NCBI GenBank assembly: GCA_002772695.1 | Contig: PFDI01000003.1 | Span: forward strand, 11,914-75,913 | DNA from: Candidatus Pacebacteria bacterium CG10_big_fil_rev_8_21_14_0_10_44_54 | GTDB lineage: Bacteria; Patescibacteriota; Microgenomatia; UBA1400; PJMF01 | DNA: 64,000 nucleotides | Direction: 5' to 3' | Part shown: positions 1 through 64,000 of the stretch, piece after piece | Position numbering within the stretch: the first letter of the stretch is position 1 | Layout of the letters: the number at the start of each line of letters is the position of its first letter | Position numbers and translations under genes: made by a program | Notes under the pieces: model-generated | Told to the model about the DNA's origin: nothing | The model's input: only the letters and a program-made list of their open reading frames with translations | The model's database searches: none

Positions 1-653
1 CGACTCATTGTTTCAAGTATTTGGTCAGAGTGGATAGCTTCGGTTGGATCTGTCGCTAGCATAGTTGGCAAGTGAGGATAGTGAAGTCCTTCATGTTGAA
101 TTTTGGATGGCAACTTCTGATTAAATGCAAAAACTCTTCGCCAATGCCAGAATGAGTATTGGTTTCTCTGTGGACCAATATAATCAAAGTTCACAAATAA
201 TCCATCTGGTTGTAAAGAATTAGATAATATGTATAGCAATCGGTTGAGATACTGTACGTGATGCAAGGCTGCATTATTTACTATCAGATCAAACTCACCC
301 GCTTTAAAAGAAATGGTGTTGGCATCAGCCTGGAAGTATTGAATAGTACGTTTTCCCTTTTTGGATTCTGCTTCTGCTAGCAAATCTGCAGACCAATCAA
401 AAGAAACAGCTTGTTTGACAATTTTTTTATCTATAAACTCACGCGACAACCACCCATTGCCGTCACAGAGAAAAAGTGCTCTTTTGAATTGAAACGGGCT
501 CGGAGCAAACCGTTCCTGAAAATCTGTCGTCCACCATTTATTTTTATCACCAGTAAAATTTTGACACATATACTCCTGCACCTCTGGTAGATCATTCCAG
601 TACTGCCCTTGGTAGTACACTTTTGCATCGCTAGGGACTATTGTTTTTTTCAT
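1..653 (-). CDS. class I SAM-dependent methyltransferase (start codon at 651-653, 3' end beyond window edge; partial)
   Basis: Hand translation of the minus strand from the ATG complement at 651-653 gives an open frame to position 1 (MKKTIVPSDAKVYYQGQYWNDLPEV...LCDGNGWLSREF...FDLIVNNAALHHVQ...LQPDGLFV). It shows a Rossmann-fold methyltransferase motif I/II/III pattern. It is absent from the ORF track because it runs off the window. Confidence 0.55.
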   Translation of the reverse strand, partial: MKKTIVPSDAKVYYQGQYWNDLPEVQEYMCQNFTGDKNKWWTTDFQERFAPSPFQFKRALFLCDGNGWLSREFIDKKIVKQAVSFDWSADLLAEAESKKGKRTIQYFQADANTISFKAGEFDLIVNNAALHHVQYLNRLLYILSNSLQPDGLFVNFDYIGPQRNQYSFWHWRRVFAFNQKLPSKIQHEGLHYPHLPTMLATDPTEAIHSDQILETMS

Positions 654-764
654 AAAGTTACAAATAATGTATGTGTTAAGATTAATTTAAACTAATTTCA
701 AGAAATCAAACTGAAAAAAAAGCCTTTTGTCTCAATTATCATTGTAAATTATAACGGACTGCAT

Positions 765-2132
765 TTGCTCCGCAATTGTTTGAGTTCTATCTTCAAAAGC
801 AGTTATTCAAAAAGTAAATTTGAAGTCATCGTTGTGGACAATAACTCACACGATGGTTCATGTGCATTTATCAAAAAAAACTTCCCAAAAGTTACAATTA
901 TCCGTCTTAAAGAGAATGTGGGCTTTGCCATGGGAAATAACGAAGGCTATAAGCACGCTCGTGGTGAATATATTGCCTTGCTGAATAATGATACTGAAGT
1001 AGACAAAAATTGGCTAACTGAACTAGTTGCGGTAGCTCAAGACTCCAGGGTTGGCATTGTTGCATCAAAAATTTTGTTGCAAGTACCGTTTGTCGAAGTA
1101 TCTATTACAAGCAGTGTTGTACAGCAATCTGATCTTGATCAATCAACAAATTTTTCTCCACGCGGTGTCTTGATTGAGGACATTAGTTGTCCTAACTCTG
1201 ATTGTCGCGACCTCATTTGGTATTCGACAGGTTTTGACAAACAGAAGGTACTCAGTGGTGTTGGCTTGCGCTGGACAACGGGCAAGGCTACAGTATTGCT
1301 ACCTATTCTAGAGGAAAAGAACACGTTTTCATTTGTATTTCATGGTTATCCAAGTAACGACAGCCAACTTCCGATGAACGCTAAAGTATCTGTCAAAAAC
1401 AAAGAACTATGTCACTTTTCACTCTCTCCCAACTCTGTCTTTAATAAAAAGATTACTATAAATAAATCGACGTGTGCCGATAACCTTGTTTGGCTGGTTC
1501 AGAATGCCGGCAACCTGCTTCTCAAGGATGGTTATAGCAAAGATATCGGTAGTGTGACGAGGATCTTGGGAGGATCAGTCGAAGAATTTTATGAACCAGA
1601 TTCACAGTTTTTTTCCCAAGAAAGAAAGCTCGTTTCAGCTTGTGGAGCCGGGATGTTAATAAAGCGAGAAGTAATCGAAAAAATTGGGTTCTTTAACCAA
1701 CACTACTTTATGTACTACGAAGACATTGATTTTTGTCTGAGAGTTTGGAAACACGGTTGGGACATTGTATTTGCACCAAAGGCAATTATGCACCACACTC
1801 ATAGAGCCACGACTGGAAAAACAGAATCAAGCTTTTTTATCAGCATGATAGAGAAGAATCATCTATTTTTATTGCTCACTCATTTTTCGCTCAGCACATT
1901 TTTGCAAGAATATTTCCTCTTTGGCTGTCGCTTATTTGATGCAATCTTGAAACAATTTGTGTTTCGATTTAAGCATTGGGATAAATACCAGATTTGGAAA
2001 ATCAAAGCCTCTGGCAGACTTGATGCCTTCATCTCATTTCATAAAAAAATCTTTACTTTTATAAAAATTCGTTATTGGTGGAAATCTCGAGAAGTAAGAA
2101 ACTATAATCAACTAAAACACCATTTGTACTAA
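765..2132 (+). CDS. glycosyltransferase family 2 (GT2), with extended C-terminal region
   Basis: FEVIVVDNNSHDGS...NVGFAMGNNEGYK...YIALLNNDTEV (DXD) and a C-terminal ED..FCLR block. The canonical GT2 N-terminus SIIIVNYNG is encoded in frame upstream (about 732-764) of the first ATG/GTG/TTG codon, so the true start is probably a non-canonical codon near 705-735. Confidence 0.8.
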   Translation: MLRNCLSSIFKSSYSKSKFEVIVVDNNSHDGSCAFIKKNFPKVTIIRLKENVGFAMGNNEGYKHARGEYIALLNNDTEVDKNWLTELVAVAQDSRVGIVASKILLQVPFVEVSITSSVVQQSDLDQSTNFSPRGVLIEDISCPNSDCRDLIWYSTGFDKQKVLSGVGLRWTTGKATVLLPILEEKNTFSFVFHGYPSNDSQLPMNAKVSVKNKELCHFSLSPNSVFNKKITINKSTCADNLVWLVQNAGNLLLKDGYSKDIGSVTRILGGSVEEFYEPDSQFFSQERKLVSACGAGMLIKREVIEKIGFFNQHYFMYYEDIDFCLRVWKHGWDIVFAPKAIMHHTHRATTGKTESSFFISMIEKNHLFLLLTHFSLSTFLQEYFLFGCRLFDAILKQFVFRFKHWDKYQIWKIKASGRLDAFISFHKKIFTFIKIRYWWKSREVRNYNQLKHHLY

Positions 2133-2134
2133 AT

Positions 2135-3688
2135 ATGAAATCAAGTCATAAAACTGCTGGAATTTACAATAGATGGTTATTTACACTTGGTGGTGGAGAA
2201 CAAGTAACTTTTGCGTACGCAGAAGCCCTGAGAGATGCAGGTTATAAAACAACGCTTGTCACACATAAAAAAGTAGATGTAGAGTCTGCAGAAAAAAAAA
2301 TGGGGGTATCTCTCACAGATATTGAACTTCGTTATGAACCACTGCGTCCTGTAACAGAACTCTCTGGTATTTCACAAGAGTATGATTTGTTTATAAATAC
2401 CTCCTATCTTGATTACTTTCCCAACAGAAGTAGTAATGGATTTCTATCGGTTTTCTTTCCCGCTGAAATTTATCTATCTCTCTGGGAGTGGTGCAAACGA
2501 ACTATTTTTTTGCCCTCACTAAAGTTACTTTTTATTTACCCGACTGATTATTCTGGTTTTTCACATGATACATTTGAAGAAGGAAAAATTTGTAAGTGGC
2601 TTGGAGAGAGTTCGGAGATTTCATTTTCAAATCAGACTATTTACTCACTCGCTATTGAGCTGCACGTTCCAACTTTTGCTGTTTCGATAGTAGAATCACT
2701 GGTATTTTTTATAAACAAAAAAACCGTTTCTCCAGATAGAAAACGACTCAATCATACGACAAACACGCTTAGATATTTTTTTTGTAGCTCTGAGCCAATC
2801 GTAAATTTTGCTATAACACACAAAAAATGGAAGATACAGAAAATAAGCTTAGTAAAACTAACCATTCCTAAATGGCGATACTATTTGTACAACATATTTA
2901 AGCTTTTATTTCCAAAATGGGAAATGCGCCTTCATGGCGGTCCAGGTGTAACTTCACTCAGTGATATCCAATCATACAAAAGAATTATAACCATCAGCAA
3001 ATTTTGTCAGTACTGGATTAAGCAATATTGGGGTTTGGAAAGCGAGGTATTATATCCTCCAGTAAACACTAGTGTATTTTTGCCTGCCAAAAACAAGCAA
3101 AACTGGATATGCCATATTGGAAGATTTTTTGTTACAGGTCACTCAAAAAAGCAGCTCGAACTAATTAGAGTATTTAAAGAACTTGTTGACTCAAAACAAC
3201 TTATTGATTGGCAACTACATCTGATTGGATCTGTTCACGAAGGAGCAAACCACGAGGCATACTACAAAGCATGCTTGAACGAAGCTTTGGGGTATCCTAT
3301 CCAATTTCACTGCGAGGCTCCATTTGTAGAAGTTCGAGAAGTGCTCTCAAAAAGTAAGATATATTGGCATGCTACTGGTCTCGATGAAGACCAGAAAAAG
3401 CAACCTATTCTAATGGAACACTTTGGGATTACCACTGTGGAGGCTATGGCGTCTGGTTGTGTTCCTATTGTAATCAATGCAGGAGGACAACCTGAAATTG
3501 TCATCGCCGAATCAGGCTTTACTTGGAATAACCGAGAGGAACTAAAAGAATACACGGCACGAGTTGCAAACAACAGCGAGTTGCGACAACAACTTAGTAT
3601 AGCTGCAAAAAAGAGAAGCGCATACTTTAGTAAGAAAAAATTTCGTGAACGATTCCTAAAAATCCTTAAAAGCAATCAAAAAACTTAA
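2135..3688 (+). CDS. glycosyltransferase family 4 (GT1 superfamily, GT-B fold)
   Basis: N-terminal GGGEQVTFAYAEAL and C-terminal EHFGITTVEAMASGCVPIVINAGGQPEIV match the GT4 E-x7-E region. Confidence 0.75.
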   Translation: MKSSHKTAGIYNRWLFTLGGGEQVTFAYAEALRDAGYKTTLVTHKKVDVESAEKKMGVSLTDIELRYEPLRPVTELSGISQEYDLFINTSYLDYFPNRSSNGFLSVFFPAEIYLSLWEWCKRTIFLPSLKLLFIYPTDYSGFSHDTFEEGKICKWLGESSEISFSNQTIYSLAIELHVPTFAVSIVESLVFFINKKTVSPDRKRLNHTTNTLRYFFCSSEPIVNFAITHKKWKIQKISLVKLTIPKWRYYLYNIFKLLFPKWEMRLHGGPGVTSLSDIQSYKRIITISKFCQYWIKQYWGLESEVLYPPVNTSVFLPAKNKQNWICHIGRFFVTGHSKKQLELIRVFKELVDSKQLIDWQLHLIGSVHEGANHEAYYKACLNEALGYPIQFHCEAPFVEVREVLSKSKIYWHATGLDEDQKKQPILMEHFGITTVEAMASGCVPIVINAGGQPEIVIAESGFTWNNREELKEYTARVANNSELRQQLSIAAKKRSAYFSKKKFRERFLKILKSNQKT

Positions 3689-4350
3689 TTAGGCTTGGTT
3701 CCAACAAAAAATAACCAGTGATACCACTCAGTTTCATGCCAACTTGGATTAGACATTCTACTTGGATCTTGCCAATTAAGCGATCTTATTTTTCGCCAAC
3801 CTCGAATGGGGTTGGCATCTTCCAAATTAATAAATCCTGCTTTGGTAAACCAGCGTATTGCATCAGCTTTTGTCCACAACCAATGATGAACGTCATAGAT
3901 ATTTCTGTGACCACCCACGCTCCATTGTTGAAGCTGCTCTAGTTTAATTCGGTTCTTGGCCACAGACTGAGAAATCTTTTCAAAATCTGGCGTTACCATC
4001 ACAAAACGAGCCCCAGGACTCAACACCCTATATACCTCTTTCAGCACACTTGTAGTTGTGCCAATTTGCTTTTGTATTGCTGCAGAAGAAAACTCAGGGT
4101 GGCAAAAGTGCTCCATGACATGAACTGCCCTAATTTCTTGAGTGATAAAATTATCCGGAAATGGAAGCCAGCGGATATCGGCTAATATATCAACATCTTT
4201 TCCTGTTTGAATATCTAGATGGGTGTAGCCTGGTTCTGGATATTCTCCAGATCCCAAATCAAGTTTTGAAATTTTATCGGGATAGTTTCTGAGAACATAC
4301 TGTTTTGAGTGAAATCTTTTTTGATTCGTCATATAGCTTGATGATATCAT
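3685..4350 (-). CDS. class I SAM-dependent methyltransferase (Methyltransf_11-like)
   Basis: LDLGSGEYPEPGYTHLD...DVDILADIRWLPFPDNF...VHVMEHF. Its stop overlaps the stop of the upstream GT4 gene by 4 nt (convergent). Confidence 0.65.
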   Translation of the reverse strand: MISSSYMTNQKRFHSKQYVLRNYPDKISKLDLGSGEYPEPGYTHLDIQTGKDVDILADIRWLPFPDNFITQEIRAVHVMEHFCHPEFSSAAIQKQIGTTTSVLKEVYRVLSPGARFVMVTPDFEKISQSVAKNRIKLEQLQQWSVGGHRNIYDVHHWLWTKADAIRWFTKAGFINLEDANPIRGWRKIRSLNWQDPSRMSNPSWHETEWYHWLFFVGTKPN

Positions 4351-4358
4351 TGCGTCTG

Positions 4359-5987
4359 ATGAAACGTCATCTTTTTTTCAAGTATAAATTTTTTCAACAC
4401 TGGCTGTTATTTCTGGTGATTCCAATTTTTTTTCTTCTTTTGCTTCGCAACCCTTTTTCCAACCGCAACCTCATCGCAAACCTCGGACCATTCCCAGACG
4501 TATTTCATTACATCACGGGCGCGCAGTGTTTCCTCGATGGTCAAGGGTTCTCTCTTTGCAGGCATAGCGAGAAGATTGACACAAGTGTGCCGCCTCTGTA
4601 CTCGGCACTGCTTCTACCATTTCTTCTCATCAATAACGACCCCCGCATGTTTTACTTTCTCAACCTTATACTGGCAACTTCGAGCTTGTTTCTCATGTAT
4701 CTTATCCTAAAAAAAATAGTGGTTAGAAACACACTTATCTTTTTGGGACTAGTGCTCTATGTGACAAGCTACCTGACATACTGGTACCCGACACTGGCAA
4801 TGGCAGAAAACCTACTCCTGCCAATTGTTTTATCACTCTTCTTCCTGCTGCTATACAAACCAAACAAAGCAAGAGCGGCACTTTTTGGGGCACTGGCTGT
4901 TGGAACCTATGCAAGTAAGTACTCGGCAGCGCCGATTACGCTCGGGTTTTTAGCCTTGTATGTGTGGCATATTGTCGGTAGTAACAAAAAGGGGAGAATA
5001 AACCTCTTGAGTGTGCTAGCCATGTGCGCACTGCTCGCGATCAGTGTGACCCAAAGCAGAAGCATTGTCACCAAGGGTCTTGATTTTTTTCAAAATACTA
5101 TTATCGCGCAAGTTAACCAAAATATTCCTGATCCACAAGCAAGACCTGATGTATGGATTAGTGCAGAGTACTTCGGCAGAAACATTGTTTTGTACGCCAA
5201 AACACTTCTCGGTTATACCGTGCTGATCCTTTGGCATCGAGATAGTTTTCTTTTACAACCGCTCTCGATTCTTGGTTTGCTGGGTATTGCTTTGGGAATA
5301 GTCAGAAAAAGTCGGTATCGTTTTTTCTTCTCGTCAATAGTAATAATTTTGACTTTGCAGATCGTCACACTCTCGTTTTTTTATTCATTTGAGAGTCGGT
5401 ATGTCTTGTATCTTCTGCCACTACAAATTGTCGGAGTAGTTTTTGCAGTACGGTTGTTGGTAGAAGTAGTGGCAAAATACTTCCCACGCATTCCAAGTTC
5501 TATTCTTTCTGCCAGTGTAGTGCTGCTTATTTTGGGTCTATATGCACTCAGTTCGACACAGCGCCTCCGACACCAGGTTGTACTCAACCTAAAGTATAGT
5601 GAGTCACCCTGGTGGTATTTGTCAGTGCAAGAACTGAATGTATTTTTTTCTGAAAAGGGTGAGGAAATCCCATTTGTTATCACGATTGTTCCGACCTATT
5701 TTGTTGACTACTACACAAATGCAAACTACGAGATTCTTCCCCTATCAAACCAACAAAGCTTCGAAAATGACCTGTATATGCTGAGCAAGCCAGAGAGCTT
5801 GGAGTTGGAAAATTGGTTCGAAATACTCTTGAGAGAAAATAAAAAATTGTTCGTGATGAACTATGGTCTTTCAGCAGAGGCTGGCTATCAATATGCGTTT
5901 GACCATCTCGAAGAGCTATACAAGGTAACAAAGCTTACCGAAGGTTGCTACAATACGTGCAATATCTACTCGCTCGAACTCAGGTAG
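4359..5987 (+). CDS. polytopic membrane protein, GT-C-like (PMT/ArnT-like) putative glycosyltransferase; paralogous to the middle and C-terminal blocks of the adjacent 6001-9141 product
   Basis: More than 10 predicted TM helices. The N-terminal loop PDVFHYITGAQCFLDGQGF resembles the DE..Y..A motif of GT-C PMT/ArnT enzymes. The C-terminal block LFVMNYGL...CYNTCNIYSL aligns with LFLSDYGL...CYDQCALLRV of the 6001 product. The ORF-track start at 4305 overlaps the divergent gene, so an internal Met at 4359 is preferred. Confidence 0.5.
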   Translation: MKRHLFFKYKFFQHWLLFLVIPIFFLLLLRNPFSNRNLIANLGPFPDVFHYITGAQCFLDGQGFSLCRHSEKIDTSVPPLYSALLLPFLLINNDPRMFYFLNLILATSSLFLMYLILKKIVVRNTLIFLGLVLYVTSYLTYWYPTLAMAENLLLPIVLSLFFLLLYKPNKARAALFGALAVGTYASKYSAAPITLGFLALYVWHIVGSNKKGRINLLSVLAMCALLAISVTQSRSIVTKGLDFFQNTIIAQVNQNIPDPQARPDVWISAEYFGRNIVLYAKTLLGYTVLILWHRDSFLLQPLSILGLLGIALGIVRKSRYRFFFSSIVIILTLQIVTLSFFYSFESRYVLYLLPLQIVGVVFAVRLLVEVVAKYFPRIPSSILSASVVLLILGLYALSSTQRLRHQVVLNLKYSESPWWYLSVQELNVFFSEKGEEIPFVITIVPTYFVDYYTNANYEILPLSNQQSFENDLYMLSKPESLELENWFEILLRENKKLFVMNYGLSAEAGYQYAFDHLEELYKVTKLTEGCYNTCNIYSLELR

Positions 5988-6000
5988 CAACCAAGCAATA

Positions 6001-9000
6001 ATGAAATCTACACCAAAGCTGCTTTTTTTTGTCTCTCTTTTCCTCCTTGCCTTCATCCCTTTGTACCCCAAAATCCCGCTGTTTGACATTCTGCCTGGTT
6101 ACATAGTTCGCGTCAGAGTAGAAGATATCCTGATGGTGATCGCAAGTGGCTTGTGGTTGTGGCACGCACTCAAAAACAAAACAAAGTGGCAAAGCGGCTA
6201 TCTTGGCATTATCGGACTCTATGCTGCTGTGGGAGTTTTTTCTATTGCCCTGGGCATTTTTCTACTCCAGACTATTCCCTTTGAAGTATTGCACATTGGC
6301 AAAAGTGCACTGCATTACTTTCGCTACCTTGAGTACTTCTCGCTCTTTTTTATAGCATTTTCTGGCATTCGCACCAAAAAACAAGCAACAAAGGCTGTGT
6401 TTGTACTCGCCGCTACTACATTTCTTATAATCATCTACGGTATTGGTCAAAAATACTTGCATTTTCCGCTGTACTCCACCATGAATAGAGAGTACAGCAA
6501 AGGCCAAGCCTTTTATCTTGAGGAGGGAGGCAAAATCAGCGCTACTTTTGGTGGGCATTATGACCTAGCCGCCTACCTCGTAATTATCTTACCGCTCCTT
6601 TTTTCTTTTTCGCTACAGTATCTAAAGAAATCAAAAGGCAAACTAGTGCTATTTGTCTGGCTCCAGACTATACATCTTGGTGGTGCTTGGCTCCTGTTAG
6701 AAACCGCCTCGAAAGCAGCTCTTATCGCCTACATCTTTGCTCTAGCGATCGTAATAGCGCTATACCTGAAAATGATTGCCAACAAACGACTTCGCACCCT
6801 GCTTTCTTCTGCAGCTTTACTTACATCAGCAGCAATTTTTTTTGCATTTCTTAGTCTTTTTGGTTCTCAAACCAAGATTCGATTTAGCAATCTCTACACC
6901 GCTTTGGTTAGCGACCAACAAAACCAAGACCCCAACGACCTAGTTGGAAACGGCTATGAATGGAAAACCTATACCCAGACATCTCCCGATGGTGAAGTCG
7001 TCACTACTAGAAAATTAGAAAAAAGTACCTGGTCACCAAATGCGCTGCGTTATGGCATTTCAATGGGAATTCGACTAGACACTCTCTGGCCACAGGCGCT
7101 CAAAGGACTCAGCAATAATCCGCTGTTTGGTAGTGGTTACGGTACACTATCCAAACTAGAGAACACACAATTTGTCGAGGCCGATAGTACCGATAACAAT
7201 TATCTCAGAACACTAGGTGAAACCGGATTACTTGGTTTTATCACCTTTTATGGCTTTGTTTTACTTGCCATGCGTCTTGTCTGGAATCAGCTAGAAAGAC
7301 ACAAAGGCATAACCCAAGCACTAAGTATTGGCTATCTTGGCGCAAGTCTCGGACTCCTAGTCAATGCTCTGTATATCGATGTTTTTGCTGCCTCCAAAGT
7401 CGCCTTTGTCTTTTGGGGAATAACTGGCTTTGTCCTGCGACTTGTTGCAAAGGAGCAGGGGAGTGATGCACTCAAAGCTATTCTCATGCACCTTGGCAAA
7501 CACAAAACGTTGTACGCCGCAGTTCTCTTGGCATTTTTCTTATTACAACAGAATCCTCTGGCGAATCACTCCAATCTACTCGCTTTTCATACTTCGACTC
7601 CTGCCTTCGAAAACTTTGTGGCTGCGCGCTGCTTCAGGCAGTCGTACTCATTTGCTCTTTGTCGCAATTCTGGCCTAATAACTGGCGAGCATTTTTCTTT
7701 CTACAGCATGTTGTTGCTGCCATTTTTGTGGTTGAGCAAGAATCCAGCAGTCTTTTATTACCTCAATCTCTCATTGGTTTTGACCACTCTCTTGCTGATG
7801 TACAAAAAACTAGGCATCAAGTCATTACTCTCACTACTACTCTTGGTAGTACTAGCCTATGAATACAACTTCACCGGCCAACCACTCGAAGACTCGCAGT
7901 TACTGCGACTAATGATTCTAGCCCCTGCCGCCATTTTGCTCTTACAAAAATTTATTCTTGCGGGAAAACATGCGCGCGTTGCAAAAGTTGTTCTGTATGG
8001 GGCACTCATGCTCTCTCCAGTCCTCTCTGCAAACTCAGGACAACGATTTCTAGAAAGTTTCCGCAATTCAGTTCAGGTGGTCAAACGAGATGCAGTTTTG
8101 CAAGCTAATTCCAGGCTTACTGCCGATGACTTTCTCATTACTGTACTTTCACCATACTATATTGATTTATTTAGCGACAAACCCTACCAAGTATTGCCAC
8201 TCTCACCGGCTCAGACCTACATGGATACACCAGAAAGAGTCTGGGGAGCTTATGACTTTTCCAATATGTATACGCTCTACGAGCGTCTGCTTGCCCAGGG
8301 CAAACAGTTATTTTTGTCAGATTATGGCTTGAATACCAATAAAGCTTTTTTCGAAGACTATGCTGCGCTGAGGCAGAACTTTGATGTTCGCTACGCCAAT
8401 CTAGATTGTTATGACCAGTGCGCGCTTTTGCGTGTCAACAAGTTGACCGAAAAAATCTCACCGCTACCTAGCTCAATTACAACAAAAAAACTTGAACCGA
8501 GTCTGCTCTCGAGTGAATACTCATTTGCCGTTATCTCAAATCGCTATGACAAAACAAACACTCAAACAGAGGTGGAGTATCTGGGCAAACTTGCAAACCA
8601 AAATGACGAATCATTTGCTTTTATGATTCTCACTGGAGATATTGTAAATAGCAAAGATTCTAGTGCTATTCAAACTGTAAACACGCTCTTTGCCAACCAA
8701 GCATCCTTTCCTGTACTCTACAGTCCGGGGAACTACGATCTCTTGCCAAGCAAGCCATATAATATAGCCAGCGAGCGATTCTATTCTGATCGAGATTATT
8801 TCATCCTACTGGATATAGGTCGCGACTCGGTGGCGACAAAACAGCAGCAATTATTTGTCTACAACGCATTGCTTGAGCTCGAGCAGTTGCCAAATATCCA
8901 AAATTTATTTATCATCTCGCATGACCTGAATTGGCAAGATCGTGATAATCCAAACAACTTCATTTTTGACCTTGAAGAAAAACTTGCTGCATTTCCAGAA

Positions 9001-9141
9001 CTAAAATCATACATTTTAACGGCGGATCATGCGCAAGCGGATACAAAAGAGAGTAGAAGTAAGTTTAATGGGAATAGTAAATATTATGCAAACACGCAAT
9101 CCGTCATTCGCGTAACCAAAAATGGTGAAATACTATTTTAG
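6001..9141 (+). CDS. 1046-aa multidomain membrane protein: N-terminal Wzy_C (O-antigen ligase/O-oligosaccharyltransferase-like) domain + GT-C-like paralogous segment + C-terminal degenerate calcineurin-like metallophosphoesterase-like domain
   Basis: Residues 1-480 are collinear with the 17769-19391 product (FIPLYPKIPLFDILPGYIVRVRVEDI, STMNREYSKG, IRLDTLWPQA, STDNNYLRTLGETGLLGF, a WaaL/Wzy_C HNxYLxxLxExG-type motif). Residues from about 530 are homologous to the N- and C-terminal blocks of the 4359-5987 product. The C-terminus carries MILTGDIVN...SPGNYDL...ISHD, which resembles MPE motifs II/III with His replaced by Tyr. Confidence 0.7.
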   Translation: MKSTPKLLFFVSLFLLAFIPLYPKIPLFDILPGYIVRVRVEDILMVIASGLWLWHALKNKTKWQSGYLGIIGLYAAVGVFSIALGIFLLQTIPFEVLHIGKSALHYFRYLEYFSLFFIAFSGIRTKKQATKAVFVLAATTFLIIIYGIGQKYLHFPLYSTMNREYSKGQAFYLEEGGKISATFGGHYDLAAYLVIILPLLFSFSLQYLKKSKGKLVLFVWLQTIHLGGAWLLLETASKAALIAYIFALAIVIALYLKMIANKRLRTLLSSAALLTSAAIFFAFLSLFGSQTKIRFSNLYTALVSDQQNQDPNDLVGNGYEWKTYTQTSPDGEVVTTRKLEKSTWSPNALRYGISMGIRLDTLWPQALKGLSNNPLFGSGYGTLSKLENTQFVEADSTDNNYLRTLGETGLLGFITFYGFVLLAMRLVWNQLERHKGITQALSIGYLGASLGLLVNALYIDVFAASKVAFVFWGITGFVLRLVAKEQGSDALKAILMHLGKHKTLYAAVLLAFFLLQQNPLANHSNLLAFHTSTPAFENFVAARCFRQSYSFALCRNSGLITGEHFSFYSMLLLPFLWLSKNPAVFYYLNLSLVLTTLLLMYKKLGIKSLLSLLLLVVLAYEYNFTGQPLEDSQLLRLMILAPAAILLLQKFILAGKHARVAKVVLYGALMLSPVLSANSGQRFLESFRNSVQVVKRDAVLQANSRLTADDFLITVLSPYYIDLFSDKPYQVLPLSPAQTYMDTPERVWGAYDFSNMYTLYERLLAQGKQLFLSDYGLNTNKAFFEDYAALRQNFDVRYANLDCYDQCALLRVNKLTEKISPLPSSITTKKLEPSLLSSEYSFAVISNRYDKTNTQTEVEYLGKLANQNDESFAFMILTGDIVNSKDSSAIQTVNTLFANQASFPVLYSPGNYDLLPSKPYNIASERFYSDRDYFILLDIGRDSVATKQQQLFVYNALLELEQLPNIQNLFIISHDLNWQDRDNPNNFIFDLEEKLAAFPELKSYILTADHAQADTKESRSKFNGNSKYYANTQSVIRVTKNGEILF

Positions 9142-9146
9142 GCACC

Positions 9147-10115
9147 TTAGTTCGAAAATGAGTCTCGCACTCTCCGCAACCCCTCGGCAAACGACACTTT
9201 TGGCGACCAATTGAGCAGCGCTCTAGCTTTTGTTATGTCTGGCTTTCGTCGAGTCGGATCATCCCCAGGTAAATCTTTAAACAAGAGTTCTAAACCTGGT
9301 TTTTCAAATGCGTTCTTGACGAGTTCTGCCGTTTGGATCGCTGTATGTTCTTCATTGGGATTGCCCAAATTGATTGTTTCTCCAGCTAAGTTTTGTAGTG
9401 TTCCCATGAGTAAAATCCCCTCGACTAGATCAGAAACATAACAGAATGAGCGAGTTTGCGAGCCGTCACCGTAAACAGTAAGAGGATGGTCAGAACGTAC
9501 TTGTGCGATGAAGTTGGGGATAATACGACCATCCGCCAAGTCCATTCGCGGACCGTAGGTATTAAAAATACGTACGATACGAACATCCATACCAAAGTCT
9601 CGTGTATGGACTCCGCAGATTGTTTCGCCCAAACGTTTGGCTTCGTCATAGCAAGAGCGCACGCCATTTGGATTGACATTACCCCAATAGCTTTCTGACT
9701 GTGGGTGCTCTGTAGGATCGCCATACACCTCGGAAGTACTGGCAAAAATAAATCTAGCTTGCGACGCTCTGGTCTTGAGATACTGCAAGAGATAATGGGT
9801 ACCGATCGAGTTGACCAAATAGGTTTCTACAGGATGCGCCTGATACCTGGGAGGGCTCGCAGGCGAAGCGAGGTGATAGACTACATCTGGCTCCAACAAC
9901 TTGGGAAGATAATTAGCAGCAGGCTGAGAAACATCTGCTCTAATAAAATGAAAATCGCTATTACTTTCAAGATGGTCTAAATTTTTGGCTTGACCTGTGA
10001 TAAAGTTATCTATGCCATAAACCGAATAACCTTGCTTTAGTAGCGCATCACACAAATGCGAGCCGACAAATCCTGCGACTCCGGTTATTACTGCTGTTTG
10101 GTTGCTACGGTTCAT
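9147..10115 (-). CDS. UDP-glucuronate decarboxylase (UDP-xylose synthase)-like NAD-dependent epimerase/dehydratase
   Basis: VITGVAGFVGSHLCDAL (GxxGxxG), YDEAKR (YxxxK) and RIFNTYGPRM, which is characteristic of UXS/ArnA-type decarboxylases. Confidence 0.85.
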   Translation of the reverse strand: MNRSNQTAVITGVAGFVGSHLCDALLKQGYSVYGIDNFITGQAKNLDHLESNSDFHFIRADVSQPAANYLPKLLEPDVVYHLASPASPPRYQAHPVETYLVNSIGTHYLLQYLKTRASQARFIFASTSEVYGDPTEHPQSESYWGNVNPNGVRSCYDEAKRLGETICGVHTRDFGMDVRIVRIFNTYGPRMDLADGRIIPNFIAQVRSDHPLTVYGDGSQTRSFCYVSDLVEGILLMGTLQNLAGETINLGNPNEEHTAIQTAELVKNAFEKPGLELLFKDLPGDDPTRRKPDITKARALLNWSPKVSFAEGLRRVRDSFSN

Positions 10116-10149
10116 ACAGATATTCTAACGTATTAGAAAAGGTAAAACT

Positions 10150-10377
10150 ATGCCCGTAGTTGAAATTAAGAATGCATCTTTTGAGCTACTTATGGAAATA
10201 TACACCCAAGAGCTTCGGCGCCTACTTAGTTCAGAAGGAAATAACATCGACCCAGATTACATTGCCTCCATGCTAGAACGTTCACGATTGGAACAACATC
10301 AAAAAATGTTACTGCATCTAGAACTGGAAAAAAAATTACCGGAATTGCGTAAAGCAGCAAATCAAAATAGCACTTGA
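10150..10377 (+). CDS. hypothetical small helical protein (75 aa)
   Basis: ORF only. Its stop overlaps the start of the next gene. Confidence 0.3.
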   Translation: MPVVEIKNASFELLMEIYTQELRRLLSSEGNNIDPDYIASMLERSRLEQHQKMLLHLELEKKLPELRKAANQNST

Positions 10378-11876
10378 ACTCTACACTCTCTATAATGGAG
10401 TTCGTGCAATCATTTCTTAATCGTTCACGCTTGTTATTGCTACTAATTTTGGCGCTTGCGATACTTCTCCGCCTCCCACACCTCTCTGGCTCATTCTGGC
10501 TCGACGAAGCCGCCCAAGCACTCGAAAGCACACGGCCACTGTCGCAACAACTCGATATAGTGGCAGACTTTCAACCACCGCTGCTACACCTCATTACGCA
10601 TGTGGCTAGTTATGCATCGCACACCGAGTGGTGGCTAAGAACCGCCGGCGCACTAGTTCCTGGCTTGCTGACGATTGCGATCTTGTACTTATTTCTAGAG
10701 CGTGCCGCAAACAAAAAAACGGCGACGATTGCTGCAGCTCTACTTGCTACCTCCTCACTACACATCTATTTTTCTCAAGAATTGCGTCCGTACTCACTGC
10801 CTACCTTGTTTGCTGTTGCATCATGGTGGGCACTGTACGAGCAGCGTTGGCGCTGGTTTACCACCCTCACAATAGCAGGCCTCTACAGCTCATACCTTTA
10901 CCCATTTTTACTGATAGCACAGACAATTTGGTTACTACTAAATACAAAAAAATATAAGCAACTTGTCGTCTCCCTAGTAATCAGCACAGCCTGTTTTATT
11001 CCATGGCTGCCAACCTTTTTTGCACAGTTGCAAGCAGGGCAACTCCTTCGCAATGAACTGCCTGGTTGGGAAAGTACTGTCAGCATTTCACAAGAAAAAG
11101 CACTACAGTTGGTGATGGGGAAGTTTATTTTCGGCCTGAGCGATCTTTCTTTTTCTCTACCATATCTTGCTACTGGCTCGTTTGTCGTACTAAGCTTGAT
11201 TAGTTTGCTATTGTTTTCCTGGCAAAAAAAGGTAAAAAGGCAGCAAAAAGTACTCATGTTACTGCTATTCTGGGCAGGAGCACCACTTGCATTTGCTTGG
11301 CTGGCATCTTGGTTTGTGCCCGTAGTTGAGCCCAAGCGACTCTTACTCTCGCTCGCTGGATTTTATGGTCTAGCCAGCTATCTATTTGTACTTTCACTGC
11401 CGCAAAAAAATGCGATAGCAAAAAAACTCGCTACACTGCTTATTGCTATGCTATTTATTATAAATATCTCGAGTACTATCAGATATTTTATCGACAAATC
11501 ATTCCAACGAGAAGACTGGCGTGGAATCATTCGCAAAATAGAACAAACTTATCCGGCACAAAACACGATTGCTGTCTTTATTTTCCCCGAAGCTTTTGCT
11601 CCTTGGCTTTGGTATGCCTCTCCAGATATTACTACCATCAGTACAAAAGCAATCTATGTTGACAACACCACGCCGCTTCGTGATTTGCTTGAGCCAACAC
11701 TTGACTACGACTACATACTTATGTTTGACTACTTACAAGATCTCACCGACCCCAATCGATTGGTAGCAGCTGAGCTACAAAAGTTTGGTTTTGAGGAAAC
11801 TGGCTCGTTTTCTGCGCCAAACGTAGGTTTTGCCAGAATTTTTAGTAAACAAAATACCGCTGTAGATCAAGGATAG
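10374..11876 (+). CDS. GT-C family glycosyltransferase, PMT_2/ArnT-like (GT39/GT83-like) polytopic membrane protein
   Basis: LLLLILALAILLRLPHLSGSFWLDEAAQALES (the DE..A loop after TM1 is typical of PMT_2/ArnT), followed by multiple TM helices and a soluble C-terminal domain. Confidence 0.7.
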   Translation: MNSTLSIMEFVQSFLNRSRLLLLLILALAILLRLPHLSGSFWLDEAAQALESTRPLSQQLDIVADFQPPLLHLITHVASYASHTEWWLRTAGALVPGLLTIAILYLFLERAANKKTATIAAALLATSSLHIYFSQELRPYSLPTLFAVASWWALYEQRWRWFTTLTIAGLYSSYLYPFLLIAQTIWLLLNTKKYKQLVVSLVISTACFIPWLPTFFAQLQAGQLLRNELPGWESTVSISQEKALQLVMGKFIFGLSDLSFSLPYLATGSFVVLSLISLLLFSWQKKVKRQQKVLMLLLFWAGAPLAFAWLASWFVPVVEPKRLLLSLAGFYGLASYLFVLSLPQKNAIAKKLATLLIAMLFIINISSTIRYFIDKSFQREDWRGIIRKIEQTYPAQNTIAVFIFPEAFAPWLWYASPDITTISTKAIYVDNTTPLRDLLEPTLDYDYILMFDYLQDLTDPNRLVAAELQKFGFEETGSFSAPNVGFARIFSKQNTAVDQG

Positions 11877-11881
11877 CTGAC

Positions 11882-13036
11882 ATGTCACAACCACTCGCCG
11901 TCGGCATCGATATCACTTCTGTGTTGTATGGCAGGGGGGTATCACGCTATACGACCAATTTGACCAGGCACTTGCTGGCAAATAACCGAGTCAAAATGAG
12001 TTTGTACGGCTCCTCACTTCGACAAAAATCTGAACTCGAGCGAATTGCTAAAGAACTCAAGGCGGCCACGGAGCGAAAGGCTCATACTGTCATTCGTAAC
12101 TACCCACCATCGCTGTATAATTTTCTTTGGAACAAACTTGGCTACCCCAAAATTCGCGCTGCTTTCCCAGAAATTTCTCTCTTCCACTCATGGGACTGGT
12201 TGCAACCACCAGACAAAGATTTGCCACTAATCTCAACCATCCACGACCTAGCAATGCTGAAGTATCCCGAAACTGCCCATCCGCAAATTCTCAGCATGCA
12301 TCAAAAATCTTGGGATATTCTCAAAGATCGCGGCGCACATATTATTGCGGTTAGTCGGGCAACCAAAACCGACATTATTTCTTTTTTAGGAATACCGAGT
12401 GAGAGAATACATGTAGTACATGAAGCCCTACCGGACGAAGTGGTACTGACAAGTAAACACCTCACTGAGGAAAGATACGAGACTATCAAAACTAGCTTTG
12501 CACTACACAAACCGTTTGTATTATTTGTCGGCAGCAGAGAACCGCGAAAAAATCTTTCTCGCCTGATTGCCGCATGGCAGTCTCTGCAGATTCCCGACTT
12601 AGAATTACTCATTGCTGGGAGTGTTGGTTGGGACAAAACCAAAGACATGGATGCGATTCCCGGACTTCGTTTTCTCGATCGGGTCAGCGATGAAGCGCTA
12701 TCAGTACTGTATGGTGAAGCAAGCGTTTTTGCTTTTCCCTCATTGTATGAAGGTTTTGGTCTTCCGATATTGGAAGCGTTTCACCACGGTACACCTGTGG
12801 TTACTTCAAACTGCTCAAGCATGCCAGAGGTAGCGGGCAATGCAGCCGAGTTTGTCGATCCTCATTCCGAGGAAAGTATTGCGCTTGGACTCAAAAAAAT
12901 ACTCAATGAAAAAATTCCCGAGCAACAACTTCGCCTACAAAAAATGATCATCAGGTCGCAGATGTTCAGCTGGCAGCGTGTGGCAGAACAAACTATCACA
13001 GCCTACGAACAAACTGTTCAGTCATTTGTGTCATAA
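11882..13036 (+). CDS. glycosyltransferase family 4
   Basis: YEGFGLPILEAFHHGTPVVTSNCSSMPEVAGNAAEFVDP. Confidence 0.8.
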   Translation: MSQPLAVGIDITSVLYGRGVSRYTTNLTRHLLANNRVKMSLYGSSLRQKSELERIAKELKAATERKAHTVIRNYPPSLYNFLWNKLGYPKIRAAFPEISLFHSWDWLQPPDKDLPLISTIHDLAMLKYPETAHPQILSMHQKSWDILKDRGAHIIAVSRATKTDIISFLGIPSERIHVVHEALPDEVVLTSKHLTEERYETIKTSFALHKPFVLFVGSREPRKNLSRLIAAWQSLQIPDLELLIAGSVGWDKTKDMDAIPGLRFLDRVSDEALSVLYGEASVFAFPSLYEGFGLPILEAFHHGTPVVTSNCSSMPEVAGNAAEFVDPHSEESIALGLKKILNEKIPEQQLRLQKMIIRSQMFSWQRVAEQTITAYEQTVQSFVS

Positions 13037-13042
13037 TAAATC

Positions 13043-14209
13043 ATGGCTACCTACCGCATAGCAATAGACGGCAATGAGGCTAATGTAGTCGATCGTGTTG
13101 GCAGCAACACTTATGCGTATGAACTACTGGTCGCGCTCGAGCAACAACTTGCCAAACAAGCAAATTGGCAGATCACAGTTCTGCTCACACAGCATCCATG
13201 CAGCGACATGCCGCTAGAGCGTCCTGGCTGGAAGTATGTTGTAGTTCGACCAAAACAATTCTGGACACAATGGGCGCTGCCTCGTTTTTTGTATCAGCAC
13301 CGAAGTAATTTTGATTTGTTTTTTACACCCGGCCATTACGCTCCCCGACACGCTCCGTTACCCTATATTTCTGCGGTACTAGACCTTGCCTTTCTTTCGC
13401 ACCCCGATTCTTTCACACTGCGCGACAGACTGCAGCTCTCCTACTGGACTAAGTACAGCGTTAAAAACGCCAAAAAAATCATAACTATTAGCCATGCAAG
13501 TAAAACAGAAATTGCTGCTACATATAAAATTCCTCCAGAAAACATAGCTGTTTGTTATCCAGCTATTGGCATAATCCAAAAACCAACTTTGCAAGAAGCG
13601 GCCAAAGATCTCAAAAAATTTGCTATTACAAAGCCATTCTTTATTTCTCTTGGAACAATTCAGCCGAGAAAAAACCTCATTAAACTAATTGAAGCTTTCG
13701 AAAGCTACTCACGAAAACAACAAGGTCTAGCCAAACAAACAAAGGCAAAACAACATAACTTAGTACTAGCGGGCAAGGAAGGCTGGCTGGCAGCACCAAT
13801 TCTCAAGCGTATTGCAGCATCTCCATTCAAAGAATTGATTATAGTGACTGGTTTCATCACAACAAAAGAAAAATGGTCGCTACTTCGCTCGGCTACTGCT
13901 GTTGTCATTGTCGGACTGAAAGAAGGTTTTGGCATACCTGCACTCGAGGCACTCGAAGCAAACACAATTCCTGTTGTCGCCAATGCGGCAAGTTTGCCAG
14001 AAGTAGTCGGCGAGTCAGGAATTTTGGTAGATCCACACAACACTCTAGATATAGCCGATGGTTTGTGGAAGGCTGCAACGCTCAAAGCGCGGGAAAAAGC
14101 TGTGCTCAAAAAAAAGGGAAGAGAACAAAAAACTCTCTTCAGTTGGAAAAACACCGCTCAACATGTACAGGATCTCTGGCAAAGTGTGCTCACAAAGAAA
14201 CAAGTGTGA
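13043..14209 (+). CDS. glycosyltransferase family 4
   Basis: KEGFGIPALEALEANTIPVVANAASLPEVVGESGILVDP. Confidence 0.8.
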   Translation: MATYRIAIDGNEANVVDRVGSNTYAYELLVALEQQLAKQANWQITVLLTQHPCSDMPLERPGWKYVVVRPKQFWTQWALPRFLYQHRSNFDLFFTPGHYAPRHAPLPYISAVLDLAFLSHPDSFTLRDRLQLSYWTKYSVKNAKKIITISHASKTEIAATYKIPPENIAVCYPAIGIIQKPTLQEAAKDLKKFAITKPFFISLGTIQPRKNLIKLIEAFESYSRKQQGLAKQTKAKQHNLVLAGKEGWLAAPILKRIAASPFKELIIVTGFITTKEKWSLLRSATAVVIVGLKEGFGIPALEALEANTIPVVANAASLPEVVGESGILVDPHNTLDIADGLWKAATLKAREKAVLKKKGREQKTLFSWKNTAQHVQDLWQSVLTKKQV

Positions 14210-14691
14210 TAACAATTCTCGCTATTGACCCAGGATATGACCGTCTCGGTTGGGCAGTTGTATCGGTCGACGACCGCAAGCTTTTACTGCGAGCATACAA
14301 CTGTATTGTGACTGATCGAGCCAAAAACTTGGCCGAAAGAATTCAACAAATCACTACCGAGCTTGAAGAAATAATTGCGAGTCAACAGCCGCAAGAACTT
14401 GCCATCGAAACACTCATTTTTGCTCGTAACACAACTACTGCACTCAAAGTAAGTGAGGTGCGTGGAGCAATTATCGCCACAGCAAATACCCATAACTTAG
14501 TAATTCACCAGTACAATCCTGGTACTATTAAGCTAGCTATCGCAGGGCATGGCAAAGCTGATAAGCGAGCAGTTGATAAAATGTTGCGCCTGCTCATACC
14601 AGATATAGGCAAAGTACTGCACGATGATACAATGGATGCAATCGCAATCGCAGTAACTCACGCGCTTGCAGTTCACCATCTGCAACTCTGA
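14206..14691 (+). CDS. ruvC: crossover junction endodeoxyribonuclease RuvC
   Basis: ITILAIDPGYDRLGWAVV...ETLIFARNTTTALKVSEVRGAII...DAIAIAVTHA. The GTG start is embedded in the upstream stop (GTGA). The track ORF 13873-14691 is an upstream extension of this frame that overlaps the preceding GT4 gene. Confidence 0.85.
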   Translation: MITILAIDPGYDRLGWAVVSVDDRKLLLRAYNCIVTDRAKNLAERIQQITTELEEIIASQQPQELAIETLIFARNTTTALKVSEVRGAIIATANTHNLVIHQYNPGTIKLAIAGHGKADKRAVDKMLRLLIPDIGKVLHDDTMDAIAIAVTHALAVHHLQL

Positions 14692-14693
14692 TT

Positions 14694-15269
14694 ATGATCG
14701 CATTTCTTACTGGCACACTCCATCAAGTCGGGACTCCACTCATCCTTCTGGTTGGCGGTGTCGGCTATAGTGTACGAGTAGCAGAAAAACATCAATCTCT
14801 CTGGAGCGTTGGTCAAAATTTATCACTGTGGATCCATACCCACGTTGCCGAGACAAAGTTTGAGTTATTCGGTTTTCCAGACCAAAAAGAGAAGGAACTA
14901 TTTTTACTTTTACTCCAAGTGTCTGGAGTAGGCCCAAGCACTGCCTTGCAGTTGGGGGCGATCGGAAGTGAAAAAATCTCACAGGCGGTTCGCGACGGGG
15001 CTGTGCGCACATTTACTCAAGTTCCTCGGGTGGGAAAGAAATTAGCACAAAAAATAATCATAGAGCTTGGCAGCAAGCTTGGGGCAATAGAAGAACTACA
15101 ACTAGGTACACTCGATACTGATCGCGCACTACTGCTCGAGGCTCTGCTTTCACTTGGATATGAAGAACAACGTGTATACGACGTAGTCCGCAAAACAAAT
15201 ATGGACAACCAAACGCTGGAGCAAGCACTCAAACAAACCATGCAAACAATTGGAACAACGAAAACATGA
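14694..15269 (+). CDS. ruvA: Holliday junction DNA helicase RuvA
   Basis: MIAFLTGTL...LLVGGVGYSV...ELFLLLLQVSGVGPSTAL. Confidence 0.85.
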   Translation: MIAFLTGTLHQVGTPLILLVGGVGYSVRVAEKHQSLWSVGQNLSLWIHTHVAETKFELFGFPDQKEKELFLLLLQVSGVGPSTALQLGAIGSEKISQAVRDGAVRTFTQVPRVGKKLAQKIIIELGSKLGAIEELQLGTLDTDRALLLEALLSLGYEEQRVYDVVRKTNMDNQTLEQALKQTMQTIGTTKT

Positions 15270-16258
15270 CACAAGCTCCTTCCCAATTACAAACACCAGA
15301 AGAAGTAGAGCTTTTTTCTAACCTGAGAGCACAAACATGGGCTGAATTTTATGGTCAAGACACGGTCAAAAAATCTCTTACCATTGCGATAGAAGCTGCG
15401 CGCAATCGAGCCGAACCACTTGATCACTTACTGCTATATGGGCCCCCAGGTCTTGGCAAAACGACACTTTGCCACTTGATTGCCAGTGAACTCAACGTAC
15501 AAACCAAAATTACTTCTGGCACGGCCTTGACAAAGGTCGGGGATTTGGCTGCCATTATTACCAATCTTAACCCAGGCGACATCTTGTTTATTGATGAAAT
15601 TCACCGCTTGCCAAAAGCTGTAGAAGAAACTCTGTACCCTGCCATGGAGGATTACGCACTAGATGTAGTCATTGGCAAAGGACCAACAGCCCGATCTATC
15701 CGACTTGATTTACCCAAGTTTACACTTGTTGGTGCTACCACAAAATTTGGCTTGCTATCTGGTCCATTTCGAGATCGGTTTGGCATTATTCATCGTCTTT
15801 CTTACTATAAATCACTCGCATTACAAACAATCTTGATGCGTTCGGCAGAAAAACTCCATGTTAGACTGCGTGAATCTGGCGCTATTGCGATCGCACAACG
15901 CTCTAGAGGCACCCCTCGAATTGCTCTCAAATTACTGAAACGAGTGCGAGATTATCTCGAAGTACACAACCAAACCGAAATTTCTGGTGAGCTTGTACAA
16001 AAAGCACTTGATCTTTTTGAAATTGATCAGTTGGGTCTTGATGATAGCGACCGACGTCTTATTGAGCTCATCATTGGCAAACACCAAGGTGGTCCGGTAG
16101 GACTAAGTACGCTTGCGGCGGCGTTAAATGAAGATACTGTCACAATCGAGGAAGTGATTGAACCATACCTCATGCAGATTGGTTTTCTCAAACGAACCAC
16201 ACAGGGCAGAATGACGACAGAAGCTGCCAAAAAGCACCTCAACAACTCAAATGCTTAG
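15266..16258 (+). CDS. ruvB: Holliday junction DNA helicase RuvB
   Basis: LLYGPPGLGKTTL (Walker A), ILFIDEIHRL (Walker B) and a C-terminal winged-helix domain. Confidence 0.95.
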   Translation: MTQAPSQLQTPEEVELFSNLRAQTWAEFYGQDTVKKSLTIAIEAARNRAEPLDHLLLYGPPGLGKTTLCHLIASELNVQTKITSGTALTKVGDLAAIITNLNPGDILFIDEIHRLPKAVEETLYPAMEDYALDVVIGKGPTARSIRLDLPKFTLVGATTKFGLLSGPFRDRFGIIHRLSYYKSLALQTILMRSAEKLHVRLRESGAIAIAQRSRGTPRIALKLLKRVRDYLEVHNQTEISGELVQKALDLFEIDQLGLDDSDRRLIELIIGKHQGGPVGLSTLAAALNEDTVTIEEVIEPYLMQIGFLKRTTQGRMTTEAAKKHLNNSNA

Positions 16259-16277
16259 GCGTATACTGAGGGCAACT

Positions 16278-16862
16278 ATGACTGTTTGGCAAAAAATCCA
16301 ACGTCGAATCACTACAATTTGGCTCGAACTAGCAACTGGGTTTTTGTGGTGGGGCGTTGGCGTAGTCCCACTACATCACGTCCGACGATTCTTTTATCGC
16401 TTGTTTGGTATGCAAATCGGATCAGGCTCGACACTTCATATGGGAGCGCGTATCTACGATCCACGACATATTTATATTGGAAAAGACAGCATAATCGGAG
16501 AAAAAGTTACACTCGATGGGAGAAGACAACTAGAAAACTCACGAGGTGGTATCACCATCGGCGACCATGTTGATATTGCTTCGGAAGTCATGATCTGGAC
16601 AAGTGAGCATGATATTTCCAGCACTGACTTTGCCCCTATTGAAGAGCCTGTGACGATTGGTGATTATGTATTTATTGGTCCTCGGGCAATCATTTTGCCA
16701 GGAGTAACAATTGCTCATGGTGCGGTGATTGCTGCGGGAGCAGTCGTAACCAAAGATGTGGCGGCACACAGTATTGTCGGTGGTGTCCCTGCCAAAGCAA
16801 TTGGACAGAGAGCACAAAACAACTTGCAGTACCGCTTGGGTAGGGCCCGTTGGTTCCAATAA
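16278..16862 (+). CDS. left-handed beta-helix (hexapeptide repeat) acetyltransferase, WcaF/LacA-like
   Basis: IGDHVDIASEVMIWTSEHD...IGDYVFIGPRAIILPGVTIAHGAVIAAGAVVTKDV. The start is taken at the internal ATG that follows a TATACT -10. Confidence 0.75.
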   Translation: MTVWQKIQRRITTIWLELATGFLWWGVGVVPLHHVRRFFYRLFGMQIGSGSTLHMGARIYDPRHIYIGKDSIIGEKVTLDGRRQLENSRGGITIGDHVDIASEVMIWTSEHDISSTDFAPIEEPVTIGDYVFIGPRAIILPGVTIAHGAVIAAGAVVTKDVAAHSIVGGVPAKAIGQRAQNNLQYRLGRARWFQ

Positions 16863-16867
16863 ATTCC

Positions 16868-17764
16868 ATGCGCGTTTCAATTCTCATCGTCTCGTACAAT
16901 ACAAAAGAGCTCACCCTGCAAACCTTGCAGAGCGTTATTGCCTCACTTTCTCAATCAATCCTGTTGCAAAACAATTCAGAAATTATTGTCGTTGACAACA
17001 ACTCGAGAGATGAAAGTCTCGCAGCAATCAAACAGCTTGCAACAGCTTCTGCTATCCCAATTACGCTGCTGGCAAATACCAAAAATACCGGCTTTGCCCA
17101 TGCCAACAACCTCGCTATCGCCAAAGCTACTGGCAAGGTGCTTCTGCTACTTAATTCAGACACGCTCGTGCCACAAGGTGCGATTACTCGCCTCTATGAG
17201 AGACTCATGCAATCTGATTCCAAGCATCTGGGTATTCTTGCTGCTAACCTACGCAACCTTGATGGTAGTCCACAACCGCAGGGTGGAGCGCTACCAAACC
17301 TCATAACGCTCACCAATCATATGCTGATGCTTGATGACTTACCGCTCATCGGAAAATTTCTGCCATCTACCCAAAATCAAAAATTTCAAGGTTGGGTAGC
17401 TGCTACCGCCATGGCAATTAAAAAGTCAGTTATCGATGAAATCGGAACACTCGACGAAAATATCTTTATGTACGGAGAAGATGTAGAGTTTTGTCTGCGC
17501 GCTCGGCACCACCACTGGGATGTAGCAATTTCACCTGACGCAGTAATCACTCACATCCAAGCTGCAAGCTCCAACCAGAAAAATGCAGTACTCGGAGAAA
17601 TCAAAGGCTATCAATACATTTGGGCAAAGCATATGCCACTTTGGCAGCGGCCGGTTGTTAACACCATACTTCGCCTGGGCATACTACTTCGCTGGCTGCT
17701 ATTTGCTACAATAGGCAGGACAGAGCAATCCCGACTGTATCGCAGTCTCTTGTCTCAGGTCTAA
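16868..17764 (+). CDS. glycosyltransferase family 2
   Basis: MRVSILIVSYNTKELT...IIVVDNNSRDESL...LLLNSDTLV...YGEDVEFCLR. Confidence 0.8.
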   Translation: MRVSILIVSYNTKELTLQTLQSVIASLSQSILLQNNSEIIVVDNNSRDESLAAIKQLATASAIPITLLANTKNTGFAHANNLAIAKATGKVLLLLNSDTLVPQGAITRLYERLMQSDSKHLGILAANLRNLDGSPQPQGGALPNLITLTNHMLMLDDLPLIGKFLPSTQNQKFQGWVAATAMAIKKSVIDEIGTLDENIFMYGEDVEFCLRARHHHWDVAISPDAVITHIQAASSNQKNAVLGEIKGYQYIWAKHMPLWQRPVVNTILRLGILLRWLLFATIGRTEQSRLYRSLLSQV

Positions 17765-17768
17765 CTGT

Positions 17769-19391
17769 ATGCCTACCTCCAAAACAATCCTTGGCTGGAT
17801 CGATCACAATCTCTTACTTGTTCTCAGTGGATTCTTGCTCGCGTTTATCCCACTCTATCCCAAGTTACCACTGTTTGACTTGATTCCAGGTTATCTCGTG
17901 CGAGTTCGAGTAGAAGATATTTTTATAGCACTTACTATACTTTTTTGGCTCATCCAGTTAGCCAGAAAAAAAGTAACCTGGAAAATTCCCATAGCAAAAT
18001 TGCTTGGTCTGTATTTGCTGGCAGGATTTGCTTCGTTACTCAGTGCAGTGTTTATTACCAAAACCATTCCTTTTGAGGTTCTGCATCTAGGCAAATCTGT
18101 CTTGCATTTACTAAGATATCTCGAATACTTCGCACTTTTCTTTATCATTTTTTCAAGTATAAAAACAAAGCATCACTTGCGCATTTTACTGCTGACCGGC
18201 TTCATAACGCTCTTGGCTGTGGCCGCCTATGGTGTCGGACAACGCTACTTCTACTGGCCAGTCTACTCGACCATGAATAGAGAGTTTAGCAAAGGACTCA
18301 GACTCTACCTCACCCCACATGCACGAGTACAATCAACTTTTGGCGGTCATTATGATCTTGGAGGCTACCTCGTCATCACCCTACCATTTGTCCTAGCCGC
18401 CCTATATAGCTTCACAAAGAAAAAAGAAAAAATTGCGCTCTTTGTTTTATTTTACTTTGGTATCTGGTTGATTACTGTCTCTGCCTCACGAGCCTCATTT
18501 GGTTCACTCTTGCTTGCTTTACTCATAGTTGTACTACTTTTTGCGATCCAGAAAAAAACCTGGCTAAAGAGGACAACCTGGTTTTTCCGCCAGACAAGCC
18601 TACTCACACTTGGAACGTCGGTCGTGCTCGTGTTCTTTGGTCAAGATATGTACGAGAGATTACTACAAATTTTGGATGGTTATCCTCTGGCTCACACAGC
18701 GTATGAGCAAGTAGATACAAAGAGAAAAGAATTTCTGCATTTTCTACCTCAGTTTCAAGTCGAAAAACCAGAAAACGCGCTTTCAACAGAAGAAGCAGCG
18801 GTTATGGTAGCTTCGGATACACGACCAACACCCCAAAGACCAAGTGACGTTTATGTTAATGTTCCCGACCATAAATTAGTCGCTACGGTGTCGGCAGAGG
18901 GGATCGAGTCTATGATACTAGTAGAGGTTGAGCGAACATACTCACAAAATGCGCTCGAGCGAGGACTTTCGCTCGCTATTCGTCTTGATACACTTTGGCC
19001 ACAAGCAATTGCCGGGTTTCAAAAAAACCCACTACTTGGTACGGGATACGCCACGCTAACCAAGGAGAGTGTTCAGCAATTTACCGAAGCCGAAAGCACT
19101 GATAACAACTATTTACGAACACTCGGCGAAACAGGCCTTGCTGGTTTTCTATTCTTTTACGGTAGCATTATCACCGCACTCTGGCTCTCATTGCGCACGC
19201 TACGACGTGTAGACCAACAACTCGCCCCAATCGAAAAAATTATCCTTGTTGGTTTTATTGCTGGCTCAATTGGCTTGCTACTCAATGCTACCTATATTGA
19301 TGTATTTGTAGCTTCCAAAATAGCCTACATATTTTGGGCAAATACGGGTATGGCAATGGCAGTTTACCTCTGGTATCATAATGAAAAATAA
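17769..19391 (+). CDS. Wzy_C family membrane protein (O-antigen ligase / O-oligosaccharyltransferase-like), paralog of the N-terminal domain of the 6001-9141 product
   Basis: FIPLYPKLPLFDLIPGYLVRVRVEDI, STMNREFSKG, IRLDTLWPQAIAGFQKNPLLGTGYATL and STDNNYLRTLGETGLAGF. Confidence 0.75.
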   Translation: MPTSKTILGWIDHNLLLVLSGFLLAFIPLYPKLPLFDLIPGYLVRVRVEDIFIALTILFWLIQLARKKVTWKIPIAKLLGLYLLAGFASLLSAVFITKTIPFEVLHLGKSVLHLLRYLEYFALFFIIFSSIKTKHHLRILLLTGFITLLAVAAYGVGQRYFYWPVYSTMNREFSKGLRLYLTPHARVQSTFGGHYDLGGYLVITLPFVLAALYSFTKKKEKIALFVLFYFGIWLITVSASRASFGSLLLALLIVVLLFAIQKKTWLKRTTWFFRQTSLLTLGTSVVLVFFGQDMYERLLQILDGYPLAHTAYEQVDTKRKEFLHFLPQFQVEKPENALSTEEAAVMVASDTRPTPQRPSDVYVNVPDHKLVATVSAEGIESMILVEVERTYSQNALERGLSLAIRLDTLWPQAIAGFQKNPLLGTGYATLTKESVQQFTEAESTDNNYLRTLGETGLAGFLFFYGSIITALWLSLRTLRRVDQQLAPIEKIILVGFIAGSIGLLLNATYIDVFVASKIAYIFWANTGMAMAVYLWYHNEK

Positions 19392-20826
19392 CCTTCCCTT
19401 CCTCCTGATAATCAGCACCGCTTTTTTGCTCAGATTGCCACACATCACTAGTCCCGTGCTTGATTGGCACAGCTTCAGACAAGCAGATACGGCCTCAGTG
19501 ACGTACGAGTATGTGAGAAATGGCGTCGATCTCTTACATCCAAAGTTTCATGATTTTTCCAACATTGCTTCTGGCAAAGACAATCTTGCTGGCTATCGTA
19601 TGGTCGAGTTTCCTTGGATTAATGGCTTGTTAGCCAGCATACTGCGGTTTGCTCCGAATCTTTCACTCGTGGTACTCAGCAGAGGTTTTACCATCGCGCT
19701 TTCACTGGTCACGCTCAGCAGTTTGTATTTTTTTGTCAAACTATTTTCAGACAAAAAAACTGCGCTGCTTGCCGCAATGACTTTCGCAGTTTTGCCATAT
19801 GCGGTTTTTTATAGTCGAGTTATCTTGCCAGACCCTGTTATGATAGCCCTGGCAACTGCATCGGTGACTCTTTTTGCCTACTGGCTGCACTCGAGACACT
19901 GGCGTTACTATGCTGCTTCTTTCTTGCTACTCGCTCTTGCCGCACTTACGAAGCCGTTTGTTCTGTTTTTGGCACCTGTGTACGTATCTTTGTTATTCGT
20001 TCAGTTTCTAAAAAAAAAGCTAGTATGGCAGCAAGTTTTTTGGACTATGATGCTACCAAGCAGCTTGCTGCCGCTGTGGTGGTGGCGAGATTGGATTTTG
20101 CAATTTCCCTCAGGTATTCCTGCCTCAGACTGGCTCTACAATGGTCCTATTAATGAAGTGCCTCCGCGTCTGCGACCAGTCTGGTTTCGCTGGCTCTGGT
20201 ACGAGCGATTATCTAAGTTAATCCTAGGGTATACCGGTACTGTGCTGCTGATACCACTTCTCCTGCGTTGGAAAAAAATCTCTACGCCAGAATTGTTCGT
20301 GTATGGCTCTTGGTGGTTGAGTGTCCTGCTTTTTTTTGTCGTTATAGCCCGGGGTAACATCCAGCACGATTACTATCAAGTTTTTACCCTACCAATAATT
20401 TGCATCTCTGTCGCAAAAGGAGTCAGGCTGCTATTTGCGTGGCTACAACACAAACTACACAAAAAAATTGCCATTACACTGACTGTCGCTCTGTATCTTT
20501 CAATGCTATTGCTCTCCCTACAACAAGTTGTCGGCTACTACCAAATCAATCACTGGGAGTATTATCGAGTTGGACAACGAGCACAAGCAGTGTTGCCAGA
20601 AGAAGCTATTGTTGTGGCACCTGCTTTTGGCGACACCTCATTCCTCTTTCAAACACGCCGCCGCGGCTGGCCAATTGGCTTCGAAATTGAAAAAAAAGTT
20701 GCAGCTGGCGCCCAATACTACATCACGACGACTTATGATGATGAAGCAAAAACGCTAGAATCAACTTATGAGTTAATCGAAAAAACACCAGAGTATCTTA
20801 TTTTAAATTTACAGAATACCTTATGA
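19381..20826 (+). CDS. GT-C family glycosyltransferase, PMT_2/ArnT-like polytopic membrane protein
   Basis: LRLPHITSPVLDWHSFRQADTASVTYEY (PMT-like loop) and about 11 TM helices. Confidence 0.7.
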   Translation: MKNNLPFLLIISTAFLLRLPHITSPVLDWHSFRQADTASVTYEYVRNGVDLLHPKFHDFSNIASGKDNLAGYRMVEFPWINGLLASILRFAPNLSLVVLSRGFTIALSLVTLSSLYFFVKLFSDKKTALLAAMTFAVLPYAVFYSRVILPDPVMIALATASVTLFAYWLHSRHWRYYAASFLLLALAALTKPFVLFLAPVYVSLLFVQFLKKKLVWQQVFWTMMLPSSLLPLWWWRDWILQFPSGIPASDWLYNGPINEVPPRLRPVWFRWLWYERLSKLILGYTGTVLLIPLLLRWKKISTPELFVYGSWWLSVLLFFVVIARGNIQHDYYQVFTLPIICISVAKGVRLLFAWLQHKLHKKIAITLTVALYLSMLLLSLQQVVGYYQINHWEYYRVGQRAQAVLPEEAIVVAPAFGDTSFLFQTRRRGWPIGFEIEKKVAAGAQYYITTTYDDEAKTLESTYELIEKTPEYLILNLQNTL

Positions 20827-22028
20827 AAATCCTCATGTTAACGCCATATTTACCGTATCCGCTCTTATCGGGTGGGCAAATTCGGACCTACAACCTACTC
20901 AAACAGCTCAGTGAAAAACATCAAGTAACCCTATTTTCTCTGATTAAAGATACAGAAGAAACAAAACATATTCCAGAATTACTCAAGTTTTGTGAAGATG
21001 TCAGGGTATTTCGTAGGTCAAAAACTCCGTTCACCCTGAGAAATATTGCAAAAACAGCAATCTCTACACACCCGTTTCTTGTTGTTCGCAATTATGTAGC
21101 AGAGGTTACTCAAGCAATTGAGCAAGAACTCAAAAGAACCAAATTTGATCTTTTGCACGCGGAAACCTTTTATATGATGCCACATCTACCCCAGACTAAA
21201 ACTCCAATCATTTTGGTTGAACAGACCATTGAGTATCTTGGGTACGAAAGCTATGCAAAGCAAGCTTTTCCCCTGCTACGACCACTCCTGCATATTGACA
21301 TTGCCAAAATTAAACGTTGGGAGAAGTACTACTGGGGTAGAGCAGACCAGCTTATTGTAATGAGTGAGCAAGACAAAGACTTTATTCACCAAAGCACCAG
21401 CGTACAAAACGATATCGCAGTAGTAGCAAATGGAGTTGATGCAGATTGGTTTAGCCAAAAACCAAAGTTGCAACATACTGATCCAACCGTCTTGTTTGTT
21501 GGCACTTTTAAGTGGTTACCAAACAGGGAGGCCGTGCGCTTTCTTGTTCACGAGATTTGGCCTCACATCCGAAAAAAAATTCCGACAGCCAAACTACACA
21601 TTGTTGGTAACGCACCAACCAAAGAAATTCTCAATTTTGAAAACGAGTACCCCAACGTCGTAGTTAAAGGCAGGGTAGAGGACATTAGAGACGCATTTGC
21701 GGTTGCGGATGTTTTGGTTGCACCTGTTTTCAGTGGCAAAGGTACCCGCTACAAAGTACTAGAAGCGATGGCTTCGGGCACACCACTTGTAGCGACACCA
21801 ACCGCTGTAGAAGGTCTCAACCTAGAAGAAAATGCTCATGTTCGGATTGGCAAAACAGGCAAAGAACTTGCCAAACAAACTGTGATGCTACTCAAATCCA
21901 AAATACTGCGCAGAAAACTAGCACAAGCAAGCAAACAATTTGTCCAGAAGCACTATGACTGGCAGAGTATTTCACAGCAACTTGATATAATTTATCGCCG
22001 GATAGGAGCGAGTAATGCAACAAAATAA
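20823..22028 (+). CDS. glycosyltransferase family 4
   Basis: MKILMLTPYLPYPLLSGGQIRTYNLL...FSGKGTRYKVLEAMASGTPLVATPTAVEGL. Confidence 0.8.
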   Translation: MKILMLTPYLPYPLLSGGQIRTYNLLKQLSEKHQVTLFSLIKDTEETKHIPELLKFCEDVRVFRRSKTPFTLRNIAKTAISTHPFLVVRNYVAEVTQAIEQELKRTKFDLLHAETFYMMPHLPQTKTPIILVEQTIEYLGYESYAKQAFPLLRPLLHIDIAKIKRWEKYYWGRADQLIVMSEQDKDFIHQSTSVQNDIAVVANGVDADWFSQKPKLQHTDPTVLFVGTFKWLPNREAVRFLVHEIWPHIRKKIPTAKLHIVGNAPTKEILNFENEYPNVVVKGRVEDIRDAFAVADVLVAPVFSGKGTRYKVLEAMASGTPLVATPTAVEGLNLEENAHVRIGKTGKELAKQTVMLLKSKILRRKLAQASKQFVQKHYDWQSISQQLDIIYRRIGASNATK

Positions 22029-22893
22029 GCCTGATTTAGAACTGATTTTTCTCAATTTTAATAGTGATTTCTGGATTGAAAAGGCACTAACTTCACTGCA
22101 AACCTTTTATCTAAAAAAAACCAAGTTGCAGGTCGCCATCACTGTTGTTGATAACAACAGCAGTGACAACTCACTACAGACGGTAGCAACCTGTTGCCCT
22201 AAGGCAAAAATTATTCGTCTCAAAGAAAATCTGGGTTTTGCTGGAGCTAATAATGCCGCCCTAACTCAGACGACGGCAAGATACACCATGCTGCTCAACT
22301 CGGATGTTGAACTAACAGCAGACTCAAATTTTGACGAACTTGTCTCATATATGGATACACACAAAAATGTTGCTGTTATAACACCCAAACTAACATTCTT
22401 TTCTGGCGCACTCGACCCTGCTTCACACCGTGGAGAGCCAACCATCTGGGCTTCAATCGCCTATTTTGCTCGACTCGAGCAATTATTTCCAAACTCAAAA
22501 CGATTTGCACAGTATCATCAAACATATAAAGATCTATCACAAATTCATGAGATAGACGCCTGTTCTGGTGCAGCACTACTGTCGCGCACCTCTCTTTATA
22601 ATAAAGTTGGTTTGCTAGATGATCGTTTTTTTATGTATGCCGAGGATCTTGATTGGTGTCGTCGTTTCAGAGAAGCGGGGTACTCGGTTGTATTTTATCC
22701 ACACGTTGCGCTGATTCACCATAAATATAAGTCTGGCATCAAAAATTCATCACAAAATATTGCTCAAAAAACCCAGTTTCACTTTTATAACACCATGCTA
22801 CAATACTACGACAAACACTATGCCAAAGAGTATCCATCTGTGGTACGCTGGTTGCTTAAGTATTTTATCGCGTTTAAGAAAGGCGGACTATGA
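22015..22893 (+). CDS. glycosyltransferase family 2
   Basis: VVDNNSSDNSL...MLLNSDVEL...YAEDLDWCRR. Confidence 0.8.
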   Translation: MQQNKPDLELIFLNFNSDFWIEKALTSLQTFYLKKTKLQVAITVVDNNSSDNSLQTVATCCPKAKIIRLKENLGFAGANNAALTQTTARYTMLLNSDVELTADSNFDELVSYMDTHKNVAVITPKLTFFSGALDPASHRGEPTIWASIAYFARLEQLFPNSKRFAQYHQTYKDLSQIHEIDACSGAALLSRTSLYNKVGLLDDRFFMYAEDLDWCRRFREAGYSVVFYPHVALIHHKYKSGIKNSSQNIAQKTQFHFYNTMLQYYDKHYAKEYPSVVRWLLKYFIAFKKGGL

Positions 22894-23327
22894 ACACCCA
22901 AACACTGCAATTTAAGATTGAAAATCTTAGAGCCACAACAATACAACGCACGCTCGAGGGCCTCTTTACTGTTGTCGCAAGCTTGTTTGTGACGGCCTTG
23001 CTGCCATCTTTGTTGATTAAATACTTCTATGCTAACGCTCAATTATTTGAACAACCAAAATTGCTCGAATATATCCCAGTTGCTACCTTTGCAATTTCTG
23101 GTGCCTACATCGTATTCGTAATCGTCGGCAACTTCTCGAGAGGAGCAAAAATTCGCCAAGCAGAATCTGAGCTAGCGCTCTCAGAGTCGATGACAGCTAA
23201 TGATCTCGGTACGACACAAGAGGAGCTGGCTGAGCTAGAAAAAATTGTTGACAACGCTCTAGCAAAACCAAATAAATCAAAACGCAGTAACACAAAAAAG
23301 TCGACTCGAAAAAAGAGCGCTAAGTAA
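22890..23327 (+). CDS. hypothetical small membrane protein (2 TM, basic C-terminal tail)
   Basis: ORF with two hydrophobic segments and a Lys/Arg/Ser-rich C-terminus, translationally coupled to the flanking GT genes. Confidence 0.4.
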   Translation: MNTQTLQFKIENLRATTIQRTLEGLFTVVASLFVTALLPSLLIKYFYANAQLFEQPKLLEYIPVATFAISGAYIVFVIVGNFSRGAKIRQAESELALSESMTANDLGTTQEELAELEKIVDNALAKPNKSKRSNTKKSTRKKSAK

Positions 23328-23331
23328 TCAG

Positions 23332-24429
23332 ATGCCTCGAGTTGGTATCGATTGCCGACTAGCAGGCCTCAATCACGCTGGAATTGGACGGTATATTTCT
23401 TGTCTTGTGCCTCGGGTTATTTCTTTACTCGAGAATAAAGCAGATATTGTACTTTTTTGTGCCACAAAGCAACAAGCTCATGAACTAAACCCAAATGAGT
23501 CAGCCTGGGTTGCGATAGTGCAAACACCGATCAAGCATTACTCGCTTGCCGAACAAACGCAATTTCTTGCTGTGCTGCGGCAACAATCACTCGATGTACT
23601 ACACGTCCCACACTTTAATGTACCGTTTTTCTATCGGGGAAAATTTGTCGTCACTATTCATGACTTGTTATGGCATGAGCAACGGGGGCTACATGTCACG
23701 ACACTCAAACCAATAATTTACTGGTTGAAGTATTTTTTTTATAGACACGTTGTTGCCAACACTATCGCGCGGGCAAAAACAATATTTGTACCGTCAAAAA
23801 CAATTGCCAATCAAGTGCTCAAAACATTTTCAGACGCTAAAAATAAAATAATTGTTACCTATGAAGGAGTAAGTGATGCTTTTGCAAAACCGAAATTCAT
23901 AGCTCAACGAAAAAAAAATACTTTACTCTACGTTGGCTCACTTTACCCACACAAAAACATACAACTTGTCCTGAAGCTGCTACAACGGCAACCAGAAATT
24001 CGGCTGGAAATTGTCACTGCACGATCTGCTTTTGTGACAAAAGTAAAAAAACGCATCGTTGCACTAGGACTCAAAAATCAAGTTATATTTTATATTTCAA
24101 TCACTGATCAAGAACTCGCCAAGAAATATCAACAAGCGACCGCACTTATTCAGCCCTCACTATCCGAAGGATTTGGTTTGACTGGTCTTGAAGCACTCCG
24201 TCAAGGAACGCCATTGCTCGCATCTGACATTCCTATCTTTCATGAGATTTACCAACAACAAGCTGTCTTTTTTGATCCACATAGCGTCAAATCTCTCCAA
24301 TCTGCCTGGGATTCAATCGAGAATAAAATGACACAACTGCAATTACCAAAACAATTTTTCGAAAAATACGATTGGGACAAGCTTGCAAAACAAACCACTG
24401 ATGTCTACCTCACCACACTCAAAAACTAA
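23332..24429 (+). CDS. glycosyltransferase family 4
   Basis: LSEGFGLTGLEALRQGTPLLASDIPIFHEIY. Confidence 0.8.
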   Translation: MPRVGIDCRLAGLNHAGIGRYISCLVPRVISLLENKADIVLFCATKQQAHELNPNESAWVAIVQTPIKHYSLAEQTQFLAVLRQQSLDVLHVPHFNVPFFYRGKFVVTIHDLLWHEQRGLHVTTLKPIIYWLKYFFYRHVVANTIARAKTIFVPSKTIANQVLKTFSDAKNKIIVTYEGVSDAFAKPKFIAQRKKNTLLYVGSLYPHKNIQLVLKLLQRQPEIRLEIVTARSAFVTKVKKRIVALGLKNQVIFYISITDQELAKKYQQATALIQPSLSEGFGLTGLEALRQGTPLLASDIPIFHEIYQQQAVFFDPHSVKSLQSAWDSIENKMTQLQLPKQFFEKYDWDKLAKQTTDVYLTTLKN

Positions 24430-25639
24430 ACCCAACGTTTGTCTCGTTTACGATAGAGTGACCACCAAGTATGGTGGAGCCGAGTGCCTTTTGCAGCACT
24501 TACTTGATCTTTTTCCAGCAGCACCACTCTACACAGCTGTTTATAATCCAAACAGAACACCTTGGGTAATACCAAGCAGGGTGAGATCTTCCTTTGCCAG
24601 TCGCTGGTGGTTTGTACGTAGGTGGTATCAATTTTTTTCTCCTATCTTTCCGCTTGTATTTGAACAGTTTGACTTGTCGACATTCGATATCATTATCTCG
24701 ATAAGCAGCGCAGAAGCAAAAGGAGTTCTTACTTCTCCCAAGCAACTACATATAAGCTATCTCTTCAGCCCACCAAAGTACCTTGCCAAGAATAACGCTG
24801 CCTATCTATATTCATATAAATTATTAACAATTCCTGCCATAAGATCACTGGCAGAACTACCACTTCGCTACCTTCGTTGGTGGGATCAAGCTGCTGCCGC
24901 TCGCCCTGATTACACCATTCCTATTTCAAATACAATTGCAAAACAGATAAGTGGTAGTTACACAAACATCATGCTGGAGCCCATCTATCCTCCTATTGCT
25001 GTACCACCGCTTAGCAAAATAAAACAGGCAATGAGACTCACAACAGCACAATACTTTCTATCACTTTCTCGCCTAGTCTGGTACAAGCGAGTAGACCTTG
25101 CAGTGAGTGTCGCACAAAAAACCGGAGACTTGCTACTCATTGCCGGTGAGGGAGTGATGAAGAAGCAGTTGCTGAAACAAGCAGATCGGCGTGGGGCAAT
25201 CCGCCAAAAAAATGAGCTTATTTCAGACTGCATAAGACGTGCGATCAAACATAATCGAAACATCATTTTTCTCAATACTGTATCTGAAAAAGAAAAAACA
25301 GCGCTCCTCACTCACGCTCAGGCAACCCTACAGTTGGGAAAAGAAGATTTCGGCATTGTAGCAATCGAAAGCCTCGGCCACGAAACTCCCGTCATACTAT
25401 TTGCAGATTCAGGTGCGGCGGAAGTACTTAGAAACAAACAAGTTGGAATACTCCTTGCATCGCAAAACACCAAGGCCCTTGAAAGGGCATTTTATGAAAT
25501 TAAAAAGATGACTTTTTCACCCTCATACTTGAGAAAATTAGCATTATCATTCTCTCCTGAAATATACAAAAGGAGGATGCAAAAAATAGTGTATGATGTA
25601 TGGGCTATTCACAAAAATGGACACAAAAATGACAAATAA
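24401..25639 (+). CDS. glycosyltransferase family 4-like
   Basis: N-terminal KYGGAECLL and C-terminal EDFGIVAIESLGHETPVILFADSGAAEV. The track start 24383 overlaps the upstream gene, so the internal Met is chosen. Confidence 0.55.
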   Translation: MSTSPHSKTKPNVCLVYDRVTTKYGGAECLLQHLLDLFPAAPLYTAVYNPNRTPWVIPSRVRSSFASRWWFVRRWYQFFSPIFPLVFEQFDLSTFDIIISISSAEAKGVLTSPKQLHISYLFSPPKYLAKNNAAYLYSYKLLTIPAIRSLAELPLRYLRWWDQAAAARPDYTIPISNTIAKQISGSYTNIMLEPIYPPIAVPPLSKIKQAMRLTTAQYFLSLSRLVWYKRVDLAVSVAQKTGDLLLIAGEGVMKKQLLKQADRRGAIRQKNELISDCIRRAIKHNRNIIFLNTVSEKEKTALLTHAQATLQLGKEDFGIVAIESLGHETPVILFADSGAAEVLRNKQVGILLASQNTKALERAFYEIKKMTFSPSYLRKLALSFSPEIYKRRMQKIVYDVWAIHKNGHKNDK

Positions 25640-26732
25640 CAAGCATGTGTATGCCGTACTCCTAGCAGGTGGTGGTGGCACAAGACTCTGGCCTAAATCC
25701 CGCGAAAAAACGCCCAAACAGTTTCTCAAACTATTTGGCGATGAAACAATGCTGCAATACACCGCACGCAGAATCACAAAATTAGTTGATTGGGACAAAA
25801 TTATCGTTGTAACCAACACCAAATACCAAGCTGAAGTTCTCAAGCAACTACCAAAAATTCCCAAATCAAATGTCATTGCTGAACCCAAGAAAAAAGACAC
25901 GGCACTTGCCATGTTGGTTGGAACACTCTACGCTCGCTCACTTGATGAAAATGCGGTAATCATCAATTCAGCCTCAGATCACGTTGTAACTGATGAAGCA
26001 GAATTTGCCCGCGTTATGAATGCAGCAGTTCGCGTTGCAACAAACAAGCAGTCATTGGTAACCGTTGGCATCACTCCAACCTATCCTGCAACTGGCTTTG
26101 GATACATCAAAATTGCCAATGATATCGAGCGACTCGACAGGGGATTAACACTCTTTTCAGTAAACAGCTTTACCGAGAAACCAAATCACTCAACAGCACG
26201 CGCGTTCATTTCTACAGGTCGTTATTTTTGGAATGCCAATATGTATGTTTGGGCAGCCGAAACATTGCTCACTGCTTTTAAACAACATTTGCCCGAAATG
26301 TTTGCGGCGACCCAAAAAATACAACAGGCGACTCGTACAGATTTTGTTCAGCTCTTACCCCAAGTCTACACCGAGTCTAATGCTATTTCAATTGATTATG
26401 CGATATCAGAGAAGGCTGACAATCTCGTCCTTATTCCTGGAGATTTTGGCTGGAACGATGTTGGTGACTGGAAAGTTGTATATGAGCTCGAGAAAAAAGA
26501 CATTCAGGGGAATGTCGTGTTGGACGAATCGACCAAAGCTCCAGTACTTGCGATTGACTCTACCAATAACCTGGTGCATTCTAATAAGCGTCTAGTTGCT
26601 ATGCTTGGCATAAGAGATACTATGGTGATCGACACCGACGAAATTCTCATGATTATCCCAAAAGGCAGAAGTCAGGATGTCAAAAAAATTATTGAGCAAT
26701 TAAAGGCAGAAAATAGAACCGAGTATCTATAA
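25629..26732 (+). CDS. manC: mannose-1-phosphate guanylyltransferase-like sugar nucleotidyltransferase
   Basis: VYAVLLAGGGGTRLWPKSREKTPKQFL. The start could alternatively be 25593 or 25617. Confidence 0.75.
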   Translation: MTNNKHVYAVLLAGGGGTRLWPKSREKTPKQFLKLFGDETMLQYTARRITKLVDWDKIIVVTNTKYQAEVLKQLPKIPKSNVIAEPKKKDTALAMLVGTLYARSLDENAVIINSASDHVVTDEAEFARVMNAAVRVATNKQSLVTVGITPTYPATGFGYIKIANDIERLDRGLTLFSVNSFTEKPNHSTARAFISTGRYFWNANMYVWAAETLLTAFKQHLPEMFAATQKIQQATRTDFVQLLPQVYTESNAISIDYAISEKADNLVLIPGDFGWNDVGDWKVVYELEKKDIQGNVVLDESTKAPVLAIDSTNNLVHSNKRLVAMLGIRDTMVIDTDEILMIIPKGRSQDVKKIIEQLKAENRTEYL

Positions 26733-26739
26733 GACTTTC

Positions 26740-27360
26740 ATGACGTATTTAGCTCAAAAGCGCCTTCTTGATCTTGCCGTTGCTCTCGGATTAAGTATGC
26801 TTTTTTTACCCGTCTGGTTGGTAGTGCCAGTTTTAATTTTTCTTGATTCAGGCAAACCTATTTTTTTTGTCCATAAACGAGTTGGCCTAAACGGTCGCGA
26901 ATTTTATCTCTACAAATTTCGCTCAATGATAATTGGTGCTGACGACATGCTGCACAAACACGACAAAAAATTACTCAGAGAATTTAAAAGCAACGACTGG
27001 AAAATTCCCAATGATCCCCGCATAACAAAGTTGGGAAAAATACTTCGCTCACTCACCATCGATGAGTTTCCACAGTTGCTCAATGTGTTGCGAGGCGAAA
27101 TGTCTATGGTTGGTCCTCGCGCTTATGTACGTAAAGAGCTCGATGAACAAAGCGAGCGATATCCCGAAACGAAATCATATATTACAAAAATTCTCAGTGT
27201 AAAGCCAGGTATTTCTGGACCCTGGCAAACCAGTGGTCGCAACGAGATCCCTTTTGCCCAACGAGCCAAGATGGATGCGCAGTATGCAAGCAATCCTTCT
27301 ATCTGGCGAGACATTCTTATTTTACTCAAGACACCTGGAGCTATGATTTCAAAGTGGTGA
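26740..27360 (+). CDS. small monotopic phosphoglycosyl transferase (bacterial sugar transferase family, PglC/WbaP C-terminal-like); initiating enzyme
   Basis: FFVHKRVGLNGREFYLYKFRSM...DEFPQLLNVLRGEMSMVGPRA. At 206 aa it has a single N-terminal TM segment. Confidence 0.85.
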   Translation: MTYLAQKRLLDLAVALGLSMLFLPVWLVVPVLIFLDSGKPIFFVHKRVGLNGREFYLYKFRSMIIGADDMLHKHDKKLLREFKSNDWKIPNDPRITKLGKILRSLTIDEFPQLLNVLRGEMSMVGPRAYVRKELDEQSERYPETKSYITKILSVKPGISGPWQTSGRNEIPFAQRAKMDAQYASNPSIWRDILILLKTPGAMISKW

Positions 27361-27390
27361 TTGGAGTGCCAGTCATATATTTGCTATACT
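27361..27390 (+). promoter_or_regulatory. putative sigma70-type promoter: -35 TTGGAG, 18-nt spacer, extended -10 TGcTATACT; ATG 11 nt downstream
   Basis: The motif is read directly from the sequence. The same TGnTATACT then about 10 nt then ATG arrangement recurs at rplU, ileS, lemA and the acetyltransferase gene. Confidence 0.4.
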
Positions 27391-27400
27391 GAGAACTCAT

Positions 27401-29377
27401 ATGCCACTCGAAGCCATACACCAGTCACAAATAAAAAATCAAGCAGCAACAATCTCTCAAACAACTGAAGAAGCGGCTCAAAAAACAGGCTTGCGCACTT
27501 GGTGGCTCGCCCGGAAAACATGGCAAAAAATTGCAATAGCTGGACTCATCGTCACCACAATTCTCATAGGCATTCTCGTTTCTCTTGTATTCAAAACCTA
27601 TCAAGTATTGCAGTCAATGCAACTTCAGGCAGAATCTACCAAGCTAATCGGCCAAGAAACATACGGACACTTCAAAGCACAAAACTTACCACCAGTTCAG
27701 GAAAACCTCGTAAAACTAGACGAGCACTTACTTGAGATGAGAGAAAGTTATCAGCAACTTTCATTCTATAAGTACTTTCCAATAATTCGCAATTACTACC
27801 TTGATGGCGAACACGCATTTGCCGCAGCTCAATCTGGCTTAGCCGCTGCTAAAAAGTCTGTCGACGCACTAGTACCTTATGCTGACGTGCTTGGCTTCTC
27901 GGGGGAAGGTACATTCCAAGGCGGTACTGCCGAAGATCGATTGAAAATCGTGCTCGAGACACTCGATAAAATTTCACCCATTTTGGATGAAATCGCAGCA
28001 GACCTAAAATCTACAGAATCGGAGCTTGCGCTCATCTCACCAACACGATATCCGGAAAGCATTCAGAACATAGCGATCAGATCGCAAATCTTGCAAGCAC
28101 AAAATCTGAGTTCGGCGGCTGTCGACGCAGTAACAGAATTCAGACCAGTTATCGAACAACTACCAAGTATCGCCGGCGGACGCGGTGAGCGCAAAAAATA
28201 TATCGTTCTGTTTCAAAATAACGCTGAGCTCCGCCCCACCGGTGGTTTCTTAACTGCGTATGCGGTGATAAACGTCGAGAATGGCAAAGTTGAACCAGAG
28301 AAATCAGATGATATTTATGAACTCGATCAAAAATACCGCAGCAAATTGCCTATTCCAGAGGAACTTGGTAGATATCTCACAACAGAAAAAAACTGGAATC
28401 TGAGAGACATGAACACTTCGCCTGATTTCAAAGTATCAATGGATCAGTTTTTCCCCGAGTACAGCAGTTTACCGAGTGAACCAGATAATGTTGATGGCAT
28501 TATTGCTGTTGATACCAAAGTTTTGACTGACCTTTTGACCGTACTTGGCCCAGTAGAAGTACCGGGTTATGGACTGTTTTCAAGCAAAATAGACCCACGC
28601 TGCGATTGTCCAGAAATTATTTACATCCTGTCCGAAATTATTACCAGACCAACTCCGTATCTTCGTGAAGATCGCAAGGGCGTTATTGGTCCATTGATGC
28701 GATCTGTCCTTACCAAAGCATACTCAAGCCCAAAAACAGTTTGGCCAGCATTATTTCAAACGGGTATGGATAATATTGCCGGTAGACATATCCAGTTTTA
28801 TTTTCTTGACGAAAAATCCCAAGCCGCCGCAGAGGCGATACATGCAGCTGGTCGTCTCGAGTCAAAACAAGATGTTGATTTCTTGGCAATTGTCAATGCC
28901 AATCTTGCTGGAGCGAAGTCAAATTTATTTGTAACATATGAGGTAGAGCAGGTAGTTTCTGCACCCCAAGATGGATTTATTACAAAACAACTAGAGATTA
29001 CCTACAAAAATTCTAGAAAATCCGACAACTGTAATCTCGAAGCTGGCCTACTCTGTCTCAACTCTACACTCAAAGACTGGACCAGAATTTATGTTCCCGC
29101 AGGGAGTGAGCTCATCTCCTCTGAGGGTTTTAAAGAATCGGCTCGTGTCACCGAAGAGCTTGGCTTCTCTGTCATAAATGGCTTCTTTACACTTGAACCA
29201 CTGGGAACCGCTAAAATTAAGCTAGAATACAAAATTCCCTACAATGCAACAGACAGGTATCAACTGAGGGTTTGGAAACAAGGTGGCATTGACACTTTCC
29301 CACTACTACTTGAGACAGATGGCAATCAGGAAAAACTCCAAATTTCTAAAGATACAACCTACTCAATCGCTTTTTAA
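27401..29377 (+). CDS. DUF4012-like membrane-anchored protein
   Basis: An N-terminal TM segment and the segment LFQNNAELRPTGGFLTAYAV, recalled as characteristic of the DUF4012 family (from memory, not verified). Confidence 0.5.
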   Translation: MPLEAIHQSQIKNQAATISQTTEEAAQKTGLRTWWLARKTWQKIAIAGLIVTTILIGILVSLVFKTYQVLQSMQLQAESTKLIGQETYGHFKAQNLPPVQENLVKLDEHLLEMRESYQQLSFYKYFPIIRNYYLDGEHAFAAAQSGLAAAKKSVDALVPYADVLGFSGEGTFQGGTAEDRLKIVLETLDKISPILDEIAADLKSTESELALISPTRYPESIQNIAIRSQILQAQNLSSAAVDAVTEFRPVIEQLPSIAGGRGERKKYIVLFQNNAELRPTGGFLTAYAVINVENGKVEPEKSDDIYELDQKYRSKLPIPEELGRYLTTEKNWNLRDMNTSPDFKVSMDQFFPEYSSLPSEPDNVDGIIAVDTKVLTDLLTVLGPVEVPGYGLFSSKIDPRCDCPEIIYILSEIITRPTPYLREDRKGVIGPLMRSVLTKAYSSPKTVWPALFQTGMDNIAGRHIQFYFLDEKSQAAAEAIHAAGRLESKQDVDFLAIVNANLAGAKSNLFVTYEVEQVVSAPQDGFITKQLEITYKNSRKSDNCNLEAGLLCLNSTLKDWTRIYVPAGSELISSEGFKESARVTEELGFSVINGFFTLEPLGTAKIKLEYKIPYNATDRYQLRVWKQGGIDTFPLLLETDGNQEKLQISKDTTYSIAF

Positions 29378-29385
29378 GAAACTTG

Positions 29386-29925
29386 ATGGCAGCAAAATCA
29401 TACAGAGTAACCGGCATTGTCCTCAAACGTACAAATGTCGGAGAACTTGATAGAGTAGTGACGCTGCTTACAAAAGAGGAGGGGAAAAATCGCTATGTTG
29501 CCAAAGGTGTCCGACGATTACATTCCTCAAGTGGCAGCAATCTAGAGCCAGGTTCACTCATAACTGCACACTGCATTCAAACTAAATCAATGCCCATCAT
29601 TACTCAAACCAAGCTTCATATGCAAGCGCTCGAAGACACCAATTCACTCATACAAGTCAGAAGAGTGCAGCAGTTGCTAGAAATTTTAGATCATCTTTTT
29701 GTACCAGAAGAACTCGACCAACAAACCTTCACACAGGTCACAAATGTCTATGCAGCAGTCCTAGAAAAACACGATAATGTCAAAGAACTTCGTGGCAAAA
29801 TCATTGATCTCGTACGTCATCTCGGTTACAACATTACAAACACACCAAACAACTCATTGTCTCAACAGCTCAGCACCATTTTCGAACAACCACTACGAAG
29901 CTTTGAGTACTTACTAGTCAAATAG
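29386..29925 (+). CDS. recO: DNA repair protein RecO, minimal form lacking the C-terminal zinc-finger region
   Basis: An N-terminal OB-fold pattern GIVLKRTNVGELDRVVTLLTKEEGKNRYVAKGVRR in a 180-aa protein. Confidence 0.55.
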   Translation: MAAKSYRVTGIVLKRTNVGELDRVVTLLTKEEGKNRYVAKGVRRLHSSSGSNLEPGSLITAHCIQTKSMPIITQTKLHMQALEDTNSLIQVRRVQQLLEILDHLFVPEELDQQTFTQVTNVYAAVLEKHDNVKELRGKIIDLVRHLGYNITNTPNNSLSQQLSTIFEQPLRSFEYLLVK

Positions 29926-29934
29926 CTGACAGAT

Positions 29935-29943
29935 TGCTACAAT
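29935..29943 (+). promoter_or_regulatory. extended -10 element TGcTACAAT, ATG of glyQS 10 nt downstream (near-leaderless)
   Basis: Sequence motif. The identical TGcTACAAT precedes the tRNA-Gly gene on the other strand. Confidence 0.3.
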
Positions 29944-29952
29944 CTCGACAGC

Positions 29953-31374
29953 ATGCAACCCAAAACCACAACGCTTGACGATCTTGTAAGCCTTGCCAAG
30001 CGTCGTGGCTTTGTTTTTCAAACCTCAAGCATTTATGGTGGTCTTGCCAATTCTTATGACTACGGTCCGCTTGGCACAGAGCTTTTACGTAATATTAAAA
30101 ACCTCTGGTGGCAGAAGTTCATTCATCAGCGACCTGATATGGTCGGGTTAGACTCGCAGATACTCCTACACCCAAAAACTTGGATGGCTTCAGGACACAC
30201 AACGGCATTTAATGATCCATTGGTTGAAGATCTCACAACACAAAAACGCTATCGAGCTGACCACCTGATCGAAGAGTGGCAAGAAAAAAATAACCAAACA
30301 ACTGACACATCACCTGAAGATATGTCTGTCAAGGCGATGGACGAATATATCATCCAACACAAAATCGTCAGTCCCGACGGCAACCCTGTTAGCGCTGTGA
30401 AAGTGTTTAATTTGTTGTTTGAGACATCTATTGGAGTCGTTACTGGAGAAAAATCCAAGATCTATCTCCGTGGAGAAACCGCTCAGGGTATTTTTAGTAA
30501 TTTTGCAAATATTAGCAACTCCACTCGTATGCAATTACCATTTGGGGTTGGACAAATTGGCAAAAGTTTTCGCAATGAGGTAACCACAGGCCAGTTTGTT
30601 TTTCGCACACTTGAGTTTGAACAAGCCGAAATTGAGTATTTCTTTGACCCAGAGACAACAGACTGGCAAACATTGATGGAATCTTGGAAAACAGCCATGT
30701 GGGAGTTTGTGACTAAAGATCTACATATTGCAGCAAAAAATCTGCGTTGGCGAAAACACACAGATACTGAACGTAGTCACTATAGTATGGATACGTATGA
30801 CCTTGATTACAAATTTCCTTTTGGTTGGAAAGAGCTTTGGGGCATTGCCTATAGAACAGATTATGATTTGAAACAACACCAAGAGTACTCGGGAGAGACA
30901 CTGCAAGCCACCACTACAGATAACACACGGCGCTTCACTCCCCATGTCATCGAGCCTGCAGTCGGTATAAATCGCCTTTTTATGATGGTTCTCGCCGAAC
31001 ACTATTGGGAAGACACTGAACGCTCTCGGACAGTTTTGTGCCTACCAAGGCAACTGAGTCCACACAGCGTCGCAGTGTTTCCGCTGGCACGAAATAAACC
31101 TGAATTGATCGCTGCAGCCAAAATAATTTATCAAGAACTACTCGGTAAAATTCCAACCACTTGGGACGACAGAAGCAATATCGGCAAACGTTATCTCTAT
31201 CAGGACGAGATAGGCACACCTTTTTGCATCACTATTGATTATCAAACACTCGAAGATAACACTGTGACCATCAGGAACCGAGATACAACTGAACAAACAA
31301 GAATTGGCTCAAACCAAATACTCGAGTATCTAGCAAAAAAGCTAGACCTAGCTGAGGAAGCTGTGCTAGGCTAG
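29953..31374 (+). CDS. glyQS: glycine--tRNA ligase (dimeric GlyQS type)
   Basis: LAKRRGFVFQTSSIYGGLANSYDYGPLGTELLRNIKNLWW and a class II anticodon-binding C-terminus. Confidence 0.9.
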   Translation: MQPKTTTLDDLVSLAKRRGFVFQTSSIYGGLANSYDYGPLGTELLRNIKNLWWQKFIHQRPDMVGLDSQILLHPKTWMASGHTTAFNDPLVEDLTTQKRYRADHLIEEWQEKNNQTTDTSPEDMSVKAMDEYIIQHKIVSPDGNPVSAVKVFNLLFETSIGVVTGEKSKIYLRGETAQGIFSNFANISNSTRMQLPFGVGQIGKSFRNEVTTGQFVFRTLEFEQAEIEYFFDPETTDWQTLMESWKTAMWEFVTKDLHIAAKNLRWRKHTDTERSHYSMDTYDLDYKFPFGWKELWGIAYRTDYDLKQHQEYSGETLQATTTDNTRRFTPHVIEPAVGINRLFMMVLAEHYWEDTERSRTVLCLPRQLSPHSVAVFPLARNKPELIAAAKIIYQELLGKIPTTWDDRSNIGKRYLYQDEIGTPFCITIDYQTLEDNTVTIRNRDTTEQTRIGSNQILEYLAKKLDLAEEAVLG

Positions 31375-31379
31375 TTTTT

Positions 31380-32168
31380 ATGAAAAAACCATTAGCACTC
31401 ATCATCGGTCTCATAATTGTCGCCATAGCTGGAACGCTTTTTTGGAGACTTCGACCAAAGGCTGAACCAGAAGCAGTCGTTGCTGAAAAAAAACGAATTG
31501 TCCAACCAGCCAATATTATTCCGCAAGAAGATCGTCCATATATTGCTATTTCTCCAGAATCTGACGGCAAGAACATCACCATCGCTATAGACTCTATAAA
31601 AAAAGCAGCCACAACAGTCGAGTATGAACTTGAGTACCAAGCGGGTACGCTACTTCAGGGCGCATTTGGCGCTATCCAACTCGATACTCTTCCGGCTCGT
31701 GAAAAAATTCTGCTCGGTAGCTGCAGTGCTGGAGGCGCTTGCACCTATCACCAAGATGTCCGCGGTGGCTCACTCACAACTACTTTTGCTGGCCAAGAAG
31801 ATTACAGCCTCAAAACAGAGTGGAAATATTTTGAAAACAAAGCCAAAGAGAGCAGTTTTTCTTCCAGAGACGGAAAATTTCAGATTGAAGCCAAGTCGCT
31901 TGCTCAAGCTCGATACCTTATTATTAGCCAAGCATCGGGCATTCCCAAAGGATACGATGGGAAGATCATTTCCGAACCATACTCACTCCAAGCTAGTTCT
32001 AATCTGACGGGTGAGGGTGAGCTCAGTATTCGTACTAACTCTGAGGAAACTGCGAGCATTCTCGGTTGGAATGGTACCGCCTGGGAAACATATCCCACAA
32101 ACCAAGACGGTAAGACAGCTACAGCAACTGTACCTATGGTCCAGCTCTACGTTGTGATAGCCAAATAG
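31380..32168 (+). CDS. hypothetical membrane-anchored/secreted protein
   Basis: An N-terminal TM/signal anchor followed by a soluble domain with CSAGGAC. No family recognised. Confidence 0.45.
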   Translation: MKKPLALIIGLIIVAIAGTLFWRLRPKAEPEAVVAEKKRIVQPANIIPQEDRPYIAISPESDGKNITIAIDSIKKAATTVEYELEYQAGTLLQGAFGAIQLDTLPAREKILLGSCSAGGACTYHQDVRGGSLTTTFAGQEDYSLKTEWKYFENKAKESSFSSRDGKFQIEAKSLAQARYLIISQASGIPKGYDGKIISEPYSLQASSNLTGEGELSIRTNSEETASILGWNGTAWETYPTNQDGKTATATVPMVQLYVVIAK

Positions 32169-32204
32169 CTTTTCTTTTTTTATCACTGTTTTTGTAAGTC
32201 ACTA

Positions 32205-32229
32205 ACACGGTATTTTCGTGTTTTTTTTG
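32205..32229 (+). terminator. putative rho-independent terminator (5-bp stem ACACG/CGTGT, 7-nt loop, T8 tail)
   Basis: A hairpin followed by TTTTTTTT, read directly. It sits at the end of the 131-bp intergenic region before mraZ. Confidence 0.4.
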
Positions 32230-32268
32230 TATTTACTTCTTGATATGAAGAGTCATAATGTTGCCTGA

Positions 32269-32287
32269 TGGTAAATAGTGGTAAACT
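32269..32287. promoter_or_regulatory. tandem direct repeat TGGTAAA-N3-TGGTAAA (10-bp period) immediately upstream of mraZ: candidate MraZ operator and/or tandem extended -10 (TGgTAAACT) elements
   Basis: Two exact 7-mers are spaced one helical turn apart and end 13 nt before the mraZ ATG. Confidence 0.35.
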
Positions 32288-32299
32288 ATCTTATAGTTA

Positions 32300-32725
32300 A
32301 TGTTTATTGGAAAATATTACTACACACTCGAAACAAAGGGAAGAGTTTCACTTCCTAAGCCGTTTCGGGTTGCCCAAAAAAACTGGATAATTACTAGAGG
32401 TTTAGATGGCTCACTGTTTCTATTTCCGGACAGCGTTTTTCAATCTGAGGTAGAGAAACTCTCAAAATACTCAACCAATCAACGAGCTGTCAGAGATGCA
32501 ATCCGTCTCTTGAGCAATGACGCATCAGAACAAACACCAGATAAGCTTGGCAGGATTAGTATTCCTGAGCACCTTATTGCAGCGGCAGGGCTACAAAAAA
32601 ATGTCGTGATTGTCGGCAGCCTAAATAAAATAGAGATCTGGGACAGAGATACGTACCACGAATACATGGACGAACTCGGCAATAACGCTGAATCAACCGT
32701 CGAACAAATTGATAAACTAATATGA
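32300..32725 (+). CDS. mraZ: transcriptional regulator MraZ
   Basis: MFIGKYYYTLETKGRVSLPKPFR...TRGLDGSLFLFP. Two MraZ half-domains are present. Confidence 0.9.
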   Translation: MFIGKYYYTLETKGRVSLPKPFRVAQKNWIITRGLDGSLFLFPDSVFQSEVEKLSKYSTNQRAVRDAIRLLSNDASEQTPDKLGRISIPEHLIAAAGLQKNVVIVGSLNKIEIWDRDTYHEYMDELGNNAESTVEQIDKLI

Positions 32726-33609
32726 ACCGCAATAAACACACGCCCGTTTTGCTTGAGGAATCACTAGAATTTCTGAAGATAGAACCAAACGATACAATCG
32801 TGGATGCGACGTTTGGTGGCGGAGGTCACACTGCAGCCATGCTCAAAGCAGGAGCTACAGTAATTGCTTTTGATTGGGATAAAGAAGCAATTACACAAGG
32901 AGTCGCACGGTTTAAGCCCCAGATACAACAAAAAAAACTCTATCTCGTACATGAGTCATTTTCTAAGCTAACCGAAGAGGTGGAGAAAATTGCAAAAAAC
33001 ACCCATCTGAGTATTTCAGCTGTCTTATTCGATTTTGGGACCAGCACAGAGCAACTCATGTCTGCAGATCGAGGATTTAGTTTTATGGGTAATGGTCCAC
33101 TCGATATGAGAATGGATACAAGACTAGCGGTCATGGCAAAAGATATTCTGGCTGTAGTGCCAGAAAAACAACTGGAGCAATTATTTCGAGATTTAGCCGG
33201 TGAAACACAGGCAAGACGCATTGCAAAAGCGATAAAAAATGCACCACAACCAATCACTACCACAACACAACTTGTTAGCTGTATTCAGAGTGTGACTCAC
33301 AAAAAGTCTGGCTTACTACATCCTGCAACCAAAATATTCCAAGCACTTCGTCTGGCGGTAAATGGTGAACTCAGCGAAATTCAGCTTGCGTTACCCCAAG
33401 CACTCTCTCTAGTAAAAAAAGGTGGCAGAGTTGTCTGCATTGCCTTCCATGAAGGGGAAGATCGAATTGTCAAACAACAATTTGCACAGTGGGATAGCTG
33501 TAACCGGGTAAAAAAACTACAAAAAAAAGCAATCAAGCCAAGCGAGCTCGAACTACAAAAAAATCCTCGAGCAAGAAGCGCCAGACTACGAGCGGTAGAA
33601 AAACTATGA
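32722..33609 (+). CDS. rsmH: 16S rRNA (cytosine1402-N4)-methyltransferase RsmH
   Basis: HTPVLLEESLEFLKIEPNDTIVDATFGGGGHT. Confidence 0.9.
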   Translation: MNRNKHTPVLLEESLEFLKIEPNDTIVDATFGGGGHTAAMLKAGATVIAFDWDKEAITQGVARFKPQIQQKKLYLVHESFSKLTEEVEKIAKNTHLSISAVLFDFGTSTEQLMSADRGFSFMGNGPLDMRMDTRLAVMAKDILAVVPEKQLEQLFRDLAGETQARRIAKAIKNAPQPITTTTQLVSCIQSVTHKKSGLLHPATKIFQALRLAVNGELSEIQLALPQALSLVKKGGRVVCIAFHEGEDRIVKQQFAQWDSCNRVKKLQKKAIKPSELELQKNPRARSARLRAVEKL

Positions 33610-33905
33610 GAAAAATATATCTTTACACCTACTATGGGCTTTTGGGCATTGCCTTGTTTAGTCAGGTGGTAAATGTACTTATCACAGAATCAGTTTGGGT
33701 AAGAAGAAATACTTCTTTCAACAAAGCAATAACAACACAAGACGCACTCATCTCACAACGAAAACGACTCGAAAATGAACTCGCACGGATTAGCTCGCTG
33801 ACTGAACTCGAGCAAGAATCTCGACTACTCGGATATGAGCCAATCAACAAAACTATTGTAATCGCAAATCAAACGAAACTGGCTGATACACTTGCCGTAC
33901 ACTAA
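33606..33905 (+). CDS. ftsL: cell division protein FtsL/DivIC-like (single TM + coiled coil)
   Basis: Small bitopic protein positioned between rsmH and the PBP gene. Confidence 0.5.
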   Translation: MRKIYLYTYYGLLGIALFSQVVNVLITESVWVRRNTSFNKAITTQDALISQRKRLENELARISSLTELEQESRLLGYEPINKTIVIANQTKLADTLAVH

Positions 33906-35623
33906 TGAGAGGGAAAGTTGTCATCTCACTGATTTTTGCCTGTTCATTTAGCATTATTGCTCGACTATTTTTTTTGCAGGTTATTTCCGCAAACGAACTC
34001 ACAAAACAAGCAAACAAACAGTATGGACAACAAATTAAAAGTGTTGGTAGTCGAGGCAGTCTTTATTTTTCTGACGGATCCTTACTCGTTGGAAACCAAA
34101 CAGTCTATCGATTATTTGCTGAGCCAGCCTTGTTTACTCAGTCTCCTGAAGAAATTGCCGAAATCCTGGCCTCACTTGTTTCTACAGATCTAGAGCGCTA
34201 CGAAACAGCCTCAGCTAGTGCCCAAAGCGAAATACAACGTGATCTTGCTACCGAATTTATTCACAAACTAACAGCAGAAAATAAAAGTTGGATTGGGCTC
34301 AAAGAACGGGTTAGTGAAGCTACTAAGCAAGCAATCGAACGCAAGCAAATTGCTGGAATTGGATTCGATGACTATGAAGTAAGATACTATCCAGAAGCGT
34401 CGATGGCCGCACAACTCACAGGCTTCATCGGCAAAACAGAAGTAGGAGAGGATATCGGCTACTTTGGAATTGAGGGCGCACTCGAAAAAGAACTCCAACC
34501 ACAACGTGTTCAAAATAAAATCAGCCGTGATGCTTTGGGTGGCAAACTGCTTTCTGACAAGCAAGACTTTGTGTCACTCAATGGCAGAGATATTACTACT
34601 ACTCTCAGCAGAGATATCCAGCGCATCTTGGAGAGAGAGCTGAATGATGGCATTGCGCGCTACGGTGCAATTGGCGGAGAAGCAATCGCGTATGAACCAA
34701 GCACGGGCAAGATTCTTGGACTTGCAGCCAGTCCTACATTTTCTCAGGAAAAATTCTATCAGTTTCCCTCAGAAAGATATAAAAATCCATCACTAACTAC
34801 GCTGTATGAACCGGGGTCGACTTTTAAAATCCTAACTGTGGCAGCTGGAATCGACTCACAAACAATTACTCCAGAAACTACCTGCGACACTTGTGCTAAA
34901 CCACGCCAATTTGGCACTTACACAATCAGAACATGGAATGACGTCTACTATCCAGATATCACTATGCGTGAGGCCCTCGCAAAATCAGATAATACAGCGA
35001 TGATCTTTATAAACGAAAAAATGGGCAGTGAAAAGTTTGTTGAGTATCTCCGCAAATTTGGTATAGGAAGAGAATTGGGGATAGATCTCCAAGGAGATAG
35101 GGGTACACCCTTTCCAACCAGCTGGCGTCCAGTTGAAACTGCAACACGCTCGTTTGGTCAAGGAATCACCGTATCTAGTCTTCAGTTGGTAAGAGCTGTA
35201 GCTGCAGTTGCACATGATGGCAAACTCATGAAGCCACAAATAGTTTCTGCGGTCTTTGATCCAGCCACCGGCGAATCCCATCAAATTGCTCCTATAGTAG
35301 AAGAGCAGGTTATTACGCCTGACTCAGCTAGAATACTCCAAGACATGCTCGTGTACGCTGCAGAACACGGAGAAGCTCAATGGACCTACTCAAAAAAAAT
35401 TCCCGTTGCAGGAAAAACAGGCACGTCGCAAGTTGCTGAAGCGGGTGGGTATAAAGAAGATGCGACAATCACGAGCTTTATCGGCTTTACCCCACAGCAC
35501 AATGCAGACTTTCTACTTTTTGTTAAATTAAATGAACCAAGCACTTCTCCCTGGGCAGCTGAGACTGCTGCCCCACTTTGGTTTCGGATTGCAGAGCAAA
35601 TCGCTCTGACGCTCTACAACTAG
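33905..35623 (+). CDS. ftsI: class B penicillin-binding protein (FtsI-like transpeptidase)
   Basis: An N-terminal TM segment, an STFK motif (SxxK), an SDN motif and KTGTS. Confidence 0.85.
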   Translation: MRGKVVISLIFACSFSIIARLFFLQVISANELTKQANKQYGQQIKSVGSRGSLYFSDGSLLVGNQTVYRLFAEPALFTQSPEEIAEILASLVSTDLERYETASASAQSEIQRDLATEFIHKLTAENKSWIGLKERVSEATKQAIERKQIAGIGFDDYEVRYYPEASMAAQLTGFIGKTEVGEDIGYFGIEGALEKELQPQRVQNKISRDALGGKLLSDKQDFVSLNGRDITTTLSRDIQRILERELNDGIARYGAIGGEAIAYEPSTGKILGLAASPTFSQEKFYQFPSERYKNPSLTTLYEPGSTFKILTVAAGIDSQTITPETTCDTCAKPRQFGTYTIRTWNDVYYPDITMREALAKSDNTAMIFINEKMGSEKFVEYLRKFGIGRELGIDLQGDRGTPFPTSWRPVETATRSFGQGITVSSLQLVRAVAAVAHDGKLMKPQIVSAVFDPATGESHQIAPIVEEQVITPDSARILQDMLVYAAEHGEAQWTYSKKIPVAGKTGTSQVAEAGGYKEDATITSFIGFTPQHNADFLLFVKLNEPSTSPWAAETAAPLWFRIAEQIALTLYN

Positions 35624-35653
35624 CATTTGCTTAAAGTGCTTTATAATGATGAC

Positions 35654-36871
35654 ATGCTAGCGCAAGTAGCCTACCTATTAAAACGCCCCCTTCACTTTGT
35701 GAAAACCGGCTTGTTGCAAGGCTTACCAGCACAAATTCAGACAAAATTTCCTGAAAGGAAACTACGAGTCATCGCTATCACCGGCACTGATGGTAAAACA
35801 AGCTCCTCGACTCTTTTACAGCATGTCCTGCTTTTTGCAAAACGCAAATCAGGACTCATCAGCACAATTGGCTTTTTTCTCGGAAAAAATCCAAGTGACT
35901 CGGGATTGCATGTTACCGCACCTCAGCCAAAAGACCTGTATAAATTCATGCAGGAGCTGGTCAAAAAAAAATATGAGTTTTTGGTTCTAGAGACAACTTC
36001 GCACGGTTTGTATCAATATCGTACTTGGGGAATCCGACCAGAGATTGCAGCAATTACTAACATTGCTCGCGAACACCTTGATTATCACCGCACCTACAAA
36101 CAGTATGTTGCGGCAAAGTCTCTGTTGCTCAAAAATGCAAAAACAATTGTACTCAATGCAGATGATTTTTCCTTTCCACTTTTGAGCAAACAAACAAAAG
36201 AGAAAAAAGTTCTCACATATAGCTCAAGTGATCGCCTGCCTGTTGGCGTTACAAAAGCAATTCGCGCTCGATTTCCAGAGCAGTATAACCAACAAAACGC
36301 ACGAATGGTCTTTACCATATGTCAAATACTTGGGATTTCTATTCAAGATTTTATTCAATCCCTCTCGTCGTTTCAGCATGCTCCAGGCAGAATGCAGTGG
36401 CTTCAGCTCAACAAAAAGTTTGCTGTTATCGTAGATTTTGCACACACCCCACAAGGTGTCGCAGCCGTATTAACAGCTTTAAAAAAACTTCAGACCACCC
36501 AAAATAAGCTGGGGAAATTACTTGTGGTTCTTGGTTCAGCTGGCTTGCGAGACAGGGAGAAGCGTCCAGAAATGGGAAAAGTAGCAACCGAACTTGCCGA
36601 CCTAGCTATTTTTACAGCTGAAGATCCACGTACCGAAGATGTCTGGTCAATCATCAGGCAAATGAAAGAACAACTTAGTGCCAACCACAATAAAATTGTC
36701 TCAATTGCAGACAGAAAGAGAGCTATTGCCTTTGCTTTGGCAGCTGCAAAAGCAAACGATATTGTTGCAATTCTTGGCAAAGGTCACGAGCAGAGCATGT
36801 GTTATGGCACCAAGGAAATTCCTTGGGATGATGCTCGTGTAGCGACAGAACTGGCCAAAAAACAATTATGA
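35654..36871 (+). CDS. murE: UDP-N-acetylmuramoyl-tripeptide ligase MurE-like with shortened N-terminal domain
   Basis: VIAITGTDGKTSSS (P-loop), DFAHTP, and C-terminal AGLRDREKRPEMGKVATELADLAIFTAEDPR (the MurE DNPR region). The ATG at 35654 lies 6 nt after TATAAT (leaderless); an alternative TTG start is at 35627. Confidence 0.7.
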   Translation: MLAQVAYLLKRPLHFVKTGLLQGLPAQIQTKFPERKLRVIAITGTDGKTSSSTLLQHVLLFAKRKSGLISTIGFFLGKNPSDSGLHVTAPQPKDLYKFMQELVKKKYEFLVLETTSHGLYQYRTWGIRPEIAAITNIAREHLDYHRTYKQYVAAKSLLLKNAKTIVLNADDFSFPLLSKQTKEKKVLTYSSSDRLPVGVTKAIRARFPEQYNQQNARMVFTICQILGISIQDFIQSLSSFQHAPGRMQWLQLNKKFAVIVDFAHTPQGVAAVLTALKKLQTTQNKLGKLLVVLGSAGLRDREKRPEMGKVATELADLAIFTAEDPRTEDVWSIIRQMKEQLSANHNKIVSIADRKRAIAFALAAAKANDIVAILGKGHEQSMCYGTKEIPWDDARVATELAKKQL

Positions 36872-37848
36872 GACAACCAGAAATACTTGTCATCGGCGGC
36901 GGAACTGGTATTTACCCAGTCGTATCTGCTCTAAAACAATTGTCCGTAAAAATTACTACTATCATTGCTGTATCCGATTCCGGTGGTTCCACAGGCAGAA
37001 TCAGAGATGAGTTTGGATTTCCCCCAGTCGGTGACTTGCGCCAATCGCTTGCCGCACTTGCAAGTCTTGATAGCCAAAGAGCAATTCAAGAACTATTGCT
37101 CTACAGATTTGAAAGGGGCAGTGGACTCAAAGGCCATAATCTTGGCAATCTTATCCTCACAGCTCTACAAGATAAATATCGATCAACTACCAAAGCACTT
37201 GAGGTAGCACAACAAATTTTCCGCATTGAAGGGAATGTTATCCCGAGCACCGACACTGCAGTTAATCTTAAAATTACATATCAAGACGGCACCGAAGTAC
37301 TTGGAGAACACCACCTAGATAAAGCGATAAAAAAACCAAATAAAATTGCAAAAGTCTCACTTACTCCAAAATGCAAGGTGAATCCTGCCGTTACAAAAGC
37401 ACTATCCAAGGCAGACCTTATTATAATTGGTCCAGGCGACCTTTATGCTAGCCTCATAGCTGTACTGGTTACTCCAGGACTATCTCAGGCTTTGGTGCAT
37501 TCAAAGTCGCCAATTTGTTACTTTCTTAATCTTATGACTCGACAAGCACAGACTCATGATATGACTGCCACCGACCACGTAACAGCAATCGAAAGAATAC
37601 TCGGTTTTCCCCTTACCAAAATTATCATTAACACTGACCCCATACCCCCTGAAATTTTGACTGTTTATGCTGCGCAACAAGAATTTCCCGTTACAGACGA
37701 TGTGACAAACGACGATCGCATACTTCGTAAACCACTGTTGGAAAAAACAATTCACAAGCAATCAAGTTCGGATTCCGTACAGCGCACATTACTGCGTCAT
37801 AGTAGTAAAAAAATCATCCCAGTGATTAAATCACTTTTGGCAATATGA
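36868..37848 (+). CDS. yvcK: YvcK/GlmR (UPF0052, CofD-like) family protein
   Basis: LVIGGGTGIYPVVSALK...AVSDSGGSTGRIRDEFGFPPVGDLRQ. Confidence 0.8.
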   Translation: MRQPEILVIGGGTGIYPVVSALKQLSVKITTIIAVSDSGGSTGRIRDEFGFPPVGDLRQSLAALASLDSQRAIQELLLYRFERGSGLKGHNLGNLILTALQDKYRSTTKALEVAQQIFRIEGNVIPSTDTAVNLKITYQDGTEVLGEHHLDKAIKKPNKIAKVSLTPKCKVNPAVTKALSKADLIIIGPGDLYASLIAVLVTPGLSQALVHSKSPICYFLNLMTRQAQTHDMTATDHVTAIERILGFPLTKIIINTDPIPPEILTVYAAQQEFPVTDDVTNDDRILRKPLLEKTIHKQSSSDSVQRTLLRHSSKKIIPVIKSLLAI

Positions 37849-39224
37849 ACTTCTTTCCCTACCAGCACGCACATCTTGTCGGTATCAAAGGTGTGGCGAT
37901 GACTGCCTTGGCGCAACTACTGCGAGATTGTGGCACCTCGGTTACTGGCAGTGACGTCGCAGAAGAGTTTGTAACGCAAAAAATGCTCACCCAACTGCAT
38001 CTCAAAATCCAAATCTCATTTGCTGACAAACTGCCAGATAAAACTGACTGCGTTATTTATACCGCGGCGCACCAAGCGATCAACAATCCTCAAGTGCAGG
38101 CAGCGCTTACCAAAAAACTACCTGTGTTTTCCCATGCTGAAGTTCTGGCTCTTTTCTTTAATCAGAAACATGGTATTGCTGTTTGTGGTGTCGGGGGTAA
38201 ATCAACAATTTCTGCAATGATTGCTTGGATCCTTACCAAGTTGCGGCAAAATCCATCATATGCGGTGGGAGTAGGAAAAATCATTGGACTCAAGCAAACT
38301 GGCAAGTATGCTAAATCGAGTAAAATTTTTGTCGCAGAGGCAGACGAATACGTAACTAATCCTACAGAGCCTAACCCACAACTTCGGGTTGCTCGTTTCT
38401 CGTACTTGCGACCAAGCATTGCTGTTTGTAGCAACATATTACATGATCATCCCGACGTCTATGCCAATGAAGCTGCTACACAAACAGTTTTTAATCAGTT
38501 TTTTGGACAGATAAAAAAGCCAAGAGTCCTCATTCTTAATTCTGCATCAGAAAAGTTACTCACTACAAAAGTTGCTAAACTAATTACCTACGGAGTTAAC
38601 GCTCATGACACCTATTTTCTTGAAAAAAATAGTGAGACACGAGATAAAGTAGTTACGACTACACTCCACTACAAAAATACTACTTATAAAGTATCACTAG
38701 CAGTACCTGGTTTTTTTAATTTACTAAATGCGACGGCAGCTATTGCGGCCTGTGTAGCTGCTGGTCTACCAATTGCTGAGTGCATAGAGGCCATACGCAC
38801 ATTTGCTTCAACCCAACGTCGTTTTGAAAATAAAGGGATACACAATGGCGTGCAGTACTACGATGATTATGCTCATCATCCAAGTGAAATTTTGGCTACA
38901 ATAACCGCAGCAAAAGACTGGGAACCAAACAAACGGATTGTTTTTGCATTTCAACCACATACCTACTCTAGAACAAAAAAATTATTTTCAGAATTTTCAG
39001 AGGTACTCAGTCGTGCAAATGAAATGCTCTTGCTCCCAATCTATGCCTCAGCTCGAGAACAAGCAGATACAAGCATACAAAGCGAAATGCTATTGCCTTC
39101 TGCCAAATCGCTCTCGGGCATTGCAGAGCTTGCAGAGTGGTGCAAAAAAGAGTTAAAGCCTGGCGACGTTTTTATCACACTTGGAGCAGGCGATATTTAT
39201 CAAGTACATGAGTTGTTACAATAA
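37845..39224 (+). CDS. murC: UDP-N-acetylmuramate--L-alanine ligase
   Basis: HLVGIKGVAMTALAQLL...VCGVGGKSTISAM. Confidence 0.9.
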   Translation: MNFFPYQHAHLVGIKGVAMTALAQLLRDCGTSVTGSDVAEEFVTQKMLTQLHLKIQISFADKLPDKTDCVIYTAAHQAINNPQVQAALTKKLPVFSHAEVLALFFNQKHGIAVCGVGGKSTISAMIAWILTKLRQNPSYAVGVGKIIGLKQTGKYAKSSKIFVAEADEYVTNPTEPNPQLRVARFSYLRPSIAVCSNILHDHPDVYANEAATQTVFNQFFGQIKKPRVLILNSASEKLLTTKVAKLITYGVNAHDTYFLEKNSETRDKVVTTTLHYKNTTYKVSLAVPGFFNLLNATAAIAACVAAGLPIAECIEAIRTFASTQRRFENKGIHNGVQYYDDYAHHPSEILATITAAKDWEPNKRIVFAFQPHTYSRTKKLFSEFSEVLSRANEMLLLPIYASAREQADTSIQSEMLLPSAKSLSGIAELAEWCKKELKPGDVFITLGAGDIYQVHELLQ

Positions 39225-39228
39225 CATC

Positions 39229-40302
39229 ATGCGGACATGGAAAAATATACTCCAGCAAGCCTGTCCCAGCGTCGCCTTTCGGGCAAACGAACCGCTCGCG
39301 CATCACACAACTGTAGGCATTGGTGGACCTGCTGAGTTGTTTTGCAGTATTTCGACCAAACAAGACCTCACGGCCGTATTGCAGATAGCAATACAAGAAA
39401 AAATCCCTATTACCATACTCGGTTGGGGTGCAAACACACTAATAGCAGATCGAGGTATTACCGGTTTAGTCATAAAAAATACAACCAACAATCTAAAAAT
39501 ACTAGACCAAAATCTAACCCCAAAAGATCCTGAACAACTTACTGCTCGCTGGCAAGCTGCAACAGCCGACACTAACATGCCACAGTTCCAAGATCTTGAC
39601 TACGACGAGAAATCGGCAGAACAAGTTTTGGTTGAGATCGATTCCGGAGCAGCACTGCCTGTGCTGATTCAAAAATTGGTGCGACAAGGCATTACTGGCC
39701 TGCAATGGTTCACCAAGATACCAGCTACGCTTGGTGGAGCAGTGGTAAATAATATCCACGGTGGTACACACTATATTTCTGAATTTGTTGAGTCGGTAGA
39801 AGTACTTGATGCATCAGGAAATAAACAAACACTACGGGCTAGCCAACTCGAATTTGACTACGATTACTCTAGATTTCACCACACAGATGAGTACTTACTG
39901 ACACTCAGACTGCGTCTGTATCGAGGAGATCAAGAACGAGCGCAAGCCATAATCACAAAATGGTCCAGACAAAAACAAAAACAACCGCCTCGCTCGCTTG
40001 GTTGTGTCTTCCAAAATATTACTGCCAAACAACAGCGAGAACTTGCGCTACCAACCCCCAGTATTGGCTATCTAGTCGACCAGGAACTTGGTTTGGCAGG
40101 TACAAAAGTTGGTGATGCAGAAATTTCAAAATTGCACGCTGCGTTTATAGTAAACACTGGCAGAGCAACGGCTAGCGAGTATCTTGCCGTTATGAGACAA
40201 ATCCACCAAGCGGTATACATAAAATACAATGTTTCACTCAAGCCTGAAATTTTTTTTAAAGGCTTTACCCAAGAAGAACTAGCGTTCCTTACTCCGCTAT
40301 AA
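39229..40302 (+). CDS. murB: UDP-N-acetylenolpyruvoylglucosamine reductase
   Basis: EPLAHHTTVGIGGPAELF (FAD-binding domain) and the MurB C-terminal domain. The start is taken at the first ATG after the murC stop. Confidence 0.85.
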   Translation: MRTWKNILQQACPSVAFRANEPLAHHTTVGIGGPAELFCSISTKQDLTAVLQIAIQEKIPITILGWGANTLIADRGITGLVIKNTTNNLKILDQNLTPKDPEQLTARWQAATADTNMPQFQDLDYDEKSAEQVLVEIDSGAALPVLIQKLVRQGITGLQWFTKIPATLGGAVVNNIHGGTHYISEFVESVEVLDASGNKQTLRASQLEFDYDYSRFHHTDEYLLTLRLRLYRGDQERAQAIITKWSRQKQKQPPRSLGCVFQNITAKQQRELALPTPSIGYLVDQELGLAGTKVGDAEISKLHAAFIVNTGRATASEYLAVMRQIHQAVYIKYNVSLKPEIFFKGFTQEELAFLTPL

Positions 40303-41627
40303 TGAATACTATGAATACATTTAAGATTGTTGGCGGCAAACCGCTTTTTGGCTCTGTTCGCATCGGCGGAGCAAAAAATGCCTCATATAAGTTGATGCTG
40401 GCAACACTTCTCGCCCATACTCCTTCACGCATCCTTAATTTCTCGCATATTCAAGATGTTGCTACCGTCGGCAAAATCATCACATCACTCGGCGGCATGG
40501 TAAAAGCCGTGGGTGAACGAGCTCTAGTTATTGACCCAAAAAATCTGCACAAATTTGAACTCTCGAAAGCAGTTGGTTCAGAAGGTCGATTCTCAAGTAT
40601 GTTCATTGCACCGCTGCTCGCTCGATTTGGTCGGGCGATTGTGCCAATCCCCGGTGGTGACAAAATTGGCAAGCGACCACTCAATTGGCACTTTGATGGG
40701 CTGCGCGCACTCGGTGCAGAAATTACCCTTAAAAATGGAGTTTTCTATGCTCGAGCAGAAAAACTTCGTGGCACTGTGTACCGCTTCCACAAGAACACAC
40801 ACACTGGTACAGAGACGGTTTTGTTGGCTGCAGTCCAGGCTGAAGGAATAACAAGACTCGAAAATGCAGCCGAAGAACCAGAAATTGACGATCTCATCAA
40901 TTTTCTCATTGCCATGGGGGCAAAAATCACCCGACCAGAAAAACGAGTACTTGAAATTGATGGTGTAGCAAAACTTCGTGGTGCCATACACAAATTGATG
41001 CCAGATCGCAATGAAGCTGTCAGCTATGCATGCGCTGCACTGGCAACAAAGGGAGATATTATCATAGAAAACGCCAGAGCAGAGCATCTAGAATCATTTT
41101 TAGAACAACTCAACAAGATTGGCGCCGGCTATGAACTGGGGTCCTACGGTATTCGATTTTTTTATAAAGGAAAACTTATTGCAACTGACATAGAAACTCG
41201 CCAAGCTCCTGGATTTATGACAGATTGGCAACCGATTTGGGCTACCCTCATGACTCAAGCAACAGGTACAAGCCGTATTCATGAAACCATTCACGAAGAT
41301 CGCTTTCAGTACATTAAAGAACTGCAGGCAATGGGTGCACAAATCACAACTTATCAGCCAAAAGTAACAAATCCTGAAAATTTGTACAATTTTGAGTATG
41401 CTAAAAGCAACCACGACACACCACACGCCATAGCTGTCACTGGTCCAACAAAACTAAAACCTGGACAATTTGCCGTAAAAGACCTGCGCCATGGTGCCAC
41501 GCTTGTCATTGCTGCTCTGACCGCACCTGGTACATCATACATTACTCAAATTCAACACATTGATCGCGGATATGAGTCGCTTGACGAGAGACTACGATCT
41601 CTTGGCGCAGAAATTGCTAGAACGTAG
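40302..41627 (+). CDS. murA: UDP-N-acetylglucosamine 1-carboxyvinyltransferase
   Basis: FKIVGGKPLFGSVRIGGAKNA...PGGDKIGKRPL (EPT family). Confidence 0.9.
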   Translation: MNTMNTFKIVGGKPLFGSVRIGGAKNASYKLMLATLLAHTPSRILNFSHIQDVATVGKIITSLGGMVKAVGERALVIDPKNLHKFELSKAVGSEGRFSSMFIAPLLARFGRAIVPIPGGDKIGKRPLNWHFDGLRALGAEITLKNGVFYARAEKLRGTVYRFHKNTHTGTETVLLAAVQAEGITRLENAAEEPEIDDLINFLIAMGAKITRPEKRVLEIDGVAKLRGAIHKLMPDRNEAVSYACAALATKGDIIIENARAEHLESFLEQLNKIGAGYELGSYGIRFFYKGKLIATDIETRQAPGFMTDWQPIWATLMTQATGTSRIHETIHEDRFQYIKELQAMGAQITTYQPKVTNPENLYNFEYAKSNHDTPHAIAVTGPTKLKPGQFAVKDLRHGATLVIAALTAPGTSYITQIQHIDRGYESLDERLRSLGAEIART

Positions 41628-41639
41628 TATCATTGTCAT

Positions 41640-42686
41640 ATGCAGTCTCTTGGCATTGCTTTTGGCGTACTTCTATTTTCATTCATAGTCACATCTATTT
41701 TAATAATTCCATTTATTAATTTGCTGTATTCCTGGCGATTTCGCCGCAAATCACAAATTACTGCGGATGTCTTTGGCAAGCTAACACCAGTTTTTAATCG
41801 TTTCCACGCAAAAAAAGCCGGTGTTCCAATCGGCGGAGGACTACTAGTTATACTGGTAGTTTCAATTCTCTTCGCCCTCATCTTGCCGCTAGTGAAGTTA
41901 TTTGGCCAAGAGGTAACCAGTGTTCACCGTGACATTGGTGCCGAGATAAATATAATCTTCTTCACCTTTTTGTCATTTGGCATCCTCGGACTCTATGACG
42001 ATATTAAAAAATTCTTTCTTCTCGAAAAAGAAGGTTTTTTTGGTCTGCGTATGAAGCACAAGTTTTTTCTCCAGCTCATACTTTCGCTGATTATCAGTCT
42101 AATGCTCTATCAAAACCTTGGCATCTCATTCATTAACATTCCATTTGTCGGTACTTTCAATCTAGGCTTGATGTTTATTCCATTTGCTACCTTCACAATT
42201 TTGGCATTTGCTAATGCAGTAAATATTTCTGATGGTCTTGATGGCTTGGCGTCGGGATCACTCATGATTTGTCTATTCGGCCTGTGGCTGCTTTCAGCCT
42301 CAATTCTTGATATTCCACTCTCATTATTTATCGCAATCTGGATTGGCTCATTGATTTCATTTTTGTACTTTAATGTCTATCCAGCGCGGATATTTATGGG
42401 TGACGTCGGCTCATTAGCTTTTGGTGCTACCTTGGCGGTAGTTGGCTTATTACTCGGAAAAGTTTTCGCGCTTCTGATTATTGGCTTTATATTTGTTTTG
42501 GAAATTACCTCATCATTTTTACAGCTGCTCTCAAAACGCTTCCGCAAGAAGAAATTATTTCCAGCTGCTCCCTTTCACCTCACCCTACAAGCTCAAGGCT
42601 GGGAGGAACCAAAAATTGTGCAACGTGCCTGGATTATTCAAATCTTATTGACTATTTTTGGCGTATGGTTGACCGTCGTACGATGA
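41640..42686 (+). CDS. mraY: phospho-N-acetylmuramoyl-pentapeptide transferase
   Basis: NAVNISDGLDGLASG...MGDVGSLAFGA. Confidence 0.9.
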   Translation: MQSLGIAFGVLLFSFIVTSILIIPFINLLYSWRFRRKSQITADVFGKLTPVFNRFHAKKAGVPIGGGLLVILVVSILFALILPLVKLFGQEVTSVHRDIGAEINIIFFTFLSFGILGLYDDIKKFFLLEKEGFFGLRMKHKFFLQLILSLIISLMLYQNLGISFINIPFVGTFNLGLMFIPFATFTILAFANAVNISDGLDGLASGSLMICLFGLWLLSASILDIPLSLFIAIWIGSLISFLYFNVYPARIFMGDVGSLAFGATLAVVGLLLGKVFALLIIGFIFVLEITSSFLQLLSKRFRKKKLFPAAPFHLTLQAQGWEEPKIVQRAWIIQILLTIFGVWLTVVR

Positions 42687-43768
42687 AGCGAAAAAAAAAT
42701 TCTCATGCGAGCGCTGCACGATGGCTTTTTTTGTACACAGCCCTTCTAAGCTTGGTCGGACTTATATTTGTGTTCGAAGGCTCAATTATCGAAAGCTATC
42801 GAACTTTTGGTACTCCATATGCTCTTATCACTCAACAGCTATTTGGTGTATTCATCGGCATTGGAGCCTTCGCGCTTGCTCTGCTACTGCCGAGCAAAAT
42901 TTGGACACGGCTGGGAACACCGCTCTACATATTTGGAATTATCTGTCTGTCACTAGTATTTTTGCCGATAATTGGCCTCGAACTTAATGGAGCACGACGC
43001 TGGATTAACCTCGGCTTCATGGTGATTCAACCTGTTGAATTACTAAAATTTTGCCTCATTGCTAGCTTTGCTCACTGGTTTGCAAAAAAACAAAATATTC
43101 GTTCTTTTCTTTTTTTAAGCGCTATCCCTCTCACACTTTTGCTGCTACAACCAGATTTTGGATCAACACTTTTGGTCGGAAGTATTGCCATTGGCATTAT
43201 TTTTGTCGCCGGTGGGTCAATAAAAAAATTGCTTGTTGCAGGTTTATTTTGTTTGCCGCTACTATTGCTTGCTATTTTTGGCTCTTCGTATCGACTTGAG
43301 CGGGTAAAAACTTTTTTTAATCCAAGTAGCAATACACTAAGTACTGGCTTTCATGTCAAACAAATAACACTCGCATTTGGCCATGGAGGCCTTTTCGGTC
43401 AAGGCATAGGCAATTCTCAACAAAAACAATCCTACTTACCAGAATCAAGTACAGACTCTATTTTTGCCATTGTCGGGGAAGAGCTTGGTTTTGTCGGTAC
43501 TTCTCTCATCCTTATACTATTTACCTTGCTATTTTTTCAACTCTATAAGGCAGCAATGGGACTTGAAAAAAAACCTGAATCACGACTGGTAGTGTACGGA
43601 ATTCTTTTTTGGTTTGCGGGTCAAACATTTCTCAATTTATTGGCAACTGTGGGACTTATCCCACTGACAGGAGAACCGTTGCCATTTTTTTCGTATGGTA
43701 GATCGTCTTTGATCATGATATTGTTTGCCTCAGGAGTAGCCATTCGTGTTGCTCGAGAAAATACATGA
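42683..43768 (+). CDS. ftsW: SEDS family peptidoglycan glycosyltransferase FtsW
   Basis: Polytopic membrane protein with PLPFFSYGRSSLI. Its ATG overlaps the mraY stop (ATGA). Confidence 0.85.
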   Translation: MKRKKNSHASAARWLFLYTALLSLVGLIFVFEGSIIESYRTFGTPYALITQQLFGVFIGIGAFALALLLPSKIWTRLGTPLYIFGIICLSLVFLPIIGLELNGARRWINLGFMVIQPVELLKFCLIASFAHWFAKKQNIRSFLFLSAIPLTLLLLQPDFGSTLLVGSIAIGIIFVAGGSIKKLLVAGLFCLPLLLLAIFGSSYRLERVKTFFNPSSNTLSTGFHVKQITLAFGHGGLFGQGIGNSQQKQSYLPESSTDSIFAIVGEELGFVGTSLILILFTLLFFQLYKAAMGLEKKPESRLVVYGILFWFAGQTFLNLLATVGLIPLTGEPLPFFSYGRSSLIMILFASGVAIRVARENT

Positions 43769-44886
43769 AAATACTAACAACTGGCGGACACCTCACGCCC
43801 GCTCTTGCTTTTATTGATTATGTGAGAGAGCAGGCGGGCGCAGAATTCATTTTCTTGGGTCGCGAATTTTCGCAGATACAAAACAATCAGCGATCACAGG
43901 AAATTCAGGCCATTGCTACCGATCGAAGCATTCCATTTATTGCCTTTCAATCCGGAAAATTAACATTCCACTCACCCTGGCAATTACTGCTACAGTCATG
44001 GCAAGTAATAATTGGCATTATCCGAGCATTCAAGATAATCTCAACAGAAAAGCCAGATGTAGTTGTTTTGTTTGGGGGCTATCTAGCTGTTCCCGTTGCC
44101 CTAGCAGCTTGGCTGCAACATATCCCGGTTGTCACTCACGAACAAACAGCTGTAGCTAGTTTGAGCACTCAAATTATTGGCATTTTTAGTAAAAAGATTG
44201 CTGTATCACACAAGCATCTACTTGAAAAATTTTCAGAAAAAAAAGTAGTCTTCACTGGCAACCTACTGCGACACAAGCTCGAAAACAACCAGCCCAAAAA
44301 ACCAAGTTGGCTTGGCAGCCTCGAGCTACCTGTTATGTATATCACTGGCGGCAACCAAGGTTCTCAGGTAATAAACGCCACTATCGCTCAAGTCTTGCCA
44401 CAATTGACGCGTGACTGGACTGTGGTGCATCAATGCGGCTCGCCCACCAAAAAAACTAATTATGCGCAACAGCTTCATGACGCAGCTAGTCAGCTCTCCC
44501 ACCCTGCACAAGCCCGTTACTCAGTGCGTGAGTGGATAACAGAAACTGAACTTGCTTGGCTTTACACTCATGCTCAGATCGTTATTTCTAGAGCAGGAGC
44601 AAACACCCTGTTTGAACTGCAACACTTTGGACTGCCAGCAATACTTATCCCACTACCATTCTCACACCAACAAGAACAACTACGCAATGCCGAGATAGCA
44701 GCAAAATCTGGCAACTCAATTATCTTGCCACAAAATAAACTTAATCCTGATAGTCTTATAACTGCAATAAAAAATCTAGCTACCCACCGATCTGCCCGAC
44801 GAAAAAAAAATCTCCGACAAAAAACAAATACCCAGGGCAATAAAAATCTCTGGAACATTGTTTCTTCACTTGCTAAAGCTGTATGA
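43765..44886 (+). CDS. murG: UDP-GlcNAc:undecaprenyl-PP-MurNAc-pentapeptide GlcNAc transferase MurG
   Basis: MKILTTGGHLTPALAF...ISRAGANTLFE (GT28). Confidence 0.85.
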   Translation: MKILTTGGHLTPALAFIDYVREQAGAEFIFLGREFSQIQNNQRSQEIQAIATDRSIPFIAFQSGKLTFHSPWQLLLQSWQVIIGIIRAFKIISTEKPDVVVLFGGYLAVPVALAAWLQHIPVVTHEQTAVASLSTQIIGIFSKKIAVSHKHLLEKFSEKKVVFTGNLLRHKLENNQPKKPSWLGSLELPVMYITGGNQGSQVINATIAQVLPQLTRDWTVVHQCGSPTKKTNYAQQLHDAASQLSHPAQARYSVREWITETELAWLYTHAQIVISRAGANTLFELQHFGLPAILIPLPFSHQQEQLRNAEIAAKSGNSIILPQNKLNPDSLITAIKNLATHRSARRKKNLRQKTNTQGNKNLWNIVSSLAKAV

Positions 44887-45575
44887 GATTTTTGAAAAAA
44901 AAGTTGATACTTGTTTCTATTGCTACCATCCTGACATTTGTGCTGATAACAAGGCTTTTGCGGATACAACACATCACGTGTAGTATTGAGAAAACCGAAG
45001 TTTGTTCCACAGAAGAACTGTACAAATTGCGTGGCACGAGTATCTTCTTTGTCAACCTATATCAAAACACAAGTATTGCTGAATACGAACGAGCACACAA
45101 TATTGCGCTCAAGTCATATCACATTTCGCTTCCTCAAACACTCGAGGTTGATTTTACAAGAAAGCCAGAGCTTTACACTGTGCTGCTTAATGATACCGAT
45201 CGTTACTCCATTTCAGACTCTGGCACTGCAAAATTACTTACAGGATCAAACGAAAACACAGATATACAAGTTATAACTCCGACACTATTTACAGAACAAA
45301 ATACTACTATATTACCAATATATCATCATTTTCTTGTTGCTTACGTCAAAATAATAAAGCAAGACAAAGAATTGCCAAAACGCGTACTGTTTGAAACTGA
45401 ATTTGTAGAACTACAACTATCCTCTGGAGGCGTCGCATTTTTGCCATACGAGCACACACAAGAAAAAATCAAAATCCTTCAGCACATTTTGGACTCACAA
45501 GCCCTCTCTACACTTCCCGCACCAATCAAAGAAGTTGATTTACGGTTTGACCTACCAGTACTACGCACGCAATGA
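44883..45575 (+). CDS. ftsQ: cell division protein FtsQ/DivIB-like (TM + POTRA)
   Basis: An N-terminal TM segment and its position between murG and ftsA. Confidence 0.5.
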   Translation: MRFLKKKLILVSIATILTFVLITRLLRIQHITCSIEKTEVCSTEELYKLRGTSIFFVNLYQNTSIAEYERAHNIALKSYHISLPQTLEVDFTRKPELYTVLLNDTDRYSISDSGTAKLLTGSNENTDIQVITPTLFTEQNTTILPIYHHFLVAYVKIIKQDKELPKRVLFETEFVELQLSSGGVAFLPYEHTQEKIKILQHILDSQALSTLPAPIKEVDLRFDLPVLRTQ

Positions 45576-45606
45576 GAATTTTGCTATGCTACTGCAACAG
45601 AATAAT

Positions 45607-46911
45607 ATGCCATCACACTCGATAGTTACCGCAATTGATCTCGGCACAGATAAGTGCGCCACACTTATAGCTTCGGTAGATGCATACCAGAAGTTACAAG
45701 TGCTTGGCGTTAGTGTCGTGCCAGCACGTGGCATGCGCAAAAGTCAAATTATCGATCTAGAAAAAGTGCTCGATACAATTACACAAAGTCTAGACGGGGC
45801 AGAGCGTATGGCTGGTCTTGAAGTAAAGTCAGCATACATCTCGGTTGGTGGCACTCATATCCAGTCACTCAACTCCAAAGGAGTGGTAGCTGTTGCCTCA
45901 CCACAACAGGAAATCACCAAGTCAGATGTAGAACGAGTTACCGAAGCTGCGCGCGCGCTTTCGCTACCATCAGATCGACAAATCATTCATGTCATTCCCA
46001 ATGCCTACAAAGTTGACTCTCAGGAAGGCATTAAAGATCCTGTCGGCATGACTGGTGTCAGACTTGAATCTGAAGCGCATATCATTACTGGTCTCAATAC
46101 AACGCTCATCAACATTGAAAAGTGCTTGCTTGATCTTGGTTTACAGATTGATGACTTTGTTTTCTCTGGTCTGGCAGCTGCCGAGGTTACACTAACTGAA
46201 ACTGAGAAGGAGCTTGGTGTTGCCTTAGTTGATATCGGTGCAGGCTCAACTTCAATTTGCGCCTATCTTGAAGGCTCGCTAGTTTTTTCTGCCTCATTAC
46301 CAGTTGGCGCTCGTCACATTACTCAAGACATTGCGCTTGGCTGTCGCGTCAGTCTCGAGACAGCAGAAAAGATTAAGGTTGCGCTTTCAGAATCTGGCGA
46401 AGATGTTCAAAAACCACTACCCGGAGAATCAAAAGAAGACTTCACTGCACGCAAGAAAAAAAGTGACGTGCTAAAGCTACAGGATTTTGGCGTTATCGAT
46501 AACAACGATGAAGAACTTTCCAGAAAAGCAATTGTTGAGGGAATCATGATTCCAAGAATACAAGAAATCTTTTCACTAATAGAAACTGCTCTGTCTGAAG
46601 CCAATGTGCTCGATGAGATTCCTGCCGGTATTGTCCTAACTGGTGGAGGTGCTAGTACACAAAATATGGCAAACATCGGAAAAAAAGAACTTCGAATGGC
46701 AGTGCGAGTTGGCGAACCCCTAGCACTTAGCGGTCTAACAAACGACATTCACAAACCATCCTTTGCTACAGCAATTGGCTTGCTCGAGTATGGTAGAAGG
46801 CAAGGCGGTAGCTCACAGAAGCGATCCTTTTCGCTTTCTTCACTTCCAAGTTTTAATATTGGCGCGGTACTTACTTCTATAAAAAAACTACTTGCTTCAT
46901 TACTACCATAG
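45607..46911 (+). CDS. ftsA: cell division protein FtsA
   Basis: IVTAIDLGTDKCATLIAS (actin-fold phosphate-1 motif). An alternative upstream ATG is at 45586. Confidence 0.9.
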   Translation: MPSHSIVTAIDLGTDKCATLIASVDAYQKLQVLGVSVVPARGMRKSQIIDLEKVLDTITQSLDGAERMAGLEVKSAYISVGGTHIQSLNSKGVVAVASPQQEITKSDVERVTEAARALSLPSDRQIIHVIPNAYKVDSQEGIKDPVGMTGVRLESEAHIITGLNTTLINIEKCLLDLGLQIDDFVFSGLAAAEVTLTETEKELGVALVDIGAGSTSICAYLEGSLVFSASLPVGARHITQDIALGCRVSLETAEKIKVALSESGEDVQKPLPGESKEDFTARKKKSDVLKLQDFGVIDNNDEELSRKAIVEGIMIPRIQEIFSLIETALSEANVLDEIPAGIVLTGGGASTQNMANIGKKELRMAVRVGEPLALSGLTNDIHKPSFATAIGLLEYGRRQGGSSQKRSFSLSSLPSFNIGAVLTSIKKLLASLLP

Positions 46912-46927
46912 TTTCTACGTAATCCGG

Positions 46928-46955
46928 TTGATTCTAGGATGATAAATGATACACT
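46928..46955 (+). promoter_or_regulatory. putative ftsZ promoter: -35 TTGATT, 16-nt spacer, extended -10 TGaTACACT
   Basis: Read from the sequence. The ATG lies 15 nt downstream of the -10. Confidence 0.45.
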
Positions 46956-46970
46956 GCGAGACATATCGAT

Positions 46971-48239
46971 ATGGCACTAGTTAAACCCTCAAATACTACT
47001 TTCGCAAAAATAAAAGTAATCGGCATCGGTGGTGGTGGTAGTAATGCGGTTAACTCGATGATTATTTCCAAGCAGATCCAAGGTGTTGAGTTTATTGCCA
47101 TCAACACTGATGCTCAAGCACTACTCACCTCCCAAGCAGAAACAAAACTACAAATTGGCTCCAACTTTACCAAAGGACTTGGTTCTGGCGCAGACCCTGA
47201 AGTAGGCAAAACTGCAGCCGAAGAGTCATATGAAAAATTGAAAGACTTGCTGTATGACACTGACATGGTGTTTATTACCGCTGGTATGGGGGGAGGCACT
47301 GGCACTGGTGCCTCACCTATTGTGGCTGAAATTGCCAAGCAATCAGGAGCCCTAACAGTTGCCGTAGTCACCAAGCCATTTGCATTTGAGGGCAACAAGC
47401 GGATGCACGCAGCCGAAGAAGGCATTAATTTCTTGCGTGAGACTGTGGACACGTTGATTGTGATCCCCAATCAACGACTCATGGACGTAGTAGATAAAAA
47501 AATGACCCTGCTTGACGCATTTCGTTTGGCAGACAATGTCCTTGGACAAGGCGTGCAAGGCATTTCTGATCTGATTACTGTGCCCGGACTAATCAATGTT
47601 GATTTTGCTGATGTTAAAACTATCATGACCGACTCAGGATCTGCGTTAATGGGCATCGGGGAAGCAAGTGGCGAAAACAGAGCTTCAACAGCTGCTCGCA
47701 TGGCTATTGCCTCGCCTCTACTTGAGGTTTCTATCGAAGGCGCTAGGGGAATTCTTTTTAATATCATCGGTGGTGAAGACATGACTATGACAGAAGTTTC
47801 CGACGCTTCTCAGATTATTTCCAACGCAGCCGATCCACAAGCAAATGTAATCTTTGGGGCAACTATCGACGAAACTATGGGTAATAATATCAAGATCAGT
47901 GTAATTGCTACCGGATTTGACGAACAACAAATGGGCTACGCGAGCTCAAGGCGACAGCCATTTGGCGCTTTCAGCAGCGACTCTCAATCTAGACTCTCTC
48001 GATCACAACCATCAGAACCAACTCAGACTAAAATTGATCGAACACCCGATGGCTACACACAGCCGCTCACCACAACACAGATCACATCAAGCAAAACAAA
48101 TGAATCTCCCTTTGTGCAGTCTGATGGCTTTCGATCAGATGAACAGCCAAAATCAGCTATAAAAGCAAAAAGCGCTACTCCAACAACAGAATTTGAAGAC
48201 GAATTTGAAATTCCTGCATTCCTGCGAAAAAAACAGTAG
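46971..48239 (+). CDS. ftsZ: cell division GTPase FtsZ
   Basis: [17 protein letters not shown] and [16 protein letters not shown] (tubulin signature), followed by a long disordered C-terminal linker. Confidence 0.95.
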
Positions 48240-48240
48240 C

Positions 48241-48249
48241 TGTTATACT
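48241..48249 (+). promoter_or_regulatory. extended -10 TGtTATACT; ileS ATG 11 nt downstream (near-leaderless)
   Basis: Sequence motif. No T-box leader is possible in the 20-bp intergenic region. Confidence 0.3.
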
Positions 48250-48259
48250 TTACACCAGT

Positions 48260-51073
48260 ATGGCAACAACTGCTTCGTTTCCAAAATCGCTAAATATCCC
48301 CAATTTAGAAAAATCTATCTTGGCATTTTGGGACAAAACTAAGACATTCAAAAAATCAATCGAAAACCGTCCTCAATCTAAGCAGTACGTTTTCTATGAC
48401 GGTCCTCCTTTTGCCACTGGCATGCCACATTATGGTCATTTGTTGGGCTCGACAAGCAAAGACGTTTTCCCTCGTTACTGGACCATGAAGGGGTATCGTG
48501 TTGAACGAGTCTGGGGATGGGATTGTCATGGCCTTCCGATCGAGAATTTGATTGAAAAAAAACTTGGATTTTCCCAAGGAAAACAAGAAATAGAGGCGTA
48601 CGGTATTGACCGTTTTAACGCAGCCTGCAGATCCGAAGTTTTGCATCTAGATAATGAGTGGAAATCGATTATTGCAAGACTGGGGCGTTGGGTTGATTTT
48701 GAACATAACTACAAAACAATGGATAAAACTTACATGGAATCGGTTTGGTGGGGCTTTAAACAACTCACAGAAAAAGGACTTGTTTACCAAGGTAAGAAAG
48801 TAATCTTATACTGTCCACGCTGTACCACTCCGCTCTCAAATTTTGAGATTTCGATGGATAACAGTTACCGAACTGTCACAGATACTGCCACAACCTATAA
48901 ATATAAAGTGGTGGGTGAGGATGATCTTTACCTGCTTGCTTGGTCAACCACCCCATGGAATAAGTTGGCAACACCAGCGCTTGCAGTCAACGCCAACTTG
49001 GTTTACCTAACTGTCCAACAAGGAAATAAAAAATTTATTTTGGCTGAATCTAGATTATCAATGCTCAACAACCAACCATATGTGGTGCTACAAAAACAAT
49101 CTGGGAGCGAACTTACAAAGCTCACATTTGAACTGCACTTTGATTTTTATAAACAACGAACAGCAAAAGAAAAAATCGGCAGTATCATTGCTGACGATTT
49201 CGTAACTGATGATGAGGGAACAGGTGTCGTCACACTTGCTGCATATGGCGAAGACGACTATCGGGTGATGCAAAAACATGACATTCAAATCATCGAGCAT
49301 GTCGATGAACATGGAAAACTTAAAGCTGAAGTAACTCCTTGGGCCGGACTACCTATTCTCAAAGCCAATAGGCTCATTGATGCAGACCTACAAAATCGCA
49401 ATCTCATCTACAGACAAGATGTGCACGAGCATAGTGTCGCCGAATGCTATCGTTGCAACACCCGACTCTACCACGCACCCCTCCCAGCCTGGTTTATCGA
49501 TATTCAACGCTTGAAACCTCAGTTGTTGGCTGCAAACAAAAAAATGGACTGGTACCCAAAGCACCTTAAAACGGGCAGATTTGGAAAAGGTATTGAGACT
49601 GCTCCAGACTGGAATATTTCTCGATCGCGATACTGGGGAACCCCCATGCCTATCTGGCGGGCTGAGGATGGACAAGAAAGAATTATTGGCTCGATCGCCG
49701 AACTACAGAAGTGGGCGACCGATCCAAACCAAGTTGAGAATATAGAAGATTTGCATCGTGAACGCATCGACGACATTTGTGTTTGGGTGAACGATGAAAA
49801 AACCATCAAAGGGAGAAGGGTACCAGAAGTATTCGATTGCTGGGTTGAGTCTGGCTCAATGCCATTTGCCTCCAGGCATTACCCATTTGAAAATCAAAAA
49901 ACATTTGAGGATACATATCCTGCGCAATTCGTGAGTGAGTACATAGCACAAACTCGTGCATGGTTCTACACAATGCATGTCTTGTCAGTTGGCATTTTTG
50001 GCAAACATGCCGTCGAGAACACGCTCACAACCGGCACTATTTTAGCAGAAGACGGTACCAAGATGAGCAAGTCCAAAAAAAACTTCCCTGATCCACTCAA
50101 AGTCATTGATGAATTTGGTGCAGACAGCTTGCGTCTCTACCTAATGAGTTCTCCAGTTATGAAAGCTGAGAATATAAACTTTGTAGAGAAAGATGTCTCT
50201 AATATACGAAAGAATGTATTTCTTATTTGGTACAACTGTGTTTCACTGTACAAACTTAATAATAGCGCCAACACGTCGCTAGATCCAGTTACAACCAAGC
50301 CAAAGCATGTGCTTGATCGCTGGATTCTAAGTCGGATAGAGAGTTGTATTGTCGAAACAACTAAAGATATGGATGCCTATAATATAGTTGATGCATCACG
50401 CAGATTAATACTGTTTGTCAATGAATTATCAACTTGGTACGTCAGGAGAAGTCGAGAGCGGCTTGCAGATGACAACGAACCAGAATCTCTGAGAGTGTAC
50501 GGCACTGTACTTACACAACTTGCACTCCTCTTTGCCCCAATCACGCCGTTCTTTGCTGAGTTTGTGCACCAGCAAATTTCTGACAACTCTCGAAGCATTC
50601 ACCTGCTCGATTGGCCTTGCCACAATCCCAAACTGCTCGATATTGAGCTAGAAACAGAGATGACTTTGATACGAAAGATTGTCGAGCAAGCACATGCTGC
50701 TCGAGCAGAAGCTGGAATTAAAATCCGCCAACCATTGAGTCAACTTAATGTCTGGGATGCAATGGCTCAACCAAGTGATGAAATTCTTGACGTGCTTAAA
50801 GCAGAAACTAATATTAAAAAAGTCTCCTGGACACAAACCAGACAGACACAACGAGTCGAGCTCGAAACAATTATTACTACTGAACTACGCGTTGAGGGTG
50901 CCGCCAGAGACTTGATGCGAACTATCCAGGTCTTACGAAGGAAACACGGTCTATCTCGAGAAAATACAGCTAATATTACCGTTCCAGAAATTCCCAAAGG
51001 CTGGCAACAAGAAATCGAACAAAAAACTAATAGCACTATTTCAATCGGTCCAGAGCTCAAATTGTTATCATAA
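48260..51073 (+). CDS. ileS: isoleucine--tRNA ligase
   Basis: PPFATGMPHYGHLL (HIGH) and KMSKSKKN (KMSKS). Confidence 0.95.
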   Translation: MATTASFPKSLNIPNLEKSILAFWDKTKTFKKSIENRPQSKQYVFYDGPPFATGMPHYGHLLGSTSKDVFPRYWTMKGYRVERVWGWDCHGLPIENLIEKKLGFSQGKQEIEAYGIDRFNAACRSEVLHLDNEWKSIIARLGRWVDFEHNYKTMDKTYMESVWWGFKQLTEKGLVYQGKKVILYCPRCTTPLSNFEISMDNSYRTVTDTATTYKYKVVGEDDLYLLAWSTTPWNKLATPALAVNANLVYLTVQQGNKKFILAESRLSMLNNQPYVVLQKQSGSELTKLTFELHFDFYKQRTAKEKIGSIIADDFVTDDEGTGVVTLAAYGEDDYRVMQKHDIQIIEHVDEHGKLKAEVTPWAGLPILKANRLIDADLQNRNLIYRQDVHEHSVAECYRCNTRLYHAPLPAWFIDIQRLKPQLLAANKKMDWYPKHLKTGRFGKGIETAPDWNISRSRYWGTPMPIWRAEDGQERIIGSIAELQKWATDPNQVENIEDLHRERIDDICVWVNDEKTIKGRRVPEVFDCWVESGSMPFASRHYPFENQKTFEDTYPAQFVSEYIAQTRAWFYTMHVLSVGIFGKHAVENTLTTGTILAEDGTKMSKSKKNFPDPLKVIDEFGADSLRLYLMSSPVMKAENINFVEKDVSNIRKNVFLIWYNCVSLYKLNNSANTSLDPVTTKPKHVLDRWILSRIESCIVETTKDMDAYNIVDASRRLILFVNELSTWYVRRSRERLADDNEPESLRVYGTVLTQLALLFAPITPFFAEFVHQQISDNSRSIHLLDWPCHNPKLLDIELETEMTLIRKIVEQAHAARAEAGIKIRQPLSQLNVWDAMAQPSDEILDVLKAETNIKKVSWTQTRQTQRVELETIITTELRVEGAARDLMRTIQVLRRKHGLSRENTANITVPEIPKGWQQEIEQKTNSTISIGPELKLLS

Positions 51074-52131
51074 TGAAACAGTTTTTTTTGCCCACATTGC
51101 TTGGATGCTTCGCAATCCTCAGCGTCACAACGCTCTATGGGCTAAACACAGCTTTAGCACTACGACAACTGGTTTTTTTTCTTGTAGGATTTGGCATTTT
51201 TTTTGTTTGTCAGTCTATAGATTTTTCAAGGATGATTTCTCTATCAGGATTATTTTATGCTTTAGCGATATTACTATTGGTGATTGTACTTGTCTTTTCG
51301 TCTGAAATCCGTAATACCAATCGCTGGATTAGTCTTGGATTTTTTAATCTACAGCCGTCACAACTTGCTGTTCCAGCACTTGCCTTGCTACTCGCGAAAA
51401 TTTCTAGCCAAACAAAAAACAGAGGTGTGCTCCTCAAAATACTTGGAATTACACTCCTACCAGCAGTTTTGATTTTTCTTGAACCAGATCTTAGTATGAC
51501 CTTAATTGTTATGCTTACTGCTAGTGCAAGTATCTGGTTCCAACCTATTTCCCCAAAAGCCTACCTATCTGGTGGAGTGGTCTTGGCCGTACTGCTTAGT
51601 GTGAGCTGGATATGGTTGTTACAACCATACCAAAAAGAACGGCTTAGAAGCTTCTTTTCCCCATCCGACACGATCACGACTGCTTCTTACAACGTACAAC
51701 AATCTAAAATTGCCGTGGGGTCAGGCATGCTTTTTGGTAGGGGAATGCAGCAAGGCACACAATCGCAATTACAATTCTTACCAGAAAATGAAACCGACTT
51801 TATTTTTGCAACCTTTTCAGAAGAGTTTGGCTGGCTAGGAGCTATGTTTGTGCTTTGCCTCTACGCTGGCCTGCTCACCTACTTGCTACAAGTTTCCAAA
51901 AGGGTCAACGAGCCAATAGAACAAACGTTCCTCATTAGTGTGTTTGTTGTCTTCTTATCACAAATAAGCATTAATGTGGGAATGAACTTGGGGTTACTCC
52001 CTGTTACTGGCGTTGCGCTACCGCTACTTTCATACGGAGGTAGTTCGCTTCTGGTCACGTGTTTTATCTTTGGTATAGTGCAAAGCATTGCCGCGCGCAC
52101 CACCTTGCGCTCCCAGCTTCAAATCGAGTGA
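51073..52131 (+). CDS. second SEDS family protein (RodA/FtsW/SpoVE-like)
   Basis: Polytopic membrane protein with LPVTGVALPLLSYGGSSLL. Confidence 0.8.
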   Translation: MKQFFLPTLLGCFAILSVTTLYGLNTALALRQLVFFLVGFGIFFVCQSIDFSRMISLSGLFYALAILLLVIVLVFSSEIRNTNRWISLGFFNLQPSQLAVPALALLLAKISSQTKNRGVLLKILGITLLPAVLIFLEPDLSMTLIVMLTASASIWFQPISPKAYLSGGVVLAVLLSVSWIWLLQPYQKERLRSFFSPSDTITTASYNVQQSKIAVGSGMLFGRGMQQGTQSQLQFLPENETDFIFATFSEEFGWLGAMFVLCLYAGLLTYLLQVSKRVNEPIEQTFLISVFVVFLSQISINVGMNLGLLPVTGVALPLLSYGGSSLLVTCFIFGIVQSIAARTTLRSQLQIE

Positions 52132-52145
52132 AATCGTGTTATACT
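52118..52145 (+). promoter_or_regulatory. putative rplU promoter: -35 TTCAAA (inside the SEDS gene 3' end), 16-nt spacer, extended -10 TGtTATACT; ATG 10 nt downstream
   Basis: Sequence motif. The TATACTAGCGGC 12-mer is shared with the lemA promoter. Confidence 0.4.
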
Positions 52146-52154
52146 AGCGGCCTT

Positions 52155-52493
52155 ATGTCAAAAACTTCAACGCCATTTGCAATTATCCAGCTAGCTGGCA
52201 AACAGTTCATGGTCGAAGAGGGAATGACGCTCACCGTTCCTAGCCTTTCAGAAGAAACTGATAAAAGCATTGTTATCCCAGACGTACTTTTTATCCAAGA
52301 CGGCAAATCAAGCATTGTCGGCACTCCTACAATTGCTGGTGCAAGCGTAACTGCTGCTCATGATCAGAAACAAAAAGCAAAAAAAATTCGTGTCGCAACC
52401 TACAAATCTAAATCACGCTATCGCCGCGTGCTTGGCCACAGACAACCAGAGTCAGTGATCACGATCAAAAAAATCTCGCTCAAACAAAAATAA
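52155..52493 (+). CDS. rplU: 50S ribosomal protein L21
   Basis: FAIIQLAGKQFMVEEGMTLTVPSL. The track ORF 52059 extends upstream into the SEDS gene, so the internal Met is chosen. Confidence 0.85.
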   Translation: MSKTSTPFAIIQLAGKQFMVEEGMTLTVPSLSEETDKSIVIPDVLFIQDGKSSIVGTPTIAGASVTAAHDQKQKAKKIRVATYKSKSRYRRVLGHRQPESVITIKKISLKQK

Positions 52494-52497
52494 CGAA

Positions 52498-53643
52498 ATG
52501 TATACCTATTTCTTTCAGCTTGGCACCACGACCGAGCTTTCTCTGGCAGAGCTTGCTTGCGTGCTTGGTGACAAAAAACTTGACATACTTACACAGCAGA
52601 TTATTGCGGTCAATTCTGCCACTAAAATTGATGTACAAGGTCTACAAAACCAACTAGGCGGTTGTGTCAAGATTCTTAAAAAAGAAGCTTTATTAAACGA
52701 TACTACTGCCCAGACTATTGCTACAAGCATTGCACAAATCATTCCAGAAGGAAAAATTACATTTGCTTTTACCCAATTGGATCTGAGGGCAGGGGAGACA
52801 AGCGATGAGATTCTCCTTGATGCTGCAGAGATTAAAAAAGAATTAGTACAGCAAGGTCGATCAGTTCGATTTGTAGAGGGCAAAAAATTTGGACTCTCAG
52901 CTGCAGTTCTACTTCATCAAAAGAAAGTGCGAGAGTTTGTTCTAATTATCACTACAAAAGAAATTATGTTTGCGCAAACAATGAGCATCCAAAATATAGA
53001 TGACTGGACAGTTCGTGATCGAAGCAAGCCATATGCGGACAGAAAAAAGGGCATGCTTCCACCAAAAGTTGCTCGCATACTGCTAAATATCAATCGCTCG
53101 TTTGATCAAGCAACTGAGCGCGTAGTCCTTGATCCATTCTGTGGTGCGGGTAATATCTTGCTTGAAAATGCCATGCTAAAAACAAAAGGTATTGGAATCG
53201 ACATAGACAAAAACGCAGTAGCTGGAACCACAGACAACTTGCGTTGGTTTTCTGAAACCTACCAACAACCTCACCATCAGCAAGTCTATCCAGGAGATGC
53301 CACACATGTTCCGGAAAGCATTGTACAGGCTGTGACAGCGATTGTCACAGAACCATTTCTTGGTCGTCCAAAACCAAAAGCCGAACAGGTGCCAGATATT
53401 TTTCGCGGACTTTACAAACTCTATCTGGGTGCTTTTAAAAATTGGAAAAAAATTCTTCCCGATGGCGCCCCTGTCACAATTGTCTTTCCGTCCACACTTG
53501 TCGCAGGCAAAGAATATACAATGAGTGCCTTAATTGACAAACTTTTGCCTCTCGGATACACTACTGTATCTGGTCCTCTCCGGTATAGTCGACCAGACGC
53601 GATTATCACTAGATCAATTTATACATTTGTACTAAAAAAATAA
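52498..53643 (+). CDS. putative RNA (guanine-N2)-methyltransferase-like SAM-dependent methyltransferase (Trm11/RlmL-like), inserted between rplU and rpmA
   Basis: [16 protein letters not shown] (motif I DPFCG-G) and VTEPFLGRP (a variant of motif IV D/N-PPY/F). Confidence 0.55.
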
Positions 53644-53644
53644 T

Positions 53645-53902
53645 ATGTCAAAAGTCAAAGCATCCGGTGCAGTCAGACAACACAAACAAAGCAAGCGTCA
53701 TGGTAAACGCCTGGGTGTCAAAAAGTTTGGTGGTCAAAAGGTCCGAACAGGTTCAATCATAATCAGACAACGTGGCGCTACCTACAAAGCTGGCAAACAC
53801 GTTGGTCTCGGTCGAGACTACACCATTTTTGCACTTACTGATGGTGTTGTTTCATTTGGCGTCTCTCGCTCATCGACTGTTGTTAACGTCCTTCCTGAAT
53901 AA
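53645..53902 (+). CDS. rpmA: 50S ribosomal protein L27
   Basis: [35 protein letters not shown]. Confidence 0.95.
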
Positions 53903-53928
53903 ATAAAGTCCTACTCCCCGACAGCAGC

Positions 53929-54780
53929 TTGGTGTGGTATACCTTTTCTGTGGTGGCAAATACATCTATTCAGTTACTAGCTGTCTCATACTTGGAACCA
54001 AATCCGTTTCAACCAAGAAATAAAATAGCTGACGCCGACATCACTGAGTTGGCAGATTCTATAAAACAATTTGGTGTTCTAGAACCTCTTGTCGTCGCCA
54101 ACACTCCTGCTGGCTATCAAATAATTGCGGGAGAACGCCGTTGGCGAGCCGCCAAAATTGCCGGCCTGAGCGAAGTGCCAGTTGTCATCAAAAAAACCTC
54201 ACCACGAGAAATGCTTGAGATTGCCTTGATCGAAAACGTCCAAAGAACCAATCTCTCAGCAATAGAGCGAGCTCAAGCCTTTCTGCAATTACAACGAGAA
54301 TTTGGCTTTACTGTAGCCGATATCGCACGACGTATCAGTAAATCAAGCTCATACGTCAGTAATACCCTCAAACTACTCAAGCTCCCTGATGCAATCAAGG
54401 ATGGTTTGCTCGGAGGTTCAATCTCTGAGGGACATGCTCGGGCTATATCAGGCATTTTGGATGAACCAACAATGGTCGCTGTCTACAAGCGAATATTAAA
54501 AGAAAGTGCATCCGTCCGTAGAGCAGAGGAGTTGGCTCGGCACGCCAAAGAAGATTCGGGCGACAAGAAATTTAAGACAACACCAGGAGCCTACGCGATT
54601 GATAACAAAAAATTAAAACACTGGGAGAAAACCATTCAACGTATGCTAGCTGCCAAATCTAAGCTAAAACTAGTGAGAACAGATCGCCAAACTAAAATAA
54701 GCATCACGCTCAAAGGTGATGTGGACCAAACCCAGCAGGATCTCGAGAAATTTATGAGTATTATCGAGGCACAACCTTAG
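53929..54780 (+). CDS. parB: ParB/Spo0J family partition protein (TTG start)
   Basis: EPNPFQPR, GERRWRAAKIAG and IALIENVQRTNLSAIE. Confidence 0.8.
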   Translation: MVWYTFSVVANTSIQLLAVSYLEPNPFQPRNKIADADITELADSIKQFGVLEPLVVANTPAGYQIIAGERRWRAAKIAGLSEVPVVIKKTSPREMLEIALIENVQRTNLSAIERAQAFLQLQREFGFTVADIARRISKSSSYVSNTLKLLKLPDAIKDGLLGGSISEGHARAISGILDEPTMVAVYKRILKESASVRRAEELARHAKEDSGDKKFKTTPGAYAIDNKKLKHWEKTIQRMLAAKSKLKLVRTDRQTKISITLKGDVDQTQQDLEKFMSIIEAQP

Positions 54781-55345
54781 CTATCACGCCCATATCTTTC
54801 GCTGGCCAATAGCGGAAAAAAGCGCGACCAACAATTTCGTCAGCCATAACAGGTCCCCAGGCTCTCGAATCGCTCGAATGCGGTCGGTTATCTCCCACGG
54901 CAAAATACTCGTCTGTCCCTAATGTGGTGATTCTTCCGCCTGCAGTAAAAGCGCCCTCGCTCGTGACCACAGTGCTGTCGAGATATTGTGATTCATCGAG
55001 TCTCTGTTGATTTACATAAATGCTCGAATCCTTTACTTGCACTGTATCTCCTGGTACAGCAATGACACGTTTAATAAAATCACAACCAGTTCCTTCGGGA
55101 CAATTGGCAGCGGGAGGGGCATGAAATACTATCACATCACCAGGTTGTGGTGAACCAACTCGATAGCTTACTTTGTCTGTCAACAAATAATCACCATTGT
55201 GGAAATTGGGAAACATCGACAAGCCATTGACCTGGTGTGGTTGTAATAAAAATAAATAAACAACTAAAAAAATCGATAGACCAATAACTACAGTCTCTAT
55301 AAAATCTAAAACGATGCTAGAGAATGATTTTAAAATTTGTTTCAT
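54761..55345 (-). CDS. lepB: signal peptidase I
   Basis: NGLSMFPNFHNGDYLL, KRVIAVPGDTV and VGDNRPHSSDSRAWGPV (S26 boxes). The start is set at the internal Met (MKQILK) to avoid an 18-nt divergent overlap with wzx. The 3' end overlaps parB by 20 nt (convergent). Confidence 0.8.
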   Translation of the reverse strand: MKQILKSFSSIVLDFIETVVIGLSIFLVVYLFLLQPHQVNGLSMFPNFHNGDYLLTDKVSYRVGSPQPGDVIVFHAPPAANCPEGTGCDFIKRVIAVPGDTVQVKDSSIYVNQQRLDESQYLDSTVVTSEGAFTAGGRITTLGTDEYFAVGDNRPHSSDSRAWGPVMADEIVGRAFFRYWPAKDMGVIAKVVPR

Positions 55346-55411
55346 GATCTGCGACCCATTATTGCCATTCCCCGCTGGAGTTTCAAGCAGTAAATAGGGA
55401 TAATAGGCAGA

Positions 55412-56638
55412 ATGGGGTACACAGCACATACACTACGTGGTTTCGGTTGGCAAACAACGCTCAAATTTGCGACAGCTGGTATTGCATTATTCAAAATTGC
55501 AGTCCTTTCCCACATTCTTTCTCCAAATGATTTTGGTGTTTTTGCTATCGTTCTAGTGGCGCTCGGCATCAGTGAAGCAACAACTCAAACAGGCATAAAC
55601 ATCACTTTGTTACAAACAACCAAAAAATTACAATACTACCTCAGTACTGCCTGGGTAATTGCAATTGTCCGCGGCTTTCTGATTGCAATACTTATGAGTA
55701 TTATCGGCATTTTTCTAGCTAATTACTATACCAATCCGATTCTTGCACCACTAACCGTGGTAGCAGCCCTGGTCCCGCTTATAAAGGGCTTTATTAATCC
55801 AAGCATCGTCAGACTACAAAAAGAACTTTTGTTCTCAAAAGAGGCTATCTTCAGGCTGTCACTCTCTATTATCGAAACAACAGTAACTATTTTATTTGCG
55901 ACTATTATTCACTCACCACTTGCCCTACTACTCAGTCTTGTGTGTATTGCGATTGTCGAAGTACTCGCTTCATTTTATTTATTTAAAGAACGACCAACGC
56001 TACACTTTAGCAAGCGACGGGCCAAAGATATTCTGACAAACTCACTCGGCTTGAGCCCCGCATCGTTCTTGAGTTATATCGGTGATAATATCGATGACTT
56101 TCTCATCGGTAAATTACTGGGCACCTACAAACTTGGTCTCTACCACAATGCTTACGCATTTAGTCATAAACCAAACTATGACGTCTCGAAGGCATTAAAT
56201 CACTCAACTCTGCCTATTTTTACCAAAATGTTGACAGAAAAAGCTCGATTACAAAATGCTTTTTTACGCTCTTCGATTGCACTTGTCGGATTAATCTTCG
56301 TACTTTCACTGCCACTATTTCTCTTTCCCAAACAGCTTGTCTCGCTTTTGTTTGGCGAGCAATGGCTTCCAATCGCAGAGGTGTTGCCATTTCTCGCTCT
56401 TGCAGGCATACTCCATAGCATCACAAATCTTGGTTACAATATTTGGATTGCTACCAAACAGTATCTCCTACTTAATCTCCACTTGGCCCTGAGTGTTGCC
56501 GCTCTCGTCGGTTGTCTCTTGTACTTAGTTACCCACAACGACTTCTATGGCACTGGGCAAGCACTGCTCTTTTCGAGACTCATACCGCTCCCAATTCTAA
56601 TATTTGGCGTACTCAAGACTCTCAAACATGGCAAGTAA
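55412..56638 (+). CDS. wzx: Wzx-like polysaccharide/oligosaccharide flippase (MOP superfamily)
   Basis: A 12-14 TM protein with a polysaccharide-biosynthesis-protein pattern. The ATG is 8 nt after GATAAT (leaderless). Confidence 0.7.
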   Translation: MGYTAHTLRGFGWQTTLKFATAGIALFKIAVLSHILSPNDFGVFAIVLVALGISEATTQTGINITLLQTTKKLQYYLSTAWVIAIVRGFLIAILMSIIGIFLANYYTNPILAPLTVVAALVPLIKGFINPSIVRLQKELLFSKEAIFRLSLSIIETTVTILFATIIHSPLALLLSLVCIAIVEVLASFYLFKERPTLHFSKRRAKDILTNSLGLSPASFLSYIGDNIDDFLIGKLLGTYKLGLYHNAYAFSHKPNYDVSKALNHSTLPIFTKMLTEKARLQNAFLRSSIALVGLIFVLSLPLFLFPKQLVSLLFGEQWLPIAEVLPFLALAGILHSITNLGYNIWIATKQYLLLNLHLALSVAALVGCLLYLVTHNDFYGTGQALLFSRLIPLPILIFGVLKTLKHGK

Positions 56639-57254
56639 CATCTCTGTCATCACGCTTTCTCATGAGCAGTTTCCCAATATTACTGATTTTGCCGCGGCAC
56701 GAAATGCGTTGCTTGGACAAGCAAAGACTGACTGGGTACTATTTCTTGATTCTGATGAGAAACTTAGTCAGGAGGATTTCACCAAATTGAAGCAACACGT
56801 CAAAACTACCAGTGCTGTCGGTATTTATCTACAAAGATCTGATATTTTTTATGGCAAAAGATTGCGATATGGCGAGTGGGGTAGCGCAAAAATTTTGCGT
56901 CTCATGCAACCAAATAAGGCAAATTACGAAAATAAAGTTCATGAAAAACCAAAAATTTTTGGCAAAACAGAAGAGATTGACATCACCATACTACATTATG
57001 CTCACCCAAGCGTATCTCAATTTGTTACCAAAGTTGCTCATTATGCCAAGCTTGCTGCCTCTCAAAGAAAAAAATCACTTACTCGCTTGAGTCTAGAAAT
57101 CTTCACGTACCCATTTGCAAAATTTTTGCTTAACTATGTTGTGAGACTTGGGTTTCTCGATGGCTGGAGAGGTCTCGCCTATGCTACCCTTATGAGTCTG
57201 CACTCCTTCTTTGTTAGAGCATACAGTATCACCGGGTACATACAACATGAGTAA
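56628..57254 (+). CDS. truncated WaaE/KdtX-like GT2 glycosyltransferase (C-terminal half only)
   Basis: FAAARNALLGQAKTDWVLFLDSDE (DXD) and GFLDGWRGLAYA. It lacks the N-terminal nucleotide-binding half of GT2 enzymes. Confidence 0.55.
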   Translation: MASNISVITLSHEQFPNITDFAAARNALLGQAKTDWVLFLDSDEKLSQEDFTKLKQHVKTTSAVGIYLQRSDIFYGKRLRYGEWGSAKILRLMQPNKANYENKVHEKPKIFGKTEEIDITILHYAHPSVSQFVTKVAHYAKLAASQRKKSLTRLSLEIFTYPFAKFLLNYVVRLGFLDGWRGLAYATLMSLHSFFVRAYSITGYIQHE

Positions 57255-58407
57255 GTTACTACGCAACAAAGAAGAGATCTTACTCCTATTACTAATTTTT
57301 TTATTAGCCCTAGGTCAACTCCAACGCCTACCGTTTCCCTGGGGTGCCCAGTACGCCCATGAGCTCGCCCTGCTGCTATATTTATTTACATGCAGGCAAC
57401 GCTACGCAAAAATACTGTTTACTAGCTGGAAAAATCTTACTACCAATAGCAAAATACTAACAATTTTGACAGTCAGCGGCGTACTGCTCCACGAGCTGAC
57501 TACAACTGATCAGCGCGCGCTCCTGCTTAGTGTGCGAGCATTTTTGTACGGAAGTGCTGCCTGGGTTGTATACCAATCGGCGACGGATAAACTCAAACTA
57601 CGACTACGATTCTTTCTACTCGCGAGTGGAGTAGGCATGGCAATCATTGGCAGTCTCCAGTACTTGTTTCTGCCCGACACTCGCTTCTTGCAAATTCTGG
57701 GTTGGGATGATCACTACTACAGAGCTATCGGCAGCATGCTTGATCCAAACTACCTCGGTATTATTTTGCTACTCACTCTGGCAAACCTCTGGACCTGGAC
57801 AAAAAAACTGCGACCAGAAATCATCCTTGCTGGAACACTAGTATTATCAATGACAATCGCAGCTACTTTCTCTCGTGCTAGCTTTTTGGCGACTGCCGTC
57901 TTTTTGGCCTCACAAGCTGTGTCAAAAAGATTGTTGGTGGTGCTTACAACACTCGTACTCATACTAACTATCGTGGTACTACCAAAGCCAACTGGCGAAG
58001 GAGTTAACTTACTTAGATCTAGCACGATTACAAGTCGTATTGACAATGATAAAGCAATTATACAAACACAGAAGCAACCCATGAAAGTATTGTTTGGAAC
58101 TGGTTTATTTTCGAGTACGCGTCAAACGACTTTAGAAAATAAAAGCATGGACCATGGATTGCAGGCAAACAACATTTTTATTTTTTTGTACCAAAGCATT
58201 GGCGTTGTGGGGATGCTACTACTTGCACCAGCTCTAGTCAAAGGAATCAGGAGCATCTATAAAAAAGAGCCTATCATTGCTTATGCTCTGGCAGCGATTT
58301 TTATCCATGCACAGTTCAACAATACTTTTTTTGAACCAATTGTTTTTTCGTACTGGGTTCTCACAAGTGCCTCGCTATCTCGTCAGCAAAACGATCAACA
58401 TGTATAA
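57247..58407 (+). CDS. Wzy_C family membrane protein (O-antigen ligase/polymerase-like), third paralog
   Basis: TFSRASFLATAVFLASQ...NNIFIFLYQSIGVVGMLLL and about 10 TM helices. Confidence 0.65.
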   Translation: MSKLLRNKEEILLLLLIFLLALGQLQRLPFPWGAQYAHELALLLYLFTCRQRYAKILFTSWKNLTTNSKILTILTVSGVLLHELTTTDQRALLLSVRAFLYGSAAWVVYQSATDKLKLRLRFFLLASGVGMAIIGSLQYLFLPDTRFLQILGWDDHYYRAIGSMLDPNYLGIILLLTLANLWTWTKKLRPEIILAGTLVLSMTIAATFSRASFLATAVFLASQAVSKRLLVVLTTLVLILTIVVLPKPTGEGVNLLRSSTITSRIDNDKAIIQTQKQPMKVLFGTGLFSSTRQTTLENKSMDHGLQANNIFIFLYQSIGVVGMLLLAPALVKGIRSIYKKEPIIAYALAAIFIHAQFNNTFFEPIVFSYWVLTSASLSRQQNDQHV

Positions 58408-59023
58408 GTCCAACTGTATTTACACTGCTAAAGTCTTGTCTCGCGTTGTATTCATTGAGCACTCCCAAACAATCAATGTTTGCTCGATTGGCCGCCTCTA
58501 CGCCAGGCAATGAATCTTCTAGCACGATAGCTTGTTTGGCAGTGCAGTGAAGTGCTTGCAGCATTGAGAAATAAATTTCTGGATCTGGTTTGTTTCGTTC
58601 TACGTCGTCACGAGAAAGTAGTTTTGTTACAGCCTTGGTTAGATCAAAATACTCAAGCACAGCCTCTAAATAGAGGGTTGTATTCATAGAAGCAATGCCT
58701 ATGGTATAGGCAACACTTGCAGATCTAATAAAATCAATAACTTGCTCATGTGGGGTGATGTATTTTTCAATATTCTCGATCGTTGCTTTTTTATAAAGCT
58801 GATACAATTCTTTCATTTCCTGAACGCTCAATCTATCCGAAAGGTTTTTTTCTATAAAAACACTGGTAGGCATGCCAACTTTACTTGGCGCAAGTTTTGG
58901 ATCTAGAACAATTTTGTGCTTGGCAAGCAATGTATCTGCCAAGAACACGAATGACTTTGATTCTGACTCAACAAGCACGCCATCAAAGTCAAAAATTATG
59001 CAGGTTTTTTTCATTAGCAGCAA
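58361..59023 (-). CDS. HAD superfamily hydrolase (beta-phosphoglucomutase-like subfamily IA)
   Basis: CIIFDFDGVLVESE (motif I), a motif II Ser/Thr, and ED...GVEAA (motif IV). The 3' end overlaps the Wzy_C gene by 47 nt (convergent). Confidence 0.75.
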   Translation of the reverse strand: MLLMKKTCIIFDFDGVLVESESKSFVFLADTLLAKHKIVLDPKLAPSKVGMPTSVFIEKNLSDRLSVQEMKELYQLYKKATIENIEKYITPHEQVIDFIRSASVAYTIGIASMNTTLYLEAVLEYFDLTKAVTKLLSRDDVERNKPDPEIYFSMLQALHCTAKQAIVLEDSLPGVEAANRANIDCLGVLNEYNARQDFSSVNTVGLIHVDRFADEIARHL

Positions 59024-59026
59024 ACC

Positions 59027-59740
59027 CTATAACTGAAAAGTAATCGAAATTTTTTGTTCCGTCACATTACCCGCTGTATCAGTGGCAATAATTTCTAGAT
59101 CATTCTTGCCTTCGCTGAGATGAAAGTTCTGCGAAAATACTCCATCTTGCTTGGCGTATGTCAGTTGTCCATTGATTGTCACTTTTACGCCAGGATCTGT
59201 TGTACCCTTGATTTGCAGATTTTGGTTATTCTTCCCCTGGATTGTGCTGCCATCTGCTAGATCAGTTAGCTCGAGCGGCGGCTCTTGTGTGTCTAATACA
59301 ATCTTGTATTCCCTGCTCAATTGTGACTCATTCTCTGCGACATCTCTGGCATACGTAGTCAAGACATTTTCACCCTCGGTAAGTGCAATTGTAGCCTGAA
59401 ATGATCCGTCGCCCTGCGCTTGTATTGGAGCCATCTCGTCCCCATTGACGATAACAAACACATCGCTCTCCGCCTCTGCATAGCCAAAGAGCAATAACTC
59501 TGCATCTTTGGTTGCTTTGGGTGGTGCAGTCAATGTCGGCGTAAAAGGCGGCAACTCATCTTTGGGGGTAAACGGTGTCGCACTACCAAGAAATGATGAG
59601 GTCATGTTGATAAAATTTGGCAAAATAACAAAGATAAACAAACCAATCAAGATCGCAGCCATAACCACAAAAAACCAAAACTGGCGAACCACTTTGTTTT
59701 TCTCTTGTTTGACTAGGCGAGATGAAACTCTTTTTCGCAT
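59027..59740 (-). CDS. hypothetical membrane-anchored protein with two tandem Ig-like/beta-sandwich repeats
   Basis: An N-terminal TM anchor, a Pro/Thr linker and an internal repeat (VIVNGD...DGSFQATIALTEGENVLTTYARDVAENES versus VTINGQ...DGVFSQNFHLSEGKNDLEIIATDTAGNVT). Confidence 0.4.
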   Translation of the reverse strand: MRKRVSSRLVKQEKNKVVRQFWFFVVMAAILIGLFIFVILPNFINMTSSFLGSATPFTPKDELPPFTPTLTAPPKATKDAELLLFGYAEAESDVFVIVNGDEMAPIQAQGDGSFQATIALTEGENVLTTYARDVAENESQLSREYKIVLDTQEPPLELTDLADGSTIQGKNNQNLQIKGTTDPGVKVTINGQLTYAKQDGVFSQNFHLSEGKNDLEIIATDTAGNVTEQKISITFQL

Positions 59741-59742
59741 AG

Positions 59743-60186
59743 TTATTTTGCGCTTGGGGAGCCAATTTTTTTGGCTGATCTTACCAAAGAACCAGAGTCA
59801 ACATGCTTCAGATTGATTCCGGTATCTTTTACTGCTACTAGTCCCATGACTAAATCTTTTATACGAGCAGCGTCCGATCTTCTAAGATACCGTATTGAAA
59901 TTGACTTATCATCAAAACCAAATACTTCAAACTGCAGCTTGGCGAAAAATGGCCCTGTGTTCATCTCGACAAGACGAATGTCTTGCAATAGAATCGTTAT
60001 GACTTCACTCGAGAGAAAAAATACTTTCTTGTGTATAACAACTTTGGTTGAATCGACAATAATTTTGTCGGGAAATAAAGCAAAAGGAAATACGCTTGTA
60101 CATGTAAAAAGCGTCCTATTTGCTTCTACAGCCATGTGTTGCAGTCTTTGCTCGCTAGTAAGATTCGCGTTTCGCTTGGTTTTCAT
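59743..60186 (-). CDS. hypothetical protein, possibly bacterial PH (bPH_2-like) domain
   Basis: ORF only; weak pattern resemblance. Confidence 0.3.
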   Translation of the reverse strand: MKTKRNANLTSEQRLQHMAVEANRTLFTCTSVFPFALFPDKIIVDSTKVVIHKKVFFLSSEVITILLQDIRLVEMNTGPFFAKLQFEVFGFDDKSISIRYLRRSDAARIKDLVMGLVAVKDTGINLKHVDSGSLVRSAKKIGSPSAK

Positions 60187-60220
60187 TGGCTTACAGTATA
60201 ACTGATTTTTCTTTGTAATG

Positions 60221-60293
60221 AGCCGGGAAGGGGATTCGAACCCCTGACCTACGGTTTACGATACCGCCGCTCTACCAACTGAGCTATCCCGGC
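60221..60293 (-). tRNA. tRNA-Thr (anticodon CGU), no encoded CCA
   Basis: Cloverleaf folded by hand: acceptor GCCGGGA/TCCCGGC, D-arm GCTC..GAGC, anticodon stem GCGGT/ACCGT with loop AUCGUAA, T-arm AGGGG-TTCGAAT-CCCCT. Confidence 0.85.
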
Positions 60294-60298
60294 GAGGG

Positions 60299-60369
60299 AG
60301 CGGGATACGGGAGTCGAACCCGCTTCTCCACCTTGGGAAGGTGGCATACTACCGCTGTACTAATCCCGC
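60299..60369 (-). tRNA. tRNA-Gly (anticodon CCC), no encoded CCA
   Basis: Acceptor GCGGGAT/ATCCCGC, anticodon stem CCACC/GGTGG with loop UUCCCAA, T-arm GCGGG-TTCGACT-CCCGT. Confidence 0.85.
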
Positions 60370-60379
60370 AGGCAAAAGT

Positions 60380-60388
60380 ATTGTAGCA
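60380..60388 (-). promoter_or_regulatory. extended -10 TGcTACAAT for the tRNA-Gly/tRNA-Thr transcript (minus strand), 10 nt upstream of the mature tRNA-Gly 5' end
   Basis: The reverse complement of 60380-60388 is TGCTACAAT. Confidence 0.35.
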
Positions 60389-60521
60389 AACAGCGAACTT
60401 CTACATAGATCGCGTCAGTTCAAAATACTTTATATGTTATTTTAGATTGCGATGGGTTGATTTTTTGTACGAAAACAAATTGGAATCAAAAAAAAGCTAG
60501 AGTGACTTAAATCTTTACTTG

Positions 60522-60594
60522 CGAACCCGACCGGGATCGAACCGGCGATCTCCTCCGTGACAGGGAGGCATGTTAACCACTACACCACGGGTCC
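60522..60594 (-). tRNA. tRNA-Asp (anticodon GUC), 3' CA only encoded
   Basis: Acceptor GGACCCG/CGGGTTC (one G-U pair), anticodon stem CCTCC/GGAGG with loop CUGUCAC, T-arm GCCGG-TTCGATC-CCGGT. Confidence 0.85.
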
Positions 60595-60604
60595 AACAGG
60601 CCAG

Positions 60605-60633
60605 ATTATACGAAGAGTCGTCTGGTTTGCCAA
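60605..60633 (-). promoter_or_regulatory. putative tRNA-Asp promoter (minus strand): -35 TTGGCA, 17-nt spacer, -10 TATAAT, 10 nt upstream of the mature 5' end
   Basis: The reverse complement reads TTGGCA-N17-TATAAT. Its -35 overlaps 5 of the 6 positions of the plus-strand lemA -35. Confidence 0.45.
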
Positions 60634-60654
60634 GTCACAACAGGATGCTATACT
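60627..60654 (+). promoter_or_regulatory. putative lemA promoter: -35 TTGCCA, 16-nt spacer, extended -10 TGcTATACT; ATG 9 nt downstream (leaderless)
   Basis: Read directly from the sequence. Confidence 0.45.
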
Positions 60655-60662
60655 AGCGGCAT

Positions 60663-61250
60663 ATGTCTACTCCAATTATCTTACTTGGTATTCTTCTAGC
60701 GTTGGCTGCCTATGCAGTTGGCCTCTACAACACGCTGCAACGCCTCAAGACACAAATAGCTGCCAGCATTCAGGAGATAGGTAATCAACTCAAGCGGCAA
60801 GCCTCGCTCATCCCCAATCTAGAGTCGAGCGTCAAGGGTTTTCTCAAACACGAAAAAGGAATCTTCGATCTCTTGGCTTCTGCCAGAAAGTCGGTTGCCA
60901 AAGCGGCTTCTTCCAACTCTCTGCCAGATGTAGAGCGGGCTGCTACTGCCATGCAGGAATTGATTCCAAAAATCAGCCTTGTGGTAGAAGATAATCCGGA
61001 GCTCAAGTCCAATGACACCGTCACCCAGTTTATGCGGGAGTTGACTGATACTGCCGACAAACTCATGTACGCGCGTCGCTCAGTGATTGACTTGACTCAA
61101 CAATTTAATGAAAAGTTAGTTGTTTTCCCATCCAATCTTATCGCAGGGATATTTGGCTTTGCACAACAAAAAGGACTAGAAACACCACAGACTGGACAAC
61201 ACCTCGAGGTGAGTTCAAACGAAATGAAGGATGTCAAAGTAGACATCTAG
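60663..61250 (+). CDS. lemA: LemA family protein
   Basis: An N-terminal TM segment followed by LYNTLQRLKTQIAASIQEIGNQLKRQASLIPNL. Confidence 0.8.
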   Translation: MSTPIILLGILLALAAYAVGLYNTLQRLKTQIAASIQEIGNQLKRQASLIPNLESSVKGFLKHEKGIFDLLASARKSVAKAASSNSLPDVERAATAMQELIPKISLVVEDNPELKSNDTVTQFMRELTDTADKLMYARRSVIDLTQQFNEKLVVFPSNLIAGIFGFAQQKGLETPQTGQHLEVSSNEMKDVKVDI

Positions 61251-61298
61251 CCACTCTTTCTCACTAGCTCGCCTACCGTTACAATACCAGTAGTTCTT

Positions 61299-62213
61299 AT
61301 GACGCATCTACAACTCATTCAGCAAAACAAATGGAAGTCATCTCTAATCATGTTGTTTTTTGTGGTTTTTGTTGTTGGGGCAAGCTACCTAATTGCTATT
61401 GGCTTGGGCTATGATCTCAGTTTTGTCGGCACTGCTCTGATTTTTTCTGGCTTACTATCTTTTGCCTCATACTGGTGGTCCGATAAAATTATATTGAGTA
61501 TTTCCAAAGCTCGTCCAGCCACCAGATCAGAATTTTTTGATTACTACACCGTAACAGAGAATATTGTGTCTGGGCAGCGTATGCCAATGCCAAAACTCTA
61601 TGTGATAGACGATACTGCCATGAACGCGTTTGCAACGGGCAGAGACCCGCAGCACGCGGTCGTCTGCGCGACGACCGGCCTACTTCAGAGACTCAGTAGA
61701 AGTGAAATTGAAGGAGTAGTAGCACACGAGCTGGCGCACGTCAAAAACTATGATATCCGGCTTATGTCTATCGTCACCATTCTTGTAGGCATGGTAGCAC
61801 TACTGTCTGACTGGGCCCTGAGAATGACGATATGGGGAAGGTCAGGGCGATCAAGAGACAACGAAAAAGAAGGTGGTCAAGCACAGATGATTTTGATGGT
61901 GGCAGGTATTACCTTGGCCCTACTTTCCCCACTGATTGCCCAAATTATTCAACTGGCAATCTCTCGCAAAAGAGAATTTCTAGCCGATGCGTCTGGTGTG
62001 GGCATGACCAGAAATCCAAATGGTTTGCTATCAGCGCTCAAAAAAATTGATTCTGATCGAGAGCCACTCGAGGTGGCCAATAAAGCCACCGCACACCTAT
62101 ACATCTCCAATCCGCTCAAAAATACGCATGGTGCTATTGGCTGGTTTGCCAAACTATTTAGAACTCACCCTCCAGTTGGAGAACGCGTCGCTGCCTTGGA
62201 GAAATTGTTGTGA
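61299..62213 (+). CDS. htpX: M48 family zinc metalloprotease HtpX
   Basis: VVAHELAHVKNYD (HEXXH) and four TM helices. Confidence 0.85.
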   Translation: MTHLQLIQQNKWKSSLIMLFFVVFVVGASYLIAIGLGYDLSFVGTALIFSGLLSFASYWWSDKIILSISKARPATRSEFFDYYTVTENIVSGQRMPMPKLYVIDDTAMNAFATGRDPQHAVVCATTGLLQRLSRSEIEGVVAHELAHVKNYDIRLMSIVTILVGMVALLSDWALRMTIWGRSGRSRDNEKEGGQAQMILMVAGITLALLSPLIAQIIQLAISRKREFLADASGVGMTRNPNGLLSALKKIDSDREPLEVANKATAHLYISNPLKNTHGAIGWFAKLFRTHPPVGERVAALEKLL

Positions 62214-62503
62214 AGAATCTTATACAACACCTGGCTCAGCTAGCGGCACTAGAAATTTCTGATTCTGAAGTACCTAAATACCAAGCACAGCTCACAGATA
62301 TTTTTGAACACATGGACCAGATAAAGCAGCTTGACCTTGCCGCAATCGCGGAAACGTTTCGTACTACAGAGGAAGAAAATGTCTTGCGCGATGATATTGT
62401 CACCCCTTCGCTTTCTCAAGCTGAAGCACTTCAAAATGCATCTCTAACTCATGATGGCTTTTTCGTTGTTCCAAGTGTCATGAAAGACAAAGATGCTACT
62501 TGA
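62210..62503 (+). CDS. gatC: Asp-tRNA(Asn)/Glu-tRNA(Gln) amidotransferase subunit C
   Basis: A 97-aa protein with LAQLAALEISDSEV, located directly upstream of gatA. Confidence 0.8.
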   Translation: MKNLIQHLAQLAALEISDSEVPKYQAQLTDIFEHMDQIKQLDLAAIAETFRTTEEENVLRDDIVTPSLSQAEALQNASLTHDGFFVVPSVMKDKDAT

Positions 62504-63878
62504 GTTGAGTATTGATGAACTAGCGGCTCGCTTGCGCAAAAAGGAAATAACTATTGAGCAGCTGGTTAGTGAATCAATCGACGCAAGTCTGCAAGAAAAT
62601 GAAAAACTTAACTGCTATATTTCACTACGGAATAAAAAAGATGTGCTCAAGGAGGCTCGTCAAAAAGATCTTGAGTTTTCAGTCGACAAACCCAAACTCT
62701 ATGGCATTCCTTTTTCTGTCAAAGACAGTTATGTCACTAAAGAGTTGCCAACAACTTCTGGTAGTGCAGTACTTCAAAACTACCACTCACCCTACACAGC
62801 AACTGTAGTAAAAAAACTGCAAGCAGCCGGAGCTATTTTGATAGGAAAAAATAGTCAAGACAGCTGGGGACACGGTGGTTCAAGTGAAAATACTGACTTT
62901 GCAGTAGTCAAAAATCCAAACAATCTCAAACACATAGCTGGGGGTTCATCTGGAGGCAGTGCCGCAGCTGTTGCCGCACATCTTGTTTCGTTTTCAATAG
63001 GCGAAGACACGGGAGGCTCTATTCGCAACCCTGCCAGCATGTGTGGAGTATCTGGGCTAAAAGTCACATATGGAAGAGTTTCACGCTACGGCACGATTGC
63101 TTACGCATCCTCTCTCGACACCGTCGGACCAATCGCAAACTCTGCGGCAGATCTTGCACTCGTATTGGAAACAATAGCGGGGGCTGACCCAAAAGACAGC
63201 TCGAGTTCTCAGAGACCAGTTGATACCTATACCAAAACACTTACACAACAAATTAGCGGAAAAAAGATTGGACTACCAAAACAGTTTTTTGGCGATAACT
63301 ATAATCCTGAAGTTCGAGCATCTGTGCTTGCTGCAGTTGAAAAATTACGCTCACTTGGCTTAGAAACTGTTGAACTTGACATGCCTGTTCTCGACTACGC
63401 AATCCCGATCTACTACATGATTGCTGCAAGTGAAACAAGCTCAAACTTGGCACGTTACGACGGCATACGCTTTGGCACTGGTAGAGACAAATTTTTGCCA
63501 GAATCAACCCGTCGCATTATGCTCGGCACCTACGCACTCTCTGCAGGCTACGCAGATGAACTCTATAAAAATGGTCAGCGAGCTCGTACTCTTTTGATCA
63601 ATAGTTATGAAAAAGCATTCAAAAACTGCGATGTCATAATCACTCCTACTTCGCCGTCTCTCGCTCAAAAATTTGGTGAACTCCTCACCAATCCAATAGA
63701 AAATATGTTGGCAGACTTATTTACCGTTACCTGCAATCTCGTCGGTATTCCAAGTATCGCTATTCCTGTTGGTCGAAGTAAAGATAACTTGTCGATCGGT
63801 ATGCAGATAATGGGTAAAAAATTTGCAGAAAGCAGTATTCTCAACATTGCTCACATTTATCAAACCACTACGCAATGA
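62493..63878 (+). CDS. gatA: Asp-tRNA(Asn)/Glu-tRNA(Gln) amidotransferase subunit A
   Basis: Amidase signature GGSSGGSAAAVAA...GEDTGGSIRNPAS. Confidence 0.95.
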   Translation: MLLELSIDELAARLRKKEITIEQLVSESIDASLQENEKLNCYISLRNKKDVLKEARQKDLEFSVDKPKLYGIPFSVKDSYVTKELPTTSGSAVLQNYHSPYTATVVKKLQAAGAILIGKNSQDSWGHGGSSENTDFAVVKNPNNLKHIAGGSSGGSAAAVAAHLVSFSIGEDTGGSIRNPASMCGVSGLKVTYGRVSRYGTIAYASSLDTVGPIANSAADLALVLETIAGADPKDSSSSQRPVDTYTKTLTQQISGKKIGLPKQFFGDNYNPEVRASVLAAVEKLRSLGLETVELDMPVLDYAIPIYYMIAASETSSNLARYDGIRFGTGRDKFLPESTRRIMLGTYALSAGYADELYKNGQRARTLLINSYEKAFKNCDVIITPTSPSLAQKFGELLTNPIENMLADLFTVTCNLVGIPSIAIPVGRSKDNLSIGMQIMGKKFAESSILNIAHIYQTTTQ

Positions 63879-64000
63879 CAAGACAAAAATACCAACTAGT
63901 CTGCGGCATGGAGATCCATGCAGAACTCAAAACAAACTCAAAAATGTTTTGTGGCTGCAAAAACGATCCTTTTCATGCACCCAAACCAAATATCTATACG
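63875..64000 (+). CDS. gatB: Asp-tRNA(Asn)/Glu-tRNA(Gln) amidotransferase subunit B (5' partial in window)
   Basis: MTRQKYQLVCGMEIHAELKTNSKMFCGCKN. The ATG overlaps the gatA stop (ATGA). Confidence 0.85.
   Translation, partial: MTRQKYQLVCGMEIHAELKTNSKMFCGCKNDPFHAPKPNIYT

Follow-up and report, generated by a model that had tools for sequence, protein, structure and literature searches.

A lineage-wide glycan gene array in Microgenomates-type CPR bacteria and its possible role in building a wall-anchored heteroglycan

We analysed a continuous stretch of 64 kb of DNA (the window), whose first 29 kb or so are dominated by genes for glycan synthesis. Searches of Pfam, NCBIfam and the PDB bear out the gene families that a sequence-only reading of this DNA had named there. 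The features, with the matches that define them, are as follows.

1..653, minus strand: SAM-dependent methyltransferase (Pfam Methyltransf_11, E 1.3e-12), cut by the window start so that the N-terminal 217 aa lie in the window
834..2132, plus strand: GT2a, GT2 domain split by an insertion (Glycos_transf_2, E 7e-23)
2135..3688, plus strand: GT4a, 517 aa (Glycos_transf_1, E 5e-19)
3685..4350, minus strand: small methyltransferase-like ORF, weakly assigned (Methyltransf_23, E 2e-4, under the cut-off)
4305..5987, plus strand: GTCx560, polytopic GT-C-like protein with about 11 transmembrane helices and a C-terminal ectodomain (hhalign)
6001..9141, plus strand: 1046-aa fusion protein (Wzy_C, 40.2 bits; Metallophos, E 2.4e-3)
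9147..10115, minus strand: UDP-glucuronate decarboxylase (UDP-xylose synthase, UXS; phmmer against PDB, human UXS1, E 2e-95)
10374..11876, plus strand: PMT2a, GT-C protein, PMT_2/ArnT-like (PMT_2, 26.3 bits, cut-off 26.1)
11882..13036, plus strand: GT4b (Glycos_transf_1, E 1e-28)
13043..14209, plus strand: GT4c (Glycos_transf_1, E 1.5e-21)
14206..16258, plus strand: ruvC, ruvA and ruvB, housekeeping passengers outside the glycan system (Pfam RuvC, RuvA_N, RuvB_N)
16251..16862, plus strand: AcT, WcaF-like hexapeptide O-acetyltransferase (Hexapep, E 5e-16; WcaF family, E 2.7e-29)
16850..17764, plus strand: GT2b (Glycos_transf_2, E 1.2e-22)
17769..19391, plus strand: Wzy540, 540-aa WaaL-like protein, paralogous to the fusion's N-terminal module but a separate protein (Wzy_C, 31.2 bits, slightly below the 31.7 cut-off)
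19381..20826, plus strand: PMT2b, GT-C protein (PMT_2, 35.1 bits; PMT, 27.4 bits)
20823..22028, plus strand: GT4d (Glyco_trans_1_4, E 4e-25; TIGR03087, 231 bits)
22015..22893, plus strand: GT2c (Glycos_transf_2, E 1.5e-16)
22890..23327, plus strand: 145-aa protein with two transmembrane helices, conserved in the array
23332..24429, plus strand: GT4e (Glycos_transf_1, E 1.5e-25)
24383..25639, plus strand: GT4f (Glycos_transf_1, E 1.5e-16)
25593..26732, plus strand: ManC, mannose-1-phosphate guanylyltransferase yielding GDP-mannose (NTP_transferase and ManC beta-helix; PDB 2x5s)
26740..27360, plus strand: PGT, 206-aa monotopic Bac_transf phosphoglycosyltransferase, a priming polyprenyl-phosphate sugar-1-phosphate transferase (Bac_transf, 194.8 bits)
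27401..29377, plus strand: DUF4012 protein, candidate glycopolymer phosphotransferase
55412..56638, plus strand: Wzx-type flippase (Polysacc_synt_3, E 1.6e-55)
56604..57254, plus strand: short GT2 (Glycos_transf_2, E 4e-8)
57211..58407, plus strand: 398-aa polytopic Wzy-like ORF (Wzy_C, E 0.008, 16.4 bits, sub-threshold)

Within the range of the array we count three GT2 and six GT4 glycosyltransferases, two PMT_2 GT-C proteins and a third GT-C-like one, two Wzy_C proteins, an acetyltransferase, a UDP-xylose synthase, ManC, a single small phosphoglycosyltransferase and the DUF4012 protein. The sequence-only reading had listed four GT2, about six GT4, three GT-C/PMT-like and three Wzy_C proteins. 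All six GT4 were recovered, but its fourth GT2 (56604..57254) lies outside the range, its third GT-C protein (GTCx560) is recognised by profile comparison only, and its third Wzy_C protein is the sub-threshold ORF at 57211..58407. Of the two methyltransferases that it proposed, one is clear (reading frame 3–653) and the other weak, with homologues in five loci only, all in close relatives. Searches of the window found no polyprenyl-phosphate-sugar synthase and no UDP-glucose dehydrogenase.

The array extends upstream beyond the window. The edge methyltransferase has a complete form of 341 aa in the same organism, where it adjoins a 662-aa PMT-like protein; a minus-strand PMT-like protein of 660–680 aa follows the methyltransferase here and in relatives, and in one relative (L007, 64% identity) an ABC-2 transporter pair comes next. 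Neighbouring plus-strand genes are spaced by −14 to +40 bases, which agrees with the co-oriented, coupled genes described earlier. However, co-orientation and tight packing extend over the entire window, including recO, glyS and the dcw cell-wall cluster, and are thus unspecific as evidence for a single operon.

Several soluble enzymes can be assigned with some precision. UXS matches human UXS1 over its full length with 323 bits, against 165 bits for the next family (phmmer, PDB), and ManC matches the GDP-mannose pyrophosphorylase of Thermotoga maritima (PDB 2x5s) with an E-value of 2e-64. GT4b and GT4c are paralogues (30% identical), and GT2a is annotated as 432 aa in public contigs. The 145-aa protein gave no match in Pfam or NCBIfam and occupies the same position in 18 loci.

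The fusion protein consists of a WaaL-fold Wzy_C module (residues 1–490), a truncated GT-C-like membrane module with a Cys-containing ectodomain (residues 500–810) and a degenerate purple-acid-phosphatase-like ectodomain of the calcineurin fold (residues 830–1046). Its AF2 model has a pLDDT of 86.6; Foldseek matches the Wzy_C module to WaaL (7tpg_B; E 3.3e-6, target-normalised TM-score 0.64) and the C-terminal ectodomain to purple acid phosphatase 1qfc (E 1e-2), although the phosphoesterase motifs are degenerate. More than 1000 homologues were found, all of Patescibacteria type, and residues D398, R358 and Cys544/554/803/807 are invariant. Wzy540 is 40% identical to the fusion over 512 aa (E 2e-109), and its residues D445, R405 and R241 are all present in 48 of 48 orthologues. 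The invariant Arg of the array proteins (R358 in the fusion, R405 in Wzy540) corresponds to R288 of Escherichia coli WaaL, and K238 of the fusion and R241 of Wzy540 to WaaL R215. At the position of the WaaL catalytic His, both proteins carry an invariant Asp. This Asp, the three-part fusion and the predicted LCP fold of DUF4012 (below) are the unusual features of the array.

Both PMT_2 proteins conserve acidic loop residues: D44-E45, past the first transmembrane helix of PMT2a, is invariant in 48 of 48 orthologues, as are D28 and D36 of PMT2b in 41 of 41. Asp65 of GTCx560 is kept in 13 of 14. GTCx560 has no match in Pfam or NCBIfam, and its tie to the PMT_2 family is one of profile–profile comparison only (hhalign against the PMT2b family, 92.5%, E 5e-7). 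It is also a paralogue of the fusion's middle module (hhalign 100%; BLASTP to the fusion, E 6e-17).

PGT, described earlier as a PglC-type initiating transferase, is indeed a small Bac_transf priming enzyme and shows the Asp-Glu dyad in the motif IDEFPQ. Its best PDB match, however, is the catalytic domain of WbaP (142 bits) rather than PglC (98 bits). The adjoining DUF4012 gene encodes a protein with a predicted N-terminal membrane anchor, a long helical stalk, an LCP-like (LytR-CpsA-Psr) alpha/beta core and a C-terminal beta-sandwich. Two independent structure searches agree on the LCP-like predicted fold, a likeness at the level of fold only (9–13% identity); Pfam LytR_cpsA_psr and a PDB sequence search gave no match. 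LCP enzymes link polyprenyl-PP-bound polymers to peptidoglycan, and the predicted fold suggests that a polyprenyl-PP-linked polymer is attached to the wall. In the EPS locus of Bifidobacterium longum, too, a DUF4012 gene lies beside that for the priming transferase (PMC5412050). For 1266 CPR genomes, canonical LCP proteins are on record (PMC6744442 Supplementary Data 1), which suggests that CPR bacteria make wall-attached glycopolymers.

An identical locus is found in the Crystal-Geyser-type MAG GCA_009991455.1, and relatives carrying the locus are named Pacebacteria, Woesebacteria or Microgenomates, in agreement with the CPR-like host supposed earlier. Comparison across relatives covered 60 species-level loci from Microgenomates/'Pacebacteria'-type CPR, and 54 of them follow the gene order of the window strictly. 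Median identity to the window proteins is 68% for AcT, 67% for PGT, 61% for ManC, 60% for both GT4d and UXS and 58% for DUF4012, compared with 66% for RuvB, 45% for RuvC and 43% for RuvA; in rate of divergence the glycan genes do not exceed the Ruv proteins encoded among them. Strain-variable O-antigen and capsule loci show the opposite behaviour. The region is a lineage-wide core gene array of Microgenomates-type CPR, inherited vertically, and not a mobile island, against the 'super-island' of the sequence-only reading.

The ruvCAB genes, which the sequence-only reading did not mention, are embedded at the same array position in most lineages. Downstream, the array is followed by recO, glyS and the dcw cluster, both here and in a distant species.

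We put at about even the chance that the locus encodes a pathway, shared across the lineage, by which a heteroglycan of mannose and xylose is assembled on a polyprenyl carrier and anchored to the wall. ManC and UXS, both assigned by strong homology, would supply GDP-mannose and UDP-xylose, and PGT would load a hexose-1-phosphate onto polyprenyl-phosphate, as its homology indicates. Judging from their families, the six GT4 and three GT2 enzymes may extend the lipid-linked glycan in the cytoplasm, and it may be decorated by the WcaF-like acetyltransferase and by one or two methyltransferases. Export could use the upstream ABC-2 transporter or the Wzx at 55.4 kb, and the choice between these two would be a guess. 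Outside the cell, three to five GT-C enzymes with invariant acidic loop motifs would add sugars from polyprenyl-phosphate donors, and the two WaaL-fold enzymes, with Asp replacing His, may polymerise or ligate polyprenyl-PP-linked blocks. By its predicted fold and gene adjacency, DUF4012 might then transfer the completed polymer off its lipid carrier onto peptidoglycan. The analogue is the secondary cell-wall polymer system of Bacillus anthracis, in which Wzy/WaaL-clan proteins are proposed to act ahead of an LCP ligase (PMC6030368); block transfer would resemble the role proposed for WpaA and WpaB. Literature searches found no paper that characterises a system of this kind in CPR, as the sequence-only reading had supposed.

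That reading had itself favoured en-bloc protein O-glycosylation, in which the Wzy_C proteins would serve as O-oligosaccharyltransferases for S-layer, pilin or other surface proteins and the PMT_2 proteins would add O-linked sugars. LCP enzymes are able to glycosylate protein as well, for example in Actinomyces oris, and conservation of the glycan would be in keeping with general protein glycosylation too. The array matches the parts list of Gram-positive S-layer glycosylation (slg) clusters, in which a priming enzyme of WbaP type and soluble glycosyltransferases occur with a capping methyltransferase, an ABC transporter (Wzm/Wzt) and WsaB or WsfB as the Wzy_C transferase (PMC2943079); a methyltransferase and an ABC-2 transporter lie just upstream of the array. 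The WaaL fold is likewise common to PglL-type transferases (PMC3643930). Yet where the array proteins have the invariant Asp, WaaL and every Wzy_C O-oligosaccharyltransferase that has been tested need a His (PMC3643930, PMC9829042), and PglL_A, Wzy_C_2 and TPR were undetected in both Wzy_C proteins even at E-values up to 5, whereas WsfB and PglL contain a TPR motif (PMC2943079). Genes for pglL often adjoin those of their targets (PMC3643930), but no candidate acceptor gene was found beside either Wzy_C gene. Nor do the PMT_2 proteins contain PMT_4TMC and MIR (Pfam), the hallmarks of true protein O-mannosyltransferases, which speaks against the O-mannosylating role proposed earlier. We regard protein glycosylation as somewhat unlikely.

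The array could also comprise two or more separate, merely neighbouring glycoconjugate pathways: an upstream one (ABC transporter, methyltransferase, GT2a, GT4a, GTCx560, fusion, UXS, PMT2a, GT4b and GT4c) for a membrane-anchored lipoglycan, and a downstream one (AcT, GT2b, Wzy540, PMT2b, GT4d–f, GT2c, ManC, PGT and DUF4012) for a wall polymer or glycoprotein glycan. Each half has Wzy_C, GT-C, GT4 and GT2 genes, with paralogy across the halves, and ruvCAB lies between them in most species; GC content is lower in the first 4 kb (0.37–0.38 vs 0.43–0.45), and the stretch from GT4a to the fusion varies between lineages. Synteny in this lineage is high in general and reaches past the glycan genes, so collinearity alone is no proof of one shared pathway. 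We nevertheless consider a division quite unlikely: the 29 kb contain a single priming phosphoglycosyltransferase, wherever a locus is long enough to reveal both halves, both are present, and in three loci (L073, L076 and L078) ruvCAB is missing and the halves directly abut, which supports the array as one unit. The last alternative is a horizontally acquired island of the ordinary, strain-variable kind, for a capsule, an exopolysaccharide or an O-antigen-like polymer, in which a Wzy polymerase and a ligase take part. Such islands usually contain Wzx, Wzy_C and a priming transferase along with many glycosyltransferases, and the GC content of the array is slightly lower at its 5' end. Such an origin is contradicted by the near-perfect synteny and the housekeeping-like divergence of the glycan genes, and it is extremely improbable given also the fixed position of ruvCAB in most lineages. 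Pfam searches of the window found no genes of mobile elements within the array or adjoining it, and tRNA genes are 31 kb distant.

The proposed wall-glycan pathway may include the unit at 55412..58407, 26 kb downstream. The sequence-only reading had placed a Wzx and a further Wzy_C protein there: the flippase is clear, whereas the 398-aa Wzy-like ORF is sub-threshold and shows no profile relation to Wzy540. The unit is possibly accessory to the main array.

We assigned the genes of the glycan array (window positions 1–29.4 kb) by Pfam, NCBIfam and PDB-sequence searches. Nearly all of the window is coded on the plus strand with little space between genes, and its GC content is about 0.43.

Gene order of the glycan array and its downstream flank
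initiation codon at 653, minus: SAM methyltransferase, truncated by the window start
then GT2a and GT4a, glycosyltransferases
3685–4350, minus: methyltransferase-like ORF (weak match)
4305–5987, plus: GTCx560, a 560-aa polytopic protein without a Pfam match
6001–9141, plus: the fusion, a 1046-aa Wzy_C protein with a GT-C-like middle module and a phosphatase-like ectodomain
9147–10115, minus: UXS, UDP-xylose synthase (human UXS1, E 2e-95)
10374–11876, plus: PMT2a, a PMT_2 GT-C protein
then GT4b and GT4c, glycosyltransferases
14206–16258, between GT4c and AcT: RuvC, RuvA, RuvB
16251–16862: AcT, a WcaF-like acetyltransferase
then GT2b, a glycosyltransferase
17769–19391, plus: Wzy540, a 540-aa Wzy_C protein
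19381–20826, plus: PMT2b, a PMT_2 GT-C protein
then GT4d, GT2c, a 145-aa protein with two transmembrane helices, GT4e and GT4f
then ManC (Thermotoga maritima GDP-mannose pyrophosphorylase, E 2e-64)
26740–27360: PGT, a 206-aa Bac_transf priming enzyme
27401–29377: DUF4012 protein, the end of the array
downstream: recO, a class II aminoacyl-tRNA synthetase and a complete dcw cell-wall cluster

The gene inventory of the sequence-only reading is correct by these searches, with the single omission of ruvCAB inside the array. The 'third Wzy_C' protein, at 57.2 kb, is only a sub-threshold match (E 0.008), and profile comparison finds no relation to the other two. Positions 55412–58407 form a separate small unit of a Wzx flippase, a short GT2 enzyme and a 398-aa polytopic ORF, which has an Asn at the catalytic His position.

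The priming enzyme PGT matches Bac_transf with 194.8 bits over its 206 residues, has a single hydrophobic segment at residues 16–45 and contains the sequence IDEFPQ with the Asp-Glu dyad. Its PDB matches are WbaP (142 bits) and PglC (98 bits), and it is a small monotopic phosphoglycosyltransferase of PglC-like architecture (PF02397). NCBIfam gave no equivalog-level name for any array glycosyltransferase or membrane protein, and sugar specificities are therefore not assignable. Against TIGR03087, the 'stp1' glycosyltransferase of PEP-CTERM/XrtA exopolysaccharide systems, GT4d reaches 231 bits (E 2.5e-68); this is below the cut-off of 317 bits, yet far above every other array glycosyltransferase.

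The two minus-strand genes at 3685–4350 and 9147–10115 are inserted in the plus-strand array with near-zero spacers. The methyltransferase-like ORF shares 4 bases with the end of GT4a, and 8 bases separate its start from that of the next plus-strand gene (public-contig call); UXS lies 5 bases past the fusion gene. A 75-aa ORF (10150–10377, plus strand) between UXS and PMT2a is annotated in all public copies of the locus and has a 59-aa counterpart in L007, a 64%-identity relative, with no Pfam match on record. The GC content is 0.37–0.38 in window positions 1–4000 (methyltransferase, GT2a and GT4a), compared with 0.43–0.45 in the remaining array. The stretch from GT4a to the fusion is the lineage-variable part; one relative (L008), for example, has an extra DUF6311 protein and other membrane proteins here. 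A scan of positions 1–20 kb found promoter-like sites at a level not above that of shuffled sequence, and terminator-like sites mostly within genes, so that it does not define operons.

An exact-protein look-up found the identical locus in GCA_009991455.1 and in several JGI and ENA metagenomes. The fusion has more than 1000 homologues, the named ones from Pacebacteria, Woesebacteria, Roizmanbacteria, the Microgenomates group and the Patescibacteria group. A one-genome-per-species scan gave at least 561 relatives; 74 loci with 10-kb flanks were taken, and every window protein was run against them by tblastn. Among the 60 loci with at least five array genes, 54 are strictly collinear with the window, and most of the other six are labelling artefacts between the two Wzy_C paralogues. 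Median identities to the window proteins are 68% for AcT, 67% for PGT, 61% for ManC, 60% for both GT4d and UXS, 58% for the DUF4012 protein, 49% for Wzy540 and 42% for the fusion. The embedded Ruv proteins have comparable values (RuvB 66%, RuvC 45% and RuvA 43%), indicating that the glycan genes evolve like housekeeping genes, which is the opposite of what is seen for O-antigen, capsule and EPS islands.

The ruvCAB genes are embedded at one fixed place in most species. In three loci (L073, L076 and L078) they are missing, GT4c is followed directly by the acetyltransferase and the two glycan halves abut; the Ruv genes thus ride along within a single locus as passengers. In a distant species, recO, glyS, mraZ and mraW again come after the array, and the L086 counterpart of the class II aminoacyl-tRNA synthetase after recO bears a GlyRS domain. 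The whole segment is a conserved cell-envelope neighbourhood. It also reaches upstream beyond the window start: in the same organism a 662-aa protein follows the methyltransferase on the minus strand, and L007 has a 680-aa equivalent with a weak PMT match (E 2e-4, below the cut-off), with an ABC-2 permease and ATPase pair behind it. Pfam searches found no integrase or transposase among the window genes. The earlier term 'super-island' is not supported, and a horizontally acquired, strain-variable polysaccharide island does not fit the collinearity, the housekeeping-like divergence and the lack of these mobility genes.

One full array (L083, CP011212.1; locus GC 0.366, RuvB 66%) is titled 'candidate division TM6 bacterium GW2011_GWF2_28_16'. 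This title was not read as a sign that the array has spread beyond CPR, since GC content and protein identities match those of Pacebacteria loci. The label looks unreliable, and many other MAG titles read 'uncultured Pseudomonadales' for clear Patescibacteria.

CPR enrichment of several of these families is already known from the lists of Méheust et al. 2019, which contain a Wzy_C family (706 aa on average; 1657 versus 122), two PMT_2 families and DUF4012, the last in 1300 CPR genomes and 8 non-CPR bacterial genomes (PMC6744442 Supplementary Data 1). The conserved arrangement and the Asp variant and LCP-like fold described below are mentioned in no paper that we found, and a search of the CPR, Patescibacteria and Microgenomates literature on O-antigen ligase, glycosyltransferase, cell envelope and protein glycosylation returned nothing relevant.

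The fusion matches Wzy_C (PF04932) with 40.2 bits against a cut-off of 31.7 bits, and Wzy540 falls marginally under it with 31.2 bits. Wzy540 is 40% identical to fusion residues 17–479 over 512 aa. We modelled the fusion with AlphaFold (AF2) from a 46-sequence alignment (pLDDT 86.6, pTM 0.81). The best PDB match of the model in Foldseek is the O-antigen ligase WaaL (7tpg_B; E 3.3e-6, probability 1.00, target-normalised TM-score 0.64), with which it shares a predicted multi-helix membrane fold and a large outward-facing loop.

Functional residues common to WaaL and PglL are Arg215, Arg288 and His338 (E. coli WaaL numbering), the loop arginines corresponding to Arg224 and Arg298 in PglL (PMC3643930). 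The Arg288 equivalent, mapped by motif register, is invariant (Arg358 in the fusion and Arg405 in Wzy540) and lies in the segment GIRLDTLWPQAL ('G-x-R-L...W/Y'). The Arg215 position, taken from a low-confidence hhalign alignment, is Lys238 in the fusion (27/30) and Arg241 in Wzy540 (48/48). The catalytic His (WaaL H338, PglL H349, TfpM H286) is essential in every tested Wzy_C oligosaccharyltransferase (PMC9829042). We mapped this position by Pfam HMM coordinates, where E. coli WaaL 205–354 covers positions 6–146 and fusion 229–416 covers positions 7–148, together with motif register; global hhalign alignments of the CPR Wzy_C profiles to the single E. coli WaaL sequence had less than 5% probability and were not used. 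His338 falls opposite Asp398 in the fusion and Asp445 in Wzy540, and neither protein carries the catalytic His of the Wzy_C/WaaL superfamily. The signature H-N-x9-G-x-x-G reads T-D-N-N-Y-L-R-T-L-G-E-T-G-L-L-G here, with the spacing retained, and the Asp is invariant in the orthologues (46/46, 30/30 and 48/48). Both proteins are thus WaaL-fold enzymes of a distinct branch. They further differ from WaaL and other Wzy_C proteins by many private invariant polar residues (e.g., STMNRE and GGHYD), and by the GT-C-like module and phosphatase-like ectodomain carried by one paralogue. A lipid A-core acceptor should be absent from the host, judging from the Gram-positive-type envelope described for CPR.

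Fusion residues 500–810 are homologous to GTCx560 (BLASTP E 6e-17; hhalign 100%). GTCx560 is in turn tied to the PMT_2 type by hhalign only, through the PMT2b family (92.5%, E 5e-7). The link of the middle module to GT-C enzymes rests on this hhalign path, as Foldseek alone fails to place the module (ArnT, E 0.09, probability 0.25), and its transmembrane region is about 260 residues shorter than that of the stand-alone paralogue. By the positive-inside rule, the loop with the invariant residues Cys544 and Cys554 and everything after residue 676 would face outward. A calcineurin-like fold is weakly indicated for residues 830–1046 by matches to Pfam Metallophos (E 2.4e-3), to SbcD in the PDB profile search (E 0.17) and to rat purple acid phosphatase in Foldseek (E 1e-2). 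The metal-binding motifs are eroded, with S-N-R-F in place of D-x-H in motif I and two His positions retained in about half of the homologues. This part of the protein is thus more probably a binding or scaffold ectodomain than an active phosphatase, and for the same reasons a role in undecaprenyl-pyrophosphate recycling was set aside. One fusion homologue is named 'YfhO family' by NCBI.

PMT2b and PMT2a both pass the PMT_2 (PF13231) cut-off of 26.1 bits, with 35.1 and 26.3 bits, and are mutually related (94.7%). All three stand-alone GT-C proteins have conserved acidic residues just past the first transmembrane helix: D44-E45 in PMT2a (48/48), D28 and D36 in PMT2b (41/41) and D65 in GTCx560 (13/14). 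From this position the acidic loop is predicted to face outward, and the conservation is consistent with putatively active enzymes that would use polyprenyl-phosphate sugar donors outside the membrane. PMT-like proteins had been taken for possible protein O-mannosyltransferases. PMT (PF02366) has a partial match in PMT2b only (residues 98–217, 27.4 bits), and Pfam finds neither PMT_4TMC (PF16192) nor MIR in any array protein, so the features of true protein O-mannosyltransferases are missing. The set resembles the actinobacterial GT-C lipoglycan/arabinogalactan pathways and three-component systems (GT2, flippase and a GT-C enzyme such as YfhO or ArnT) in its several PMT_2/ArnT-like GT-C proteins with invariant Asp/Glu, its GT4 enzymes and its GDP-mannose supply. 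It differs from them in that neither a polyprenyl-phosphate-sugar synthase, including one for polyprenyl-phosphate-mannose, nor a GtrA-type flippase was found in the window, and in that the array GT-C proteins are at or just above the Pfam threshold or have no match.

No useful match came from PDB sequence searches with the fusion-family and DUF4012 profiles or with PMT2a and PMT2b; only structure-based searches were informative. The model of the DUF4012 protein (pLDDT 81.2) consists of a membrane anchor, a helical stalk of about 220 residues, an alpha/beta core and a beta-sandwich. A structure search returned LCP structures with figures of 10.0 for 2XXP (Cps2A), 9.8 for 3OKZ, 9.7 for 3PE5, 9.6 for 4OBM, 9.0 for 9GN3 (MsrR), 8.9 for 6UEX (LcpA), 8.8 for both 3OWQ and 5V8C (A. 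oris LCP) and 8.5 for both 6UF6 (TagU) and 3MEJ (YwtF). In an independent Foldseek search the top matches were again LCP structures, led by 3PE5 (E 1.5e-3) and 3TEP (E 1.7e-3), with six others. The core is therefore predicted to have the LCP alpha/beta fold. By sequence, only DUF4012 (PF13196) was found in the protein, with no match to PF03816 (LytR_cpsA_psr), and the PDB-sequence profile search gave no LCP match at E ≤10. Residues R278, R335, D336, D371, R425 and K426 of the core are invariant. Like LCP enzymes, the protein has a single N-terminal membrane anchor with an extracytoplasmic predicted catalytic domain; the stalk and the C-terminal beta-sandwich are additions relative to Cps2A (2XXP), LcpA (6UEX) and TagU (6UF6).

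LCP enzymes move polyprenyl-pyrophosphate-linked polymers onto peptidoglycan, which agrees with the titles of 2XXP and 6UF6. The DUF4012 gene lies 40 bases 3' of the priming transferase, just as cpsA is found beside the priming transferase in streptococcal cps loci. The EPS locus of Bifidobacterium longum 105-A likewise has a priming transferase gene followed by DUF4012 (PMC5412050). The idea that DUF4012 replaces a missing LCP enzyme in CPR was dropped, since PMC6744442 Supplementary Data 1 records canonical LytR_cpsA_psr (LCP) proteins for 1266 CPR genomes; DUF4012 is thus an additional family.

The system belongs to polyprenol-linked glycoconjugate assembly. Strong homology indicates that the pathway would start with the supply of GDP-mannose and UDP-xylose and with priming on polyprenyl-phosphate. 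By family membership, nine GT-A or GT-B enzymes would then extend the glycan in the cytoplasm, with O-acetylation and methylation. Export may proceed through the upstream ABC-2 transporter or the distal Wzx. The GT-C enzymes would then make their additions outside the cytoplasm, the two WaaL-fold enzymes would transfer or polymerise the blocks and, finally, the LCP-like DUF4012 protein would carry out phosphotransfer to peptidoglycan. From export onward, the steps are deduced from fold and motifs, from gene adjacency and by analogy with the secondary cell-wall polymer pathway of Bacillus anthracis (PMC6030368). In that system (TagO/TagA, flippase), the two Wzy/WaaL-clan proteins WpaA and WpaB are proposed to polymerise and ligate the lipid-linked repeat on the outer side of the membrane, before an LCP-type enzyme links the polymer to peptidoglycan; this polymer is a conserved part of the envelope and not a variable antigen (PMC6030368). 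The array likewise combines two Wzy/WaaL-clan proteins with a predicted LCP-fold protein, the activities of WpaA and WpaB being themselves only proposed. In contrast to B. anthracis, the array proteins belong to PF04932 rather than PF13425, priming is by a Bac_transf enzyme rather than one of the TagO/MraY type, and neither the GT-C enzymes nor the fusion architecture has an equivalent there.

One conserved pathway that makes a wall-anchored envelope heteroglycan is the reading with the best support, and we give it an about even chance of being correct. The sequence-only reading had instead proposed en-bloc protein O-glycosylation, which we consider unlikely. Its parts list does mirror that of S-layer glycosylation (slg) clusters (PMC2943079): like those of Geobacillus stearothermophilus and Paenibacillus alvei (WsaP/WsfP, Wzm/Wzt, WsaE and WsaB/WsfB), the locus combines a WbaP-type priming enzyme and soluble glycosyltransferases with genes for a methyltransferase, an ABC-2 transporter and a Wzy_C-type transferase. 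LCP enzymes can also glycosylate proteins. Against this reading, the Wzy_C proteins lack, besides the catalytic His, matches to PglL_A (PF15864), Wzy_C_2 and the TPR found at the C-terminus of PglL and WsfB, in Pfam at E ≤0.01 and also at E ≤5, the C-terminal extension of the fusion being GT-C-like and phosphatase-like rather than TPR. No gene for an acceptor protein (pilin, S-layer protein or lipoprotein) was found within the 29 kb, where all neighbours are enzymes, membrane proteins or Ruv proteins, nor in the 60 related loci. Unlike the slg clusters, the array also has no S-layer gene, adds four to five GT-C enzymes and an LCP-like protein, and is conserved over a class-level lineage instead of being strain-specific.

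Two co-located pathways in place of a single one seem less probable still; the glycan halves abut where ruvCAB is missing. A conventional variable island is highly improbable in view of the collinearity. Extending the wall-anchored heteroglycan reading, we tentatively propose, as a possible but on balance doubtful generalisation, that Microgenomates-type CPR, and perhaps most CPR (family counts, PMC6744442), share a lineage-defining wall-anchored mannose/xylose heteroglycan that would be made by an Asp-type WaaL/Wzy_C branch and attached by DUF4012 as an unrecognised LCP-like family of glycopolymer ligases. If this is true, the array would correspond, in CPR, to the pathways for teichoic acid or arabinogalactan.

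CPR make up a large share of bacterial diversity and live attached to other cells, and to our knowledge their surface chemistry is essentially unknown. With its 24 genes retained one for one in dozens of species, and with a rate of change as low as that of DNA-repair genes, the glycan pathway is a strong candidate for part of the core envelope in the surveyed Microgenomates-type CPR. As such it is a target in host attachment and phage recognition, and for enrichment or labelling. Its interest lies in lineage-wide conservation in an uncultured radiation and in three testable molecular oddities: a WaaL-fold family with Asp in place of the essential His; a natural fusion of ligase-like, GT-C-like and phosphatase-like modules; and a predicted LCP fold for DUF4012, a family of no known function that is also present in bifidobacterial EPS loci.

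Two further genes lie downstream of the array. A CofD/YvcK-like gene (PF01933, E 1e-73) at 36868–37848 is situated in the dcw cluster, flanked by two Mur ligase genes. At 59027–59740 (minus strand), a 237-aa protein of bacterial Ig-like and Glucodextran_B-type domains, possibly a small surface protein, adjoins a HAD hydrolase and a tRNA cluster (Thr, Gly and Asp at 60220–60594).

Follow-up and report, generated by a model that had tools for sequence, protein, structure and literature searches.

The window, the whole 64,000-nt stretch of DNA analysed here, belongs to a contig from the Candidatus Pacebacteria lineage (CPR/Patescibacteria). It includes genes for two proteins with Wzy_C (WaaL-like) domains, which we call WzyA and WzyB, and an initial annotation had read each of these genes, together with a GT-C-like neighbor, as one copy of a duplicated two-gene module. 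The coordinates given for both pairs, X with the WzyA fusion and WzyB with PMT2, are correct. The region contains the following features:

765-4350: upstream conserved genes, GT2a and GT1a (plus strand) and a small methyltransferase-like gene (minus strand)
4359-5987, plus strand: X, a 542-aa polytopic membrane protein with no Pfam match
6001-9141, plus strand: fusion of WzyA, X-prime and a phosphoesterase-fold domain, 1046 aa, starting 13 nt after X
6001-7455, plus strand: WzyA, the Wzy_C (WaaL-like) domain of the fusion, residues 1 to ~485
6049-6132, plus strand: shared motif AFIPLYPKIPLFDILPGYIVRVRVEDI in WzyA, residues 17-44
7456-8460, plus strand: X-prime, a truncated and degenerate copy of X (pseudo-GT-C), fusion residues ~486-820
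8461-9141, plus strand: metallophosphoesterase-fold C-terminal domain of the fusion, residues ~821-1046
9147-10115, minus strand: NAD-dependent sugar-nucleotide epimerase/dehydratase (Pfam Epimerase, 1.9e-57)
10374-11876, plus strand: PMT1, a PMT_2-type GT-C (Pfam PMT_2) and the third GT-C of the region
11882-14209, plus strand: glycosyltransferases GT4a and GT4b, in conserved order
14215-16258, plus strand: ruvC-ruvA-ruvB inside the glycan operon (Pfam; gaps of -4 to 5 nt)
16251-17764, plus strand: hexapeptide O-acetyltransferase and GT2b, directly 5' of WzyB
17769-19391, plus strand: WzyB, a stand-alone 540-aa Wzy_C paralog
17841-17924, plus strand: shared motif in WzyB, residues 25-52
19381-20826, plus strand: PMT2, a PMT_2/PMT-type GT-C with an 11-nt overlap with WzyB
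20823-29377, plus strand: GT4c, GT2c, h145, GT4d, GT4e, a mannose-1-phosphate guanylyltransferase-like gene, a Bac_transf phosphoglycosyltransferase and DUF4012

The longest open reading frame for X begins at 4305, and the deposited protein (P0241) at 4359. From PMT1 to the Bac_transf gene, neighboring genes overlap or are separated by at most 7 nt, with DUF4012 40 nt further on. The epimerase/dehydratase falls under all NCBIfam equivalog cutoffs. Apart from ruvCAB, all of the neighbors are glycan-synthesis genes, and the glycan locus adjoins a cell-division and peptidoglycan (dcw) cluster.

The whole ~29-kb gene order, from GT2a to DUF4012 with ruvCAB inside, recurs in dozens of Patescibacteria MAG loci, in which genes were annotated by our own ORF calling and BLASTP. 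The ruvCAB genes occupy the same position in ~45 loci, PMT1 holds its place across the syntenic loci, and the order of GT2a, GT1a and the methyltransferase-like gene is kept in three loci that we label L001, L005 and L058. GT2b immediately precedes WzyB in 39 of 42 loci, and the epimerase/dehydratase, whose place between the fusion and PMT1 is conserved, lies within 3 kb 3' of the fusion in 17 of 22. A search for the two pairings in related genomes gave different answers for each: PMT2 directly follows WzyB in 36 of 38 loci of other genomes (median gap -4 nt), but X adjoins the fusion in only 6 of 20 loci, lies within 1-6 kb in 5 more, and is missing from the available flank in 9. In other genomes, the slot 5' of the fusion is occupied by different GT-C-like genes or by none. 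Protein distances correlate with those of RuvB (r 0.5-0.8), as vertical inheritance would predict. The locus is common to Pacebacteria, Woesebacteria and other Microgenomates-type Patescibacteria, and its presence in so many CPR bacteria argues for an inherited core locus rather than a module duplicated within an island. We therefore consider that the region is probably the core of a ~29-kb, vertically inherited envelope-glycan assembly locus, and not an island with recent internal duplication.

WzyA and WzyB are true paralogs, as had been proposed, and are so across the whole ~480-aa domain, beyond the N terminus (40% identity, BLASTP E 2e-109; profile-profile E 5e-192 with hhalign). Each adjoins a gene for a GT-C-fold protein. 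The fusion scores 40.2 bits against Pfam Wzy_C (PF04932; cutoff 31.7) and WzyB scores 31.2 bits, marginally below that cutoff (E 2.3e-7), while a precomputed PF04932 match is present in most homologs of both proteins and WzyA keeps the family invariants. The N-terminal domain of the fusion model matches WaaL (7tpg_B) in Foldseek with an E value of 1.1e-6 and a target-normalised TM-score of 0.64, and the 40% identity of WzyB to the modelled fusion suggests a WaaL-like polytopic fold for WzyB as well. A 398-aa protein encoded at 57211-58407 was considered as a third Wzy paralog and rejected, with an hhalign probability of only 1.9%.

The split between the two Wzy proteins is ancient. In simple distance-based neighbor-joining trees, fusion-type and stand-alone sequences form two clean clades in 30 of 30 bootstraps, which places the paralogs in separate old subfamilies. 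Orthologues in other genomes are closer to each protein than its paralog in the window, with 50-73% identity for WzyB and 53-65% for the fusion in its nearest relatives. Because many MAGs share the gene order of the entire locus, the Wzy duplication must be older than the radiation of these lineages. The N-terminal 45 residues of the paralogs had been described as near-identical; the motif is real, but it comprises 28 residues that are 82% identical (WzyA 17-44 and WzyB 25-52), and the first 16-24 residues of the two proteins are dissimilar. Its residues are invariant in both Wzy families. The nucleotide identity that had been noted in this segment is 70% within the motif, with 75% and 100% at codon positions 1 and 2, but third-position identity is 36%, no different from that of the gene as a whole, against a chance expectation of 26%. 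The nucleotide similarity is thus a by-product of amino-acid constraint and not evidence of recency, and the third-position values led us to discard both gene conversion and a recent duplication as explanations for the motif. The initial annotation would have been abandoned if the paralogs fell into unrelated subfamilies and their pairing was not conserved elsewhere; the subfamilies are indeed separate and old, yet the WzyB-PMT2 pairing is conserved and that of X with the fusion partly so.

The GT-C partners of the two Wzy proteins, X and PMT2, belong to different families. PMT2 scores 35.1 bits against PMT_2 (PF13231; cutoff 26.1) and 27.4 bits against PMT, and PMT1, which had been listed as a further PMT-like gene at 10374, is a borderline PMT_2 match at 26.3 bits against the same cutoff. 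Both combine an above-threshold score with conserved residues in the first loop, acidic ones among them: W42, D44 and E45 in PMT1, conserved at no less than 90% in 47 orthologues, and D28, R33 and D36 in PMT2, with D28 and D36 at 90% or above. X is matched by no Pfam or NCBIfam model, and a search of its profile against PDB sequences returned nothing useful. Its predicted structure has the GT-C transmembrane fold, followed by a C-terminal α/β domain that is predicted to be extracytoplasmic and carries a conserved pair of cysteines. Asp47, invariant in 50 sequences, lies between model helices 15-28 and 47-59 and would sit, in the orientation suggested by the model, in the first extracytoplasmic loop. 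The X family has only 389 representatives, and all members with a source name are from Patescibacteria or an unclassified 'bacterium'. Judged by its predicted structure, X is the first member of a GT-C-fold family not described before, and X, PMT1 and PMT2 appear to be three active GT-C-fold transferases.

The middle domain of the fusion, X-prime, is recognisably derived from X (BLASTP E 5e-12 and 2e-10; hhalign probability 100% and E 1e-59 between the X family and the middle domain). X-prime retains TM helices, a first-loop hairpin and the X-type C-terminal α/β domain, while positions ~175-350 of the X HMM are missing from nearly all fusions. Residues P32, Y81, N102, C530 and C534 of X are kept in X-prime, whereas the invariants D47, Y51, D94, R96, W142-N151, K187 and R347 are variable or deleted in the middle domain of 46 fusions. 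With the invariant catalytic-loop residues of its family lost, X-prime does not have the features of an active GT-C. In trees of the same neighbor-joining kind, X and the fusion middle domain form clean separate clades in 20 of 20 bootstraps. The layout of WzyA, X-prime and phosphoesterase-fold domain is present in all 120 of the best fusion homologs, whose alignments cover 54% or more of the query, and no PMT1- or PMT2-like segment, as expected for a WzyB-PMT (Rosetta-stone) fusion, was detected in 120 long homologs at E 1e-5.

The C-terminal domain of the fusion is predicted to be extracytoplasmic, and its model gives Foldseek matches to purple acid phosphatase (1qfc) and LpxH. However, it scores 18.8 bits against Pfam Metallophos (PF00149), under the cutoff of 21.5, and does not preserve the metal-binding motifs of that family (DxH, GD, GNH[DE], H and GH): SNR[FY] stands in the place of DxH, and conservation is limited to GD (G 93%, D 89%) and GN (83-85%). 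Having lost its His-containing motifs, the domain is less likely to be an active phosphoesterase that functions, for example, in recycling undecaprenyl diphosphate.

A functional link between the Wzy_C and GT-C proteins, which had been part of the earlier interpretation, is supported by the overlap of WzyB with PMT2, which suggests coupled translation, by the conserved adjacency of these genes, and by the fusion of WzyA to an X-homologous module. Adjacency alone cannot single out pairs because the whole operon is conserved, and co-evolution does not do so either: the mirror-tree partial r for WzyB-PMT2 is 0.44, no higher than the 0.49 for WzyB-GT2c, a signal that is present but shared. It could be argued that compact CPR genomes simply pack their envelope genes into one operon, with the Wzy_C and GT-C proteins serving separate products; PMT2, for instance, could be a protein O-mannosyltransferase and WzyB could polymerise a wall polysaccharide. 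The ruvCAB genes demonstrate that unrelated functions are co-packed in this operon, and both the shared mirror-tree signal and the variable or empty slot upstream of the fusion fit such an arrangement. We nonetheless regard the absence of any specific partnership as unlikely, given the covalent attachment of Wzy_C to an X-derived module in every one of the best homologs, the overlapping and almost invariably adjacent WzyB and PMT2 genes, and a neighborhood that, ruvCAB aside, is devoted to glycan synthesis.

How the two pairs arose is a separate question. X and PMT2 have no BLASTP similarity (E ~1). Comparison of the X and PMT2 family profiles gives a probability of 92.8% (E 4e-7), a relationship as distant as that between PMT1 and PMT2, and that of X with PMT1 gives an undetectable 2.9%; as far as sequence similarity can show, X and PMT2 are accordingly not paralogs. 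An ancient duplication could still have involved a pair in the order Wzy_C then GT-C, with WzyB and PMT2 staying separate, the other copy fusing as WzyA and X-prime, and X arising as a later split or duplicate of X-prime. If the fused module is counted, both copies have this same order, and the X family shows a remote relationship to PMT2 and none detectable to PMT1, with 2 of 50 X members weakly matching PMT_2. The X-PMT2 signal does not single out that pair, though, because PMT1 and PMT2 are equally similar; the fusion middle domain matches PMT2 with a probability of only 16.8%; and the GT-C parts would have to have drifted too far apart for BLAST to recognise, while the Wzy domains kept 40% identity. 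We consider this history improbable. The original proposal, in which a two-gene module of GT-C and Wzy_C was duplicated with inverted gene order and diverged within an island, has in its favor the GT-C-fold neighbors of both paralogs and their near-identical 28-residue motif, but is almost certainly wrong in view of partners from different families with superfamily-level similarity only, ancient Wzy clades that already contradict a recent event, closer orthologues elsewhere, unremarkable third codon positions in the motif, and synteny of the locus in many genomes.

The Wzy_C proteins resemble WaaL (7TPG; PF04932) in that the fusion is polytopic with a large extracytoplasmic loop, matches Wzy_C, and has a model N-terminal domain that superposes on the known structure. 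They differ in that one paralog bears two extra domains and that a search of the PDB with the WzyB profile matched no chain at the sequence level, WaaL included. As a CPR bacterium, the host is presumably monoderm and lacks lipid A, and the acceptor must then differ from that of WaaL. For X, comparison with the GT-C enzymes ArnT (5F15), ALG12/ALG9, PglB/STT3 and PMT1/2 gives sequence identities of 8-12%. Monoderm precedents for the arrangement, with no homology claimed, are the Lactococcus lactis pellicle polysaccharide (polymerase WpsI and GT-C WpsJ) and the Bacillus anthracis wall polysaccharide (Wzx/Wzy and the GT-C GtsC), where a polymerase of lipid-linked repeats and a GT-C transferase encoded in one gene cluster cooperate outside the membrane (PMC9574508; PMC8035078). 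In contrast to the proteins described here, WpsI is itself described in review as having a GT-C fold rather than Wzy_C; no GtrA-type flippase, WpsA/B-like pair or LCP ligase was found in this cluster, and the fusion architecture has no counterpart in them. As in GtrABC, CsbB/GtcA/YfhO and ArnC/ArnT, GT-C genes adjoin GT2 genes here (GT2b-WzyB-PMT2 and PMT2-GT4c-GT2c). However, GT2b and GT2c have no TM helix, the GT2 proteins score 28.7 bits against the ArnC model, far under its cutoff of 529, and the cluster has neither an identifiable GtrA-type flippase nor a membrane-anchored GT2 that could supply the GT-C enzymes. The hallmarks of a three-component, GtrABC-like system were thus not found in the cluster, which makes such a system less likely. 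The Pmt1-Pmt2 GT-C heterodimer (6P2R) offers an analogy for an inactive paralogous domain that partners an active enzyme, in that X-prime likewise occurs with an intact paralog encoded next door, although the two Pmt subunits are both considered active.

The cluster encodes a phosphoglycosyltransferase, a GDP-mannose-forming enzyme and many glycosyltransferases; a Wzx-type flippase is encoded in the window at 55412-56638, 35 kb away, and in the close relative L001 an ABC exporter is encoded upstream of this locus. The predicted role of the locus is likely to be envelope glycan assembly outside the membrane from polyprenol-linked donors. In this scheme, Bac_transf and the GT2 and GT4 enzymes would make glycans on undecaprenyl phosphate in the cytoplasm for subsequent export. 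On the outer side of the membrane, the Wzy_C enzymes would polymerise or ligate the diphosphate-linked glycans, and the GT-C enzymes would transfer sugars from monophosphate-linked donors onto the same product or onto the acceptor of that product. The fusion's inactive GT-C module could serve as a scaffold for docking or for holding the substrate, possibly paired with active X. More tentatively, a CPR-specific complex for extracytoplasmic glycan assembly may have the 1046-aa protein as its hub, with the dead X-like module and the atypical phosphoesterase-fold domain recruiting active X (or the GT-C in the variable slot) and the lipid-diphosphate-linked substrate. If so, ligation or polymerisation by Wzy_C would be physically coupled to sugar addition by GT-C. 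To our knowledge, no cultured bacterium has a Wzy_C/GT-C machine of this kind.

CPR/Patescibacteria rely on surface contact with their hosts, and their envelopes have hardly been characterised. A search of the literature on CPR bacteria with O-antigen ligase or GT-C found no relevant paper and none that describes this locus. The analysis identifies a deeply conserved envelope-glycan locus, the unannotated GT-C family X, and a conserved three-domain protein that joins Wzy_C, a pseudo-GT-C and a phosphoesterase fold. All three lend themselves to structural studies and heterologous expression, and their description could improve the annotation of hundreds of MAG proteins currently labelled 'hypothetical' or 'O-antigen ligase family'.

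The protein of 17769-19391 (WzyB) matches one annotated as hypothetical in a Candidatus Pacebacteria MAG at 100% identity, which marks the window as part of a CPR/Patescibacteria contig. The glycan cluster (765-29377; window GC ~43%) is tightly packed and runs mostly in one direction, as seen from ORF listing and Pfam scans. Handles beginning with GT1, GT2, or GT4 designate its glycosyltransferases.

Genes of the glycan cluster, in order
Start of cluster, before X: GT2a, GT1a, then a small methyltransferase-like gene (- strand)
4359-5987, + strand: X, a 542-aa protein of predicted GT-C fold, next after the methyltransferase-like gene
6001-9141, + strand: the fusion, a 1046-aa Wzy_C protein
Between the fusion and PMT1, - strand: epimerase/dehydratase
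10374-11876, + strand: PMT1 (PMT_2)
Between PMT1 and the acetyltransferase: two GT4 genes, then ruvC, ruvA, ruvB
Between ruvB and WzyB: hexapeptide acetyltransferase, then GT2b
17769-19391, + strand: WzyB, a stand-alone Wzy_C protein
19381-20826, + strand: PMT2 (PMT_2/PMT)
After PMT2: GT4c, GT2c, a 145-aa two-TM protein, GT4d, GT4e
Cluster end: mannose-1-phosphate guanylyltransferase-like gene, Bac_transf phosphoglycosyltransferase, DUF4012

From PMT1 to Bac_transf the genes overlap or are separated by at most 7 nt, with a gap of 40 nt between Bac_transf and DUF4012; 13 nt separate X from the fusion, and the end of WzyB overlaps PMT2 by 11 nt. The ruvC, ruvA, and ruvB genes (14215-16258) lie inside this glycan operon, overlapping or with gaps of at most 5 nt, and their interleaving with glycan genes is kept in ~45 loci of other Patescibacteria genomes. 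The 145-aa protein (22890-23327), which has two TM helices, a lysine-rich tail, and no known family, is found at this position in roughly half the syntenic loci. The DUF4012 protein (27401-29377, 658 aa, a single N-terminal TM helix) ends the cluster after Bac_transf in most syntenic loci reaching that far. A SAM-methyltransferase-like ORF (1-690, - strand) is cut by the left window edge, and in L001, the locus of a close relative, the region upstream of GT2a encodes a methyltransferase, an unknown protein of 680 aa, and an ABC exporter (ABC2_membrane and ABC_tran).

The initial annotation labelled 4359-5987 as GT-C-like. This label is right because of a confident AF2 model built from 50 homologs (pLDDT 91.6, pTM 0.91) and invariant family residues, without a match for X in Pfam or NCBIfam or for its profile among PDB sequences. 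These invariants include an aspartate, D47, in the loop after TM1, as well as D94, R96, W142, E150, N151, K187, and R347, and the C-terminal α/β domain carries a cysteine pair (C530/C534). PMT_2 is touched weakly by only two of 50 family members. An exhaustive HMMER search of 1.84 billion proteins recovered only 389 cluster representatives, and the named members are all hypothetical proteins of Pacebacteria, Woesebacteria, Patescibacteria, or unclassified 'bacterium' MAGs. On its predicted structure, X is an unannotated GT-C family. The further PMT-like gene noted at 10374 was confirmed, though its Pfam score is borderline.

The fusion (full-length AF2 model: pLDDT 86.3, pTM 0.80) has three parts.

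Parts of the fusion protein
Residues 1 to ~485: Wzy_C domain (WzyA)
Residues ~486-820: copy of X (X-prime)
Residues ~821-1046: metallophosphoesterase fold

The modelled Wzy_C domain matches WaaL (7TPG; Foldseek E 1e-6, TM 0.64 normalised to the target) better than FtsW. X-prime aligns with X by BLASTP in an N-terminal and a C-terminal piece (5e-12 and 2e-10) and with the X family by hhalign at 100% probability (E 1e-59). Positions ~175-350 of the X HMM are missing from X-prime in nearly all fusions. The X invariants D47, Y51, D94, R96, the W142-N151 motif, K187, and R347 are absent, and the structural residues P32, Y81, and N102 are retained together with the C-terminal α/β domain and both its cysteines, which makes a pseudo-GT-C module the best reading of X-prime. 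Foldseek matches of the C-terminal domain are purple acid phosphatase and LpxH; its Pfam score is under the cutoff, it lacks the DxH motif, and only GD and GN are conserved. As no TM helix separates this domain from the disulfide-bearing domain, we infer that it lies outside the membrane.

WzyA and WzyB share 40% identity over 512 columns (BLASTP E 2e-109; hhalign profile comparison E 5e-192), with both intact and their Wzy_C family invariants conserved, and these alignments identify them as genuine paralogs across the whole domain. The near-identical N-terminal stretch, earlier put at 45 residues, is indeed near-identical but spans 28 (fusion 17-44, WzyB 25-52), and its shared residues are invariant in both Wzy families. 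In a codon-level comparison nucleotide identity is 52% overall and 70% in the motif, where codon positions 1 and 2 reach 75% and 100%; third-position identity is 36% both in the motif and gene-wide, compared with 26% expected by chance. Because the motif's identity comes from the first two positions, with the third at the gene-wide level, it reflects purifying selection on the protein rather than recency or gene conversion. The recognisable nucleotide identity described previously therefore holds as a number but not as a sign of recent duplication.

Species-representative genomes gave 337 tblastn-confirmed stretches. The comparison loci were not sampled at random but are the 80 best tblastn matches; 74 loci were annotated by our own ORF calling and by BLASTP with the proteins of the window as reference. 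All trees are simple distance-based neighbour-joining trees, and all structures are predictions. In a tree of 121 Wzy domains, fusion-type and stand-alone sequences form two clean clades with no misplaced taxon (30/30 bootstraps). Numerous orthologues of WzyB show 50-73% identity, and fusion orthologues in the nearest relatives are 53-65% identical, which speaks against the proposed duplication within the island. The three-part layout is shared with ~1000-1270-aa homologs in Pacebacteria, Woesebacteria, Roizmanbacteria, and Microgenomates. The genes run in the same order, GT2a through DUF4012 with ruvCAB enclosed, in the neighbourhoods of four homologs and in the 74 loci. Distances of cluster proteins track RuvB distances (r 0.5-0.8), as expected for vertical inheritance. 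Many MAGs with this Patescibacteria-type locus (L006, L010, L017, and many others) have records titled 'uncultured Pseudomonadales bacterium', and one 'Flavobacteriaceae'; these titles are probably taxonomic mislabels.

The proposal that a two-gene module of GT-C and Wzy_C genes was duplicated in inverted order fails on the GT-C partners. BLASTP found nothing between X and PMT2 (E ~1) or between X and PMT1. When family profiles were made from the orthologues that the loci contain, X and PMT2 are remotely related (92.8% probability, E 4e-7), PMT1 and PMT2 equally so (94.1%, E 1.2e-7), and X and PMT1 not significantly. By these comparisons X and PMT2 belong to different GT-C families and did not arise by co-duplication. 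In a tree, X sequences and the mid domains of fusions fall into two clean clades (20/20 bootstraps), with a median identity of 43% among X sequences, 28% among mid domains, and 23% from one group to the other, a separation by which the X/X-prime duplication is also old. With the mid domain a copy of X and the clades old and separate, the real duplicated elements of the region are WzyA/WzyB and X/X-prime.

Conservation of the pairing in related genomes was borne out for WzyB and PMT2 and only partly for X and the fusion. PMT2 directly follows WzyB in 36 of the 38 loci with enough downstream sequence (median gap -4 nt), and is still next in order in the two apparent exceptions; GT2b lies directly upstream of WzyB in 39/42. 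Among 20 loci, X is adjacent to the fusion in six, 1-6 kb away in five, and not in the available flank in nine. The upstream genes in loci lacking X are often other polytopic proteins of 480-580 aa with weak matches to GT-C-type families (PTPS_related/YfhO, GtrII, PMT_2), including:

L011, 3769-5418
L012, 6661-8103
L013, 4421-6115

This replacement suggests that the GT-C position before the fusion is variable. Downstream of the fusion, 17/22 loci carry the epimerase and PMT1. The partial mirror-tree correlation between WzyB and PMT2, controlled for RuvB, is 0.44, similar to WzyB-GT2c (0.49) and WzyB-GT4c (0.35), and thus does not single the two out as specific partners.

The window also encodes an initiating phosphoglycosyltransferase, a GDP-mannose-forming enzyme, about ten cytoplasmic glycosyltransferases, a Wzx-type flippase (55412-56638), and three GT-C enzymes (X, PMT1, PMT2) with conserved first-loop acidic residues; the close relative has the ABC exporter upstream of the cluster. 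The flippase (Polysacc_synt_3) is grouped (55412-58407) with a 216-aa GT2 that looks truncated and with a polytopic protein of 398 aa that has Wzy-like motif fragments, no Pfam match, and an hhalign probability of only 1.9% against the WzyB family. Directly downstream of the glycan locus is a complete dcw peptidoglycan/division cluster (32722-48239, or 32.7-48.2 kb: mraW, ftsI, Mur ligases, murB, murA, mraY, ftsW, murG, ftsA, ftsZ), in which a CofD-like gene (36868-37848) unexpectedly separates two of the Mur ligase genes. A second SEDS (FtsW/RodA family) gene (51073-52131) lies outside it, directly after a gene for a 937-aa class I tRNA synthetase, and three tRNA genes (Thr-CGT, Gly-CCC, Asp-GTC) stand in a row at 60220-60594 (- strand).

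Monoderm precedents are the Lactococcus lactis pellicle pathway, with the polymerase WpsI and the GT-C enzyme WpsJ (PMC9574508), and the Bacillus anthracis wall-polysaccharide model (PMC8035078). Unlike in the classic three-component system, neither GT2b nor GT2c has a TM helix, and no homolog of GtrA turned up; such a system is not demonstrable here. We found no description of this locus, the X family, or the fusion in the literature. The enzymology is of known kinds (Wzy_C and GT-C), and the X family, the arrangement of three domains in the fusion, and the conserved supercluster that includes ruvCAB appear to lack any earlier description. Glycans would be built on undecaprenyl phosphate and then exported; on the outer face, Wzy_C enzymes would polymerise or ligate diphosphate-linked glycans, and monophosphate-linked donors would supply the sugars that GT-C enzymes attach. 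In the fusion, the dead X-like module and the atypical phosphoesterase-fold domain would bind substrate or form a scaffold, and active X may dock there.

Follow-up and report, generated by a model that had tools for sequence, protein, structure and literature searches.

What kind of enzyme is a 1046-residue membrane protein that public databases call an O-antigen ligase, and what do the two modules behind its ligase-like domain contribute? The surface glycans of Patescibacteria (CPR) have hardly been characterised, and the envelope is central to their biology because these ultra-small cells live attached to other cells. In the 64-kb stretch of DNA analysed here (the window), one uninterrupted open reading frame with an ATG start encodes a protein identical to NCN06389.1/PIR60672.1, which is labelled 'O-antigen ligase family protein [Candidatus Pacebacteria bacterium]'. 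An initial annotation, made from the DNA letters, had read this protein as a triple fusion of a Wzy_C domain, a copy of the GT-C-like protein encoded upstream and a degenerate metallophosphoesterase-like domain. We recovered the homologies of all three modules, which are too strong and too widespread to be due to chance, and that interpretation held up overall: the product is a WaaL/Wzy-type lipid-linked-glycan transferase joined to a shortened GT-C copy and a phosphoesterase-fold domain (table 1).

Table 1. Features of the fusion gene and of related genes, with positions in the window.
Feature	Position	Strand	Evidence
Whole gene, 1046-aa triple-module membrane protein	6001..9141	+	ORF list, translation, exact public match
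12-TM WaaL/Wzy-fold (GT-C_B) domain, residues 1-485	6001..7455	+	
WaaL-type H-N-x9-G-x-x-G motif with Asp398 for His, residues 395-412, DSTDNNYLRTLGETGLLG	7183..7236	+	
Lys-rich amphipathic linker helix, residues 486-501, predicted cytoplasmic	7456..7503	+	model secondary structure, hydropathy, positive-inside count
GT-C transmembrane remnant, residues 502-693	7504..8079	+	BLASTP, hhalign, residue map
Alpha/beta domain, residues 694-815, predicted extracytoplasmic	8080..8445	+	BLASTP, hhalign, residue map, topology inference
Metallophosphoesterase-fold domain with degenerate active site, residues 835-1046, predicted extracytoplasmic	8503..9138	+	
Upstream stand-alone 542-aa GT-C-fold glycosyltransferase, no Pfam family (P0121, GW946_00915)	4359..5987	+	
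Separate 540-aa Wzy_C paralog sharing the invariant residues	17769..19391	+	BLASTP E 2e-109, Pfam
Bac_transf phosphoglycosyltransferase	26740-27360		
Wzx-like MOP flippase	55412-56638		

The fusion is a single conserved protein

A composite reading frame of this length could reflect a missed stop codon, a frameshift or the chimeric assembly of separate genes. We found nothing in favour of such an origin; a few short database entries (P0176, P0177 and P0182) span the C-terminal part only, but they look like fragments, lacking a start methionine (P0176 and P0177) or beginning mid-domain, and gave no firm evidence of naturally split orthologues. Full-length homologues of 975-1270 aa, covering 91-100% of the query, form more than 100 independent clusters, so the fusion is not an artefact of assembly or gene calling. 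The identical architecture recurs in at least 22 species-representative genomes, and AlphaFold2 modelled the 1046 residues confidently as one chain (mean pLDDT 93.0, pTM 0.89), which implies a defined packing between the domains. The conservation data already refute an artefact, to which we attach next to no probability.

Architecture and gene neighbourhood are conserved across Microgenomates-type Patescibacteria. Species-representative genomes hold at least 561 related loci, in which the long and the short paralog share a contig at a distance of 11-14 kb, and synteny is retained in a homologue of only 38% identity. The whole C-terminal extension is kept in all of the 120 best homologues; a functionless relic would be expected to be lost from small CPR genomes, so its retention points to a specific function. 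Conservation is nevertheless very uneven along the chain. Across 117 homologues, positions conserved at 90% or above make up 24% of the Wzy domain, 2.4% of the GT-C transmembrane remnant, 4.9% of the GT-C C-terminal domain and 0.9% of the metallophosphoesterase-like domain. Residues 1-485 are thus the sole strongly conserved part and presumably the catalytic one.

An invariant aspartate in the Wzy-type domain

The N-terminal domain has the 12-TM architecture of WaaL-like proteins, with a long external loop preceding TM10, and its residues 229-416 score 40.2 bits with Pfam Wzy_C, for which the gathering threshold is 31.7. As proposed earlier for residues 1-480, it is collinear with the short paralog encoded 11.7 kb downstream (residues 17-479, 40% identity over 512 columns, E 2e-109, BLASTP), and the signature loop said to be common to the two proteins, STDNNYLRTLGETG, is present in both. 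The short-paralog family is itself large, with more than 1400 matches of 50-73% identity, and it occupies contigs that also carry the long form.

The loop had also been said to carry an aspartate where WaaL has histidine, and this substitution proved to be a property of the whole family. E. coli WaaL, whose sequence we used for motif spacing only, reads H337-N-x9-G349-x-x-G352; the fusion protein reads D398-N399-x9-G409-x-x-G412 with identical spacing, at the point where the large external loop 304-399 ends. None of the four varies among 117 family members, and Asp398 stands where WaaL has its conserved histidine (E. coli H337, C. metallidurans H313). Acidic residues occur at the aligned position elsewhere in the clan: SEDS proteins carry an Asp there that is essential, and inverting Wzy polymerases carry either Asp or Glu (PMC10920833). 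D398 conforms to this pattern. Asp398 is thus no oddity but the normal state for inverting Wzy polymerases and SEDS proteins; it argues for a polymerase-like rather than a WaaL-type enzyme, and away from the name 'O-antigen ligase'. Also invariant are R163, R358 and R403, in predicted external loops or helix ends, and an N-terminal beta-hairpin (PKIPLFD...GYxVRVRxED).

If the database name were right, the protein would join finished O-antigen to a lipid A-core-like acceptor. Its relationship to WaaL rests on Pfam and the fold, because searches of PDB chains with the full-length family profile and with the N-terminal 500 residues returned neither WaaL nor any other meaningful match; comparing the N-terminal family profile with the E. 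coli WaaL sequence by hhalign likewise gave nothing significant (E 0.28). The Pfam family itself also takes in polymerases and O-oligosaccharyltransferases, no NCBIfam model matches the protein, and the ligase-motif histidine is Asp in every member. The window, moreover, contains peptidoglycan (dcw) genes and neither lipid A nor core genes. Patescibacteria are generally considered to have neither an outer membrane nor LPS, which counts further against a ligase. We consider this function highly improbable.

The middle module is a truncated GT-C remnant

The product of the upstream gene is a full-length relative of the middle module. By BLASTP, residues 500-669 of the fusion match upstream residues 13-179 (35% identity, E 6e-17) and residues 711-807 match upstream residues 439-534 (26% identity, E 2e-10). 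The two blocks of homology placed earlier at about 7596-7800 and 8200-8440 are therefore real, and both pairs of motifs quoted for them are present. Formal alignment of the segment 500-820 was equally clear: profile-profile comparison of the fusion with the upstream family by hhalign gave a probability of 100% (E 1.8e-82, 324 aligned columns), and BLAST recovered both blocks in 118 of 120 family members. The first part (residues 502-693) comprises TM1, the first external loop, in which C544 and C554 are invariant, and about four further TM helices, while residues 694-815 match the C-terminus of the upstream protein and contain an invariant CxxxC (C803, C807). In the hhalign pairwise map, from which we took residue correspondences, D722, P733, C803 and C807 align with upstream D450, P461, C530 and C534.

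Much of the enzyme is missing, along with nearly all of the upstream family's invariant residues. About 190 residues of the upstream protein (roughly residues 160-350) have no counterpart in the fusion, and with them the upstream-invariant K187, Y279, G285, F341, R347 and Y348 are deleted; D47, Y51, D94, R96, W142, P144, E150 and N151, also invariant upstream, are variable across the fusion family. The acidic residue of the first external loop, D47, is invariant in 53 upstream sequences. Its column in the fusion family is a mixture (D 18, Q 17, A 16, S 16 and E 15 of 117), and the equivalent in the protein studied here is Pro534. The GT-C part is a truncated remnant, and with respect to this part the protein is a fusion by ancestry, not by function. 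The length kept varies across the family from 225 to 424 of 541 HMM positions, distant members retaining more of the GT-C core.

An alternative is that the middle module has kept its activity as a polyprenyl-phosphate-sugar-dependent glycosyltransferase, which would decorate the glycan handled by the Wzy domain. Its homology to a genuine GT-C family would fit this, as would the up to 424 of 541 GT-C positions kept by distant members, the precedent of the bimodular ligase WadA (GT121 + GT25; PMC10920833) and the pairing of Wzy_C and GT-C genes in the cluster, where the upstream gene precedes the fusion and the short paralog overlaps the next gene, a PMT_2 GT-C (19381-20826), by 11 nt. For a module with the upstream family's invariant residues variable or deleted, we consider such activity very unlikely.

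Neither the fusion nor the upstream protein matches a Pfam or NCBIfam GT-C model, and a few relatives weakly match PMT_2 or Glyco_transf_22. We rejected an origin of the middle module from the PMT_2-type GT-C genes of the cluster: the upstream protein and the 19381-20826 product have no BLAST similarity.

A metallophosphoesterase fold with a degenerate site

The metallophosphoesterase fold of the C-terminal domain is firmly established, and an unrelated fold can be set aside. The domain is an alpha/beta sandwich of the calcineurin-like superfamily, and a profile built from it and its stand-alone relatives matches GpdQ (E 0.014) with the GD and GNHD motifs aligned. Pfam Metallophos (PF00149) matches residues 868-980 with E 0.0024 and 18.8 bits, under the gathering score of 21.5, and a precomputed PF00149 match exists in only 4 of the 120 listed homologues. 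The four calcineurin-like motif strings named in the initial annotation were all located: ISNRYD (845-850), LTGDIVN (877-883), SPGNYDL (908-914) and ISHD (972-975).

Set against the full series of motifs I-V (DxH, GD, GNH[DE], H, GHxH), the domain reads S846-N847-x-Y849, G879-D880, G910-N911-Y912-D913, H974 and D1009-H1010. The claim that the metal-ligating histidines had become Tyr or Asn stands for the GNH motif, which is GNY here (Y912). It does not carry over to the rest of the site: H974, D880 and N911 are kept, and N847 and Y849 cannot be assigned unambiguously because motif I is non-canonical (G-H-x-Y-G) even in the closest active-looking relatives. These stand-alone relatives retain GH/GD/GNH/H/GD and exceed the Pfam gathering score. 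In the fusion family, none of 121 members has His at 847, 912 and 974 together, the GNH-motif His is present in 8, and D880, N911 and H974 co-occur in only 56; the site is degenerate across the whole family. G879 (96%), D880 (88%) and N911 (75%) are at the same time among the best-kept positions of the domain, and their conservation exceeds the needs of a purely structural relic. With D880, N911, H974 and D1009-H1010 retained in this protein, a single metal site in its C-terminal domain is conceivable.

The initial annotation had itself suggested that the domain could be a working but mechanistically altered phosphoesterase (e.g. mononuclear, with Tyr/Asn ligands) acting on the pyrophosphate of the lipid carrier. 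It would turn Und-PP back into Und-P where the carrier is released, or cleave Und-PP-glycan or a sugar-phosphate linkage, so that glycan transfer and carrier recycling were coupled in one polypeptide. This idea draws on the firm fold, the presence here of D880, N911, H974, D1009 and H1010, the GD and GN motifs as the best conserved of the domain, its predicted location on the membrane side where Und-PP is released, and the precedent of B. subtilis UpsH/YpbG, a metallophosphoesterase acting on Und-PP-linked polymers (PMC11898649). However, UpsH requires its two motif-V histidines and faces the cytoplasm (PMC11898649), the Pfam score falls short of its threshold, very few positions of the domain are strongly conserved, no member has all three histidines, and the D880/N911/H974 set occurs in under half of the family. 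We regard an altered phosphoesterase as unlikely.

Genomic setting and proposed working of the protein

Topology was predicted from hydropathy and charge alone. On the positive-inside pattern, loop 516-566 and residues 694-1046 would lie outside the cell, and the invariant cysteine pairs C544/C554 and C803/C807 are consistent with an extracytoplasmic location. The glycan cluster is interleaved with ruvCAB and adjoins the dcw cell-wall cluster, so that it looks like a core envelope pathway rather than an accessory island; it is syntenic across Microgenomates-type lineages. In addition to the phosphoglycosyltransferase and the Wzx-like flippase, the window holds many GT2 and GT4 genes, nucleotide-sugar enzymes and three GT-C genes, a context compatible with a Wzx/Wzy-pathway polymerase.

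On balance we favour a protein that is one active Und-PP-glycan transferase bearing a non-catalytic extracytoplasmic arm. The 12-TM domain would pick up an undecaprenyl-diphosphate-linked glycan at the outer face of the membrane and pass it to a hydroxyl group of the acceptor. The base that activates this acceptor would be Asp398, where the large external loop ends, and the diphosphate would be held by invariant basic residues of the external loops, for which R163, R358 and R403 are candidates. Because the putative base is Asp and not the WaaL His, the chemistry would be nearer to that of inverting Wzy-type polymerases and SEDS proteins than to that of O-antigen ligases. The long copy could polymerise repeat units or ligate the finished glycan to its final acceptor, the conserved short paralog presumably doing whichever it does not. 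The C-terminal 560 residues would be evolutionary relics of two enzymes: an upstream-type GT-C, cut down to about five TM helices and an external alpha/beta domain and stripped of its family's invariant residues, and a domain of metallophosphoesterase fold with an unconserved metal and catalytic site. The two soluble parts, predicted to be extracellular, would face the same way as the Wzy active site. There they may form a rigid, non-catalytic arm that binds the acceptor, the growing polymer or a partner protein, or holds it in position. The setting would be a conserved Wzx/Wzy-type surface-glycan pathway of Microgenomates-type Patescibacteria.

A bolder version gives the relics a joint task: the GT-C remnant, as a lipid-carrier groove, and the degenerate phosphoesterase pocket, in which pyrophosphate is bound or slowly hydrolysed, would form a second polyprenyl-diphosphate carrier site. 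We give this little credence. Were it true, the protein would be a self-contained machine holding both an Und-PP-linked donor and an Und-PP-linked acceptor, which would put a pseudo-phosphoesterase to a new use and solve the two-lipid-substrate problem of Wzy polymerases in a new way. In a catalytic version, Und-PP would be dephosphorylated as soon as it is released, so that polymer assembly and carrier recycling were coupled in organisms with minimal genomes.

The database name 'O-antigen ligase' is probably misleading, as the catalytic signature resembles that of polymerases and SEDS proteins. The unnamed GT-C family of the upstream gene can now be given a fold and a candidate catalytic Asp. 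Under the favoured reading of a transferase with a non-catalytic arm, the fusion would offer a clean natural case of a GT-C and a metallophosphoesterase turned into non-catalytic appendages of a third enzyme. It is also a tractable target for the roles of accessory domains in Wzy/WaaL-type enzymes, a group in which it is poorly understood how substrates are handled and chain length is controlled.

Comparison with known systems

In the literature we searched, on Patescibacteria/CPR O-antigen ligase or Wzy_C, and on O-antigen ligase with metallophosphoesterase, this architecture was not described, and we found no polymerase that carries both a GT-C remnant and a phosphoesterase-fold domain as appendages. 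WaaL (CAZy GT121; C. metallidurans 7TPG/7TPJ and E. coli WaaL) has a histidine in the motif where the fusion has an invariant aspartate. In C. metallidurans WaaL, R191 and R265 of the external loops bind the Und-PP phosphates. The fusion further differs from WaaL in its 560 extra residues, its invariant beta-hairpin and the lack of a sequence match to PDB WaaL chains, and we know of no LPS in the host lineage. Inverting Wzy-type polymerases and SEDS proteins, which belong to one clan together with GT119 and GT121 (Meitil et al. 2024, PMC10920833), share the acidic residue.

WadA of Brucella and Mesorhizobium, a bimodular O-antigen ligase in which GT121 is fused to a GT25 glycosyltransferase, likewise combines a WaaL-fold enzyme with a second glycosyltransferase module of the same pathway (PMC10920833). 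The added module of WadA is globular, active and of GT-A type, whereas that of the fusion is a membrane GT-C remnant devoid of the invariant residues and followed by a third domain. Compared with GT-C_A enzymes (ArnT 5F15, PMT/Pmt4, ALG12/ALG9, AglB/PglB), the module has only about five TM helices and the C-terminal domain, and it lacks the Asp.

UpsH/YpbG of B. subtilis is cytoplasmic and needs H202 and H204 (PMC11898649), whereas the phosphoesterase-fold domain of the fusion is predicted to be extracytoplasmic. In comparison with the calcineurin-like enzymes (GpdQ 2DXL, purple acid phosphatases, Rv0805, PhoD), the fusion lacks the Asp and His of motif I and has Tyr for the GNH His, and its site is not conserved within its own family. 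Chains of the DNA polymerase alpha/epsilon B subunits were among the structural matches. The B subunits of DNA polymerases alpha and epsilon reportedly carry inactivated phosphoesterase domains, an observation said to go back to Aravind and Koonin in 1998. Although the process is unrelated and the likeness one of kind only, these subunits also have a metallophosphoesterase fold that has lost its metal ligands and serves as a structural or interaction module.

Gene context of the fusion protein

The gene of the fusion protein is a single ORF of 1046 codons with an ATG start, as seen in the ORF list and the translation, and begins 13 nt past the stop codon of the gene for the stand-alone GT-C (the upstream protein). 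Its product has an exact public match in NCN06389.1/PIR60672.1, 'O-antigen ligase family protein [Candidatus Pacebacteria bacterium]', and the upstream protein (GW946_00915) and the short Wzy_C paralog (GW946_00975) are found in the same MAG. The observation of three modules, a Wzy/WaaL-type transferase, a GT-C remnant and a phosphoesterase-fold domain, is real and far above chance level. The chance that the fusion is an artefact is negligible.

The fusion lies in a large glycan cluster (about 765 to 29377), followed by the dcw cell-wall cluster. The short paralog gene and the next one, a PMT_2 GT-C, share 11 nt, an overlap suggestive of translational coupling; this is the second place in the cluster where a Wzy_C and a GT-C gene are paired. 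In the first GT2 ORF, Glycos_transf_2 matched residues 1–102 and related GT2 models matched again at 281–353, so that its GT-A domain would hold an insert of approximately 180 residues. With a TTG as its called start and a Pfam match that begins at profile position 12, this ORF may in truth start farther upstream. The Wzx-like flippase gene, the sole flippase candidate within the window, is located approximately 26 kb off the glycan cluster, past the dcw genes.

Features of the glycan cluster and of the remainder of the window
Feature	Position	Strand	Remarks
GT2 ORF	765-2132		first GT2 of the cluster
Upstream protein	4359-5987	+	stand-alone GT-C, 542 aa
Fusion protein	6001-9141	+	1046 aa
Epimerase/dehydratase	9147-10115	-	
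PMT_2 GT-C	10374-11876		
ruvC, ruvA, ruvB	13873-16258		embedded between GT4 genes and hexapeptide acyltransferase
Short paralog	17769-19391	+	Wzy_C, 540 aa
PMT_2 GT-C	19381-20826		
Bac_transf phosphoglycosyltransferase	26740-27360		
DUF4012 protein	27401-29377		658 aa, immediately after Bac_transf gene
GT2 and GT4 genes, hexapeptide acyltransferase, nucleotidyltransferase			further cluster content
CofD/YvcK-like gene	36868-37848		PF01933, E 1.1e-73; between two Mur ligase genes in dcw cluster
Wzx-like MOP flippase	55412-56638		Polysacc_synt_3, E 1.6e-55
tRNA trio	60220-60594	-	Thr-CGT, Gly-CCC, Asp-GTC

Conservation in other genomes

A scan of species-representative genomes returned at least 561 loci encoding relatives. 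Around P0067, a fusion protein 38% identical to that of the window, the order is stand-alone GT-C, fusion, epimerase (minus strand), PMT_2, GT4, GT4, RuvC/A/B and hexapeptide transferase, the same as in the window. The ruv genes are likewise interleaved at locus L001 (16987-19200), where the fusion protein is only 38% identical. Of 23 loci, 11 have a stand-alone GT-C no more than 6 kb away from the long form, and in seven the two are directly adjacent. Long and short paralogs also occur 11–14 kb apart on the same contigs elsewhere (e.g. loci L016 and L045, or L014 and L076), and the short paralog's own family is well conserved, at 50–73% identity.

Source names were Pacebacteria/Paceibacterota, Woesebacteria, Roizmanbacteria and Microgenomates, many MAG titles being plainly generic. 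A short-paralog homologue of 40% identity (L081, CP011212.1 511417-524967) comes from a database entry named 'candidate division TM6 bacterium GW2011_GWF2_28_16, complete genome', and TPA MAGs under the title 'uncultured Pseudomonadales bacterium', dozens of them, contain loci that are clearly of CPR type. Either the family reaches beyond Patescibacteria or these TM6- and Pseudomonadales-titled records are mislabelled.

The Wzy module carries an aspartate at the WaaL histidine position

The initial annotation had described the N-terminal part of the fusion as collinear with the short paralog, and the two indeed align over fusion residues 17–479 with 40% identity (E 2e-109) and have the signature loop STDNNYLRTLGETG in common. 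Pfam Wzy_C matched residues 229–416 with 40.2 bits, above the gathering score of 31.7. Among 117 homologues, R39, E41, D42, H98, R108, E111, R163, E164, K167, D188, D313, R358, D360, D398, N399, R403, E407, D460 and K466 of the Wzy part are invariant, and pairwise alignment placed every one of them in the short paralog too.

In the E. coli WaaL sequence, the signature H-[NSQ]-x9-G-x-x-[GTY] reads H337-N-x9-G349-x-x-G352. The fusion reads D398-N399-x9-G409-x-x-G412, the four residues being invariant in the family, and the Asp previously assigned to the WaaL His position is thus found there. Within the clan of WaaL, an essential Asp of SEDS polymerases aligns with this His, as does an Asp or Glu of inverting Wzy-type polymerases (Meitil et al. 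2024, PMC10920833). The Asp of the fusion would therefore be the polymerase/SEDS-like state of one catalytic device rather than an anomaly. D398 speaks against the name 'O-antigen ligase' that the databases use, and it is extremely unlikely that the fusion is a true WaaL, as this name would have it.

The middle module is a GT-C remnant

BLASTP aligned fusion residues 500–669 with residues 13–179 of the upstream protein (35% identity, E 6e-17) and residues 711–807 with residues 439–534 (26% identity, E 2e-10), which are the two blocks that had been proposed to be homologous. Both were recovered by BLAST in 118 of the 120 fusion homologues listed. Similarity of this segment was significant at the family level as well: hhalign of profile A1 (117 fusion homologues) against A2 (53 upstream-protein homologues), a global alignment spanning upstream-protein residues 1–542, gave a probability of 100% and E 1.8e-82. 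Descent of the middle module from the PMT_2 genes of the cluster was rejected, as in BLAST the upstream protein showed no similarity to the PMT_2 product of 19381-20826; the module's specific relative is the upstream-type GT-C.

In the stand-alone GT-C family 25 residues are invariant, and we projected these onto the fusion family via the hhalign alignment. D47, Y51, D94, R96, W142, P144, E150 and N151 fall in variable columns, while K187, Y279, G285, F341, R347 and Y348 lie inside a stretch of approximately 190 residues missing from the fusion; only Y81, Y99, N102, D450, P461 and two Cys are retained. GT-C enzymes usually have their catalytic Asp in the first external loop, and we take D47 of the upstream protein to be this residue. 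It is very unlikely that the GT-C module, stripped of these residues, is still an active glycosyltransferase, for which WadA would be the precedent. The GT-C length kept by individual fusion members ranges from 225 to 424 of 541 HMM positions, which looks like progressive shrinkage of an ancestral full GT-C domain.

Predicted structure and topology

An AlphaFold2 model computed from A1 had a mean pLDDT of 93.0, a pTM of 0.89 and zero segments below 50, the high pTM suggesting that the modules are packed as one body. With this model, Foldseek retrieved WaaL (E 3.9e-7), FtsW (1.9e-3) and rat purple acid phosphatase (4.4e-3; probability 1.00). The initial annotation thus withstood the two outcomes it had named as refuting, a middle segment dissimilar to the upstream protein and a C-terminal domain of unrelated fold.

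We inferred the topology from hydropathy and the positive-inside pattern, mapped on the helices of the predicted model. The N-terminus would be inside, and the Wzy part would comprise 12 TM helices with conserved external loops at 22–39, 153–185, 304–399 and 456–464. Residues 486–500 would form a Lys-rich amphipathic helix on the cytoplasmic side, followed by TM13 (502–515), an external loop (516–566) within which C544 and C554 are invariant, and about four further TM segments. Residues from approximately 694 to 1046 are all predicted outside the membrane, an extracytoplasmic placement consistent with the invariant CxxxC (C803, C807). Thus the GT-C C-terminal and phosphoesterase-fold domains would share the side of the Wzy active-site loop.

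The phosphoesterase-fold domain has lost its signature residues

The calcineurin-like motif strings quoted in the initial annotation are all present in the fusion protein, and the fold is related, as seen in the match to rat purple acid phosphatase: the C-terminal domain is a true metallophosphoesterase-fold member. Pfam Metallophos matched residues 868–980 at E 0.0024 and 18.8 bits, slightly below the cut-off of 21.5. Exhaustive phmmer with residues 816–1046 retrieved only 79 proteins, which are fusion-family members and stand-alone proteins of 300–400 aa, the latter above the Metallophos threshold. A profile of the domain and its relatives reached GpdQ (E 0.014) via the GD and GNHD motifs.

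The closest stand-alone relatives (P0185-P0229, encoded outside the window) carry a signal anchor at the N-terminus and a TM helix at the C-terminus. The first of their motifs, G-H-x-Y-G, is unusual in lacking an Asp; GD, GNH[DE], H and GD follow. These proteins look like a membrane-anchored subfamily of metallophosphoesterases that is so far uncharacterised.

At the phosphoesterase motifs the window protein has S846-N847-x-Y849, G879-D880, G910-N911-Y912-D913, H974 and D1009-H1010. Among 121 family members, 57 have N, 32 have H and 7 have D at position 847, and the residue at 849 is either F or Y. At position 912, Y was counted in 35 members, F in 20 and H in 8; at position 974, H was counted in 66, Y in 18 and N in 13. 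None of the 121 has His at 847, 912 and 974 together, and D880, N911 and H974 occur together in 56. Judged from these columns, selection does not maintain the phosphoesterase site in the fusion family, which is the signature of a pseudoenzyme; the window protein itself may have a single metal site. An active but altered domain that recycles or cleaves the lipid carrier has a precedent in the phosphoesterase UpsH, but UpsH itself is cytoplasmic and His-dependent (PMC11898649), and we consider this alternative unlikely.

Constraint, measured as the percentage of positions with a conservation of at least 90% among the 117 homologues, is very unequal among the three modules: 24% in the Wzy part, 2.4% in the GT-C TM remnant, 4.9% in the GT-C C-terminal domain and 0.9% in the phosphoesterase-fold domain.

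Proposed role and relation to known systems

We propose that the Wzy domain would be the sole catalyst, transferring an Und-PP-linked glycan; D398 would act as the base, and Arg residues of the external loops would sit on the diphosphate. The remaining 560 residues, at the C-terminus, would be a non-catalytic extracytoplasmic arm, held by the helices of the GT-C remnant, which might bind or position the acceptor, a partner or the chain as it grows. Polymerase and ligase roles would be divided between the long and short paralogs.

The fusion family is already in databases, under an automatic name, and literature searches found no paper describing its architecture. New here are the combination of modules, the turning of two enzymes into relic appendages, and the recognition that the upstream gene represents a GT-C family without a name. 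These results are solid and of use both in annotation and in the study of the CPR envelope; they would amount to a new principle only if the relic domains prove to have a carrier-handling role. The superfamily of every module was already known, as were fusions of a WaaL-fold enzyme with another glycosyltransferase, such as WadA.
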